NCBI RefSeq assembly: GCF_028641065.1
Contig: NC_073400.1
Location: 29,636,001 to 29,700,000 of the forward strand
DNA: 64,000 nucleotides
Direction: 5' to 3'
DNA from: Leucoraja erinacea
Taxonomy: Eukaryota
The position numbers were made by a program, and so were the translations under genes. Each line of letters opens with the position of its first letter. Within the stretch, counting starts at the first letter, position 1. Positions 1-64,000 of the stretch are shown in pieces. The notes beneath the pieces are model-generated. The model searched no databases. It saw nothing but the letters and a program-made list of their open reading frames with translations, and was not told where the DNA came from.

Positions 1-1579
1 CACATTATTTGGTCTTGGTTTAATGAAAGCCAGCCATGTTTGCAAAATTACTTGTTTATCAATAAAGCAGTCTCTGAATTCTCGTGATTTAAAAAAAAAA
101 GGAAACGTGGTATAAACTATTTTGTGGAAAAATTCACCACACTCATGAGATTTTTTTTTTTAAACTGTCATCACTTCTGCACAGTACTTTCTAAAACTAT
201 TGCAGACATGGGGAAACCTGAACTTCCTCACTGTCTGCATTTATTTCATCATTTGGGGGTTGTAGTGTTGCTGACAAGGCATGTGCGTATCGCCCATTCC
301 TTACTGCCCTCGTTGAAGTGGCTGTTAGCTGCCTCGTTGAACCATTGCTATCCTGGCAAAGGTTCCATCACAATTGGGGAGTGTGTTCCAGACTCAGACA
401 CAGCCAACAATATATTTTGAAATCAATATGGTGCGTGACTGGAACTGATGAGTTGGAAGCATGACTTGATGACTCAGAGCATAAGAAATAGAAGCAGGGG
501 TTAGTCATTCAATGCTCAATCTTGCTTTAACACTAATGGCACTTACATAAACTAGGGTACTGTCAAATTCACCTCTACCCCATTGTAGACATTGGACTTC
601 CTATATGGAACTGATGTGTTACTATGCTGAGAACTATATTCTGCACTCTGTATTTATGCTTAAAGATACCTCACGGAAACAGGCCCTTCGGCCCTCCGAG
701 TCTGGACTGACCAGTGATCACCCATTCTATCTTGCACAATTCTCTCCTACGCACCAATTTACAGAAACCAATTAACCTACAAGCCTGCATGTATTTGGAA
801 TGTGGGAGGATACCTGAGCAAACTGAGAAAACCCATGCGGTCATAGGGCGAACATACAAACTCTATGCAGACAGCACCCATTGTAATCCCAAAGACGTGC
901 GAGTTTGTAAGTTGAAGATAGATATAAAGTGTTGGAGTAACTCAATGAGTCGGGCAACATCTCTCAGAGATTCTCTGGAGTGAAAGGTTGGGAGACGTTT
1001 CAAATTGGGCCCATTCTTCAAACGGGGTGTGAAGGGTCCAGAACTGAAACGTCACCCATCCTTTTTCACCAGAAATGATGTATAACCATTGAGTTACTCC
1101 AGCACCTCACATCTATCTTCAGTATGAACCAGCATCTGCGATTCCTTTCTACACAGGTTTTTAAGTTAAGTAGCTTCTGAAAATTGCCCTTAGTGTGGAT
1201 GGAACTAGTATACGGCTGATCGCTGGTCAGTATGGACTCAGTGGGTCGACAGGCTCATTTCCACACTGCATCTCTAAACTAGGCTTCACGGCTACCACTG
1301 CTGATGTTGCTTTTGTATTCCTGGAATTTAATGAACAATTGTCCAGTTGCTTTGCTAGATTTCATCTTCCATTCACAAATCATTGTTCCAGGTCAACATG
1401 TATCCAATTCAGCAATGTAATTACTCTGATACAGTACGCACTTTTAAACAGTAACTGAGCAATGGGGATCATGGGCGACTGACAATAGTGTTGAACCAGC
1501 CAGCTTCCACCTGGTCCTTCCAGGTGGTGGTATCAGTTGGACCGAGCTACACTTGAAGAAGCTCAGACCAACTTAAGGA

Positions 1580-2410
1580 CAAAGGACATTTATTGCCACA
1601 TTCGCCATTTCTGGCGTAATAAAATTTGAGTTGCCATTTGCAGCACACCAATAAAAGTAAGACACCATATTAAAAAGAATTGAACATACAACATAAAAAC
1701 ATCCCTCCACAATGGTTTCCACTGTGAGGGAAGGCACAAAGTCCAGTTCTCTTCCCCTTGTTCACCCGTGGTCGGGCCTATTGAGGCCTCCGCAGTAGCC
1801 GCAACGACGGTCCGATGTTACAGGCCCTCTCGCCGGATGATGGGGCTTCGGCGTCGGGAGAACACTCTTCAGCGGCTTGGAGCGTCTGGAACTGGAGCTT
1901 GCTGCCAGAGACCACGGCTCCCGAAGTCCACAGGCCTCGCTGGTCGGAGCTCCGACACTGGCGATCTCGGCGAGAGCTCCCATGCTCCGCGGTGTTTCAA
2001 GTCAGCGCCACCTGCAGCTGTAATCTCTGCAATGACAACTCTGCGATGTTGGCAGTTGGCGGTCTCAGCACTCCGGAGCCCATCGCACGGCGACCCAGGC
2101 AAGGCATCGCCCGCTCCGCGATGGCGTTCCAGCGCTGTGCCACCGCAGCCGAAGCCCTGTCCGGTCCCGGCAGGAAACGCCGCTCCAGTCCCATTGATAG
2201 GCCGCGAGGAAGGGGTGAAGATACAGCCCGCAGGAAAGCCGCATCTCCGACCAGGGACTGAGAGAAAATAGTGTCCCCCGCCTCCCCCCCCCCCCGCCAC
2301 ATAAAAAGGTTAGACCTCCAAACGAACTTTTAACATTCTAAAAATTTTTTAAAAGGGTGAAAGGACCGACAGCTGCAGGCAGGTCTGCCATCCTCGACTG
2401 CGCCCCCTCG
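1580..2410 (-). mobile_element. CpG-rich retroposon-like element
   Basis: Shares ccactgtg.gggaaggcac..gtccag..gggcctattgaggc.ccgca and cggcgacccag..aaggca.cgcccgctccgcga blocks with 51912..52890. Confidence 0.6.
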
Positions 2411-4027
2411 ATGCCTTATGAAATTATGATAGGGGTTGAGAGAGGAAAATAGATCAGCCATGATTCAATGGCGGAATAGACTTGATGGGCCAAATGACCT
2501 ATTTCTGCTCATATGTCTTAGGGTCAATGGCTATAGCACCAAATGTGGTCTTCATTGTAAGTCCTATCAAAGTTACCGTGCGAGTCCCGAAGTTACAACA
2601 GAGTTCTATTACTGAGACCCATTGTAAGAAAGGAAAGAAAAGGTTGAGAGGGAATATAATAAAAAGGATGGTACACAAAAAATCTGGAGAAACTCAGCGG
2701 GTGCAGCAGCATCTATGGAGCGAAGGAAATAGGCAACGTAATAAAAAGGATGTTGGTGTATACCAAAGGTAAACACAAAATGCTGCAGTAACTCAGTGGG
2801 ACATGCCGTATCTCCAGAGAAAATGGATATGTGACCGTTCAGGTTGGGACAGAATCCTAGAATCATACAGCATTGAAACAGGCCCTTTGGCCCAACTTGC
2901 CCATGAAAACCAACATGTCTCGTCTAGGCTAGTCCCACCTGCCTGTGTTTGGCCCATATTCCGCAAGACCTACCTTAGCCATGTACCAGTCCAAATGATC
3001 CTTCCCCAGGCTGATTGTGGAGGGAGAGGGGACCTGCAACCAAGAAAAGACCAGGATAAACTAGGGCTAGCAATAGATATCTGAACAAGGTTTAGAGGGA
3101 TACGAGCCAAATGTGGGCAAATGGGACTAGGTTAGATGGGGCATCTTGGTCAGCATGGGCAAGTTGGGTCAAAGGCCCTGTGCTATATGACTCAATAGGA
3201 GTAAGCCAAACTGCTTGTAAGTCTGAAATGAACAGGAAGTGCGTGGGAGAGAAGCACATAAATAGCTACAGTATGACGGGAAAGTTCACAGGGGCGGGGT
3301 GAGCGGCCACCAGCTGGCTTCACTGAGTCCTTAGACTTTTAGACTTTAGAGAAACAACGCGGAAACTGGCCCTTTGGCCCATCGACTCCATGCTGACTAG
3401 CAAGCAGGAGTGTTATCCTACACACGAGGGACAACTTACTATTTTTACCGAAGCCAATTAACCTACAAACCTGTACATTTTTGGAGTGTGGGAGGAAACC
3501 GGAGCACCCGGAGAAAATTGCCGTGTTAAACTATTCTCCTCTGTCTGCACATGATCTATAGCCATTCGTTCCCTGCAGATCCATGTGCCTCTTAAAAGCC
3601 ATTCTTGTGTCTGTCTCCACCACCACTTCTGGCAGTGCATTCAAAGCACCCAACACACTCTGTGGAAAAAGTTGTCCCGCACATCGCCTTTGAATTTTCT
3701 CCCCCCTCACCTTAAAGCTCTTCCCACTAGTCCTTGAAATCTCTACCCTGGGCAAAAAGGTTCTAACCGTCTACCGTATTTCGGCCACTCACAACTATAT
3801 ATACTGTAGTTCTATCAAGGTGGCACAGTGGTAGAGTTGCTGCCTTACAGTGCCGGGTTCAATGCCGTATGTATTTTCCATATGGAGTTGGTACATTCTC
3901 CCCGTGACTGCGTGAGATTTCACCGGGTGCTCCAGTTTCCTTTCACACTCCAAAGACGTGCAGGTTTGTAGGTGAATTGGCTTTGGTAAAATTATAAATT
4001 GTCCCGCATGTGTGTAGGATAGTGTTA

Positions 4028-4240
4028 TGCCCTTGTCCCACTTAGGAAACCTGAACGGAAACCTCTGGAGACTTTGCGCCCCACCCAAGGTTTCCTTGCG
4101 GTTCCCGGAGGCTGCAGGTGGTTGCTGGAGGTTGCAGGTAGGGAGACTGACAAAAACCTCCGGGAACCTCACGGAAACCTTGGGTGGGGCGCAAAGTCTC
4201 CAGAGGTTTCATTTCAGGTTTCCTAAGTGGGACAGGGGCA
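4028..4240. mobile_element. Palindromic MITE (possibly PIF/Harbinger-like) inserted in a SINE
   Basis: About 68-bp TIRs TGCCCTTGTCCCACTTAGGAAACCTGAA...TTCAGGTTTCCTAAGTGGGACAGGGGCA. Confidence 0.8.
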
Positions 4241-4773
4241 CAAGTATATGGGGATCGCTAGTCGGCGCGGACTGGGTGGGCCGAAGGGCCTGTTTCAGTA
4301 CTGTATCTGTAAAGTATCTCTAAAGTAAAGCATAGTAAAGGTCTCCTCTCAGCCTCCAGCAAACCAGTTATAAAAGACCCAGCCTATCCAGCCATCCTCA
4401 CATCTCGGCCCATCCACAATAAATAATCCCAAGAATGATAATGAGTTTAGATGTAAATTTGTTCGGCAATTTTTTCAGCAGAGCTCATCATACCAAATGC
4501 ATTATGCAGGATTTGAAGCATTTAATAGGGATTGCAACAGCTATAAGATTTTTAACTCTACTTGCAACAGTCTTTTCATCACGAACAATCACACAGTGGA
4601 TTCAATTCTTCCAACAAGGCTCAGAAAGCAAACAATTAGGCTTTCACAGGGGCCTGGGCATTGTACAATGGATGCCTTGGTACTCATTTATGGGGATAAA
4701 TCTGAGGCTATCAAAACAAGAAGTTGCACTTTCTATTCTCCATTTGAGTTGAGGTCATGGTCTTGCAAGTGTG

Positions 4774-4789
4774 GAGGGGAAGTGGAAGT
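4774..4789 (+). promoter_or_regulatory. Tandem ETS/PU.1-like sites upstream of gene 1
   Basis: GAGGGGAAGTGGAAGT about 80-90 nt before the ATG; motif match only. Confidence 0.4.
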
Positions 4790-4866
4790 TTACACACAGC
4801 TGCACAGAAGTAGGACCTCAGACGAAAGAGCTGCTTTTAAAGTGGAGTTAACAAGAGTAATTAAAA

Positions 4867-4906
4867 ATGGGTCTTACTCTTCTCCTGTCCGTTGTTTTTC
4901 TCTCAG
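4867..4906 (+). CDS. Gene 1 exon 1, signal peptide MGLTLLLSVVFLS
   Basis: aaaATGG start, hydrophobic run, CAG|GTAAG phase-1 donor at 4907; joins the IgV exon in frame (G|TG = Val). Confidence 0.82.
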
Positions 4907-7900
4907 GTAAGAAAACCATTGCCTTGCTTGGATTTTTTTTAAGTGTTGGAAATTTGGATTTGGATCTGTCTGACCAAGGATCTATTGGAATTGCTCGCAA
5001 CATTCGGTTCATCGGTACAAAATATCCTTCAACTGCCCTTCAGCATGGAATTTTCTTTTAAATTCATAAAGTTTCATTTTTAACTCTCAGAGAAATGTAA
5101 TTGTGTGTGTCGGAAGGAACCTCGGATGCTGGTTTACGCAGAAGATAGACACAAACTGCTGGAGTAACTCAGCGGGACAGGCAGCATTTCTGGGTTGAAG
5201 GAATGGATGACATTTTGGGTTGAGACCTATCAGGGAGAGCATAATTGTGAGAATAAAGGTTTTTTTTTAAAACGTCAATTTTTGTGCAAAGTTTGGAGAA
5301 TCATGGGAGAAAAAAAAAACAAACATGTTTAAATGTAGTTTAAAAGCTTTCATTTCCTGTAATGGAAAATTAAGAAATTTAAAACTGGATTGAAAAATAC
5401 AGATTTTTGTTGGGATTTGAAGAGGCTTTTAGATAGGTGCAAGGGGATGAAAGGAATGGAATGGAGGCTAGACACAAAAAGTTGCAGTAACTCAGCGGGA
5501 CAGGCAGCATCTCTGGGGAAAAGGAATAGGTGATGTTTTGGGTCGAATGAAAGATATGCAAAAATGTAACAATGATCATAGCTTTCATATATTTCATTTA
5601 TTTGTTCTCTATCTCTCTATATCAACATCTATATCTCTCGTTTCCCTTTCCTCTGACTCTCAGTCTGAAGAACGGTCTCAACCCAAAACTTCACCTATTC
5701 ATTTTTTCCAGAAAGGCTGCCTGACCCGTCAAGTTACTCCAGCCTCTTTTGTCTATCTTTGATTTAAACTGGCATCTGCAGTTCCTTCCTACACATATAA
5801 TATCCTGGCATCATGATCAGCACAGACATTGTGGGCTGAAGGGCCTGTCCCTATACGGCTCTTTTCCATGTTCTACATTAGCTAACCGCGTTATCTTTTA
5901 ACATTAATATTAACCATAGTACAACTACAGCAGCCAGTCATTATCCATATAAAGTGGTAGTCTAATATGGTGACCTGTTTCTGGCATTGCTGACCAGTAG
6001 TAATGAGCCCCTGCATGAATGCAATGAGGTTTAATTGAAGCAACTTTGTACACTCTTGTTTTGATCGGGGAATTTTTGTTCGATTGCATCTGTCAAAACC
6101 ATTCACGAGCCGATTAGTTTAAAGAATTTATAAATAATTCTGCTGAGCTGAATTACATGAAATGAAATTGCTTAATTATTACCGACAGGCCAAACTTGTT
6201 CAGGATTTGGGTTTAGTTCTAGTGTAGATATACAACGTGAAAACAGGCCCTTCGGCATCATGTTCAGCACAGACATTGTGGGCCGAAGGGCCTGTTCTTG
6301 AACTGCACTGTTCTTCATGCTGTGTTCTATTAAAATGCCGTTGAAAAATTATTTATTGGTTATGAAACACTTTGAAACAACTTTGAACAATGAATGGCAC
6401 TGTATGTGTGATCGTTCTTCTGTTAATATTGTAATTTCCAAATAGAATTTCTCTGAGTTCAACCTATTTAGTCAGACAGAATCAATCAACGTATTTTTTC
6501 ATGATAGAATTGTGCTAAAAGACAGAAAGAGGAAGAGATGAGATGGCAGATCTCAGAGGTGAATTTAAATTATTTGTTGGATTCATAGAATCCCTAAATC
6601 TCCTAGGGTTTAGTTTAGTTTCTTAATGTCACGTGTACCGAAGTACAGTGAAAAGCTTTTGTGCTGCATGCTATCCAGTCAGCAAAAAGACTATACAAGG
6701 TTACAATCAAACCATCCAGTGTACAGATATGGGATAAAGGGAATAACGTTTAGTGCAAGATAAAGACAGTTCAAAGGTCTCCAATGCAGTAGATGGGAGT
6801 CAAGACTGCTCGACACCTCCCATCTAGTTGATCTAGTTTTTGATTTACATGGATCCAGTTTTAACTTAAAATGTAATTTCTTGGATTACCCACAGACTTT
6901 GCAAAATGTTCTTAACAGATTAGCTAGGTAATGGACCACAAGTACTGAAGAAACGTCTATGATCACCATTGAAGGTGCCAGGGACAAGATAATGCTAATG
7001 CACGTTTTATATTGAATGGGTAAATGAGGAGGATATTAGTCTGGGAGGAGTCTTCCTGAAGTGGAACGCCAGACTACATAAAAGGACTACTCTTTCTGAT
7101 GTTTCTATATGCCATTCTACACTGGTCACCCTGAATTGACAATGCAATGGGACATTTTTAAAGAATGACTCACACAAGTCAGTAGAGGGTGCACATTTTG
7201 TACGCTTCCATTTTCTCTGGGGTATTTAGTGTCATTTGGTTCAATGGTTGTTGAGGCAGGGACTATCTCAATGTTTAAGGAACAATTGGACAGGTAATTG
7301 GATAGGACAGGTTTAGAGGGAGATGGGCCAAACACAGGCAAGTGGGACAAGTGTAGATGGGGCATGCTGGTCAACATGGGGCAAGTTGGGCCGAAGGGCC
7401 TGCTTCCACACCGTATGACCCTATGGTTCTTTACTGAAAGTGAGATCATGTCCATTTGCATTTGAAAACAAATGGACCTAAAAACTTTGCAACTATAATC
7501 ACTTCCATTAAGATTGTATTTTCAGCAAAACCATACATTTAGTTTTAGTTTCAGAGATACAGCATGGACACAAGCCCTTCAGCCCACTGAGTCCGTGGCG
7601 ACCATTGATTACCCATTCACACTAGTTCTATGTTATCCCACTTTCTCACCCATTCCCTACGCACTAGGGGGCAACCTATGGTGGCCAATAAACCTACAAA
7701 TCACAAGGTCACAGGGAGAAAATGCAAACTAGAACATCAAACTGTCTGCAATTTGGTTTTGGACAGAAATGCAGAAGTAATCAATTGTTAGTCAAACAGT
7801 CAGACCAGGTGCAAGGTAAGAGAGGCTAAGATGACCTGGAAGCAAGCCCTTCAGCCCAACCTGTCCCTGCTAACCCTCATTTCTTTAATGAATGAATGAT

Positions 7901-10900
7901 ACTTTATTGCCACTTGTACCTAGGTATAGTCAATTGCTTTGTTTTTCTGGAGAACATGGACAGGTGATGCTTTGGCTCAAGTCTGAAGGGTCCCGATCCA
8001 AACATCACATATCCATGTTCTCCAGAAATGCTGCCTGACCCATCGAGTTTCTCCAAGGCAGTACACCATGTGTAGAGCACCACAGCCTAGACTGTACTCC
8101 ACGTGTACAACACCACAGCCTAGGCTGTACTCCACATGTACGACACCACAGCCTACAGCCAATACTGTACCCCACCATTGATCGCCAACTCGCTGGTCAC
8201 CAGCCGCCTGCCACTGCGGACTGGGAGAGTCTGTGTTCCACGTGTACATGGAGTGTGTGACGTTGCAGCCCCTGTTCCATTACCTGAAGGGGCTGCTCCT
8301 CGTCTTCTGCCTGCACTTCATCCCCACCATCCTCGTCTTTGGTTAGGGGAGAGGGTAGGAGGGCCGAAGATGTCCTGGTTGGGTTGCTCCTAGGCCTGGC
8401 CAAGCTGGCCATCCGCAAATCACAGCGACAGGCAGGAGGGGTGCTCTGCCCGAGCCGGCTGCCTGATCCTTTTGTGGGGTTACGTCCACGCCCGGGTAGT
8501 ACTAGAGAGGGACGACACGCTGTCCACGGGTGCCCTGGGGGATTCCCAGGACCGCTGGGCACTGTGTGGGGTGGAATGTATCCTCAATAAGGATACGAAA
8601 ATAGTGATTTCATATTGAAGAATATTTACTTTATTTTGTGTTACGGCAGTGGGTTGTTTGTATTTTTGTGTGTATTTTGGTAAATAGTTGATTAAAATTA
8701 TTTGTGGTTTAAAAAGAAAACATGTGTCACCATCAAAGGAGCTCATTAGCGCCCAACAGTAGCAGCGTTCCCCTCTTGTACATTTGATGCATGTTTTTGA
8801 CCTCTCAGTGACACACGCCGACATCAATGGGCCGAGCGTGGCAACTGGAATCGTGGGAGGCGTAGTGGAAATCACATGCGAATTCAACAAGCACTTCAGC
8901 AGCGAACAGAAGTACTGGTGCAAAGGATACTATCGACGAAGCTGCGTGATTTTAGTTCAAACGCAGGGCCTTGTGAGGAAAAGCAGAGATGGCAGAATAA
9001 CGATAACAGCTGATAATAACAAAGGAGAACTTAAAATCCGAATGGAGGGACTAACAAACGCCGACAAGGGCTGGTATTGGTGTGGAATAGAAAGGTACCA
9101 CCTTCTGGACCCATTATATCCTGTGGAGCTTAATGTTCGTGAAGGTAAGATGTAGATTTGTGTTCATATAATGCAATTTGTCTCTATATTTTTGTTCAAC
9201 TAAGCATATGGTTGGACACTAAACTGAACATGGAACATTAATATAGAAAAGAATATAGATGCTAGTTTCTCCCCAAACAAAGATACAAATTGCTGAAGTA
9301 ACTCCATGGGTCAGCCAGCATAGTCAAGGAGTCATAGAGTCATAACAGTGTGGAAACAGGCCCTTCAGCCCAACTGACCCATGTCCCATCCATACTAGTC
9401 CCACTTGCTTGTGTTTTGCCAAAATCCCTCTAAACCCGTCCTACACATGTCCAATTGCTTCTTAAACGTAGCGATAGTACCTGCCTCAACTACCTCCTCC
9501 AGCAACTCATTCCATAAACCCATCCGCCTTTGTGTGAAAAAGGTGCCCCTCAGAATCCTAACAAAGCTCTCCCCCTTCATTTTAAACTTATGCCCTCTCT
9601 GGAGATCTCTGGAGAACATGAATAGGTGATGTTTCGGGTAGGGTTGCCAACTTTCTCATTCCCAAATGAGGGACAAATCCCCAATGGCAATTTGTTGACC
9701 GACTGGGCCGTGGCTGGGTGAATGATGAGTTGGCCCGGGTGCTGCACTGCACACAAAGCCCGGCCGGTGGGCCAGCTGAGGAGTTTTGGCCCGGGCTGCG
9801 TGCCTTCGCGCGCAAAGTCCGGCACTCCGTCCAACTCATGAACCGATGATCGGCCGTGAGAAGGAGGGGTGGTGGTGACGGGGCGGTAAGCCAAGTTCGG
9901 AAGGTCGGACAGCTGGCCAGGCTGCCGACCAACGGGGCCACGGGCGAGGCACTGCTGCTGCACTCCATGGACTGCACTACGTCTGGACGGGTGAGACAGG
10001 GCCGGACGCCCCGACCCGACAATCCGCCCGACCCGAGAAGTAACAGTCAAATATGGGACAAGGGTGGTCCTGTACGGGACAAACCAATTTATCCCAATAT
10101 ACGGGATGTCCCGGCTAATACGGGACAGTTGGCAACCCTAGTTTCAGGTCAAGTCTGAATAAGGGACCCAACCCGAAACATCACATGTCCATGTTCTCCA
10201 GAGATGCTGCCTGACCCATTGAGTTACTCCAGCACTTTGAGTCTTTTTTTCAGTGTGATTCATACTTTTGGTTTTAAAATTTGGATGAAAGGTGGGGTTT
10301 TCTTGTACCTCATCTCCCGACCTCCCAAAGCCTTTCCACCATTTACAACACATAGATCACCCATGATATAATGGTGGAGTAGACTTGATGGGCCGACTGG
10401 CCTAATCCTGCTAATATAACTTATGAACATGAGCAGACAAGGCAGTAACATAATGGAATCATCTGCACTTGCCCGCAAGAACGCAGCTTGAATCTGGCCC
10501 GGCTCACCTGCTGCAGATTGAGGACCCACAGAAACCCACCTGGAGAATCAAAGGACACTGTTTATGAAGCCACCTTGTTAATAGATTAACAAAGACATTA
10601 GGAGAGAAAGAAAACAATTAAAAGATCAAGGTCTGACCTGCAGTTCACTGATTTCTTTGCCACTCCGTTTGTTTTCTCTCTCTACCTTCACTTGTTAATT
10701 TATTAGGATGTTCTTTCTGTTTGTGTTGCATTATAACAGTAAATCCACAACTCAATGTTGGTGAAATAGTGAAAGATAAAATTATGTTTTCATACATTTT
10801 ACCAGCTCAAGCGCTACTTCCTTCGGACAAAGAAAGACTAAGGTAAACATCAAATATATTTTTCTCATTCTGCACAAAAAATAACAAATGGACTATATTG

Positions 10901-13900
10901 CGCTAAATATTGAAAGAAGGATATCAATAGTATGGTCAAAGAATCTTGGAGTTGTACAGCATAGAAACAGGCCCTTTAACCAAACATGTCTATCCTGACC
11001 ATCGTACCTGTGTACCTATACACTTCACTGTATTAATTCCAAATAGCTTGGGATGGCAGGGCGGCAAAGCGGTAGAGTTGCTGCCTTACAGTGTCAGAGA
11101 CTCGGGTTCGATCCTGATTAGAGGTGCTGTCTGATCGGAGTTTATACATTCTCCCTGTTACCTGCGTGAGTTTCCTCAGGGATCTCTGGTTTCCTCCCAC
11201 ATTCCAAAGACGGCAGGTTGGTTGGTTAATTGGTTAATCCTGTATGCATTGTAAATTGTTCCTAGTGTTAGGATACTTAGAAACATAGAAAATAGATGCA
11301 GGAGTAGGCCATTCGGCCCTTCGAGCCTGCACCGCCATTCAATATGGTCATGGCTGATCATCCACCTCAGTATCCTGTACCTGCCTTCTCTACATACCCC
11401 CTGATACCTTTAGCCACAAGGGCCACATCTAACTCCCTCTTAAATATAGTTGCTAGTGTATGGGAGTCGCTGACTCAGTGGGCCGAAAGGCCTGTTTGTG
11501 CTGTATTTCTGAACTAAATTTCAATGTCTTGCTCATTCAAATATTCATTTAGTTACCTTGTAGTATTCCTGCCTCCAGTACACACTCTGGCAGCTTATTC
11601 CAGATACCAACTACTCTCCAAGTTATTCACCTTTACACCTCCTCCCTCTCACCTTAAAAATATTCCCTCTAGTTTTTGACACCTCCACCATGAGAAACAG
11701 ACTGTGGCTCTCTACAATACTGGGCCTCTCATTATTTCATATATCTCTCTATCTTGTCAGCCTCCTTTGCCAGGGAAAACAGACAACTTATCCAATTTCC
11801 TCCCATCACTCGTGCCTTCTAGTCCAGGCCACAGTTGAAGCAGTTCAAAGAACTTAATAGAATAAAGGGTTGTCTTCGTTAAGAAAATTTTGGTCTGGTC
11901 CAGAATTGCATATCCACTGAACCTCAGAAGACTGAAAGGTAACTTAATGAAAAAGTGGCACATCCTTAAATCTGGAGATGGGGAGACTGCTCCCTCTTGT
12001 GGGAATAGTCTAGAATTTGGAGTCCATGTTTAAAAACAAGGGGCGTTCATTTAAGACTGAGATGAGAGGAAGTTATTTTCTCTCAGATCCTATTAAGTCT
12101 TCGGAACGTTCTTCCATGGAAGTGGAAGTGGAACCTATGACTATATTTTCGGAAGAACGGTCTGATGAGCAAGGGTGTGAAAGGTTATAGGGGGACTGTT
12201 GGGGTAACGATCTTGATCGATTGATTGAAACATGCAGCAGATACAAGCACACTGGGTCCATGCCGGCCATCGATCAGCTATTCACTCTAGTTCTATGTTA
12301 TCACATTTCCACATCCACGTCCTACACACTAGAAGCAATTTACGGAGACCAATTAACCTACGAATCCACACGACTTTGGGATGCGGGCATTCTTTTTAGA
12401 TATGATAGTCGCATTTAACAGGCTTTTAAATAGGGACATGGAATGGCAGGGAATCACGTGCAGGCAGATGAGATCCGTTTAACCTGGCATCATGTTCGGC
12501 ACATACATATTGTGGGCCGAAGGGTCTCTACTGGTACTGTACTGTTCTTTGTTCCATGACGCCGGAGCACCCAAAGGAAACCCACGTGGTCTCAGGCAGA
12601 ACGTGCAAACTCCACACAGACAGCGGCTGAGGTCAGGAGCTTATTAAAGGGCAGACAGAGCAGGTTTGGGGAGCTGAGTAGAACATTGTTCCTGATTTTT
12701 GAGCGAGTAAATATTTTTAAGATTTCCTTTCCCATCAGAGAGATGGTTCCCCTGGTGTCGGCTGTATCTATACTGACAGAGAGCAGTAGAATGAAGACCA
12801 TTGAAGGCCCAGCATTAATTCTGATCCCACCACATAGCTCACAACCACCTCTTATGGGATGCGAGATCTTAAACTATAAGACTATAGGACATGGCTGATT
12901 TATGTTTCCCCCTCAACCCCATCCTCTTGCCTTCTCCCCCTTTGACGCCCTTATTAATCAAGAACCTATCAATCTTCGCGTTAAAAACACCCAGTGACTT
13001 GGTCTCCACTGCTGTCTGTGCCAATGAATTCCACTGATTCACCATCCTCGGGCTAAAGAAATTCCTCCTCATCTGCTTTCCAAAGGTACGACCTTTTCTT
13101 CTGGGGCTGTGTTCTCTGTCCCAAGACTTTCCAACTACTGGAGACACCCTCTCCATATACGTATCCTGTACAACCACAGGGTTCCCCAAATCCCACCCAC
13201 ATCTCCCTCACTCTTGTGGAAACCCTTCTACACAGAGCAATTTTTTCGGCAACTGCTGGCATCATTGACTGTAATAGGTCACCGAAAAATTTGCGGTGTG
13301 ATGACGTATTGATGCGCGGTGTTTTTTCAAGTGTCGCAACATTTTTTTTGTTGCCGCTGGATTTCGAAATGTTCAAAATCTTTTGGCGACACTGATATGA
13401 CGCCGGCAGTCGCCGAAAGAATCGCCAAGTGGGACAGGCCCAGAAGCCACAGGCAGTATGAGCAAGCCCAGGCCCAGGCCCACTCTGTTCCCTTCAGACA
13501 GCTCACTCTGCCACCTTGACTGATTCTAAAAATCGTTTTCACACCTTACCCTTCCATATCTCTACGTCTCCCTCTCCCCTGATTCTCAGCCTGAAGAAGG
13601 GTCTCGACCTGAAACGTCACCCATTACTTCTCTCCAGAGATGCTGCCTGTTTCTCAGGCATATTGTGTCTCTCTTCAGTGTGAATCAGCATCCGCAGTTC
13701 CTATATACATAACAGTAAAAAAATGGAATTATGTTAGATAAATCAAAATATTGATAAACAATTGATCAATAAATAAAAATAATATAAATTAAAGACATCA
13801 ATTAATTAATTAAAGTGGGAAACATAGGATTTTTGCATATCTATCTCGTAAGAACACAATGCTGAACTGAATAGGGTCATTCTAAAGTGGCACGGTGGCG

Positions 13901-16900
13901 CAGCGGTAGAGTTGCTGCCTGTTTTTAAATTTAAAAAATGTATTCAATTCTTAAATAAATAATATTACACTACAATAAAACAAACCAGATCCCACCACCA
14001 TAGTACAATACAAACAAATATCCTTAATAAACTACTGTACAGAGTTGCTGCCTTATCGCCAGTGGCCCTGGTTTGTTCCTGATTACGGGTGCTGTCTGTG
14101 TGGAGTTTGTACGTTCTCCCTTTGACCGCATGGGTTTTCACCGGGTGCTCCAGTTTCCTCCCACATCCCAAAGACGTGCGGGTTTGTGAGTTAATTGACT
14201 TTGGTAAAATTGTAAATTGGCCCTAGTGTGAGGGATAGTGCTAGTGTGCGGGATGATCACTGGTTGGCGTGGACTCGATGGGCCTAAGGGCCTGCTTCCG
14301 CGCTGCAACTCTTAAGTCTAAAGATTAAAATCTAAATGAAGAACCAGCTTAGAGAAATGTATAACTGAGGGGAATGGTATGGATATGGAATAGGGGTAAC
14401 ACAGTGTTTCCCCACAGCGCCAGAGACCTTGGTTCGATCCTGACTGCGGGTGCTGTCTGTCTGGAGTTTGTACGTTCCCCCTGTGACCACGTGGGTTTTC
14501 TCCAGGTGCTCCGGTTTCCTCCCATATCCCAAAGACGTGCATGTTTATAGGTTAATTGGCTTCTGTAAATTGTCCCTAGTGGCTAGGATTGAACTAGAAT
14601 GAACGGGTGACAGTTGGTCGGCGTGGACTCGGTGGGCCGAAGCGCCTCTTGCCACGCTGAATCTCTAAACCTAAAAATTAAAAACTACTGGAATTAAATA
14701 AATGCAAAGGAGTTGCCTGCAACTTTGACTGTACCGAGAGGTTAGAAAGTGGTACCATACATTAAATCAGAAATAATAAGATCTTGCATAATTGTTCATT
14801 GTTATCTTTCATGTTTCTCTGATATGCGAGCCGATATGTCTGCAATTATTTTAATGATTTTCTCTTTTTCTTAACCGCCAAGGTTTTTCTTAATAATCGG
14901 ACTAGTCTTCGGAATATTAACGATTATGTTTATCGGACTCCTGTTCCTGGTTATCAGAAAAATTAGAAAGAACAAAAATAATGGTAAGTTCAGAAACTAA
15001 TGCAAGGTCAAACCTTGTTTCAATGGCACACACTAACCTAGGTTTTAAATGGATGTGGACACAAGGAACTGTAGATGTTGGGAACATGCATAGAGCAAGA
15101 GGGCCCGGATAGCTCAGTCGGTAGAGCATCAGACTTTTAATCTGAGGGTCCAGGGTTCAAGTCCCTGTTCGGGCGTTCATTTTTAGGGCGGGCCGGTGGC
15201 GCAGCGGTAGAGTTGCCGCCTCACATGCCAGTGACCCGGGTTCGATCCAGCGGGTTCTTGTCTGTACGGAGTTTGCACGTTCTCCCCATGACCTGCGTGG
15301 GTTTGCTCATGGATCTCCGGTTTTCTCCCACACTCCAAAGACCTACAGATTTGTAGGTTAATTGGCTCGGTATAATTGTAAATTGCCCCTAGTGTGTACA
15401 ATAGTGGAAGTGTGCAGGGATCGCTGGTTGGCGCGGACTCGGTGGGCCAAAGGGCCTGATTCCGCACTGTATCTCTAAACTAAAAAAACTAAACATGAAG
15501 TGCAGGAGTAACTCAGTGGGTCAGGCAGCATCTCTGGAGGAAATAATGTGTCGGAATGAACTGTAGATGCTGGTTTAAACAGAAGATAGACACAAAATGT
15601 TGGAGGAACAACATCTAATCCTTTGCTGGGGTGGCTTACAGCCCAATGGTACGAATATTGATTTCTCTAACTTCAAGTAAACTCAGCATTCCCTCTCTCT
15701 CTCTATCCCTCCCCCACCCAAGTTGCTCCAGCCTTGTTTTCACCTAACAGCTAACAATAGCCTGTTTCCTTTATCATGGTCAAGAAGGAACTGCAGCTGC
15801 TGGAGAATCATGGTTTATCATGGTTACTTTTTTGAATATCTTTCACTCATTGTTCTTTGTCTCTCTGCATCTTCGTGTATATCTCTCGTTTCCCTTTCCC
15901 CTGACTAGTCTGAAGGGTCTTGACCTGAAACGTCACCCATTCCCTTTCTCCAGAGATGCTGCCAGTCCCGCTGGAGAATGGGGTGGGATGTTACCTAAAA
16001 TTAAAGAATTCAATGTCCATGTCGTTAAGTTGTAAGCTACCCAAACAGAATTTAAAGCATTGTTTTAATGGTTGAGTCTTGGTTTGCAATGATCTAAACA
16101 CATCTGCACTTGAGAACTATGTGCATGTTGTCAGGCAGAAATCTCCTCATATTTTTATTTCAATAACCTCATATTTTTTTATTTCGTTCTGGCATAGATC
16201 TCATTAAAGGGGTCTGCCAGAATTGCTGAAACCTCCTGTATCTCTTTGGAAGAATAGGAGTTCTGTTACTCTGTCTGTCTATTCAGTACAATATAATGGT
16301 GACATGATTGCCACTAGCGTTGAGACAATTTGTGTGTGGTACAAAGCTGCATGCATTGTTCCTTGCTGACGGTCTTAAAATCTTAGAGAGTCACGTGAGC
16401 TGCACAAAGGTGATTTTCATGTGCTAATTAAAAGGACCATTTGTCAGCAGTCTCTCAGAGTCAAGTCCACCCCCAGTCTGGTACTGTGCAAAGAAACAAA
16501 ACAGCTATACTTTCTCGAACAATTATCAACACACGAGATGAGTGAGCTGGCTAATATGAAATGATTCTTTTGTTAATAAAACAGGCCCTGAGAGTTCAGC
16601 AGCATCCTCTCTTTCTGCGCCCCCTCCGTGATTCCTCCTGCTCTCCCACACTACGACCACGTATATCTTTCGTTAATTTGTTCTATACATCTCTCGTTTC
16701 TCTTTCCCCCGACTGTCTGAAGAAGAGCCTCGACCCAAAACATTACCTATTCCGTTACTCCAGAGATGCCGTCTGAACCGCTGAGTTACTCCAGCTTTTT
16801 GTGTCTATCATCAGTTTAAACCAGCATCTGCAGTTCCTTCCTACACATATCATCTGCTTCACTGTCAAATCTCCTCAAGGAATGCCTACTTTGAAGAAGT

Positions 16901-19900
16901 TCTCCTCCTCCCTCCGTCGAGAGTTCTGCAACATCCTCTTGCTGCTCCCCCTCTGTGAGTCCTCGTGCTCACCAACTCTATGACCACGCATATCTTTCAT
17001 TCATTTGTTCTCTATCTCTCTATATCTCGTTTCCTTTTCCCAAGACCCTCAGTCTGAAGAAGGGTCTTGACCCGAAACACCACCTACAGTATTCCTTTTG
17101 TCCAGAGATGCTGCCTGACCCGCTGAGTTACTCCACCTTTTTGTGTCCATCTCCTGTTTTACTACCTGCTAAGTAATCTTGTTTGATAGAAACATAGAAA
17201 AATACGTGCGGGAGTAGGCCATTCGGCCCTTCGAGCCAGCACCGCCATTCAATATGATCATGGCTGATCATCCAAAATCAGTACCCCCGTTCCTGCTTTT
17301 TCCCCATATCCCTCGATTCCTTTAGCCCTAAGAGTTAAATCTAACTCTCTTTTGAAACTATGCAGTGAATTGGCCTCCACTTCCTTCTGCGACAGAGAAT
17401 TCCACAGATTCACAACATAGAAACATAGAAATTAGGTGCAGGAGTAGGCCATTCGGCCCTTCGAGCCTGCACCGCCATTGAATATGATCATGGCTGATCA
17501 TCCAACTCAGTATCCCGTACCTGCCTTCTCTCCATACCCCCTGATTCCCTTAGCCACAAGGGCCACATCTAACTCCCTCTTAAATATAGCCAATGAACTG
17601 GCCTCAACTACCCTCTGTGGCAGAGAGTTCCAGAGATTCACCACTCTCTGTGTGAAACAACTCTCTGGGTAAAAAAAAAAAATTCCTCATCTCAATCCTA
17701 AATGGCCTACCCCTTATTCGTAAACTGTGACCCCTGGTTCTGGTCTCCCCCAATGGCTTGTTAAATTATATATTGATGTTCTGTTAGGAGTTAGTTTTTT
17801 GTGCCTCTGTTTAGTTTGAGCAGCAAGGTATGTAGATTAGGCAGAAATTACTGTATATTACTACAAAATACCAAAATATCAATTATAAACCCAAGACACA
17901 GTTCAATTCTTTAGATTAAATTATTTCTGTATAAAATTCTGTCTTTGGTTTATATTTAGGATTATTATTGTCACGTACTGAGGTACAGTGAAAAGCTTTG
18001 GTTTGCATGCTATCCAACCAGATCACATAATACTACACATAAATACAATCGTCAAACATAAGTACCATAGGTAGAGCAAAGGAGAAGATACAGAGTGCAG
18101 AATATAGTTCTCAGCATTGTAGAGCATCAGTTTCAGAGGCAAAGTTCAATGTCTGTAATGGGGGAGAGGCGAATCGAACAGTACCTTAGCTTAAGGAAGC
18201 TACCATTCAAAAGGCTAATAAAAGAGGAAAAGAAGCCGTTGCTGAGTCTGGTGATGCGCCACTTCAGGCTTCTGTATCTTTTGCCTGACGGGAGCAGGGA
18301 AAAAAAAGAATGACCAGGGTGGGACAAGACTTTGATTATGTTGGTTGCTTTTCCGAGGCAGCGTGAAGTGTAGATGGAGTCAATGGTGGGAGTCTGGGCT
18401 ACATCTACAACTCTCTGCGATTTTCTGCCGTCTTAGGCAGGGCTGTTCCCAAACTAAGCTGGGACGCAAGCTAACAGTATGCTTTCTGCGTTGCATCATG
18501 TTAAGTAAATAGGAGAGTGTGTCTAAGCACAGCAAACGACAAGGGAAGTCATTGTTGAGTAACAGATCTCATCCTGCCCAATTAACACAAATGATCCAAA
18601 ACAACTTTCAACTAATCTGACAGCATGGTGGCACAGCAGTAGAGTTGCTGCCTTACAGCAGCAGAGACCCGGGTTAGATCCTGACTACAGGTGCTGTAGT
18701 TTGTACGTTATCCCTGTGACCTGCATGCGTTTTCTCCGGGTGCTCCGCCGGTTTCCTCCCACACTCCAAAGACGTATAAATTTGTAAGGTATTTGGCTTG
18801 GTATAATTGTAAATTGCCCCTAATGTGTAGGATAGTGTTAGTGTACGGGGATCGCTAGTCGGCGTGGACACAGTGGGCAGAAGGACGTGTTTCCGCGCTG
18901 TATCTCTAAAACTAAAACTGAAAAACTAATCAGCATCACACCTGGATGATAATTGCTGATCTGACTCTATCTTTAAAGCTCGGCCTTTGCATTTAATTGT
19001 TCTCAGGTGCGAGTGAACGTGTGGATGGCTGTAAAGTGGAATTTAAAGGAATGCAGGAGATTGAAGGTGAAGGGACAGGTGAGTGGGCCAAGTTTTTTAA
19101 AAGACCAGGAAATCTTAGTATTACACAGTGGCGCAGTGGTAGAGTTGCTGCCTCGCACCACAAGAGACCAAGGTCCGATCCTGACTACGGGTGCTGTCTG
19201 TAAGGAGTCAGTACATTCTCCCGGTGTCTGTGAGGGTTTTCTCTGGGTGCTCCGGTTTCCTCCAACATCCCAAAAACATACAGGTTTGTGAGTTAATTGG
19301 CTTCGGTAAATTGTAAATGGCCCCGAATGCGCTCGATGGTGCTAGTTTACGGGTTGATCAATAGTCAGCGCGGACTCGGTGGGTCGAAGGGCCTGTTTCC
19401 ACACCGTGTCACTCTATGACTCTTTATTAACACAGCATCTATTTAGGTTTTTCTTTTAACATTTGGGTATGCATGCTAAAAAAAAAACAGTGCATTTTAG
19501 AAATTACATTTGACAAAAAATGTTTTAAATGTTTTCGATTGGCACGACTTAATATCTTTGTGTTTTTTTTAGATAAGAAGGAAGGCGACTCAACAATAGA
19601 GAACTCCGTCCCGAAGTCAAACTCTATGGTAAGGCCTACAAACTTTTGGCAACATTGGAAGTTTCAGTGCCTGCAAAATTATTTAAGGGGCGCGTTGCAA
19701 TTGTGATACACATCTTCTTTATTTGCAATTAAGATATCTCGGTCAAAATTTTTTATTTACTATTGTAATCAAAGTTGTAAACCTTCTCAGAATAGAGAAA
19801 CCAAAATTTAAAATGTGAGCCAAAGATCGACACAAAATGCTGGAGTATCTCAGCGGGATAGGCAGCATCTCTGGAGAGAAGGAATGGGTGACCCTTCTTC

Positions 19901-22900
19901 AGTCCCGTCTCCACCCGAAACGTCACCCATTCCATATAACCATATAACAATTTCAGCACGGAAATTCCCTACCATTTACCATGTACGTCCTATTTTGATT
20001 TGTCCTGCCATTTATCCATTTATCCTCACATTTATCAGCATTAAACTCCATCTGCCATCTTTCAGCCCATTCTTCCAAATGGCCTAAATCACTCTGTAGA
20101 CTTTGGAAATCCTCTTCATTATCCACAACACCCCCTATCTTGATATCATCTGCATACTTACTAATCCAATTTACCACACCTTCATCCAGATCATTGATGT
20201 ACATGACAAACAACATAGGACCCAACCCAGATCCCCGAGGCACCCCAGAAGGCATTCCTTCTGTCCAGAGATGCTGCTGAGTTACCCCAGCATTTTGTGT
20301 CGATCTTTGGTTTCAACCAGCATCTGCAGTTCCTTCCGACACATTTAAAATGTGAGCTACATCTCACCTTAAACATGCCATAGGTAATGCTGGAGAAACT
20401 CAGCGGGTGAGGCAGCATCCTCCGATGATGCTGCCTCACCCGCTGAGTTCCTCCAGCATTTTTGTCTACCTTCAATTTTTCCAGCATCTGCAGTTCTTTC
20501 TTAAACATGCCATAGATCAACCCTGGGGAGGATAGATTTAAAAAGTCCCTGGTAAATCTGTCCCTGCTTACCTCAAATTTTTAACCTCTAATTTTAAATT
20601 CCCCTACCCTGGGATAAAGATTGTGAATCTAGGTCCCTGACCATTTTATACACCCCCTCAAACTCCTCTGCTCCAGAGAAATAAGTCTCAGCTTATCCAT
20701 CATCTCTGGGTGACCACAACAGTTCATGCATTCCAATATAATATCTTTACTTTTTTTTACTGTATTTCTTTGAATTGACTAAATGTGTTGATGTACTATA
20801 ATTATTAAATGTTCCATTCCTGCCACTCACACTCATGATTGATGGATGCAGCATGGAAACAGGCCCTTTGGTCCACCGAGTCCATGCCAGCCATCTATCA
20901 TCTGTTCACGCTAACTTAGTTTAGTTTATTATTGTCACATGTACCGAGGTACAGTGAAAAGCATTTTTGTTATCCAGTCAGCGAAAAGACTATACATGAT
21001 GACATCTACAGTCTGAAGAAGGGTTCCAACATGAAACTTCACCTATTTCTATTCTCCAAAGATGCTGCCTGACCCACTCTGTAACTCCAGCAGTTTGTGT
21101 CTATCTTTGGTATAGGCCAGCATCAGCTGTTCCTTCCTACACATACATGGTTACAATCAAGTTCTATACAAGACCACTTGTGATCCACTCCCGACACACT
21201 AAGTAGGTATGTTACAAAACCTACCCGAATCGTCATTGGGAATCTGCCCTCAGCCATGTCCGCGATTTTGGCGCTGCTTGGAGGGGGCGGGTTTAAAACG
21301 CGATTTTTACTAGGCTGTACTAATCGCAGATGTTCAGCCTAGTAAATCATTAACGAAAAATCGCTGCAAGACCCGGTCGCAAAAGGTATTATTAGTTTTA
21401 TAGGCCTCGATAATATAGTTATAATAGTTTTAAAATTACTGTCTCATTCCGCAACCTCTCGCAGCCCCAGGGTTTTATAAAGCAAACAATTAAAGGTATG
21501 TACCTTATTTTTACATTAAATGGGGCATATATATAACCCTGTAATTAAAGTTATCTATAGCGAGTAGTTCATTTTGGGCTTTTTATATCCCGCAGTATTT
21601 TTCTCGGCATTTGAGGGCACTAATCCAGCGCGATGTCAACGTTCTAAACCAGCGCGTTCACAGAAACCCACTAGAAAGCCGATTTAAATGGGCATTTATT
21701 TACAGCAATTGAACACTAAATTCCTTCCATTTGGCCTATAAATTAATGTAAATTAGATATAAAAATCATGTTATATTGTGAATTATTTGTGAATAATCTT
21801 TGGACACTTAGGCTATTTAAAAATGTTAATCTTTCCTTAAGAAATGGGCTTTTGACTATCCAAGATCACAGCTTTTTTGTAATGTCCATTGAAAATCAAT
21901 AGGGAACAAGATGCTAATTTCCGAGTATGAAAATGGCCATAACTTTTTTAATACTTGAGATATGAAAGTGAATTTGGTGTCAAATTAAACTTATTGTTAT
22001 GCTTTATCTGATGGGATAAATTGCAGACTTGATTTTTAAAATCTCAAAATTTTGTAACATTGCTACACTAAGGGAAATTTGCAGAGGCCAATTAGCCTGC
22101 ATAGGGAGATCTTGAAAGAACTGCCAACAACCGAGTGAGGTGGAGGACATTTGTCAATGGCCTATGCTCTCAAGAGGAGCAAAGGGTTTAAGAAGAAGAA
22201 GAATTAGCCTACAAACCCGCATGTCGTTGGGATGTGGGAGGAAACCAGAGAACTTGGAGGAAACCCACGCGGTTCACAGGGAGAACGTGCAAATCCCTTG
22301 TGCTCTGGCGCTGCAGCACTCACTCTTCTGACCCATAATTTCATATTTTGTTATAAGATAGATGAACACCATTTCGGACCATCAAGTCTACGCTAACTCT
22401 CAGGGCTATCATATTTAGTCAATGCACAAACATCTGCTTTACTCTGGCTGCTGAACCTTTCCTATTAATCAAAAGCTTTGCCCTCAGATGAATCCCAGTC
22501 CCGTTCACCTTTATCAGTTCAATGTCCTGATTGTACGTTCAGCCAAGCCTCTCCAGTTCAACAACTCCTCCCATGGAAACATGATAACAACCAGATAATC
22601 TCTTTTCACTTTTCTCTGAGCAGTATGGGTTAAGGACAAACTATTGGCAACGACGTCAATTGCAGCTCTCCTGCTCTTTTACTAGGTAAACCCTGGGGAT
22701 TTTTATGTAGATACCAAAAACTGCACATGCTGGATAATACACAAAAAGACACAAAGAGTTTAGTTTAGTTTAGAGATACAGTGCGGAAACAGGCCCTTCG
22801 GTCCATGCCGACCACCAATCCCCATACACTCGCACTATCCTACACACTAAGGACAATTTACAATTTTCACCGAAGCTAATTAACCTGCAAACCTGCACGT

Positions 22901-25743
22901 CTTTGGAGTGTGGCAGGAAACTAGAGCACCCAGGGAAAACCTACGCAGTCGTGGGGAGAATGTACAAACTCTAGACAGACAGCACCTGGTGCTGTAAGCA
23001 GCAACTCTACTGCAGCGCCACCTTGCCACCCCACTTATAGGTGACGTTTCAGATCAAGACCCTTCTTCAGATATGTTAGCTTCAAAGTCTGAAGAAGGGT
23101 CTAAATCTGTAATGTAATCTATCCATGTTCTCCAGTGATGCTGCCTGACCCGCTGAGTTACTCCAGCCCTTTGTGGCCTTTCATGGGATTCTTCTGTCAA
23201 TTTGAGAGTGTGTAATGATCCTTGGATTAAGATTCATCCCATTTTCCTCTGCCTACGGTTTCCTCTACTTGACAATTGAACCATCCACCCACAAGAGTGG
23301 TCCTGACCTCCCATCCACCTCATTGGAGACCTTTGATCTATCTTCAATTGGACTTTATCTTGCACTAAAATTTATTCTGTATCTGTACAATAGACAATAG
23401 ACAATAGGTGCAGGAGTAGGCCATTCGGCCCTTCGAACCAGCACTGCCATTCAATGTGATCATGGCAGATCATTCTCAAACACTGTGGACGACTTGATTG
23501 TAATCATGCAGAGAAGCCACAGACCCATATGTCCCAAAGTCATATTGGTTTGTATGTTAATTGGCTTCTGTAAAATTGTCCCCAGCGTGTGAGATAGAAC
23601 ACTTGTTAGCAAGCAGGAACTTGGCGGGCAGAAGGACTTCCATGTTGTAAATCCAAACTAAATTAAACTATATCAATATCAAACTTGGTTACTTGAATTT
23701 AGTTTAGAGATACAGCATGAAAACAGACCCTTTGGCTCACCCATGCCAACCACCAAGCACCCATTCATACTCTTTCTATGTTATCCCACTTTCTCATTCA
23801 CTCCCTGCACATTAGGAACAAAGTTTTTAACGGAGCCCAGGAAACCTACAAAGTTGCACATCTTTGTTAATCAACAACTTTCTTTCTTGTACAAATGTTA
23901 TTGGCTCCAGCACCACTGTTTGTTTTACTGGGAAATATATTATTGCTAGAGCCAGCAGTTTAGTTTGTTGGACAAAAGTACATCTTCAATTAATCAGGTT
24001 TCACTTTTTCCATGCATATTTTTTTTAAAAATAGGTGCAGGGGTAGGCCATTCAGCCCTTCGAGCCATTCAATATGTTCGGAGAAGGCAGGAATGGAGTA
24101 CTGATTGGGGATGATCAGCCATGATCACATTGAATGGCGATGCTGGCTCGAAGGGCCGAATGGCCTACTCCTGCACCTATTGTCTATTGTCTATCTAGAA
24201 TCAGTACACTGTTCCTGCTTTCTCCCCATATCCCTTGATTCCGTTAGCCCAAAGAGCTAAATCTAACTTTCTCTTGAAAACATCCAGTGAATTGGCCTTC
24301 ACTGCCTTCTGTGGCAGAGAATTCCACAGATTCGCAACTCTCTGGCTGAAAATGTTTTTCATCATCTCAGTCCTAAATGGCCTTATATCCTTAAACTGTG
24401 ATCCCTGGTTCTGGACTCCCCCAAAATCGGGGAACATTTTTCCTGCCTGTCCAATCCCTTAAGAATTTTATATGTTTCTATAGATCCCCTCTCGTCCATA
24501 TCTAAGTGTCTAAATCTCTACTCTATCTGCAGTAAGTGTGTTCAATTCAAAACTAGTCCCAAGCTGCACAAATCCACTGTCTAAATTCTGGGGAGCAGGG
24601 AACCTCTGGGAATTAGTTTAGTTTTGTTTTAGTTTAGTTTATTATTGTCATGTGGCCTGGGGTACAGTGAAAAGCGTTTTTGTTGCGTGCTATCGAGTCA
24701 GCAGCAAGACGAGACATGATTACAATGTACAGATACAGAATAAAGGGTATAACGTTTAGTTCAAGTCCAGAAAAGTCCAATTAAGGATAGATCAAAAGTC
24801 TTCAATGAGGTAGACGGGAGGTCAGGACCGCTCTCGTTGGTGAGAGGTTGGTTTAGCTGTTGAATAGAGAAAAACAGGGAGAATATACAAACTTCGTACA
24901 TGGATATGTGACAGTTCCGAGTCGGGACCCTTCTTCAGACCCTTCGCCAGAGTCCAAGAAGGGTCCCGACCAGAAACGTCACCCGTCCAAGTTCTCCAGA
25001 AATGCTGCCTGACCCACTGAGTTACTCCGGCACTCTGGGCGGGTTTTTTTTGTAAGGCAGCAACTGCAGAACTTCCGCTCGATTCGCAATAACCAACCTG
25101 ATCTCCCGGTGGCTCAGCACTTCAACTCCGCCTCCCGATCAGAATCCAACCTTTCTGTCTTGGGCCTACTCAATGGCCAGAGTGAGGCCTACCGAAAAAT
25201 TGGAGGAGCAGCACCTCATATTTCGCTTGGGCAGTTTGCACCCCAGCGGTATGAACATTGACTTCTCTAATTTCAGGTAGTCCCTCCTTTCTCCTCCCCT
25301 TCTCAGCTCTCCCTCAGCCCACTGTCTCCGCCTATTCCTTTCTTCTTCCCGCCCCCCACCAGTCTGAAGAAGGGTCTCAACCCGAAATATAGCCTATTAC
25401 TTCGCTCCATAGATGCTACCTCACCCGCTGAGTTTCTCCAGCATTTTTGTCTACTTTCGATTTTCCAGCATCTGCAGTTCCTTCTTAAACCTCTGCAGTT
25501 CCCTTGTTTCTAACACATCGGTTTTGTTTCTTTCCTTCTCAATGTCCGCAGTTGGCCAAAGAGATGGAAGCCGGAGTTACCTACGCCACCGTGGCAATCA
25601 AGCAGAGCAACAACCACCAGGAAGACTCCACCATGTACGATAACGTCAACCCCCCCAAGGTTCAAGAAGAGAAAAAGCCGCCGGTTACCGAGCCTCCAAA
25701 CGCAGAACCGTTAGAGTATTCGACAATTGCATTCAAAAAGTAA
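4867..25743 (+). CDS. Gene 1: CD300/pIgR-family (CMRF35-like, CD300f-like) single-IgV inhibitory receptor; join(4867..4906,8809..9144,10806..10842,14883..14983,19573..19628,25552..25743), 253 aa
   Basis: All introns are GT-AG with compatible phases (1,1,2,1,0), giving a 762-nt open frame: signal peptide, IgV with YWC-x7-C, short stalk, hydrophobic TM, tail with three Tyr motifs. Confidence 0.88.
8059..8156. repeat. 33-bp minisatellite, three copies
   Basis: gtactccacgtgtacaacaccacagcctaggct-like unit; appears as an 11-aa periodicity in ORF 7977..8249. Confidence 0.8.
8180..8718 (+). mobile_element. Tx1/L1-clade LINE ORF2 3' fragment
   Basis: Degenerate C..C..ESVFHVYMEC zinc-knuckle-like region followed by LQPLFHYLKGLL..LLLGLAKLAI.., then an AT-rich 3' end with an A-run. 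Confidence 0.7.
8809..9144 (+). CDS. Gene 1 exon 2, Ig V domain of CD300/pIgR/TREM type
   Basis: ctctcAG acceptor; VTHADINGP...VEITC...KYWCKGYYRRSC...DKGWYWCGIE...LNVRE; B- and F-strand Cys, C-strand Trp and extra C-x7-C pair; AAG|GTAAG donor. Confidence 0.95.
9639..10140. mobile_element. Non-autonomous hAT-type DNA transposon (MITE)
   Basis: 13-bp TIRs TAGGGTTGCCAAC/GTTGGCAACCCTA; 8-bp TSD gtttcggg (9631..9638) / gtttcagg (10141..10148). Confidence 0.88.
10806..10842 (+). CDS. Gene 1 exon 3, short stalk AQALLPSDKERLR
   Basis: ttttaccAG acceptor, AAG|GTAAA donor; the 37-nt exon converts phase 1 to the phase 2 the TM exon needs. Confidence 0.72.
13237..13441. mobile_element. Partial MITE with related AAGTGGGACAGGCC terminus
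   Basis: Shares the terminal motif with the 4028 and 58487 elements but has a different interior; left end truncated. Confidence 0.5.
13591..13618 (+). ncRNA. Minimal hammerhead-ribozyme-like motif in a Penelope-type repeat (representative copy)
   Basis: CTGAAGA-a-GGGT(CTCG)ACCT-GAAA-CGTC: hammerhead core boxes around stem II, with palindromic ACGT as minimal stem III. Confidence 0.55.
14883..14983 (+). CDS. Gene 1 exon 4, transmembrane FFLIIGLVFGILTIMFIGLLFLVI-RKIRKNKNN
   Basis: Polypyrimidine tract plus AG, 24 uncharged hydrophobic residues then a basic stop-transfer cluster, ATG|GTAAG donor. Confidence 0.9.
15103..15175 (+). tRNA. trnK-UUU: tRNA-Lys(TTT), 73 nt
   Basis: GCCCGGATAGCTCAGTCGGTAGAGCATCAGACTTTTAATCTGAGGGTCCAGGGTTCAAGTCCCTGTTCGGGCG; full cloverleaf, anticodon TTT at 15136..15138; matches vertebrate tRNA-Lys3 as I recall it. 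Confidence 0.97.
15180..15184 (+). terminator. Pol III terminator (T5) of the tRNA-Lys gene
   Basis: TTTTT 4 nt after the discriminator base. Confidence 0.75.
15188..15495 (+). mobile_element. tRNA-derived SINE (HE1/V-SINE-like)
   Basis: ggtggcgcagcggtagag A-box, gggttcgatcc B-box, conserved core, (ctaaa)n tail. Confidence 0.85.
17188..17752 (-). mobile_element. Two nested CR1 3' ends
   Basis: Two (catagaaa)n tails at about 17188 and 17415, each followed by CR1 3'UTR/ORF2-end sequence. Confidence 0.8.
17960..18497 (-). mobile_element. Rex1/Babar-like LINE 3' fragment
   Basis: Peptide SHPGHSFFSLLPSGKRYRSL..TRL.NGFF. Confidence 0.7.
18622..18930 (+). mobile_element. tRNA-derived SINE (HE1/V-SINE-like)
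   Basis: Same head, core and tail as 15188..15495. Confidence 0.85.
19573..19628 (+). CDS. Gene 1 exon 5, cytoplasmic DKKEGDSTIENSVPKSNSM
   Basis: T-run + AG acceptor, ATG|GTAAG donor; 56 nt, phase 1 to 0, same size as the matching gene 2 exon. Confidence 0.8.
19934..20250 (-). mobile_element. CR1 RT-core fragment nested in a Penelope-type repeat
   Basis: GVPRGSGLGPMLF..YINDL..KYADD reverse-transcriptase motifs. Confidence 0.85.
21204..22065. mobile_element. Non-autonomous DNA transposon, 862 bp
   Basis: TIRs TAGGTATGTTACAAAA/TTTTGTAACATTGCTA (14/16); direct repeat cactaag at 21197..21203 and 22066..22072. Confidence 0.85.
25071..25500 (+). mobile_element. Penelope-like element 3' end (GIY-YIG C-terminus plus pLTR)
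   Basis: Frameshifted peptide ..DLPVAQHFNS..LEEQHLIFRLGSLHPSGMNIDFSNFR*, then CTGAAGAAGGGTCTCAACCCGAAA and the common ..ccagcatctgcagttcc tail. Confidence 0.75.
25552..25743 (+). CDS. Gene 1 exon 6, terminal cytoplasmic exon with ITIM/ITSM-like motifs
   Basis: ccgcAG acceptor; LAKEMEAG-VTYATV-...-TMYDNV-...-LEYSTI-AFKK*. Confidence 0.9.
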   Translation: MAKEMEAGVTYATVAIKQSNNHQEDSTMYDNVNPPKVQEEKKPPVTEPPNAEPLEYSTIAFKK

Positions 25744-27439
25744 AATTCTTCCCCTGATGTTCCAGCCATTCTTTGCAGAACAACATCCCTCCAAGTCACA
25801 ACTTATTCCATTTGGATACACGTGTCATTTTGCACCTTGTGTTCATCCACGGGTCATAATCCCACGTTAAAAACTGCTGGAAGAACTCAGCAAGCCAGCA
25901 ACATCTGTGAACGCAAAGAGATGGCCGATGTCTCTGAGCCAAAACATCGACCATGACTTTGTTTCTGCATATGTTGCTTGGCTCATTTATTTCTTCCAGG
26001 GGTTTTTTTTTTTTGCTAAGGGGAAGTCAAATAGATCTCAGTTCTTTTCTTCACACAAAATGAAATGGAAATATGGGATTTCCTCTCTCAAATATTTGCT
26101 GAGGTGCGCATGGTGGTAGGGGAGGGAGGACAATTGAAAAGTTTGCTAGGCTGGGGAATCTGATCTTCACCACCCAAGATACTTCTAGATACAAATCAGC
26201 CACGATCCAATTGAACTGTAGAAGAGGCTCAAGGGGCCGAATAGCTGTCTCTTCTAACCTAACCTGCCCATTTAACCTAAGATGTGACATTTTAGTCAAC
26301 TTCACTAATATCCTACTCAACTACACAGTCATTCCCCAGCAAAAGAAAAAGCTTTAGACTTTAGAAATACAGCGCGGAAACTGGCCCTTCGGCCCACCGA
26401 GTCCGTGCCGACCCGTACAAAAAACACTATCTCAGAAGCCGATTAACCTACAAACCTGTGCGTCTTTGGAGTGTGGGAAGAAACCGGAGCACCAGGAGGA
26501 AACCCACATGGTCACAGGGAGAACGTACAGACTCCGTACAGACAGCACCTTTAGTCAGGATTGAACCCGGGTCTCTGGCGCTGCGAGGCAGCAACCCGAA
26601 CACTGCGCCACTGTGCCACATCCCTTTTCTCAGATTCAGGGATAAACAGAAAGGTGGAAGGTGCTGCTTCAGATATAACGGGGAGCAACAGGAAGTTGAA
26701 ACACAATGTTATTTGATGGATCCTTGCATTTCTGGGTTGTCTGCTGTAAGATGGCTGTGCCATTCTGCTACATACTGCACCAGAACAACATGAGGGAACA
26801 TGTACAACTAGCATTTCTTCCTGATTATTCACTATTTAATCATTTGTTTATTTTGCATACAGTTGATGTAGGCTTTAGTTATTCATAATGCATGGACTGC
26901 CTATTTGCACTTAACTTGACTGATGTGCTATGGCTTTAGTTTAGTTTAGTTTAGATATACAGCGTAGCTACAGGCCATTCAGCCCACTAAGTCCACGCCG
27001 ACCATCGATCACCCGCTTCCACTAGTTTCATGCTATCCCCACATCCTACACACTAGGGACAATTTGCAGAAGCCAGTTAACCTATAAACCCGCACATCTT
27101 TGGAATGTGAGAGGAACCGGAGGACCTGGAGGAAACTCATGTGGTCACAGGAGAAATGTACAAACTCCATATGGACATCACCCGTGGTGAGGATCGAACC
27201 CGGGTCTCTGGTGCTGTGAGGCAGCAGCTCTACCACTGCGTCACCGTGCTATCCTTGTGGTCTGGTGTTCTGCTCTCCAGGTTTAGTTCTGCATTAAAGG
27301 TATGGATGCAGCTGCACATGATTCATTGTGATGGAACAATGATAGACTCTGTTGACCAACTAAAGGGAAATGATCTTAGCTTCATTTCCAACCACAGACC
27401 ACAACTGTGGGCTGAGCCGCTGGGAGACACAGAATTAAC

Positions 27440-27752
27440 AGCACTGTGGCGTAGAGGTTGAGTTGCTGCCATACAGCGCCAGAGACACGGGTTCGATCCC
27501 GATTATGGGTGCTGTCTGTACGGACTTTGTACGTTCTCTCCGTGACCCACTTGGGTTTTCCCCAAGAGCACTGGTTTCCTCCCTCACTCCAATTATGCAC
27601 AGGTTTGTAGGTTAATTGGCTTTGGTAAAAATTGTAAATTGTCTCTTGTGTGTGTAGAATAGTGTTAATGTGCGGGGATCTATGGTTGGCGCAGACTCAT
27701 TGCGCCGAAGGTCGTGGTTCTGCACTGTATCTCTAAACTACATTAAACTAAA
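27440..27752 (+). mobile_element. tRNA-derived SINE (HE1/V-SINE-like); opposite-strand copies at about 26352..26620 and 26936..27250
   Basis: Same head, core and tail. Confidence 0.8.
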
Positions 27753-30409
27753 CAAGAAGAGAGCTGAAATTAAGATGGATAATAGGTGCCGTTAAGGAGC
27801 AGAGAGATAGGGCATAGGACTTTTTCTTCTTCTTCTTGCGTATGGCGTGCACAGCCTAAAGTTGTAGGACAACTTTTTCTATTTGATCTTATTTGACTGT
27901 GCACACCAGGTTGATTGCATTTGTCGAAACAGGGTGGACCACATGAAGGTTGCAATCTCCCACCCCGGACATAGTACTAAGGGACTAGGAACTGGATATG
28001 TAGAAAAGATGGGAACCAGTACATGGAGGACAGGAGACAGGTGCACGAGATTCAAATGAATCATAAACACTTGGGCTGAAAGGCTAGGTACTCTTTTATC
28101 AATTCCATATCAAGTGGCATTGTCAGAAATTACATTTTTCCATCCTTGTTATATTGGATCCAATCCAATCATTATCACTTTGAGATATAAGCTCCAACTA
28201 ATTTCACCAAAAATCCAACTTGAGGTATTAACCCGTCCACAGTTCCACATTGTCCACACACATCTGTGGAGATTTAAGTCTGCAATGTGCGAGGTGAATC
28301 ATTTAAGAATTAACGTTTACTAACATCAATATTAAATTCATATTGCAATGTGATGCTACATGATCACAACTTGGAACCTTGGAGATGTGCCCTGAGTTGC
28401 AGAACCATTTGGGTACTTTATAGTCACTGTTGAGTCAAGTAGAATGGTCCTTCTCCCAATTAATGCTTTAATTTTGGTCAAGGTGATCAAAGAACCTTTG
28501 CACAGCTGATCAATGATTGCTGAGCGACTTTGTTGACCTGTACGATATTGAGTCTTACCACTGGAGTATGGTTTTGTAAAGAAACATATGTAGTGTCAAA
28601 CACACAATCAACTTGAGGTTGAGAATGAACTGAATCTTCTTAATTTATTGCAAAGGGAATAAAAGGCTTCACTGAGTCCGTTTGCAGTGATGCAATGGAT
28701 AACCAGGAAGACAATAGTAGCATTTTATGTTAAGGTTGATAATGAATTATGTTCTAATATCTTTTTGAGCAATGAATTCTTGTTCCCTGATACAAGCGCA
28801 ACATTAAACTTTGTATTTGTGCAAATGATACTGAAATCTTGTTTGTTATGTCAAATTTGAACTACAACTTGACAGTAACTCAAAAAATTATGTTTTAAAA
28901 TGTCTTTTGTAACAGTTACTGACTTTTAAATAATGATTTCTACATTCCACGTGTTAAGAAATTGAAATACAATATACTTAATGTATTTTCTGTAGTATTA
29001 TTGCCTGAATAGCTCACATTTCTTTTCAGTCTAACTTTGCATTCGAACGATTACTAGCTTCCAAGAAACTTTTTTTTTATCAATACGTGACCACTTTTCA
29101 TGTTTAAATGATTGTGCTCCTCTTTACGTCCATGTTGGTATTAAAATTTTACAAACGCTTGCTTGGATTACGAAGCTTTTCTTTCCACCTCTCATCTCTC
29201 TGATTGCAAAGTCTGTATATGTAAATCAAAGGTAGAATCTTTGTCCTGTGGTGAAAATGCTGAAGTCTAAAGGGCACAGCTTTAAGGTGAGAGTGGCTAC
29301 GTTTAAAGGAGATTATCTTTTACACAGAGATTGAATGTGGCCAGTTCCTGTGCTGTACGGTTCTATGTTCTATTAAATACACAGTGGATAGTGTCATAGA
29401 GTCATAGGTTCATACATCATGGAAACAGCCCTTCAGCCCAACTTGCCCACACCAACCATCCTGCAGGCATGAACATTGAATTCTCCCAATTTTGTTAGCC
29501 CTTGCTGCCTCCTCCCCTTCCTCAGCCCTCGGACTGTCTCCTCCCATCCCTCAGCCCCCGGGGTCCTCCTCCTCCTCCTTTTTCCTATCTTCTCCCCGCC
29601 CCTCAGTCTGAAGAAGGGTTTCGGCCCAAAACTTTGCCTATTTCCTTCGCTCCATAGATGCACCCGCTGAGTTTCTCCAGCATTTTTGTGTCCCTTCTAC
29701 ACTAGCCTTACTGCCCGCACATGACCTATGTGCTTCTAAACCTGTCCTATCAAATGTACCTGTCCATATGCTTCTTAAATGTTGCAATAGTCCCTGCCTC
29801 AACTATGTCCTCTGGCAGCTCGTTCCATACACCCACCACCATTTGTGTGAAAAAGTAACCCCTGAGGTTGATATTAATTTTTTTTCCCATCACCTTAAAC
29901 GTATGTCCTCTGGTACTTGATTCTCCTACTCCAGGCAAGAGACTCTGTGTGTCTACCAGATCTATCGCTCCCATATCTGGAACTGGAAAGAAAATTGTAG
30001 ACTTTGCAATCCAAGCACCGAATTTCAATATTCTGTAATTCTGTGTAAAAAAAAAAGACCATATTTTGCACAAGATGTGTCCGTACAACTTATAGACACA
30101 GCCACTTCTTTCATAGGTCCTGGTTCCTGTGACCCAGCAGTTGTGACATGGTCTATGCGATCCATGCCAGAAAAACAAATAAGCACACACTGAATATCAC
30201 CTGATGAAGTAGGCTCGAAACAGGGAAAACACATCTTTGACATATGCAACATTATCTTGGCCATCAGATAACCTTGTGGGAGGTTACACAATCTATTGCA
30301 AACATTTTATTCTTGCTAAGTCCAGATAGGCAGCAAATGACAGGATCCGGACAAACGTACACAGCGCAAAGTGGCGTTCATATGAAGGATTGACAAATTA
30401 TTATTAATC

Positions 30410-30458
30410 ATGAAATATATTCATTTTACTCTGTTCCTGACCACCTTTTCATTGGCAG
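30410..30458 (+). CDS. Gene 2 exon 1, signal peptide MKYIHFTLFLTTFSLA
   Basis: atcATG, basic N-terminus plus hydrophobic core, CAG|GTAAG phase-1 donor. Confidence 0.8.
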
Positions 30459-33400
30459 GTAAGCAAAACTATTTGATTATGTTTTATGTAGGAAGGAACT
30501 GCAGATGCTGGTTTAAACCGAAGATACACACAAAATGCGAGAGTAACTCAGCGGGACAGGCAGTATCTCGGGAGAGAAGGAATGGGTGACTTTTCCGGTC
30601 GAGACCCTTCTTCATAACAAATTATGTTTTATTTCAACTATCATTCACTCCAGTTTAGTTTAATTTAGTTTAGTTTGCAGATAGAGCCCTTCGGGAAACA
30701 AGCCCTTTGGCCCACGGAGAGGAATGTTAAGGAAAATTTGATTTTATATTGTAACTTTAATAAACTTCAATTTCTTGAGACTTATTAAATTATTTTAAAA
30801 ATAAAGCCATTGATGTCAAGGAACATTGCCACAACATTCAAAGCTTCCACAAGCAACAACATAATCATCATTATTCAGTGATTAAGGCTGAGAAATAAAT
30901 ATTGTCCTTCTCTAGAAAGAGTACGTGCTGCAGCAGGTACGTGGCAGAAGAAATAGGTATTAGGAGGAGCTCTAATTAAACAGAGAACTTTGCCTTTAAG
31001 GGCACTACACCCTAAAAAATATACTTGTAGTTGTACTCTTTCAGGCATATAATGTTTAGTTTAGTTGAACTAAACACTACATGCCTGAAAGAGTACAAGC
31101 GTGGAAACAGGCCCTTCTGCCCACCGAGTCCACGGCAACCAGTGATCATCCGCACACTAGTTCTATCCTACAAGCTGGGGACAATTTGCACAAGCCAATT
31201 AAACCTACAAACCTGCATCTCTTTAGAAAGTGGTAGGAAACCGGAGTACCCAGAGAAAACCCACACGGCCACAGTGAGAGTGTACAAACTCCGCACAGAC
31301 AGCACCCGCAGTCAGGATCGGACCCGGAACTCTGGCGCTGTAAGGCAGCAACACTCTCATTGCAATGTTCATGTATTTTGTGTTTTATGACCGTTTCCTT
31401 GGTGTATCCCTTAATTGGTATATGTGACAATAAACTGACCTTGAAACCTTGAACTAAACTAAACCAAGCCCTCTTTTAGAAATTAGTTGAGTCTTGATCC
31501 TGGTGCGAATCATTGGGTTGTGAATACAGAAGAAGCAGAACGCATTTAAACCTCAGTGCATTGGCATAAGCTTGTGGGATAGGTATTATCTACAGAACAT
31601 GACCCTGTCTCTAAATATTTAACCATAGTGCCCTTGGTTAGGAAACAAACAACTCCCTCGATAGACTTTAAACGGCATTTTTGGGAAGTTTACCAGCAAC
31701 TGGTTTCACAATCATTGCTGGTGTTTCTATTATCTTTAAGCTGCTGGGACCCGACACATTTAATGACCCCCCCCACCCGCCCACCCCCACCCACAACCTT
31801 CCACTTCTCTTCCTCTGAGATACTTAGTATGTTCACTATGATAGCACAAGATGGCGGACTGCAGGGGTGATGCGCCGTTGTGTATGGCTGCTCCGCCTGC
31901 AGTCCGTCCTTTCACCCTTTTTTATTTTTATTTTTAGTCCTGTCACTACAAAATGTTTGTTGGAGGTCTTCTTTTATGTGGTGGGTGGGGGGAGGGGAAG
32001 GGGGAAACTATTTTAATCCCAGTCCTACCTGGTCGGAGATGCGGTTTTCCTCCGAACCGCATCTTCGTCCTCTCTGTGCGGCCTACCATCGAGCTGGAGC
32101 AGCGCTGGAGCGGCGTTTCCTGCCGGGACTACAGCTTCGCCGGTGGTGCAAATGCTGGGACACCAACACGGAGCGGGCGATGCCTTACCGGGTCGCCTTG
32201 CGGTAAGCTCCGGGGCACTGTGAACGCCGACTGCAACATCGTTGAGCTGCGGCTGCAGAGCGTCCAGCCGCGGGCGGGCGGCACTGGATTTAAAACACCG
32301 CGGAGCCTGGGATCCGGGATCGCCAGAGTCGGAGGTCCAGCCGGCGCGGCCTGAGAACTTTGGACAATGCAGTCTTCGGGGAGGAAGCGGCCGCTTCAGT
32401 CCAAGCCGCTGAAGGATGTTCACCCGACGCCGATGATCCAGCTTTGCGGCAGGAGGGCCTGAAAACACCGGGTTGGCTGAGGAGGCCACATATAGACCCC
32501 GACCTCGGGTGGACTATGAGGAGGAGAACTGGATATTTTTAGTGCCTTCCCTCACAGTGAATTCTGCTGTGAGGGGACGTTTCTTGTTGATTTCTGTAGT
32601 GTACTGTTCTTTTTTCTTTTTTCTTTTTCTTTTTTATTTTATATGGATTTATTGACATTTAATCTATTCAATTAGTTTAATCAATCTCTGTAAAGCACTT
32701 TGGTTCAAAGTGATTTTGTTTAAAAGTGCTATATAAATAAATATTATTATTATTATTATTATTACTATGACAAAGCCTTATAGTACAGCCCCTTACAACA
32801 GTGTTTACATTTATACGATACAATAGGAACTTTATTTTTCACAGGAGGGAAATAGATCTGCCAACGGTCATAAAACTCCGACCATCGATTACCCATACAC
32901 TAGAAATAGAATCAGAAATACACCATGGAAACAGGTCCTTCGGCTCAAGTTGCCCACCCCGACCAACATGTCCCATCTACACTCCTCCCACCTTCCTCCA
33001 TTTGGCCCATATCTCTCGAAACGTGTACTATCCATGTACATGTCTAAATGTTTCTTAAACATTGCGATTGTTTCTGCACAGACAGTACCCGTAGTCAGGA
33101 TCGAACCTGGGAAGCGGGGACCAGTCCCTTCATAGCTGGTGGAGAGTATCTGCTGGAATCGGATAGAAATTGATGACATGTCGATGCCAAGACAAACTGT
33201 GAAGTCCCGATTCAGCTAACATGCCTAAAGTCAATCCTCCAGGTCATCTGTACAAACGCTGGCCTCATGTACGATTATTATTACCAACTTTGGGTTGTCA
33301 GGAATGGCTCAGTGCAGGAAGCCACCATTAAGTTGGGGGAGTCCAGAACCAGAAGTCACAGTTTAAGAATAAGGGGTAGGCTATTTAGGACTGAGATGAG

Positions 33401-36400
33401 GAAAAACCTATTCACCCAGCGAGTTGTGAATCTATGGAATTCTCTGCCACAGAAGGCAGTGGAGGCCAATTCACTGGGTGTTTTCAAGAGAGAATTAGAT
33501 TTAGCTCTTAACAGAATCAAGTGATAAGGGGGAAAATCAAGAATATAGTACTGATTCTGGATGATCAGCCATGATCATATATTGAATGGCGGTGCTGGCT
33601 CGAAGGGCATGTGTATGTGCATGCATATGTGCGTGTTTGTGTCCATGCATGTGATGTGCATGTTTTTGTATCGTACGTGTATTTGTGTATGTGTGCATGT
33701 CCGTGTCCATTTGTGTATGCCTGGATGTCACTTTTAATGGGATAGGTTGGGCTGAAGGGCCGCTTTCAGCGCTGCATGACTCTATGGACTCCAAGACCAT
33801 AAAAAGAAGGAAGACAGTGCAAAGAAAAAACCAAGACAACAAAATAAGACATTAGTGCTCGTCCTCTGATGACCTCCAAGCGTTTTGCTGGACAGAGTAA
33901 TTGCCAACTGTGCTTTGTACTTACAGCTGCATTAACTGGGCCGAAGCTAGTGTCCGGGACCTTGGGAGGAGCCGTTACCATAAGATGCCAGTATCATGCA
34001 TATTACAAGTATCATGAAAAGTACTGGTGCAAGGGTTCTGATTGGAAATCCTGCAGTGTTCTGGCCAATTCTGCAAGCCAACATAAAAACATTGATGATA
34101 GAATAAGAATGGTGGACAACCAAACTGCTGGAGAATTTATCACTAAAGTGACCCAACTCTCTGCCAACGACACTGGGCTTTACTGGTGCGGCATTGTGCA
34201 ACTCGGCTATGACAGAATGGTTCCAGTGCGACTGAACGTTACAGAAGGTAAGATCAATCTTAATTTCTTCCTGATGAGATGTTCCCATATACTCAGACCA
34301 AATGGGGTGTAGACACAAGGAACTGCAGATGCTGGTTTACTAAGGAAAGACACAAAATGCTGAAGTAGCTCAGCAGGTCAGGCAGCATCTCTGGAGAAGG
34401 GTCTCGATCCGAAACTTCACCTATTCCTTTTCTCCAGAGATGCTGCTGAGTTACTCCAGCTGTTTGAGCCTATCGGTGGAGAACGTGAAGAGGTGATGTT
34501 TCGGGTCGGGAAGAAGTCATTTTAGACGGTTTGCATGATGCGTGCATTAATGTGTTTGGTGAAGTGCATAGTTAACAGTCGGAATTATGCTCAATGAAGC
34601 ATTCACATATTATTTATGCTTCAAATAGTCACAAACTAAACATAGAAAATAGGTGCAGGAGTAGGCCATTCGGCCCTTCGAGCATGCACTGCCATTCAAT
34701 ATGATCATGGCTGATCATCCAAATCAATATCCTGTACCTGCCTTCTCTCCATACCCCCTGATCCCTTTAGCCACAAGGGCCACATCTAACTCCCTCTTAA
34801 ATATAGCCAATGAACTGGCCTCAACTACCTTCTGTGGCAGAGAATTCCAGAGATTTACCACTCTCTGTGTTAAAAATGTTTTTCTCATCTCGGTCCTAAA
34901 GGATTTCCCCCTTATCCTTAAACTGTGACCCCTTGTTCTGGACTTCCCCGACATCGGGAACAATCTTCCTGCATCTAGCCTGCCCGACCCCTTAAGAATT
35001 TTGTACGTTTCTATAAGATCCCCCCTTAATCTTCTAAATTCTAGCGAGTACAAGCCGAGTCTATCCAGTCTTTCTTCATATGAAAGTCCTGACATCCCAG
35101 GAATCAGTCTGGTGAATCTTCTCTGTACTCCCTCTATGGCAAAAATGCCTTTCCTCTGGTCTGTAATTCCCCGTTTTTTCTCTCCCTCCCTTTTTAAAAA
35201 GTGGGGTTACATTAGCTACCCTCCAATCCTCAGGAACTACTCCAGAATCTAAAGAGTTTTGAAAAATTATCACTAATGCATCCACTATTTCTGGGGTTAC
35301 TTCCTTAAGTACTCTGGGATGCAGCCTATCTGGCCCTGGGGATTTATCGGCCTTTAATCTGCCACCTAACACCACTTCCTGGCTAACTTGGATTTCACTC
35401 AGTTCCTCCATCTCATTTGAGTCCCGGTCCCCTGCTATTTTCAGCAGATTATTTATGCCTTCCTTAGTGAAGACAGAACCAAAGTAGTTATTCAATTGGT
35501 CTGCCATGTCCTTGTTCCCCATGATCAATTCACCTGTCAATTCAACATATTCAGCAATCAAGACATGATATATACCACAATGACATACAGCAAAATTATA
35601 ACACAGTGTCTCAACTCTTTTTACACGTTGCAATGAATGCAATTTCTATTATTTATTTCCACTTCCAAACAAATATGTGGTTGGATTATTCAGCGTATGA
35701 TCAACGTGTGTCAATAAATCCTGGACCATGGTAACATATATGCTTAACCATGCACACTACAGATTGATGCAAGCATGGTTTCTGTGAAGGACCAAAAATT
35801 ATCATGACATGGCCATTGCATGGGTCGTTATTGCTATTGGTACAGAAATACTCTCGCTTCCCACATAATTTATCCACAACAAAATATACAGGTTGCAAGG
35901 ACATTTTTATGATAACAGCTGTTAAAACCGACTATACCCATCTGACAGGTTAAACATTACACTAACTGACAAGAGATGGCCAAAGGACTTCAAATGCAGC
36001 AAATGTTCTTTTGACAACATGTTTAAAGTTGTCAAAATGCCACGGTAGCAGTGACAATTGAACACTGCAGTTTTAATGTTTCACTGGTTCACAATTTAAT
36101 TAATCCATCATTATAGATTAAAACAAATAATAACATTAAAAATTAAAACACATTTGACTGCATTCCATTATCAAACATTGTCATTGTCGGTGCGGGATGG
36201 ATAGATGGGGTCTTTGAGAAGGCAATCAGTGCAGAATGGATGGAGTGAGGCAGGGGGATTAGTGCGTATTGGTTGAGTAGATAAAATTGTGAGGGGAGAG
36301 TGCAGGAGATGTCAGTGGGGGAGTACGGGATAGATGGGGTAATCAGTACCTGATGGATGGGGGGGGGGGGATCAGGGGGCAGTGCAGGATGAATGTGTGG

Positions 36401-39400
36401 ATCAGTACAGGATGATGATGGGGGGTGGGTCAGCATAGTGTGGATCGGGGGGTCTGTGCGGGATGAATGGGGAAATACAGTGCAGGATGGAGGGGAAGGG
36501 GGTCAGTACAGGATGAATTGGGGGACCAGTGTAGGATGGGGGGGGGGGGGGCAGGATAATCAATGCGAGGTGGATAGGAAGACCGGTGCAGGATAAATAG
36601 ATGGGGGGGGGGGGGGGTAGATGGGGAGGGGAGCACAGGGGGTAGATGGGGAGGGGAACACAGGGGGTGGCAGTGAGGACTGAATATATGGGGAATTTGA
36701 ATCAGTGTGGGGTGGAGAGGGTTGGTCCCAGGATAAGGGGGGGGGGGCGTACGAGAGAGAGAGGGGGGAAGGGGCAGAGGAGGAAGGTCAGCGCTCCTCG
36801 GACAACACCGGCATCATCGCCCCGCAGCCCGTCCCTGCCCACCGCCAAAGGGGGAGGTAGTTGGTCCGCTTCCACTCCTCCGCCAGCTAACAGGAAGGTG
36901 CGGGGCCGAGCGGTGCAGGTGCTTCAGAGCAAAGATACTAAAGGAGGCTCCTCTAGTATCATTGCTTCAGACAGCGGAAGGAGGCCTCCCCCTTCTTTCC
37001 TCCTTCCCTCCCTCCTCGGCATGGAGGGTTTGTTTTGAAAGCGGTTATCGCCGTTGGCGTAGTGGCACTCAGCAGGCAGGGTGCAGAACGAAGTGCGGGG
37101 CCCGTCATTCACTCCGATAAACTAAGGCGATGGTGAGGTGCGAGGGCCCGGCGGGGGGGAGCGCGGGCACGCGACGAGGGATCTCCCTTTTCCCCCCCAA
37201 ATCATCCCGCGGGTCGGATTGGACCCTTCGAGGGTAGTTTAAAACCCCGATATAAAACAAACAGACCCCCCCTCCCCGCAACGTAAAGCAACGCAATATT
37301 CCACGGTTCTACTCACACAGACTAGGCCCGGAGCATCGAGGCGTTGCATTTAAAATGGCGGCGATCTGATCCCGCCCACTGCGCACGCGCGGAGAGCCGG
37401 CGTCATTGTGCGTCGTATGTCACTAGCTACTGCGTCTTTGTCACCCACTTCTGCGTCGCTTTTTGTCACCAGCTTCCCCCACCACTCCCGCCCCCCCCCC
37501 CCACTGCGAAGGCGCGGATGGTCGCAAATCTACTTTTCAAATCATCCCGCGGGCCGGAACCAGAATTTCGTGTAATTTTTTTTTTCCCGCTGAATTTTTT
37601 TTACTCTGGAAAAAATGGGGATGCGGTCGCACCCAAAGCACCCCCCCCCCGCCCCCCTTATAGCGGAGCTATAAGATCTTTGCTTCGGTCGGCCATGAGG
37701 GTGGGCCGAAGGGCCGGTTTCAGCGCTGCACTGAACTCCACGACCGTAACTGAACTCCACGACAGTGACTGTGACTCCACGACCGTAAAACGAAGGAAGA
37801 CAGTACAAAGAAAAAAACAAAATAAGACATTAGTGCTCATCCTCTGATGACCTCCAAGCGTTTTGCTGGAATCTGAGTAATTGCCAACTGTGCTTTGTAC
37901 TTACAGCTGCATTAACTGGGCCGAAGCTAGTGTCCGGGACCTTGGGAGGAGCCGTTACCATAAGATGCCAGTATCATGCATATTACAAGTATCATGAAAA
38001 GTACTTGTGCAAGGGTTCTGATTGGAAATCCTGCAGTGTTCTGGCCAATTCTACAAACCAACATAAAAACATTGACGATAGAATAAGAATGGTGGACAAC
38101 CAAACTGCTGGAGAATTTATCACTAAAGTGACCCAACTCTCTGCCAATGATACTGGGCTTTACTGGTGCGGCATTGTGCAATTCGGCTATGACAGAATGG
38201 TTCCAGTGCGACTGAACGTTACAGAAGGTAAGATCAATCTTAATTTCTTCCTGATGAGATGTTCCCATATACCCAGACCAAATGGGGTGTAGAAACAAGG
38301 AACAAGGAAATGCAGATGCTGGTTTACTAAGGAAAGACACAAAATGCTGAAGTAGCTCAGCAGGTCAGGCAGCATCTCTGGAGAAGGGTCTCGATCCGAA
38401 ACTTCACCTATTCCTTTTCTCCAGAGATGCTGCTGAGTTACTCCAGCTGTTTGAGCCTATCGGTGGAGAACGTGAAGAGGTGATGTTTCGGGTCGGGAAG
38501 AAGTCATTTTAGACGGCTTGCATGATGCGTGCATTAATGTGTTTGGATGAAGTGCATAGTTAACAGTCGGAATTATGCTCAATGAAGCATTCACATATTA
38601 TTTATGCTTCAAATAGTCACAAACTAAACATAGAAAATAGGTGCAGGAGTAGGCCATTCGGCCCTTCGAGCATGCACTGCCATTCAATATGATCATGGCT
38701 GATCATCCAAATCAATATCCTGTACCTGCCTTCTCTCCATACCCCCTGATCCCTTTAGCCACAAGGGCCACATCTAACTCCCTCTTAAATATAGCCAATG
38801 AACTGGCCTCAACTACCTTCTGTGGCAGAGAATTCCAGAGATTTACCACTCTCTGTGTTAAAAATGTTTTTCTCATCTCGGTCCTAAAGGATTTCCCCCT
38901 TATCCTTAAACTGTGACCCCTTGTTCTGGACTTCCCCGACATCGGGAACAATCTTCCTGCATCTAGCCTGTCCGACCCCTTAAGAATTTTGTAAGTTTCT
39001 ATAAGATCCCCCCTTAATCTTCTAAATTCTAGCGAGTACAAGCCGAGTCTATCCAGTCTTTCTTCATATGAAAGTCCTGACATCCCAGGAATCAGTCTGG
39101 TGAATCTTCTCTGTACTCCCTCTATGGCAAAAATGCCTTTCCTCTGGTCTGTAATTCCCAGTTTTTTCTCTCCCGCCCTTTTTAAAAAGTGGGGTTACAT
39201 TAGCTACCCTCCAATCCTCAGGAACTACTCCAGAATCTAAAGAGTTTTGAAAAATTATCACTAATGCATCCACTATTTCTGGGGTTACTTCCTTAAGTAC
39301 TCTGGGATGCAGCCTATCTGGCCCTGGGGATTTATCGGCCTTTAATCTGCCACCTAACACCACTTCCTGGCTAACTTGGATTTCACTCAGTTCCTCCATC

Positions 39401-42400
39401 TCATTTGACTCCCGGTCCCCTGCTATTTTCAGCAGATTATTTATGCCTTCCTTAGTGAAGACAGAACCAAAGTAGTTATTCAATTGGTCTGCCATGCCCT
39501 TGTTCCCCATGATCAATCAATTCACCTGTCAATTCAACATATTCAGCAATCAAGACATGATATATACCACAATGACATACAGCAAAATTATAACACAGTA
39601 TCTCAACTCTTTTTACACGTTGCAATGAATGCAATTTCTATTATTTATTTCCACTTCCAAACAAATATGTGGTTGGATTATTCAGCGTATGATCAACGTG
39701 TGTCAATAAATCCTGGACCATGGTAACATATATGCTTAACCATGCACACTACAGATTGATGCAAGCATGGTTTCTGTGAAGGACCAAAAATTATCATGAC
39801 ATGGCCATTGCATGGGTCGTTATTGCTATTGGTACAGAAACACTCTCGCTTCCCACATAATTTATCCACAACAAAATATACAGGTTGCAAGGACATTTTT
39901 ATGATAACAGCTGTTAAAACCGACTATACCCATCTGACAGGTTAAACATTACACTAACTAACAAGAGATGGCCAAAGGACTTCAAATGCAGCAAATGTTC
40001 TTTTGACAACATGTTTAAAGTTGTCAAAATGCCACGGTAGCAGTGACAATTGAACACTGCAGTTTTAATGTTTCACTGGTTCACAATTTAATTAATCCAT
40101 CATTATAGATTAAAACAAATAATAACATTAAGAATTAAAACACATTTGACTGCATTCCATTATCAAACATTGTCATTGTCGGTGCGGGATGGATAGATGG
40201 GGTCTTTGAGAAGGCAATCAGTGCAGAATGGATGGAGTGAGGCAGGGGGATTAGTGCGTATTGGTTGAGTAGATAAAATTGTGAGGGGAGAGTGCAGGAG
40301 ATGTCAGTGGGGGAGTACGGGATAGATGGGGTAATCAGTACCTGATGGGGGGGGGGGGGGGGGATCAGTGCAGGATGAATGTGTGGATCAGTACAGGATG
40401 AATGGGAGTGGGTCAGCATAGTGTGGATCGGGGGGTCTGTGCGGGATGAATGGGGAAAGACAGTGCAGGATGGATGGGAAGGGGGTCAGTACAGGATGAA
40501 TTGGGGGACCAGTGTGTAGGGGGGGGGGGGGGGGCAGGATAATCAATGCGAGGTGGATAGGAAGACCGGTGCAGGATAAATAGATGGGGGGGGGGGGGGT
40601 AGATGGGGAGGGGAGCACAGGGGGTAGATGGGGAGGGGAACACAGGGGGTGCAGTGAGGACTGAATATATGGGGAATTTGAATCAGTGTGGGGTGGAGAG
40701 GGTTGGTCCCAGGATAAGGGGGGGGGGGGGGGGGGGGTACGAGAGAGAGAGGGGGGGGAAGGGGCAGAGGAGGAAGGTCAGCGCTCCTCGGACAACACCG
40801 GCATCATCGCCCCACAGCCCGTCCCTCCCTGCCCACCGCCAAAGGGGGAGGTAGTTGGTCCGCCTCTCCTCCTCCGCCAGCTAACAGGAAGGTGCGGGGC
40901 CGAGCGGTGCAGGTGCTTCAGAGCAAAGATACTAAAGGAGGCTCCTCTAGTATCATTGCTTCAGACGGCGGAAGGAGGCCTCCCCCTTCTTTCCTCCTTC
41001 CCTCCCTCCTCGGCATGGAGGGTTTGTTTTGAAAGCGGTTATCGCCGTTGGCGTAGTGGCACTCAGCAGGCAGGGTGCAGAACGAAGTGCGGGGCCCGTC
41101 ATTCACTCCGATAAACTAAGGCGATGGTGAGGTGCGAGGGCCCGGCGGGGGGGAACGCGACGAGGGATCTCCCTTTTCCCCCCCAAATCATCCCGCGGGT
41201 CGGATTGGACCCTTCGAGGGTAGTTTAAAACCCCGATATAAAACAAACAGATTCCCCCCACCCCCCCCCCCACCGCCGCAACGCAGCGCAATATTCCACG
41301 GTTCTACTCACACAGACTAGGCCCGGAGCATCGAGGCGTTGCATTTAAAATGGCGGCGATCTGATCCCGCCCACTGCGCACGCGCGGAGAGACGGCGTCA
41401 TTATGCGTCGTTTGTCACCAGCTCCCCCCCGCCCCCCACTGCGCAGGCGCGGATGGTCGCAAATCTACTTTTCAAATCATCCCGCGGGCCGGAACCAGAA
41501 TTTCGTGTAATTTTTTTTTTCCCTCTGAATTTTTTTTACTCTGGAAAAAATGGGGGTGCGGTCGCACCCAAAGCACCCGCCCCCCTTATAGCGGAGCTAT
41601 AAGATCTTTGCTTCGGTCGGCCATGAGGGTGGGCCGAAGGGCCGGTTTCAGCGCTGCACTGAACTCCACGACCGTAACTGAACTCCACGACAGTGACTGT
41701 GACTCCACGACCGTAAAACGAAGGAAGACAGTACAAAGAAAAAAACAAAATAAGACATTAGTGCTCATCCTCTGATGACCTCCAAGCGTTTTGCTGGACT
41801 GAGTAATTGCCAACTGTGCTTTGTACTTACAGCTGCATTAACTGGGCCGAAGCTAGTGTCCGGGACCTTGGGAGGAGCCGTTACCATAAGATGCCAGTAT
41901 CATGCATATTACAAGTATCATGAAAAGTACTTGTGCAAGGGTTCTGATTGGAAATCCTGCAGTGTTCTGGCCAATTCTGCAAACCAACATAAAAACATTG
42001 ACGATAGAATAAGAATGGTGGACAACCAAACTGCTGGAGAATTTATCACTAAAGTGACCCAACTCTCTGCCAATGATACTGGGCTTTACTGGTGCGGCAT
42101 TGTGCAATTCGGCTATGACAGAATGGTTCCAGTGCGACTGAACGTTACAGAAGGTAAGATCAATCTTAATTTCTTCCTGATGAGATGTTCCCATATACCC
42201 AGACCAAATGGGGTGTAGAAACAAGGAACTGCAGATGCTGGTTTATTAAGGAAAGACACAAAATGCTGAAGTAGCTCAGCAGGTCAGGCAGCATCTCTGG
42301 AGAAGGGTCTCGATCCGAAACTTCACCTATTCCTTTTCTCCAGAGATGCTGCTGAGTTACTCCAGCTGTTTGAGCCTATCGGTGGAGAACGTGAAGAGGT

Positions 42401-45400
42401 GATGTTTCGGGTCGGGAAGAAGTCATTTTAGACGGCTTGCATGATGCGTGCATTAATGTGTTTGGATGAAGTGCATAGTTAACAGTCGGAATTATGCTCA
42501 ATGAAGCATTCACATATTATTTATGCTTCAAATAGTCACAAACTAAACATAGAAAATAGGTGCAGGAGTAGGCCATTCGGCCCTTCGAGCATGCACTGCC
42601 ATTCAATATGATCATGGCTGATCATCCAAATCAATATCCTGTACCTGCCTTCTCTCCATACCCCCTGATCCCTTTAGCCACAAGGGCCACATCTAACTCC
42701 CTCTTAAATATAGCCAATGAACTGGCCTCAACTACCTTCTGTGGCAGAGAATTCCAGAGATTTACCAATCTCTGTGTTAAAAATGTTTTTCTCATCTCGG
42801 TCCTAAAGGATTTCCCCCTTATCCTTAAACTGTGACCCCTTGTTCTGGACTTCCCCGACATCGGGAACAATCTTCCTGCATCTAGCCTGTCCGACCCCTT
42901 AAGAATTTTGTAAGTTTCTATAAGATCCCCCCTTAATCTTCTAAATTCTAGCGAGTACAAGCCGAGTCTATCCAGTCTTTCTTCATATGAAAGTCCTGAC
43001 ATCCCAGGAATCAGTCTGGTGAATCTTCTCTGTACTCCCTCTATGGCAAAAATGCCTTTCCTCTGGTCTGTAATTCCCCGTTTTTTCTCTCCCTCCCTTT
43101 TTAAAAAGTGGGGTTACATTAGCTAACCTCCAATCCTCAGGAACTACTCCAGAATCTAAAGAGTTTTGAAAAATTATCACTAATGTATCCACTATTTCTG
43201 GGGTTACTTCCTTAAGTACTCTGGGATGCAGCCTATCTGGCCCTGGGGATTTATCGGCCTTTAATCTGCCACCTAACACCACTTCCTGGCTAACTTGGAT
43301 TTCACTCAGTTCCTCCATCTCATTTGACTCCCGGTCCCCTGCTATTTTCAGCAGATTATTTATGCCTTCCTTAGTGAAGACAGAACCAAAGTAGTTATTC
43401 AATTGGTCTGCCATGTCCTTGTTCCCCATGATCAATTCACCTGTCAATTCAACATATTCAGCAATCAAGACATGATATATACCACAATGACATACAGCAA
43501 AATTATAACACAGTATCTTAACTCTTTTTACACATTGCAATGAATGCAATTTCTATTATTTATTTCCACTTCCAAATAAATATGTGGTTGGATTATTCAG
43601 CGTATGATCAACGTGTGTCAATAAATCCTGGACCATGGTAACATATATGCTTAACCATGCACACTACAGATTGATGCAAGCATGGTTTCTGTGAAGGACC
43701 AAAAATTATCATGACATGGCCATTGCATGGGTCGTTATTGCTATTGGTACAGAAATACTCTCGCTTCCCACATAATTTATCCACAACAAAATATACAGGT
43801 TGCAAGGACATTTTTATGATAACAGCTGTTAAAACCGACTATACCCATCTGACAGGTTAAACATTACACTAACTGACAAGAGATGGCCAAAGGACTTCAA
43901 ATGCAGCAAATGTTCTTTTGACAATATGTTTAAAGTTGTCAAAATGCCACGGTAGCAGTAACAATTGAACACTGCAGTTTTAATGTTTCACTGGTTCACA
44001 ATTTAATTAATCCATCATTATAGATTAAAACAAATAGTAACATTAAGAATTAAAACACATTTGACTGCATTCCATTATCAAACATTGTCATTGTCGGTGC
44101 GGGATGGATAGATGGGGTCTTTGAGAAGGCAATCAGTGCAGAATGGATGGAGTGAGGCAGGGGGATTAGTGCGTATTGGTTGAGTAGATAAAATTGTGAG
44201 GGGAGAGTGCAGGAGATGTCAGTGGGGGAGTACGGGATAGATGGGGTAATCAGTACCTGATGGATGGGGGGGGGGGGGATCAGTGCAGGATGAATGTGTG
44301 GATCAGTACAGGATGACTGGGAGTGGGTCGGCATAGTGTTGATGGGGGGGTCTGTGCGGGATGAATGGGGAAAGACAGTGCAGGATGGATGGGAAGGGGG
44401 TCAGTACAGGATGAATTGGGGGACCAGTGTAGGATGGGGGGGGGGTGCAGGATAATCAATGCGAGGTGGCTAGGAAGACCGGTGCAGGATAAATAGATGG
44501 GGGGGGGGGGGGGGGGGGTAGATGGGGAGGGGAGCACAGGGGGTAGATGGGGAGGGGAACACAGGGGGTGGCAGTGAGGACTGAATATATGGGGAATTTG
44601 AATCAGTGTGGGGTGGAGAGGGTTGGTCCCAGGATAAGGGCGGGGGGGCGTACAAGAGAGAGAGGGGGAAGGGGCAGAGGAGGAAGGTCAGCGCTCCTCG
44701 GACAACACCGGCATCATCGCCCCGCAGCCCGTCCCTCCCTGCCCACCGCCAAAGGGGGAGGTAGTTGGTCCGCTTCCACTCCTCCGCCGGCAAACAGGAA
44801 GGTGCGGGGCCGAGCGGTGCAGGTGCTTCAGAGCAAAGATACTAAAGGAGGCTCCTCTAGTATCATTGCTTCAGACGGCGGAAGGAGGCATCCCTTCTTT
44901 CCTCCTTCCCTCCCTCCTCGGCATGGAGGGTTTGTTTTGAAAGCGGTTATCGCCGTTGGCGTAGTGGCACTCAGCAGGCAGGGTGCAGAACGAAGTGCGG
45001 GGCCCGTCATTCACTCCGATAAACTAAGGCGATGGTGAGGTGCGAGGGCCCGGCGGGGGGGGGTGGAGCGCGGGCAAGCGACGAGGGATCTCCCTTTTCC
45101 CCCCCAAATCATCCCGCGGGTCGGATTGGACCCTTCGAGGGTAGTTTAAAACCCCGATATAAAACAAACAGATTCCCCCCCCACCTCCCGCCGCAACGCA
45201 ACGCAATATTCCACGGTTCTACTCACACAGACTAGGCCCGGAGCATCGAGGCGTTGCATTTAAAATGGCGGCGATCTGATCCCGCCCACTGCGCACGCGC
45301 GGAGAGACGGCGTCATTATGCGTCGTTTGTCACCAGCTCCCCCCCGCCCCCCACTGCGCAGGCGCGGATGGTCGCAAATCTACTTTTCAAATCATCCCGC

Positions 45401-48400
45401 GGGCCGGAACCAGAATTTCGTGTATTTTTTTTTTCCCTCTGAATTTTTTTTACTCTGGAAAAAATGGGAGTGCGGTCGCACCCAAAGCACCCGCCCCCCT
45501 TATAGCGGAGCTATAAGATCTTTGCTTCGGTCGGCCATGAGGGTGGGCCGAAGGGCCGGTTTCAGCGCTGCACTGAACTCCACGACCGTAACTGAACTCC
45601 ACGACAGTGACTGTGACTCCACGACCGTAAAACGAAGGAAGACAGTACAAAGAAAAAAACAAAATAAGACATTAGTGCTCATCCTCTGATGACCTCCAAG
45701 CGTTTTGCTGGAATCTGAGTAATTGCCAACTGTGCTTTGTACTTACAGCTGCATTAACTGGGCCGAAGCTAGTGTCCGGGACCTTGGGAGGAGCCGTTAC
45801 CATAAGATGCCAGTATCATGCATCTTACAAGTATCATGAAAAGTACTGGTGCAAGGGTTCTGATTGGAAATCCTGCAGTGTTCTGGCCAATTCTACAAAC
45901 CAACATAAAAACATTGACGATAGAATAAGAATGGTGGACAACCAAACTGCTGGAGAATTTATCACTAAAGTGACCCAACTCTCTGCCAATGACAGTGGGC
46001 TTTACTGGTGCGGCATTGTGCAATTCGGCTATGACAGAATGGTTCCAGTGCGACTGAACGTTACAGAAGGTAAGATCAATCTTAATTTCTTCCTAATGAG
46101 ATGTTCCCATATACTCAGACCAAATGGGGCGTAGAAACAAGGAACTGCAGATGCTGGTTTACTAAGGAAAGACACAAAATGCTGAAGTAGCTCAGCAGGT
46201 CAGGCAGAATCTCTGGAGAAGGGTCTCGATCCGAAACTTCACCTATTCCTTTTCTCCAGAAATGCTGGAGTTTAGAAGGATGGGGGGGATCTTATAGAAA
46301 CATATAAAATTATACAAGGATTGGACAAGCTAGATGCAGGAACAATGTTCCCAATGTTGGGTGTCCAGAACCTGCCATAGAGGGCAGTGGTGCCCAAGTG
46401 ACTGGATTGATTTAAGAGAGAGTTAGATAGAGCTCAGAGGCTAGTGAAGTCAAGGTATATGGGGAGAAGGCAGGCACATAACGTCGCCATCCATCCAGAG
46501 ATGTTGCCTAATCCGCTAAGATAATGCAGGAAGATTGTTCCCGATGTTAGGGAAGTCCAGGACAAGGGGGTCACAGCTTAAGGATAAAGGGGAAATCCTT
46601 TAAAACCGAGATGAGAAGAACTTTTTTCACGCAGAGAGTGGTGAATCTCTGGAACTCTCTGCCACAGAGGGTAGTTGAGGCCAGTTCATTGGCTATATTT
46701 AAGAGGGAGTTAGATGTGGCCCTTGTGGCTAAGGGGATCAGGAGAGAAGGCAGGTACGGGATACTGAGTTGGATGATCAGCCATGATCATATTGAATGGC
46801 GGTGCAGGCTCGAAGGGCCGAATGGCCTACTCCTGCACCTAATTTCTATGTTTCTATGTTTCTATAATTTTGTGTCTTTCCTTATTAGAAAAGACTGATA
46901 TAATGCTTTTAAATAAGAAATACTCAGATTTTTATTACAATTTATGAATCTATGGTCAAATTATAGTCGTCAGAAACTGTTGGTCACAAACGTCACAAAT
47001 GGTCGGCGTAGACACAGCGAGGCCATGGTGTTTCCATGCTATATCTCTAAACTAAACTAAACTAAACCAGACCATGCCACAATAAACTCTGTGTAGGTTC
47101 CTTCACAGAATGGTTGTTCAACTTTTCCAAAGGCCAAAGACAAAATGTTATCTCTATATAAACAATGTGTTGGATGTAAACGTATACAAACTGTAAAGTG
47201 TAAATGTGCGAAATGTGTTTTTCAGATCCAACAACACAACCACCTACAATATCTCCTGAACTTCAGGAAACAGCTCATCACGGAAATCAAAGGTAACAGT
47301 GGAATAGATAAATAAACAGAATTGGTTGTCATAGTGTCGCACATCCGATAAGCCAATCCAAATGCCCGTATCCATGTACCTTAGTTTAGTTTAATGATAC
47401 AGTGTGGAAACTGGCCCTTCGGCCCACAGAGTCCGTGTCGACCAGTGATCCCCACATAATAATATCCTACACATACTAGGGACAATTTACATTTTTTAGA
47501 AAGCCAATTTACCTGCAAACTTGTAGGTGTTTGGAGTGTGGGAGGAAACCAAAGATCGCGGAGAATCAGGTTACGGGGAGAACCACGCAGGTTACGGGGA
47601 GAACGTGCAAACTCCGTACAGACAGCACCCGTAAACCTGGGTCTCTGGCGCTGAAAGGCAGCAACTCTACTGCTGCGCCACCGTGCTGTACCTGTCCAAC
47701 TGTCTTTTAAATGTTGTTGTTGTAGTATCTACCTCAAATACTTTGTAACTTAGTCAGTGCCCTTTACCTGGTGACTAATCGCATACCATGGGTATGCAAG
47801 CCAAGAATTTCACTGTGACTTGTTATATGTGACAATAAACTATTCAATTCAACTTCCTCTGGCATGATTACTGTTGGTGTCAGTTTACTTCTTATCCCAC
47901 AAAGCCTTGAAGATTTAGTTTAGGGATATAGCATAGAAACCGGCTCCTCAACTCACCAAGTCCACCCTGACCATTGATCACCCGTTCAGACTAGCTCCGA
48001 CGTTATCCCACTTTCGCAACCACTTCCGTGACAAATCTATGTCACGCAATCAACAAAATTGATACATTTTCCCGCTGATTTGACCTTTAGTGAACTTTGA
48101 GTGCTGCAGTTATATTAGCTGTGTTGACCAAGTGTTGAAAACAGTGTGCAAAATATTAGACACTTTTGCCTTCGCAAGAGCACTAATAAGAGAATGGAAT
48201 GATAATGCTTTTAGTGGATCTTCTTCGTTGAAACAAATTGGCCCAGATCAGTCATCACGAAGCAAATTCCATTTTACAAGCCACATTTCAACCACAGCCA
48301 TGGAACCCGCTCAATATCAATGCCCAGATGAGACTGTTGATGAAAGAGTGGAGAAAATACAAGCTTGTACTTGCATCCAAAACTCTGCAATGATTTGGAT

Positions 48401-51400
48401 TGTGCAGCTGTTGCTGTTAATGCATGGATGAAAGCGCCAAGCATCTCCTGCAGCAGCACGGTGGTGCAGTGGTAGAGTTGCTGCCTCACAGCGCCAGGGA
48501 CCCGGGTTTGAACCTGACTACGGGTGCTGTCTGTACGGAGTTTGTACATTCTCCCTGTGACCCCTTTAGTTTTCTCTGCGTGCTCCGGCATCCTCTACCA
48601 TCCCAAAGACGTGCAGGTGTGTAGGTTAATTGGCTTCTGTAAGTTGTCGCTAGTGTGTAGAGAGTTGATGAGAAAGTGGGATAACATAGAACTAGTGCGA
48701 ATGGATGATGGCTGGTTAGCACGAACTAGGTGGGCCGAATAGCCTGTTTCCATACTCTATCGCCAAACCGAACTAACCTAAACTAATGTTTAAGATGGGA
48801 CTGCAGATGCTGGAAAATCGAAGATAGACAAAAATGCTGCAGAAACTCAGTGGGCGAAGCAGCATCTTTGGAGCGAAGGAAATGGGTGATGTTTCGGGTC
48901 GAGACCCTTTTTTTAGACTAAGGAAATAGGCGACGTTTCGGGTCGACACCCTTCGGGTCTCGACCCGAAACGTCGCCTATTTCCTTCGCTCCATATTTGC
49001 TGCCTCACCCGCTGAGCTTCTCCAGCGTTTTTGTGTAACCTAAACTAATATCAATTTGTTGTACTAACTGATTACAGAATCGCAGGATTATTACATAGAA
49101 ACATAGAAACATAGAAATTAGGTGCAGGAGTAGGCCATTCGGCCCTTCGAGCCTGCACCGCCATTCAATATGATCATGGCTGATCATCCAACTCAGTATC
49201 CCGTACCTGCCTTCTCTCCATACCCCCTGATCCCCTTAGCCACAAGGGCCACATCTAACTCCCTCTTAAATATAGCCAATGAACTGGCCTCAACTACCCT
49301 CTGTGGCAGAGAATTCCAGAGATTCACCACTCTCTGTGTGAAAAAAGTTCTTCTCATCTCGGTTTTAAAGGATTTCCCCTTTATCCTTAAGCTGTGACCC
49401 CTTGTCCTGGACTTCCCTAACATCGGGAATAATCTTCCTGCATCTAGCTTGTCCAACCCCTTAAGAATTTTGTAAGTTTCTATAAGATCCCCTCTCAATC
49501 TTCTAAATTCTAGAGAGTATAAACCAAGTCTATCCAGTCTTTCTTCATAAGACAGTCCTGACATCCCAGGAATCAGTCTGGTGAACCGTCTCTGCACTCC
49601 CTCTATGGCAATAATGTCCTTCCTCATATTTGGATGGTGTAAAACATCTTAGGAAATGACTGTTCAGCCCATCTAATCTCTACTAGCTCTGTGTTGGAGC
49701 AACCCAGTTGGTCTCACTATCCTTCACTCTCCACGGATCCCGGCAAACTTTTCGTGTTTAAGTATCTACCTGGTTCCCCTTCGAACACTTTCATTCCATC
49801 TGCCTCCACTGTTTCCGCACTGTATCTCTAAACTAAATTAAACCACTCACCTCTGGTATTGGCCCAAACCACAAGCTATTTTAAAATGAACTTCCCCATG
49901 TTACTTTCAGTTACTCTTTTATTGCCAATTGAAAATAAAAATAAAGTTTTAAATAGGAAGTATAACAACCTGCAACAAACTATGGTGTAAATATGATTCT
50001 ATATTTAAACTGAGTTGCCGCTCATGTAGATTCCTAGGGGGAACTTCATTCTAAGGGTGAATATTACTCAGGGCTTCCTCTCTTGATTGCTCTCTAATAA
50101 CTTGCTCAATTGTGTTTCCGTAGGAACATGAACGATGTGGAGGTTTGCAAACATCTAAAGCTGAATGGAGACAGAAGGAACTGCAGATGCTGGAATCTTG
50201 AATAAGATGAAAAGTGCTGGAGCAACTCAGCAGGTCAGGCAGCAACTGAGGATAGACAATGGATAGACAATGTTTTGGGTCAAGACTGCAGTTTTGGGGT
50301 TCCACGTGTCTCCTGACCCACTGAGTTACTACGGTAACTTACTCTCAATTCCAGCATCTGCAGTTCTTTGTGTCTCAATCTTAAGCAGGGTCCCAACCTG
50401 AAACATCGCCAATTCATTCCTTCCACAGATGCAGCTTGGCCCATTGAGTTACTCCAGCACTTTGTGCTTTACTAAAGCTGATCTTGACCCAAAACATTGT
50501 CTATCCATTGTCTATCCTCAGTTGCTGCCTGACCTGCTGAGTTGCTCTAGCACTTTTCATCTTATTCAAGATTCCAGCATCTGCAGTTCCTTCTGTCTCC
50601 CTTCAGCTTTAGCAGTTTGCAAACCTCCACATCGTTCATGTCCCCATGTGACTTGTGTATGTACCTGGTGTTGGGTATATAGTTAGTGTCTGGGGGTCTG
50701 CATCCCGCAAACATCAGTGGTTTTAGCAACAGATGCTAGCAATGCTAGCATTTATTTCAAGAAGGCTAGAATACAAAGACAGAGATATAATGCTGAGGCT
50801 CTATAAGGCGCTGGTAAGGCCGTTTTTGGAGCATGGTGAGTAATTTTGGGCACCGTATCTGAGGACGGATGTGCTGACTCTGGAGAGGGTCCAGAGGAGG
50901 TTTACAAGAATGATCCCAGGAATGAGTGAGTTATGAATGAGCGTTTGACAGCGTTGGGCCTGTACTCGCAAGAGTTTAGAAGAATGAGGGGGTATCGCAT
51001 TGAAACATACAAAATAATGAAAGGCTTGGATAGAGTGGATGTGGAGAGGATGTTTCCACTAGTGGGAGAGTCTAGGACTAGAGGTAATTGCCTCAGAAAT
51101 AAAGGACGTTCTTTTAGGAAGGAGATGAGGAGGAATTTCTTTAGTCCGTGGAGGACGTCAATGGATATTTTTAAGGCAGAATTAGATAGATATATTCTTG
51201 ATTAGTACGGGTGTCGGGGGTTATGGGGAGAAGGCAGGAGAATGGGGTTAGGAGGGTGAGATAGATCAGCCAGGATTTAACGGCGGAGTCGACTTTATGG
51301 GCCGAATGGCCTAATTCTGCTCCTGTCATTTATGACATGATCTAACAGAAATGGGAATAGAAAATTGAAAAACGTAAGAAACAACAAGTATGAAAATTGG

Positions 51401-54400
51401 CTTGGGATAATTAAATTTTGCTTTTATTTTATTCCCACAGTTCCGTAAATATATCCATTCTTCTGGGAAGCATATTTGGAGTTTTGATTGTTTTGATTGT
51501 TACTGCTGTTTTTGTCATAAAATGCAGGAAATATTCCGCAGCGGGTAAGTGACGCAACTTTAAACATTCCATTTGTACATGAGAAAACTTTCTACATCCA
51601 GTGGATGAGCTGAAGAGGGAAATGTGGAATTCTCCAGAAACCTCTCCCATTCCTTCAGTTCTAACCCTACAATAGTCGAGAGTGTTTTATTGTCATATGT
51701 CCCAGATAGAACAATGAAATTCTTACTGCAGCACAACAGAATATGTATTCATAATAAATAATATAACAAAAACTCAGAAAAAAAACCCCAAACAATAACA
51801 GTGCAATAATAATAATAATAATAGTCTATTGTAGTTCAGAGTGTATGAGGTTGTAGTGTTTAATAGCCTGATGGCTGCAGGGAAGAAGCTGTTCCTGAAC
51901 CTGGACGTTATAATAATAATAATAATAAATTTTATTTTTGGGCGCCTTTCAGAAATCTCAAGGACACCTTACAGAGATTAACAGGAATAAAAAACGTATA
52001 ATCAGAATAAAATAAATAATAAAGACATCACAGAAACACAAATTAAAAACAGAATTCAGTCCAAAAACAAAAAATCAAAAACACAATGTGAAAAAGAGAG
52101 CAGCGGCAGCTAAAGCGCGCCAACGTCCACTCTCCCTTCCGACAGCCATCTTTGCACAAAGACTAACAGGATTACTTACAGACAAAAAAAAATCATCCCC
52201 CCACAATGGATACCACTGTGGGGGAAGGCACAATGTCCAGTCCCCAACCCCAAGTTCACCCAAAGTCAGGCCTATTGAGGCCACCGCAATTGCCTCTACG
52301 GAGGCCCGATGTTCTGGCCGTTCTCACCGTGTGATCTTGCCCCAGCGTCGGGAGAGTCCTCTCAGCGGCTGGGCCACTTGGAACGGCCGCTTCCTAGCTG
52401 GAGACCGCGGCTTCCGAAGCCGACAAGGCCGCGCCGGCCTGGAGCTCCCAGGCTCCCGATGTTGAATTCGGCGCCGCCTGCTCCGCTCTGCAGACCCGCA
52501 GCCCGGAGGTGTCGAACACGGCGGACACAGCTCACCGGAGCTCCAGCACGGCGACCCAGACAAGGCACCGCCCGCTCCGCGACAGCGCCCCGGCGCTGCG
52601 CCACCACCGAGGCCGAGGTGCTGGGCAGTCCCCGCCAGGAAACGGCGCTCCAAGCCTGCTGGTAGGCCACGAGGCCGGTCGACGGGCAGCCCAGAGAAAA
52701 AGCTGCCTCACCGACCAGGTAGGGACCTAGAAGTAAAATTGCCTCCAACCCCCCACATTAAAAAGTCAATTTCTCCAACGGACGAAACACAGGACTTACT
52801 AAAAATATTTTATTTTAAAAAAAGCAAAGTAAACGGACGGCTGCTGGTTAGCAGCTGCTCCCCAAGATGGCTCCTCACATTCCCAAGTTCTAGTTATAGT
52901 TCTCAGGCTCCTGTACCTTCTTCCCGATGGCAGTGGTGAGATGGCCAGGATGGTGTGGGTCTTTGATGTAGTTGGCTGTCTTTTTGATGACGATAGATCA
53001 GACGATAGCGCCCTGGCGAGGAAAAGACTACAAAAAGTAGGAAACACTGCCCAGTCCATCATCGGCTCTGACCTCCCTGCCATCGAGGGGATCTATCGCA
53101 GTCGGTGCCTCAAAAAGGCTGGCACTATCATCAAGGACCCACACCATCCTGGCCACACACTCATCTCCCTGATACCTATAGGTAGAAGGTACAGGAACCT
53201 GAAGACTGCAACGACCAGGTTCAGGAATAGCTACTTCCTCATCTCCGTTCTAAATGGCCTACCCCTTATATTTAAAATGTGGCCCCTGGTTCTGGACTCC
53301 TCCAACATAGGGAACATGTTTCCTGCCTCTAGTGTGTCCAATCCCTTAATAATCTTCCATGTTTCAATAAGACACCCTCTCATCCTTCTAAAGTTTAGGG
53401 AGGAAACGGGAGCACCCGGAGAAAACCCACACGGTCACGGGGAAAACATGCAAACTGATGTGTTAATACTCAGATTATTTGTGTTTTCAATAAAATTAGG
53501 ACATGGATCATGTGGGGCAAATAGTAATCAATTCACCTTGGCTAACGACCTCATATATCCTCAAGCCAAGTTAAGAGTATTTAATTATCAAATATATTGA
53601 AAACAGAACAATGAAATTCTTGCATGCAGCAGCTTAACAGACCCTTCAGAGAGAACAGGGAAAGCCTAAGTTACTTGTCTCATCCGACAGCATCTCCAAC
53701 AATAATTCAGTGCTTGAGTTCCACGCTGAATGGTTAGACACGATCTTTGTGTTCGACTCATATGGCAGTGGGATTTGAACCCCCCCAACCTCTGGCTCAC
53801 AGTGTCACCAGCTGAACGCCAGCTGACACCTGCAGGAATCTATGGAGAGGCTGCACTCGAGACGAACAATGAATAAGAATATGCCCTGACACTACAGACT
53901 CGAATCGAGCAATAGACAGAGAACAATATACAATGCTGTACATACAAGACACAAGTATGCACAAGGACAGTAACATAACGTTCCAATCATAGGAGTGATA
54001 AAATAGGTCCTGTGTGTGTGACATTCATTCAAGTCCATCCTCCATCACCACAGTATGGTTCAATTATTCATTTACTGAATTATTAAATCAGTACCAAGAG
54101 CAAGAGGAGCCATTTTGGTGTTTTCAGGTGGATTAAAGACAGGCTGACATTTAAAAAAAAATAGCAATCCTACAGTGACACATGATGTGCTTGGATGTGT
54201 TTTAAAGGGACATCTTCTGAGATATAATGTTTTCTTGCTGTTTAGTTTAGTTTAGAGATACAGCCATAAGCCCACCGAGTCCAACCAGCGTACACTAGTT
54301 CCATCCCACACACAAGGGACAATTTACAGAAGTCAATTAACCTACAAACATGCACATCTTTGGAGTTTGGTTTAGTTTAATTTAGTTTAGTTTGGAGATA

Positions 54401-55437
54401 CAGCGTGGAAACAGGCCCTTTCGTCCCACCGAGTCCTCACCAACCAGCGACCACCCCCTACACTAGTTCTATCCTACACACAAGGGACAATTTCCAGAAG
54501 CCAATTAACGTACAAACCTGCACATCTTTGGAGTGTGGCAGGAAACCAGAGCACCCGGAGAAAATCCACGCAGGTCACGGGGAGAACGTGCTAACTCCGT
54601 ACAGACAGCACCCGCAATGAGGATTGAACCCGTGTCTCCGGCGCTGTAAAGCAGCAACTCTACCGCTGCACCACTGTGCTGCTTTAAAGAAAAAAATTAC
54701 CTTTCAGTCGACTTGCTTATTGCAAATGTCAAAACACACTGCAGACAACTATTCATTAAAATATGTACTGCAACGGATTAATTTTTAGTCGTATTACTGC
54801 AATCTATTTCTTTATCATCCTTAGGGAAGAAAGGAATCGGTCACAAAGAAGAAGAATATAATGCTGTCTGCAATTCTGTGGTAAGGAATTCTCATCTGAT
54901 GTCTGTCTGATACAAGATACAAGATACAAGATACATTTAATTGTCATTTGGACCCCTTGAGGTCCAAACGAAATGCCGTTTCTGCAGCCATACATTACAT
55001 TACAAACACATAGACCCAAGACACAACATAATTTACATAAACATCCATCACATCGCTGTGATGGAGGCCAAAAAAACTTATCTCCCCCCTGCCCTCTCCC
55101 CCCCCCCCCCATGTCAGAGTCAAAGTCAAAGCCCCCGGCTGGCGATGGCGATTGTCCCGCGGCCATTAAAGCCACGCCGGGTGGTGCGAGGTCGCACACC
55201 GGGTCTTGCTGTTAGAGCCCCCGGCGTGCGCTCGCAGAGTCCCGCGACCATTCCAAGCCGCGTGGGGCAGTGATGTAGGCCCCGCTCCAGGAGCTCTTCA
55301 ACCCCGCAACTCGGGCGGGAGAAGTCGCCGTTGCGGGAGCCCTGAAAAGCGGTCTCCCTCCAGGGAGCCGCGGGCTCCCGGTGCCGCCGTCCACAGACCT
55401 GCCGTTGGAGCCTCCGACTCTCCGTTAGCAGCAGCAG

Positions 55438-55469
<32 letters not shown>

Positions 55470-58104
55470 GCGCTCCTCCACCTCTCCACCCGCTCCGGAC
55501 TCGGCCAGCCCCACGACGGCGACGGTGAGTCGTAGCACCAGAGTCCCCGGCTTCTTCCTGTTGGAGGCCGCTCCTCGTTGCGGCCCCAACGACAACGGAA
55601 ACCCGACGAGAAAAGGTCGGGTCTCCAGTGCAGGGAGAGATTTAAAAAGTTTCCCCCCCCCCCCCACCCCCCCACCCCCCCACACACACACACCCCAACA
55701 AAAAATAACAAAAACTAAAATAAAACACAGACAGAAAATAATAAAACGCGGACAGACTGCAGAGGCCGCTGCTGACCAGAGTCGCGCTGCCCACCGGCAA
55801 TGATCATTAATAGAATGTGTCTCTATGCTATCGCTTGGATATTTATTTATCCGATGTATTCTATACAATATTATTCCACATAATCCACAAAACGCCAAGT
55901 ACAATCTGGGCGCATGTGAGTGCCCAAGGGTTATGGGGATCAGATGGAGTTGGTGTATAAGATTAAAAATTCAGATCACAGAACAGTACAGCACAGGAAC
56001 AGGCCCTTCGGCCCACAATGTCTGCAGTTTAGTTTAGTTTATTTTAAAGATACAGTGTAGAAACAGGCACTTCGGCCCACCGAGTCCGCGCCGACCAGCA
56101 ATCCCCGCACACTTACACTATCCGACACACACCAGGGACAATTTACAATTTCACGAAGCCCATTAGCGTACAAACCTGTACGACTGTGGAGTGCTGGAGG
56201 AAACCGTAGCTCCCAGAGATAACCCACGCAGGTCACAGGGAGAACGTATAAACTCCATACAGACAGCACCCATAGTCAGGATCGAACCCGGGTCACAGGC
56301 GCTGTAAGGCAGCAAATCTACCGCTGCGCCACCGTGCCGCCCCTGTACTGACAATGATAGTGAGACTAACCCCTTTCTGTCCGCACATAATCAGTATCCC
56401 TGCATATCCATGTGCTTGTCCAAGTGTCTCTTAAATGCCACTTTCATAATCTGCCTCCACCACCATCACACACAGCTGTGCAAACCAGTCACCCACCTAT
56501 GTGTAAAAAAAAAGTAAACTTGGGCCTTACATGTCCTTTAAAGATTGCCCCAAACACCTTAAAGCAATGCTCTCCAGTCTGGGGAAAAAGGTTTCTGGCT
56601 GTCTCCCCTCTCAATGCCGCTCATAGTTTTATATAGGTCTCCCCTCAACCTTCGGCATTCCAGAGAACACATGGCAGATCTGTCGTAAAGAGGCAGATCA
56701 TCTCCTTAGCTTCTACTTGTTGTTATCTTATGATGAGCATGGTTCAGTTACAACGTGTCACAGGGTCATCTTCATATATTCACATTATAACAGAAGTACA
56801 ATATAGTCCTGTTTTAATCTAAATATATGCACAGAGTCTCTTGCCCAGAGTGGGTGAATTTGTGGCCCAGAGGACATAGGTTTAAGGTGATGGGAATCTG
56901 AGGAGTAACTATTGAAGTAGACCATTATTATTATTGCACTATATTTGTTTATTTATTGAGTGTGTGTGTATGTGTGTATATATACATACTGAAGTTTTTT
57001 TTTTCTCCCATTATGTACTATGTTTCCATATTCTGTTGTGCTGCAGCAAGTAAGAATTTCATTGTCCTATCTGGGACATATGACAATAAAACACTCTTGA
57101 CTCGTGAACTTTTTTAAACAAAGGGTGGTGAGTGTATGGATCGAGCTGCCAGAGGAAGTAATTGAGGCTGGGACTATCCCAACATTTAAAAAAAGGTTAG
57201 ACAGGTTTGGAGGGTTATGGACCAAGCGCAGGCAGGTGGGACATGTTGGCTGGTGTGGACAAACTGGGCCGAAGGGCCTGTTTCGACACTGTATCACTCA
57301 CTCTATATAAAGATGGCTCGTTGGCAAATTGTAACTGAACCATGCTAATCATTAAAAAAATAACATAAAGTACAATATAGTCCTTTGTGCAAAATGTACA
57401 GCTAATCCATTTCATTTATTGTTCCAATTAAATCAATAGACAATAGGTGCAGGAGTAGGCCATTCGGCCCTTCGAGCCAGCACCGCCATTCAATGTGATC
57501 ATGGCTGATCACCCCCAATTAGTACCCCGTTCCTGCCTTCTCCCCATATCCCCTGACTTCACTATTTTTAAGAGCCCTATCTAGCTCTCTCTTGAAAGCA
57601 TCCAGAGAACCTGCCTCTACCACCCTCTGAGGCAGAGAATTCCACAGACTCCGTTTCGTCTCCGTTCTAAATGGCTTACTCCTTATTCTTGAACTGTGGC
57701 CCCTGGTTCTGGACTCCCCCAACATCGGGAACATGTTTCCTGCCTCCAGCGTGTCCAAGCCCTTAACAATCTTATATGTTTCAATGAGATACCCTCTCAT
57801 CCTTCTAAACTCCAGAGTGTACAAGCCCATGATTATAACAAGAATTAAAAGAGAGCCATATTCAGCATTCTGTGGTGGAATCAATAAAAGATTTAAATTT
57901 GTTTTGGCTTAAAGATCGACGGATGACATACTGTTTAACAATAACATTTTGACCTTCTTTTGAAAGTCTTCCAGAGATGACGAAGAAGGTAAATTAAGTG
58001 ACACGACCACGGATAAATCCAGCACTCAGACACAAGAAACCTTCCGCGATATTCATCAGACACCAGACCACGAAGAGAAGGAGAATCTCTCGTGCCAGAA
58101 TTGA
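30410..58104 (+). CDS. Gene 2: CD300/pIgR-like receptor with four tandem IgV exons; join(30410..30458,33927..34247,37907..38227,41833..42153,45749..46069,47226..47292,51441..51544,54825..54880,57967..58104), 565 aa if all four are included (244 aa with one)
   Basis: All junctions are GT-AG and in phase (1698 nt including stop); same exon order and phases as gene 1; I found only one leader and one stalk/TM/tail set for four Ig exons. Confidence 0.75.
31845..32765 (+). mobile_element. ~0.9-kb CpG-rich non-coding retroposon-like element
   Basis: Starts caagatggcgg, ends tgtaaagcactttg..aataaataa(tat)n; flanked by actatga direct repeats. Confidence 0.65.
33927..34247 (+). CDS. Gene 2 IgV exon copy 1
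   Basis: ttacAG acceptor; AALTGPKLVSG...TIRC...KYWCKGSDWKSC...DTGLYWCGIVQLGYD...LNVTE; AAG|GTAAG donor; 321 nt. Confidence 0.93.
34639..35537 (-). mobile_element. CR1 LINE 3' fragment with internal deletion (array unit 1)
   Basis: Peptides KSPGPD..HPRVLKE..WRVANVTPLFKKG..GNYRP and LSYEERLDRLGLYSLE..RGDLIE..; tail toward 34639; deletion junction near 35156. Confidence 0.9.
35538..37682. repeat. Unclassified ~2.1-kb segment (AT-rich part, G/purine-rich low-complexity part, CpG-rich end with terminal hairpin); also 39530..41610 and 43445..45524
   Basis: Recurs in all three units; ends CTTATAGC-GGA-GCTATAAG-ATCTTTG; probably transposon-derived, family unknown. Confidence 0.55.
37907..38227 (+). 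CDS. Gene 2 IgV exon copy 2 (KYLC variant)
   Basis: Intact 321-nt frame and both splice sites; Trp->Leu at 38005..38007. Confidence 0.85.
38627..39529 (-). mobile_element. CR1 LINE fragment (array unit 2)
   Basis: Copy of 34639..35537. Confidence 0.9.
41833..42153 (+). CDS. Gene 2 IgV exon copy 3 (KYLC variant)
   Basis: Intact 321-nt frame and both splice sites; Trp->Leu at 41931..41933. Confidence 0.85.
42546..43444 (-). mobile_element. CR1 LINE fragment (array unit 3)
   Basis: Copy of 34639..35537. Confidence 0.9.
45749..46069 (+). CDS. Gene 2 IgV exon copy 4
   Basis: Intact 321-nt frame and both splice sites; KYWC retained. Confidence 0.92.
46267..46865 (+). mobile_element. CR1 3' fragments bounding the right end of the array
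   Basis: RRTFFTQRVVNLWNSLP peptide; (tttctatg)n tail. Confidence 0.85.
47226..47292 (+). CDS. Gene 2 stalk exon DPTTQPPTISPELQETAHHGNQ
   Basis: tttttcAG acceptor, AAG|GTAAC donor, Pro/Thr-rich, phase 1 to 2 as in the gene 1 stalk. Confidence 0.8.
48456..48785 (+). mobile_element. tRNA-derived SINE (HE1/V-SINE-like)
   Basis: Same head, core and tail. Confidence 0.85.
49094..49630 (-). mobile_element. Young CR1 LINE 3' end
   Basis: Uninterrupted 144-aa ORF2 C-terminus (IEGVQRRFTRLIPG..LWNSLP..) plus (catagaaa)3 tail. Confidence 0.92.
50126..50641. repeat. Local inverted duplication, 160-bp arms (50126..50285, 50482..50641), 196-bp spacer
   Basis: Arms are reverse complements with about 4 mismatches; ORFs 50051..50305(-) and 50429..50686(+) give the same peptide. 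Confidence 0.92.
50742..51340 (+). mobile_element. CR1 LINE 3' fragment
   Basis: MLRLYKALVRP..LERVQRRFTRMIPG..GLYS.EFRRMRG.. with frameshifts. Confidence 0.85.
51441..51544 (+). CDS. Gene 2 transmembrane exon SVNISILLGSIFGVLIVLIVTAVFVI-KCRKYSAA
   Basis: ttcccacAG acceptor, hydrophobic uncharged helix plus basic cluster, CGG|GTAAG donor, phase 2 to 1. Confidence 0.88.
51912..52890 (-). mobile_element. ~1-kb CpG-rich retroposon-like element inserted in a Rex1-like fragment
   Basis: (taa)n tail at the left, gttata direct repeats; interior similar to 1580..2410. Confidence 0.65.
53005..53236 (+). mobile_element. Rex1/Babar-like LINE ORF C-terminal fragment
   Basis: RKRLQKVGNTAQSIIG.DLP.IE.IYRSRCLKKA..IIKDPHHPGH...GRRYR.LKTATTRFRNSYF. 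Confidence 0.75.
54825..54880 (+). CDS. Gene 2 cytoplasmic exon GKKGIGHKEEEYNAVCNSV
   Basis: ccttAG acceptor, GTG|GTAAG donor; 56 nt, phase 1 to 0; begins xKK and ends NSx like gene 1 exon 5. Confidence 0.78.
54908..55800 (-). mobile_element. CpG-rich retroposon-like element with (gatacaa)n tail and internal (CAG)n
   Basis: Tail at 54908..54934, GC-rich body, microsatellite at 55427..55471. Confidence 0.55.
56027..56342 (-). mobile_element. tRNA-derived SINE (HE1/V-SINE-like); further copies near 3820, 11055, 13888, 14410, 19125, 22760, 31060, 47382, 54370, 60395, 62100
   Basis: (gttta)n tail then the reverse complement of the SINE core and tRNA head. Confidence 0.85.
57435..57830 (-). mobile_element. 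CR1 LINE 3' fragment
   Basis: GLYTLEFRRMRGYLIETYKI.. plus (caataga)n tail. Confidence 0.85.
57967..58104 (+). CDS. Gene 2 terminal exon SSRDDEEGKLSDTTTDKSSTQTQETFRDIHQTPDHEEKENLSCQN*
   Basis: cttcttttgaaAG acceptor; first 24 residues align ungapped to gene 1 exon 6 (7 identities). An alternative AG 8 nt downstream would give an immediate stop. Confidence 0.62.
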   Translation, partial: SSRDDEEGKLSDTTTDKSSTQTQETFRDIHQTPDHEEKENLSCQN

Positions 58105-58486
58105 TCCGTTCTCAACAATTGGATTATAATCATAGTGTATCTGCTTTCAACACTTCAAACTTGTACGTTAACTTTAATGGGTCCTTTCAACTCAGCTATT
58201 AGCTTCATTTCTACAGCCTGGCATTGAATCAGAGTCTATATGTTATTTAGATTTAGTTTTAGACTAGGGATACAGAGCAGAAACAGGCCCTTCGGTCCAC
58301 CGAGTCTGCACAGACCAAAGATCACCTGTACACAGGTTCTATCCTGCAGACTAGGGACAATTTACGGAAGCCAATTAAAGTGAACAATGACCAATGATCC
58401 TGCGTACACTTGCACTATCCTACACGCCAAGGACAAGTTACAGAAGCCGATCAATCTACAAACAAGCCACCTGTCCCGCTGAGTAA

Positions 58487-58714
58487 TGCCCCTGTCCCAC
58501 TTAGGAAACCTGAACGGAAACCTCAGGAGACTTTGCGCCCCACCCAAGGTTTCCGTGCGGTTCCCGGAGGTTTTTGTCACTCTCCCTACCTGCTTCCACT
58601 ACCTGCAACCTCCGGCAACCACCTGCAAACTCCGGGAACTGCACGGAAACCTTGGGTGGGGCGCAAAGTCTCCAGAGGTTTATGTTCAGGACTCCTCTAA
58701 GTGGGACAGTGGCA
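58487..58714. mobile_element. Second copy of the palindromic MITE
   Basis: Same TIRs as 4028..4240; flanked by taa/tta. Confidence 0.8.
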
Positions 58715-59099
58715 TTACTCTTATCATTTTGCGTCTATATTCGGGGTAAACCAGCATCTGCAGTTCCTTCCTGCGCATCTTTGGAATGTGGGAAGAAGCC
58801 AGAGCACCTGGAGAAAACCTATGTGGTCACAGAAAGATCGTACAAACTCAGGATTGAACCTGGGTCTCTGGCGTTGTGAGGCAGCAACTCGACCGCTGCG
58901 CTACTATGCCACCCTAATGTCAGTGTTGTAACAGATAAATACTGCGACACTACTTGAGTAGAAGGGGTAACTCTGTACTAAACCAGAGTGAGGGTTAACT
59001 TCTCGATTCACCCTCAGACACAGACCCAATGCCTTGGTTTTACAGAGGAAATGCCTTCAAATCCTTTCATGAAGTTCTTTTCCAAAATAATTGCCATAC

Positions 59100-59610
59100 A
59101 CATAGAGTGACACAGTGTGGAAACGGGCCCTTCAGCCCAACTTGCCCACACCAGCCAACTTGTCCCAGGCTAGCTACACTAGTCCCACCAGGCCCATATC
59201 CCTTGAAACCTGTCCTATCCAAGTACCCTATCTAACTGTTTCTGAAACGTCAGGATAGTCCCTACCTCAACTACCTCCTCTGGCAGTTTGTTCCATACAT
59301 CCACCATCCTTGGTGTGAAAAAGTTACCCCTCAGATTCCTATTGAATCTTTTCCCCTTCACATTACACCTATGTTCTCTGGTCCTCGATTCCCTTACTCT
59401 GGGCAAGAGACTACGTGCATCTACCCGATCTATCCCTCTCGTAATTTTATACATTTCTATGAGATCACCCCTCATCCTCCTGTGCTCCAAGGAATAGAAT
59501 CCCAGCCTACTCAACCTCTCCTTATAGCTCAGACCATGTAATCCTGGCAACATCCTCGTAAATCTTCTCTGTACCCTTTCTAGCTAGACAACATCTTTCC
59601 TATAACACGA
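59100..59610 (-). mobile_element. CR1 LINE 3' fragment (second subfamily)
   Basis: LPGLHGLSYKERLSRLGFYSLEHRRMRGDLIE..WNKLPEEVVE. Confidence 0.85.
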
Positions 59611-59911
59611 TGCTTTTGAAAAACCCATCTGGTTATTATATCAATTGATCACTAATTTACTGTTCTCACCTCCAATGACAAGAGCAGCTTAGGTTAACCA
59701 ATAAAATATGTTTGTTAATAAACAGCCTTTTAAACAAAACCAGGTCTGCTCTTTGGCATAATTCTTTCCTAAAAGCAAGTGATTATGCAATGCTTATACA
59801 ATACTTGGGGTGCTGTGTCTGGTAATATGATTCATGTAGCTATTTATTGTAGACTGGTGCTAGTTTCGATGGAGGAACAGGCAAGGATAACATGTGGGGT
59901 ATGAGAAAGAT

Positions 59912-60380
59912 AAACATAGAAACATAGAAAATAGGTGCAGGAGGAGGCCATGCGGCACTTCGAGCCAGCACCGCCATTCATTGTGACCATAGCTGATTGT
60001 CCCCAATCAATAACCCGTGCCTGCCTTGTCTCCATATCCCTTGATTCCACCAGCCCCGAGAGCTCTATCTAACTCTCTCTTCAATCCATCCTGTGACTTG
60101 GCCTCCACTGCCCTCTGTGGCAGGGAATTCCACAAATTCACAACTCTCTGGGTGAAAACATTTTTTCTCATCTCAGTCTTAAATGGCCTCCCCTTTATTC
60201 CAAAACTGTGGCCCCTGGTTCTGGACTAGCCAACATTGGGAACTATTTTCCTGCATCTAGCTTTTCCAGTCCTTTTATAATTTTATATGTTTCTATAAGA
60301 TCCCCTAAACTCCAGCGAATACAAGCCGAGTCTTTTCAATCTTTCCACATATGACAGTCCCGCCATCCCAGGGATCAATC
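59912..60380 (-). mobile_element. CR1 LINE 3' fragment
   Basis: (catagaaa)n tail plus ORF2-end sequence. Confidence 0.8.
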
Positions 60381-61544
60381 CCGTTTGGTTGATTAGTTTG
60401 GTTTAGAGATACCGCATGGAAACTGGACTATTGATCCACCGAGTCCACGCCGACCACTGATCACCTGTACACACTAATTCTGTTATCCCACTTTCTCATT
60501 CATTCCCTACATATTTGCAACAAAATTTTCAGAGGTATTTAACCTACAAACTTGCATGGATTGGGGATGTGGAAGGAAGCCGGAGCACAAGGAGGAAACC
60601 CACGAGGTCACAGGGAGAACATTCAAACTCCACACAGACAGCACCCGTAGTGGGGATCGAACCCGGGTCTCTGGTGCTGTGAGGCAGCAGCAAACCGCTG
60701 CACCACCGTGCCGCTCTGAAGAGAGAGAGCAGGCTTGTGAGAGCAGAGCAGCAGAGCAGCAGAGCAGCAGGCCAGCTAAATGCCTCATCAGAGTGACAGC
60801 ACCTTCAGCAACTTTAGACACAGTGCATAGGACAAACAGAATCAAGTGATATGGGGAGAGAGCAGGAACTGGGTACTGATTTATGTTGATCTGCCACGAT
60901 CATATTGAATGGCGGTGCTGGTTCGAAGAGCCGAATGGCCTACTCCAGCGCCTATTTTCTATGCTTCTATGTTTGCATTGCGGAGCTCCCTCAGTACAAC
61001 ACTCCCTCCGTGCTCGGCGTTCTGGAGTGGGAACTGAACCAACATCTCTCTAACTCACTCAATAGTTTTCACCCACTGAGCTTGCACTGCAGGACCCAAC
61101 ACTGGGCCTTGGTGTGGCTCAGTTAGCGTGGTAAAGTCACACAGGACTCCTGCTAGAAACAGCGTGGGAAATGTTGAACTTAGACCACAGGTCTCACATT
61201 GAAAACCATGTGAAACTCAACCGCTTCTGAAATGAGGAAGCACCGCGATGACTTTTCATGTTTGCATTCAAGGAATCTGTGGCAACCTCTTTAGTTTAGC
61301 CTATTATAGTCATGTGTACAGAGGTGCAGTGAAAAGCTTTTCTGATGTATGATATCCAGTCAGTGAAAACACTATATACGATTACAATCAAGCCATACAC
61401 AGGATACAGGTACAGGATAATCCGACCTCTACAATGTAATCTCACAGAGGCTGATGGGTACATGGAAGGAGCATGTCCAGAGAAGGTAGTGTAGACAGGT
61501 ACTAGTAACAACATTGAAAAGCATAAGGACATGGTACGTGGATA

Positions 61545-62040
61545 GAAACATAGAAATTAGGTGCAGGAGTAGGCCCTTCGAGCCTGCACCGCCATTCAAT
61601 ATGATCATGGCTGATCATCCAACTCAGTATCCCGTACCTGCCTTCTCTCCATACACCCTCATCTCGGTTTTAAAGGATTTCCCCCTTATCCTTAAGCTGT
61701 GACCCCTTGTCCTGGACTTCCCCAACATCGGGAACAATCTTCCTGCATCTAGCCTGTCCAACCCCTTAAGAATTTTGTAAGTTTCTATAAGATCCCCCCC
61801 TCAATCTTCTGAATTCTAGCGAGTACAAGCCGAGTCTATCCAGGCTTTCTTCATATGAAAGTCCTGACATCCCAGGAATCAGTCTGGTGAACCTTCTCTG
61901 TACTCCCTCTATGACAAGAATGTCTTTCCTCAGATTTGGAGACCAAAACTGTACACAATACTCCAGGTGTGGTCTCGCCAATACCCTGTAGAACTGCAGT
62001 AGAACCTCCCTGCTCCTATACTCAAATCCTTTTGCTATGA
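61545..62040 (-). mobile_element. CR1 LINE 3' fragment with internal deletion
   Basis: RPHLEYCVQFWSPNLRKDI..EGVQRRFTRLIPG. Confidence 0.88.
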
Positions 62041-63405
62041 AGGTTTTGATAGGAAAGGTTTGTAGGGACAGGGGTCAAATGCAGACCTGGTTTTTATGCT
62101 GGTGCAGCCATAACGTTGCTGCCTTACATGGTATAACAGCGCCAGATAACCAGGTTCGATCCTGGCTACAGGTGCTTGTCTGTACATAGTCTGTACTTTC
62201 TCCCAGTGACCTGCATGGGTTTTCCCTGAGAACTTCAGTTTCCTCCCACACTCCAAAGACATACAGGTTTGTAGGTTAATTGGGTTGGTGTAAATGTAAA
62301 CATTTGTGTTGCTGTGCAGGGATCACTGGACGGTGCGGACACGGTGGGCCGGATGGTTTGTTTCCCCACTGTATCTCTAAACTAAACTAAACTAAAGAGG
62401 GACCAGCGTACATGGGACATCTTGATCAGCATTGGGCAAGCTGTTTCCCTGCTGTATCACTCTATGATTTTATGAATCACATCCTCAAACTCAGCTTTAC
62501 CCGGTCTCCGATGCTCAAGTATGTGAATTGTCTTTCAGGGAGTTTATCTGGTGACGCGAGTGGACTTATCTGATCGCGTTTGGCAATAGACAATAGACAA
62601 TAGGTGCAGCAGTAGACCATTTGGCCCTTCGAGACAGTATCACAATTCAATGTGATCATGGCTGATCATCCACAATCAGTACCCTGTTCCTGCCTTCTCC
62701 CCATATCCCTTGACTCCACTATCTTTAAGAGCCCTATCTAGCTCTCTCTTGAAAGCATCCAGAGAACCGGCCTCCACCGCTCTCTTAGGCAGAGAATTCC
62801 ACAGACTCACAACTCACTGAGTGATAAAGTGTTTCCTCATCTCCATTCCGTTGGTGTCTTTTTTCTTCTGGGTATTGTTTCAACAGATGAGAAGCTGAGG
62901 AAGGCTGGACAAATTAGTGACGTGCATTTTGAGGTGGGTAAACAGATCACAAGCTCGCACGTTCCAGGAGTAGAATTTGGCCATTCGGCCCATCCAGTCT
63001 ACTCTGCCATTCAAACATGGCTGGTCTCTGCCTCTTAATCCCATACAAGTTCAGACACAGTGTGCCCGCATTTGGGGGAGGGGCTTGAGGGGGTGGGCAA
63101 GGGAATGTTTGCGGTGGTGGACAGAGCGCCAGTCAAGTGGGCAAACGTCACCAGGATGAAGCAGAGCTTCGAGGAGATGCTCCAATCCAGGCAACTGGAG
63201 AGTGTTGCAGCTCACTCCTGATAGGGGCATTGTCCGTGGTGAGGAGGCTGGGGGAGGTGGTAAGTGAGTTACCAAGTTAAGTCTTGAACCACTGCAAAGT
63301 CATGTCCTGTTAAACGGAAATTGACTGTTTGACTTCAGTTGTGAAGAAGGAACAGGACAACTCAAACGCAGTGCAGGGACCAAACCGATCCAACGTAGTC
63401 GAGAC

Positions 63406-63502
63406 ATGGCGGTGGGACAGGGAGAATTCACCCACCAGAGATGGCCCAGATCCAGGGGAACAGTCGCTCTGTTGGTTCTTGTCGCTGTTGGTCTCACACC
63501 AG
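63406..63502 (+). CDS. Probable leader exon of a third gene (MAVGQGEFTHQRWPRSRGTVALLVLVAVGLTP), continuing beyond the window
   Basis: gacATGG context, hydrophobic stretch ending in CAG|GTAAA phase-1 donor as in the other leaders, in non-repeat sequence. Confidence 0.5.
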
Positions 63503-64000
63503 GTAAATCGGTGTTTTACAAAATGCTCTGTTCTTTAGAATTATTTACTAGCGCCTTGAATTATTTGTAACCACAGACCTCTCTGTACTGTGTGGGGAGC
63601 TGATGATGAATTGCTCAACACTCGTTAGTTCCTGTAGAGACTTCCATCAGCGGTTGTTGTCGTGTTGTGTGCAGCCAAGTCGGGAGATAACTATCTACAG
63701 CTTGCCTTGCCTTGTGGACCTCATTGAAACTTACTGAATAGTGAAAGGCCTGGATAGAGTGGATGGGGTGAAGATGTTTACACTAGTGGGAGACTCTAGG
63801 ACCAGAGGTCGCAGCCTCAGAATTAAAGGGCGTTGCTTTAGGAAGGAGATGAGGAGGAATTTTGTGAGACAGAAACTGTGAAATTCATTGCCACAGACTG
63901 TGGAGGCCATCAATAGGTATTTCTAAGGCTGAGATGGATAGATTCTTGATCAGTACTGGTGTCAGGAGACCTGGGGAAAAGGTAGGAGGATTTAGTTGAA

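Follow-up and report, generated by a model that had tools for sequence, protein, structure and literature searches.

A recent tandem array of four V exons in a CD300-like receptor gene of the skate Leucoraja erinacea

The gene and its exons

The window (the whole stretch of DNA analysed, 64,000 nt in length) contains two adjoining paralogous genes of CD300 type on the same strand. One of these (8823–25740) encodes a protein with the ITIM sequences VTYATV and LEYSTI. The other, located 3′ to it, is the subject of this analysis, and comprises nine exons:

30410–30458, forward strand: leader exon, with the ATG and the signal peptide MKYIHFTLFLTTFSLA, ending in phase 1 with the donor CAG/gtaagc; residues 1–17 of isoforms X1 and X2
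33927–34247, forward strand: V exon 1 (W33, A49 S50, L92)
37907–38227, forward strand: V exon 2 (L33, T49 N50, F92)
41833–42153, forward strand: V exon 3 (L33, A49 N50, F92), differing by 1 nt from exon 2
45749–46069, forward strand: V exon 4 (S25, W33, S82, F92)
47226–47292, forward strand: stalk exon, DPTTQPPTISPELQETAHHGNQ, entered in phase 1 and left in phase 2; present in spliced RNA contigs
51441–51544, forward strand: transmembrane exon, with the uncharged segment ILLGSIFGVLIVLIVTAVFVI; absent from RefSeq isoform X2
54825–54880, forward strand: cytoplasmic exon, GKKGIGHKEEEYNAVCNSV
57967–58104, forward strand: last coding exon, SSRDDEEGKLSD...LSCQN and stop, lacking an ITIM

Local translation of the nine spliced exons gives a protein identical to RefSeq XP_055510909.1 (isoform X1, 565 aa), so that the four-domain gene model of the original prediction agrees exactly with what is itself a predicted protein. 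Omission of the transmembrane exon gives XP_055510910.1 (isoform X2, 478 aa). The gene is therefore already known, as the L. erinacea ‘polymeric immunoglobulin receptor-like’ record; this is a prediction, both isoforms having been built by the NCBI pipeline with four V exons. No description of the gene was found in the literature searched. The expectation of one gene, with a single leader, four intact V exons and a single set of stalk, transmembrane and tail exons, is borne out by the exon model. The positions of the four 321-nt V exons, their intact splice sites and their phase 1-1 boundaries proved exact in the window; the leader ends at 30458, not 30459 as first read. The units were said to contain neither a leader nor a transmembrane segment of their own, and a tblastn search using full-length relatives found no leader-like or transmembrane-like sequence within them.

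All four V exons are open in frame starting at base 3. All four share an identical 20-nt stretch ahead of the acceptor AG and an identical 10 nt of intron following the donor. Each exon encodes a V-set domain (Pfam PF07686, E = 3e-14 to 2e-11), and the pattern TIRC...(W/L)CKGSDWKSC...LYWCG is present in 4/4 copies, giving the canonical B–F disulfide and a second, C–C′ (CX7C) disulfide. It had been proposed that any subset of the V exons could be spliced in frame, leading to a four-domain protein, a ladder of one to four domains or use as cassettes, all of which are predictions. With phase 1-1 boundaries in four out of four exons the first point stands, but nearly every Ig-domain exon is phase 1-1, and the property does not set this gene apart.

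The product is predicted to be a type I membrane receptor. There is no signalling signature: the transmembrane segment is uncharged, and the tail has neither an ITIM nor any match to (I/V/L/S)xYxx(I/V/L). The tail of ∼72 aa contains a single tyrosine motif (EEEYNAV, a YxxV motif) that is poorly conserved among the orthologues; pIgR has a long tail with transcytosis and endocytosis signals. When the transmembrane exon is skipped the frame of the cytoplasmic exon changes, placing a stop at 54859–54861, and isoform X2 is predicted to be soluble.

The tandem array and its origin

The V exons lie within a tandem repeat:

33787–46272, forward strand: tandem array, three full units of ∼3.93 kb and the first ∼0.66 kb of a fourth (∼0.17 unit)

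Each unit begins 140 nt 5′ of a V exon. The array begins in the tail of a TE, with a 19-bp repeat, and ends inside a MITE-like element beside LINE fragments. An Rfam search found nothing in the units; the sole match is a tRNA in the neighbouring gene. A repeat outside the array (29702–29975 and 59170–59443) was considered as a shared promoter, and is instead a dispersed element. The units differ from each other by 1.2–1.75% in substitutions, and the V exons by 0.3–2.2% pairwise. Nine of the 321 positions of the V exon are variable, six of them non-synonymous and three synonymous, approximately the proportion that neutral change would give. The copies thus seem to have drifted at an approximately neutral rate, with no clear division of labour. 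Four of the six replacements fall in CDR-like loops; a claim of selection from this was dropped as too small and post hoc. The W33L change in exons 2 and 3 was likewise rejected as a sign of decay, as L33 is common in batoid and shark relatives.

Copies as alike as these might arise in an assembly, with one V exon becoming four through mis-assembly or the placing of haplotypes in tandem, and noisy CLR reads with polishing were used here (PMC10115646). Yet 47–68 substitutions and several indels separate any two units, and the array of 12.5 kb is shorter than the PacBio read N50 of 29 kb (PMC10115646). In a short-read DNA run (X1) the V-exon contig has a k-mer depth of 119.3, compared with 20–35 for six single-copy contigs, i.e. 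∼4.4 times the single-copy depth. Expansion by the assembly, which the depth check could have revealed, is therefore not borne out. Several variant types of the V exon are moreover present in independent samples, and an artefact is very improbable.

The orthologues of Amblyraja radiata (241 aa) and Rhinoraja longicauda (242 aa) have matching leader, stalk, transmembrane and tail sequences with one V domain, and those of Pristis, Mobula and Narcine also have one V each; these are gene models, and collapsed assemblies could produce single-V forms. The domains of the array gene (D1–D4) are 95–99% identical to each other and 82–85% identical to the Amblyraja V domain. The low divergence of the units, together with the single V of other skates and rays, supports the proposed origin of the array by recent amplification of an exon. 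By this account an ancestral single V exon and ∼3.6 kb of the intron downstream were copied in tandem very recently, in this lineage only, giving four intact V exons in a gene of the CD300/CMRF35-like cluster of L. erinacea. Relatives from Hemitrygon and Scyliorhinus torazame are annotated with 2–3 near-identical V domains, and these stingray and catshark duplications arose independently.

The V-set scores, and a best single-domain PDB match to chains of CD300f/CLM-1 (E = 2.6e-20, residues 2–104), place the domains in the CD300/pIgR-type family, as was thought. pIgR has four tandem domains in birds and amphibians, five in mammals and two in teleosts. The RefSeq name would make the array gene the cartilaginous-fish orthologue of pIgR, which would fit its four V domains in tandem, each having the extra CX7C disulfide, and solved pIgR chains are the top PDB match by summed score (E = 4e-39 over several domains). 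But that score is a sum of repeated matches, and a single domain of CD300f scores better than D1 of pIgR (E = 4.5e-9). The four domains are only a few per cent old, the orthologues are single-V and named CMRF35-like, and in one survey (PMC4016189) no pIgR was found among cartilaginous fish. Orthology with pIgR can hardly be correct; the array gene is CD300-like. The pIgR-like architecture that had been suggested is then only a convergent resemblance, given domains that are 95–99% identical and single-V orthologues. Both are type I membrane proteins in which CD300-type V domains are strung in tandem on a stalk, possibly with a soluble form; those of pIgR are old, divergent and distinct in their roles, whereas those of the array gene are near-identical and recent. 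We know of no immunoglobulin binding by the array gene product.

With the CD300/CMRF35-like proteins (mammalian CD300a–f and batoid ‘CMRF35-like molecule 1/5’) the gene shares a V-set domain with both disulfides, the order of leader, V, stalk, transmembrane segment and short tail, and a location beside an ITIM-bearing paralogue. It differs in having four V exons rather than the one of the CD300 layout, which is found in the five other batoid orthologues, and in lacking an ITIM or a charged transmembrane residue. The sequences of XP_055510909.1 and XP_055510910.1 are identical to those derived here, and their automated name hides both the CD300-like nature of the gene and its young exon array. 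Members of the skate modular domain immune-type receptor (MDIR) family vary in domain number. The MDIRs are likewise a skate multigene family with CD300/TREM/pIgR-like V domains (PMC3031540); in the array gene it is a duplication inside a single gene, no more than 1–2% old, that has altered the number of domains.

V exons in RNA

The contigs assembled from RNA contain the 3′ end of a V exon spliced to the stalk, transmembrane and cytoplasmic exons without a branch (X10 record 10 and X6 record 23), the transmembrane exon being spliced on both sides in each. A loose end in X10 after 51549 reads into the cytoplasmic exon at 54825–54880. In X6 two V variant contigs, with depths of 2.39 and 2.9, merge into a stalk-joined contig of depth 6.08. 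In each of the four RNA-derived ORFs P0166–P0169 a single V domain leads directly into the stalk. The V alleles of the sampled individuals differ from the reference. All the RNA evidence consists of assembled contigs of low depth (3–6× in organism A), which demonstrate presence rather than absence, and from which minor branches can be pruned.

If transcription starts at the leader promoter and all four V exons are joined one after another in the mRNA, the main product would be the 565-aa membrane receptor, accompanied by the 478-aa soluble form, and the repeated domains would add avidity. The strong splice sites are identical in all four exons, which also have uninterrupted ORFs and a symmetric phase, so that inclusion of V is the default; four strong acceptor/donor pairs, all of which would be used by default, count against an output of single-V RNA. 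RefSeq isoforms X1 and X2 each contain four V domains, and multiple V domains are annotated in the Hemitrygon and S. torazame relatives. The X9 RNA contigs contain more than one V variant type, with letters typical of exons 1 and 2 at 45895–45918 and 46024. Against this, no V-to-V joint was found in the RNA contigs, as judged from contig continuity and the flow of depth and not from the listing of joints, which was swamped by TE joints of the DNA run and in which neither a V-to-V back-joint nor the loose ends at 45749 and 46069 would appear. After the final 45 nt of V, common to all copies, the contigs continue directly into the stalk; with all four exons in series V-to-V joints would be three-fold commoner than V-to-stalk joints, and a branch would be expected. 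Each RNA sample has at most two variants per site. In a collection of 15 billion proteins all the RNA-derived ORFs are one-V, and none contains a V–V joint peptide; a search for homologues of a single V domain among candidates of 58–185 aa gave no match, and is uninformative on short junction fragments. The four-V protein is a prediction that we regard as possible, though somewhat doubtful as the main product.

In organism B the 5′ edge of the V exon is spliced (X10 record 9). In organism A the V exon continues unspliced into the upstream ‘intron’. No leader-to-V joint was seen in the organism A contigs either, which therefore do not sample the canonical mRNA. Mutually exclusive splicing of the V exons was judged unlikely; since the exons are divisible by three in length, NMD provides no constraint, and with introns of 3.6 kb there is no steric block.

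Taken as a whole, we consider with moderate confidence that this is a young V array in a CD300-like gene whose main output is RNA with a single V. In the RNA covered here each molecule has one V exon joined to the stalk, transmembrane segment and tail, and those of organism A either start within the CpG-island-like segment immediately 5′ of a V exon or retain it. The function of the receptor, like the predominance of single-V RNA, is something we infer.

CpG-island-like segments 5′ of the V exons

Three segments of 800 bp with the character of CpG islands, all with a GC of 0.56, are located before V exons 2–4, and only there:

37075–37875, forward strand: CpG-island-like segment at the end of unit 1, 5′ of V exon 2 (GC 0.56, CpG o/e 1.04, 65 CpG)
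41000–41800, forward strand: CpG-island-like segment 5′ of V exon 3 (CpG o/e 1.03), with an in-frame ATG at 41775
44915–45715, forward strand: CpG-island-like segment 5′ of V exon 4 (CpG o/e 1.06)

The flanks and the gene's own upstream region have values of 0.42–0.52. The CpGs of the segments are not decaying, with CpG transitions accounting for one of 22 inter-unit differences over 61 CpGs. An ATG is found 58 nt 5′ of the V exons, in frame for reference exons 1 and 3 and out of frame for exons 2 and 4. The ORF from 41775 corresponds to the N-terminus of P0169, which begins at this upstream ATG and continues through V, stalk, transmembrane segment and tail. Two RNA contigs, X6 record 16 (starting at ∼45466) and X9 record 24 (starting at 45626), extend without a break from the upstream segment into the V exon, at a depth equal to that of the spliced downstream part; the unique introns have zero depth. 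The CpG-island-like character of the segment, its co-amplification before exons 2–4 and the RNA-derived ORF starting inside it give a hint of an internal promoter and of transcripts with a single V.

Each unit might accordingly carry a CpG-island promoter at which transcripts start, the upstream segment and V forming a first exon that is spliced to the shared stalk, transmembrane and tail exons. The in-frame upstream ATG (reference units 1 and 3, and the P0169 allele) would then provide a substitute signal peptide, MTSKRFAG(L/Q)SNCQLCFVLTA, with a hydrophobic core about as strong as that of the canonical leader. Candidate YY1-like, NRF1-like and GC-box motifs lie ∼100–200 nt 5′ of the RNA contig start; in the segment before V exon 2 the candidate YY1-like motif is AAAATGGCGGCG, at 37352. 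However, neither transcript start nor strand can be read from the contigs, and upstream-segment RNA could be mimicked by retention of the last V–V intron or by carry-over of genomic DNA, boosted by the four-fold copy number. The ATG is out of frame before reference exons 2 and 4, the latter being adjacent to the stalk, and the spliced V 5′ edge of organism B does not fit. Such promoter use is thus unlikely on balance, and it is correspondingly doubtful that the duplication copied a module of CpG-island promoter and V exon, making the locus a small variable/constant cluster. If internal promoters do hold, the arrangement of promoter plus variable exon with shared constant exons would be that of the variable-first-exon clusters of protocadherin alpha/gamma and UGT1A. 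RNA contigs and P0169 begin in the segments before exons 2–4, although contigs do not mark transcript starts. Unlike those clusters, the array V exons keep working acceptors behind a common leader, and their promoter use is deduced.

Iso-Seq, methylome and ATAC data for the little skate are public (PMC10115646). The locus provides a clean, datable case of the way in which multi-domain Ig receptors of the pIgR and MDIR kind can grow by tandem copying of phase 1-1 V exons, caught at 1–2% divergence, with sister skates that are single-V and with comparable events that took place in parallel in a stingray and in a catshark. A misleading database name is also put right, the gene being CD300-like and not a shark or skate pIgR. 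If the CpG-island-like segment does drive transcription, a cassette system of promoter plus exon would have been born in one step, and a protocadherin/UGT1A-style layout would be seen at its birth in an innate immune receptor.

Exon structure of the array gene and its neighbour

The CD300-like gene that carries the tandem array, hereafter the array gene, comprises nine exons within the window:

30410-30458, leader exon
33927-34247, V exon 1 (321 nt)
37907-38227, V exon 2 (321 nt)
41833-42153, V exon 3 (321 nt)
45749-46069, V exon 4 (321 nt)
47226-47292, stalk exon
51441-51544, transmembrane (TM) exon
54825-54880, cytoplasmic exon
57967-58104, last exon

When joined, the translation of these exons is exactly that of RefSeq XP_055510909.1 (isoform X1, 565 aa), so the 565-aa model of the original prediction is correct and is already present in public annotation. 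A profile-free search with one V exon against 1.8 billion representative proteins returned a protein of 478 aa with four matches at 97%; this is RefSeq XP_055510910.1 (isoform X2), in whose cluster isoform X1 also lies. Without the TM exon the following exon is read in a shifted frame, and the translation is then exactly that of isoform X2: 54825-54861 is read to a stop after 11 codons, leading to a four-V form predicted to be soluble. The stalk and TM contigs of RNA run X9 differ in depth (4.4 and 3.55 respectively), which hints at a branch at the TM exon. The TM segment of the array gene is uncharged, and there is no ITIM in its tail of ~72 aa.

The four V exons lie where they had been predicted. 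The 20 nt preceding the acceptor are identical in all four (…tgctttgtacttacag) and the donor context AAG/gtaagatcaa is common to them, so that all are phase 1-1, with the reading frame open from the third base. Ig exons in general can be interchanged in frame in this way. Each exon encodes a Pfam V-set domain, retaining the canonical cysteines and an extra CX7C pair, (W/L)CKGSDWKSC. The exons vary at only nine sites, three of which are silent while six are replacements (Y25S, W33L, A49T, S50N, T82S and L92F). W33L might be taken for a defect; this was rejected because leucine, rather than tryptophan, is the usual residue before the second cysteine in batoid and shark relatives.

A second CD300-type gene, gene 1, is located nearby:

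8823-25740 (+), gene 1: V exon 8823-9143, TM ~14881-14988, cytoplasmic exons ~19566 and 25552-25740
15103-15175 (+), tRNA-Lys within a gene-1 intron

The gene-1 V exon is 35% identical to the array V. Its tail contains two ITIM-type motifs, VTYATV and LEYSTI, and gene 1 is the inhibitory counterpart to the array gene, which has no ITIM. The tRNA-Lys (anticodon TTT; Rfam 74 bits) begins ~115 nt past the TM exon, and may be a gene in its own right or may head a tRNA-derived SINE.

The tandem array and its history

The V exons stand at the head of the units of a tandem array:

33787-46272, tandem array: three full ~3.93-kb units and the first ~0.66 kb of a fourth

Neither a leader- nor a TM-like sequence was found inside the units by tblastn with relatives. 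Between aligned units, substitutions amount to 1.2-1.75%, with some indels in addition, and the V exons differ by 0.3-2.2%; exons and introns have therefore changed at about equal speed. At its proximal edge the array lies inside a transposon tail bearing a 19-bp repeat, and the distal edge is within a MITE-like element adjoining LINE fragments. This palindromic element (GGAACTGCAGATGCTGGTTTA...) is found at 38304-38461, at 30493-30575 and at more than 10 other places in the window, one copy forming the array's distal breakpoint. It is flanked by LINE 3′ fragments (38626-39516 and 46264-46853, inverted; 49107-49625). Since the length of the array is not a whole number of units, a later rearrangement at its distal end is likely.

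Expansion of a single copy during assembly could give the same appearance, but three observations speak against it. In DNA run X1 (short reads, not to be confused with isoform X1) the k-mer depth of the V-exon contig is 119.3, against 20-35 in six single-copy contigs of the same 6 kb, a ratio of ~4.4 that is supporting only, as contig depth is not copy number. The assembly was made from PacBio reads with an N50 of 29 kb (PMC10115646), longer than the 12.5 kb of the array, and the units differ from each other at 47-68 sites each. A single gene with a young array of intact V exons, formed by exon amplification, holds at the DNA level.

RNA and DNA contigs of other samples (45673-46037) have mosaic V alleles that combine letters of different reference copies, e.g. 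S25 with L33, together with letters absent from all reference V copies (45836 G, 45887 T and 46019 C). The letters private to exon 4, G45995 and C45824, did not appear in most runs. The mosaic alleles and the letters outside the reference suggest gene conversion, unequal crossing-over or copy-number polymorphism.

The family of the array gene is known for variable domain number, and the number of domains varies between members of the skate MDIRs. The closest solved structures to a single V domain are those of CD300f/CLM-1 (E 3e-20 across the whole domain). pIgR was top-ranked only through the summing of several of its domains, and a survey reported none in cartilaginous fish (PMC4016189); a pIgR orthologue was rejected, and the array gene is CD300-like. 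The MDIRs of skates form a published multigene family whose V domains resemble those of CD300 and pIgR (PMC3031540). One protein named 'pIgR-like' by RefSeq (P0154, Mustelus asterias, 577 aa) aligns to a V domain, TM and ITIM tail of gene-1 type plus V domains of array-gene type, and may be a fusion of two adjacent genes by the annotation pipeline.

A single V domain, in a protein that shares the leader, stalk, TM and tail, is found in Amblyraja radiata (241 aa), in Rhinoraja longicauda (242 aa), and in proteins of Pristis, Mobula and Narcine that are all named CMRF35-like. The little-skate V domains are 95-99% identical to each other, compared with 82-85% for the V of Amblyraja and 78-80% for that of Rhinoraja, and they lie on very short branches within the skate group of the tree. 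On present gene models the amplification is, to judge from the high identity within the gene, the short branches and the one-V relatives, recent and specific to the Leucoraja lineage. Two V domains at 91% occur in Hemitrygon akajei, and D2 and D3 of Scyliorhinus torazame are 94% identical; these duplications are independent of the Leucoraja event.

V-exon junctions in the available RNA

The RNA data are contigs rather than raw reads. Runs X6 and X9 are from organism A, which is labelled as the species of the DNA run, and X10 is from organism B. In X10, record 10 (771 nt, depth 73) covers V from position 101 to its end, followed by 67 letters, which is the length of the stalk, and the TM exon, and then reads on into the cytoplasmic exon. 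Record 23 of X6 (318 nt, depth 6.1) contains the final 45 nt of V together with the stalk, TM and cytoplasmic exons and 46 nt of the last exon; it begins exactly past variable site 46024, where two variant contigs (2.39 and 2.9) join to form it. A single depth value of 4.4 applies to the X9 contig spanning 46037 and the stalk. From this continuity and merging, V 3′ ends pass into the stalk. Serial inclusion of four V exons would make V-to-V joints three times as common as V-to-stalk joints, which should break the contigs, yet no branch from a V 3′ end to another V exon or to an intron is retained in contigs of X6, X9 or X10. The available RNA points to one V per molecule, as judged from contig continuity and depth flow rather than from back-joint reads, at low depth in organism A and with contigs that can lose minor paths. 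The products put forward originally, whether a four-domain high-avidity receptor, a ladder or cassettes, are putative.

On the 5′ side, the sole organism-A contigs across the V edge (X6 record 16, starting at ~45466, and X9 record 24, starting at 45626) continue without interruption into the upstream 'intron'. Depth is zero in unique intron bins. No leader-to-V joint occurs among the organism-A contigs, so the canonical mRNA is unsampled there. The organism-B contig departs from the genome at 45746, and is therefore spliced there. Among the proteins derived from RNA, P0166, P0167 (nine contigs) and P0168 have a single V joined to stalk, TM and tail, and P0169 (247 aa) starts with MTSKRFAGLSNCQLCFVLT, which is what the 58 nt immediately before V exon 3 encode in frame. 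Neither a canonical leader at the start nor a V-V junction peptide is present in the open reading frames P0166-P0169.

The CpG-island-like segment and the upstream ATG

Each full unit ends in a CpG-island-like segment of ~800 bp, and an ATG is found 58-60 nt upstream of every V exon:

37075-37875, 41000-41800 and 44915-45715, CpG-island-like segments
33869 and 41775, upstream ATG in frame (exons 1 and 3)
37847 and 45689, upstream ATG out of frame (exons 2 and 4)

The segments have a GC content of 0.56 and a CpG observed/expected ratio of 1.03-1.06, compared with 0.42-0.52 in the flanks and in the upstream region of the array gene itself. CpG transitions account for 1 of 22 differences between units despite 61 CpGs, with no excess loss of CpGs between units, the pattern that an unmethylated island would show. 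The segment has been co-amplified with the V exon, being directly upstream of exons 2-4 and absent before exon 1. It holds AAAATGGCGGCG and TGCGCACGCGCG, which we take to be YY1-like and NRF1-like motifs respectively (unscored), and GC boxes, located ~100-200 nt ahead of the point where X6 record 16 begins.

In units 1 and 3 the upstream ATG reads through the acceptor to give a signal-peptide-like sequence, MTSKRFAG(Q/L)SNCQLCFVLTA, whose hydrophobic core matches the canonical leader's in strength; ahead of exons 2 and 4 a 2-nt insertion places the ATG out of frame. The N-terminus of P0169 matches this peptide exactly. The evidence favours an internal promoter making single-V transcripts, but falls short of proof. 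The upstream-initiated or intron-retaining RNA, together with the co-amplified CpG island, is the most promising part of the locus.
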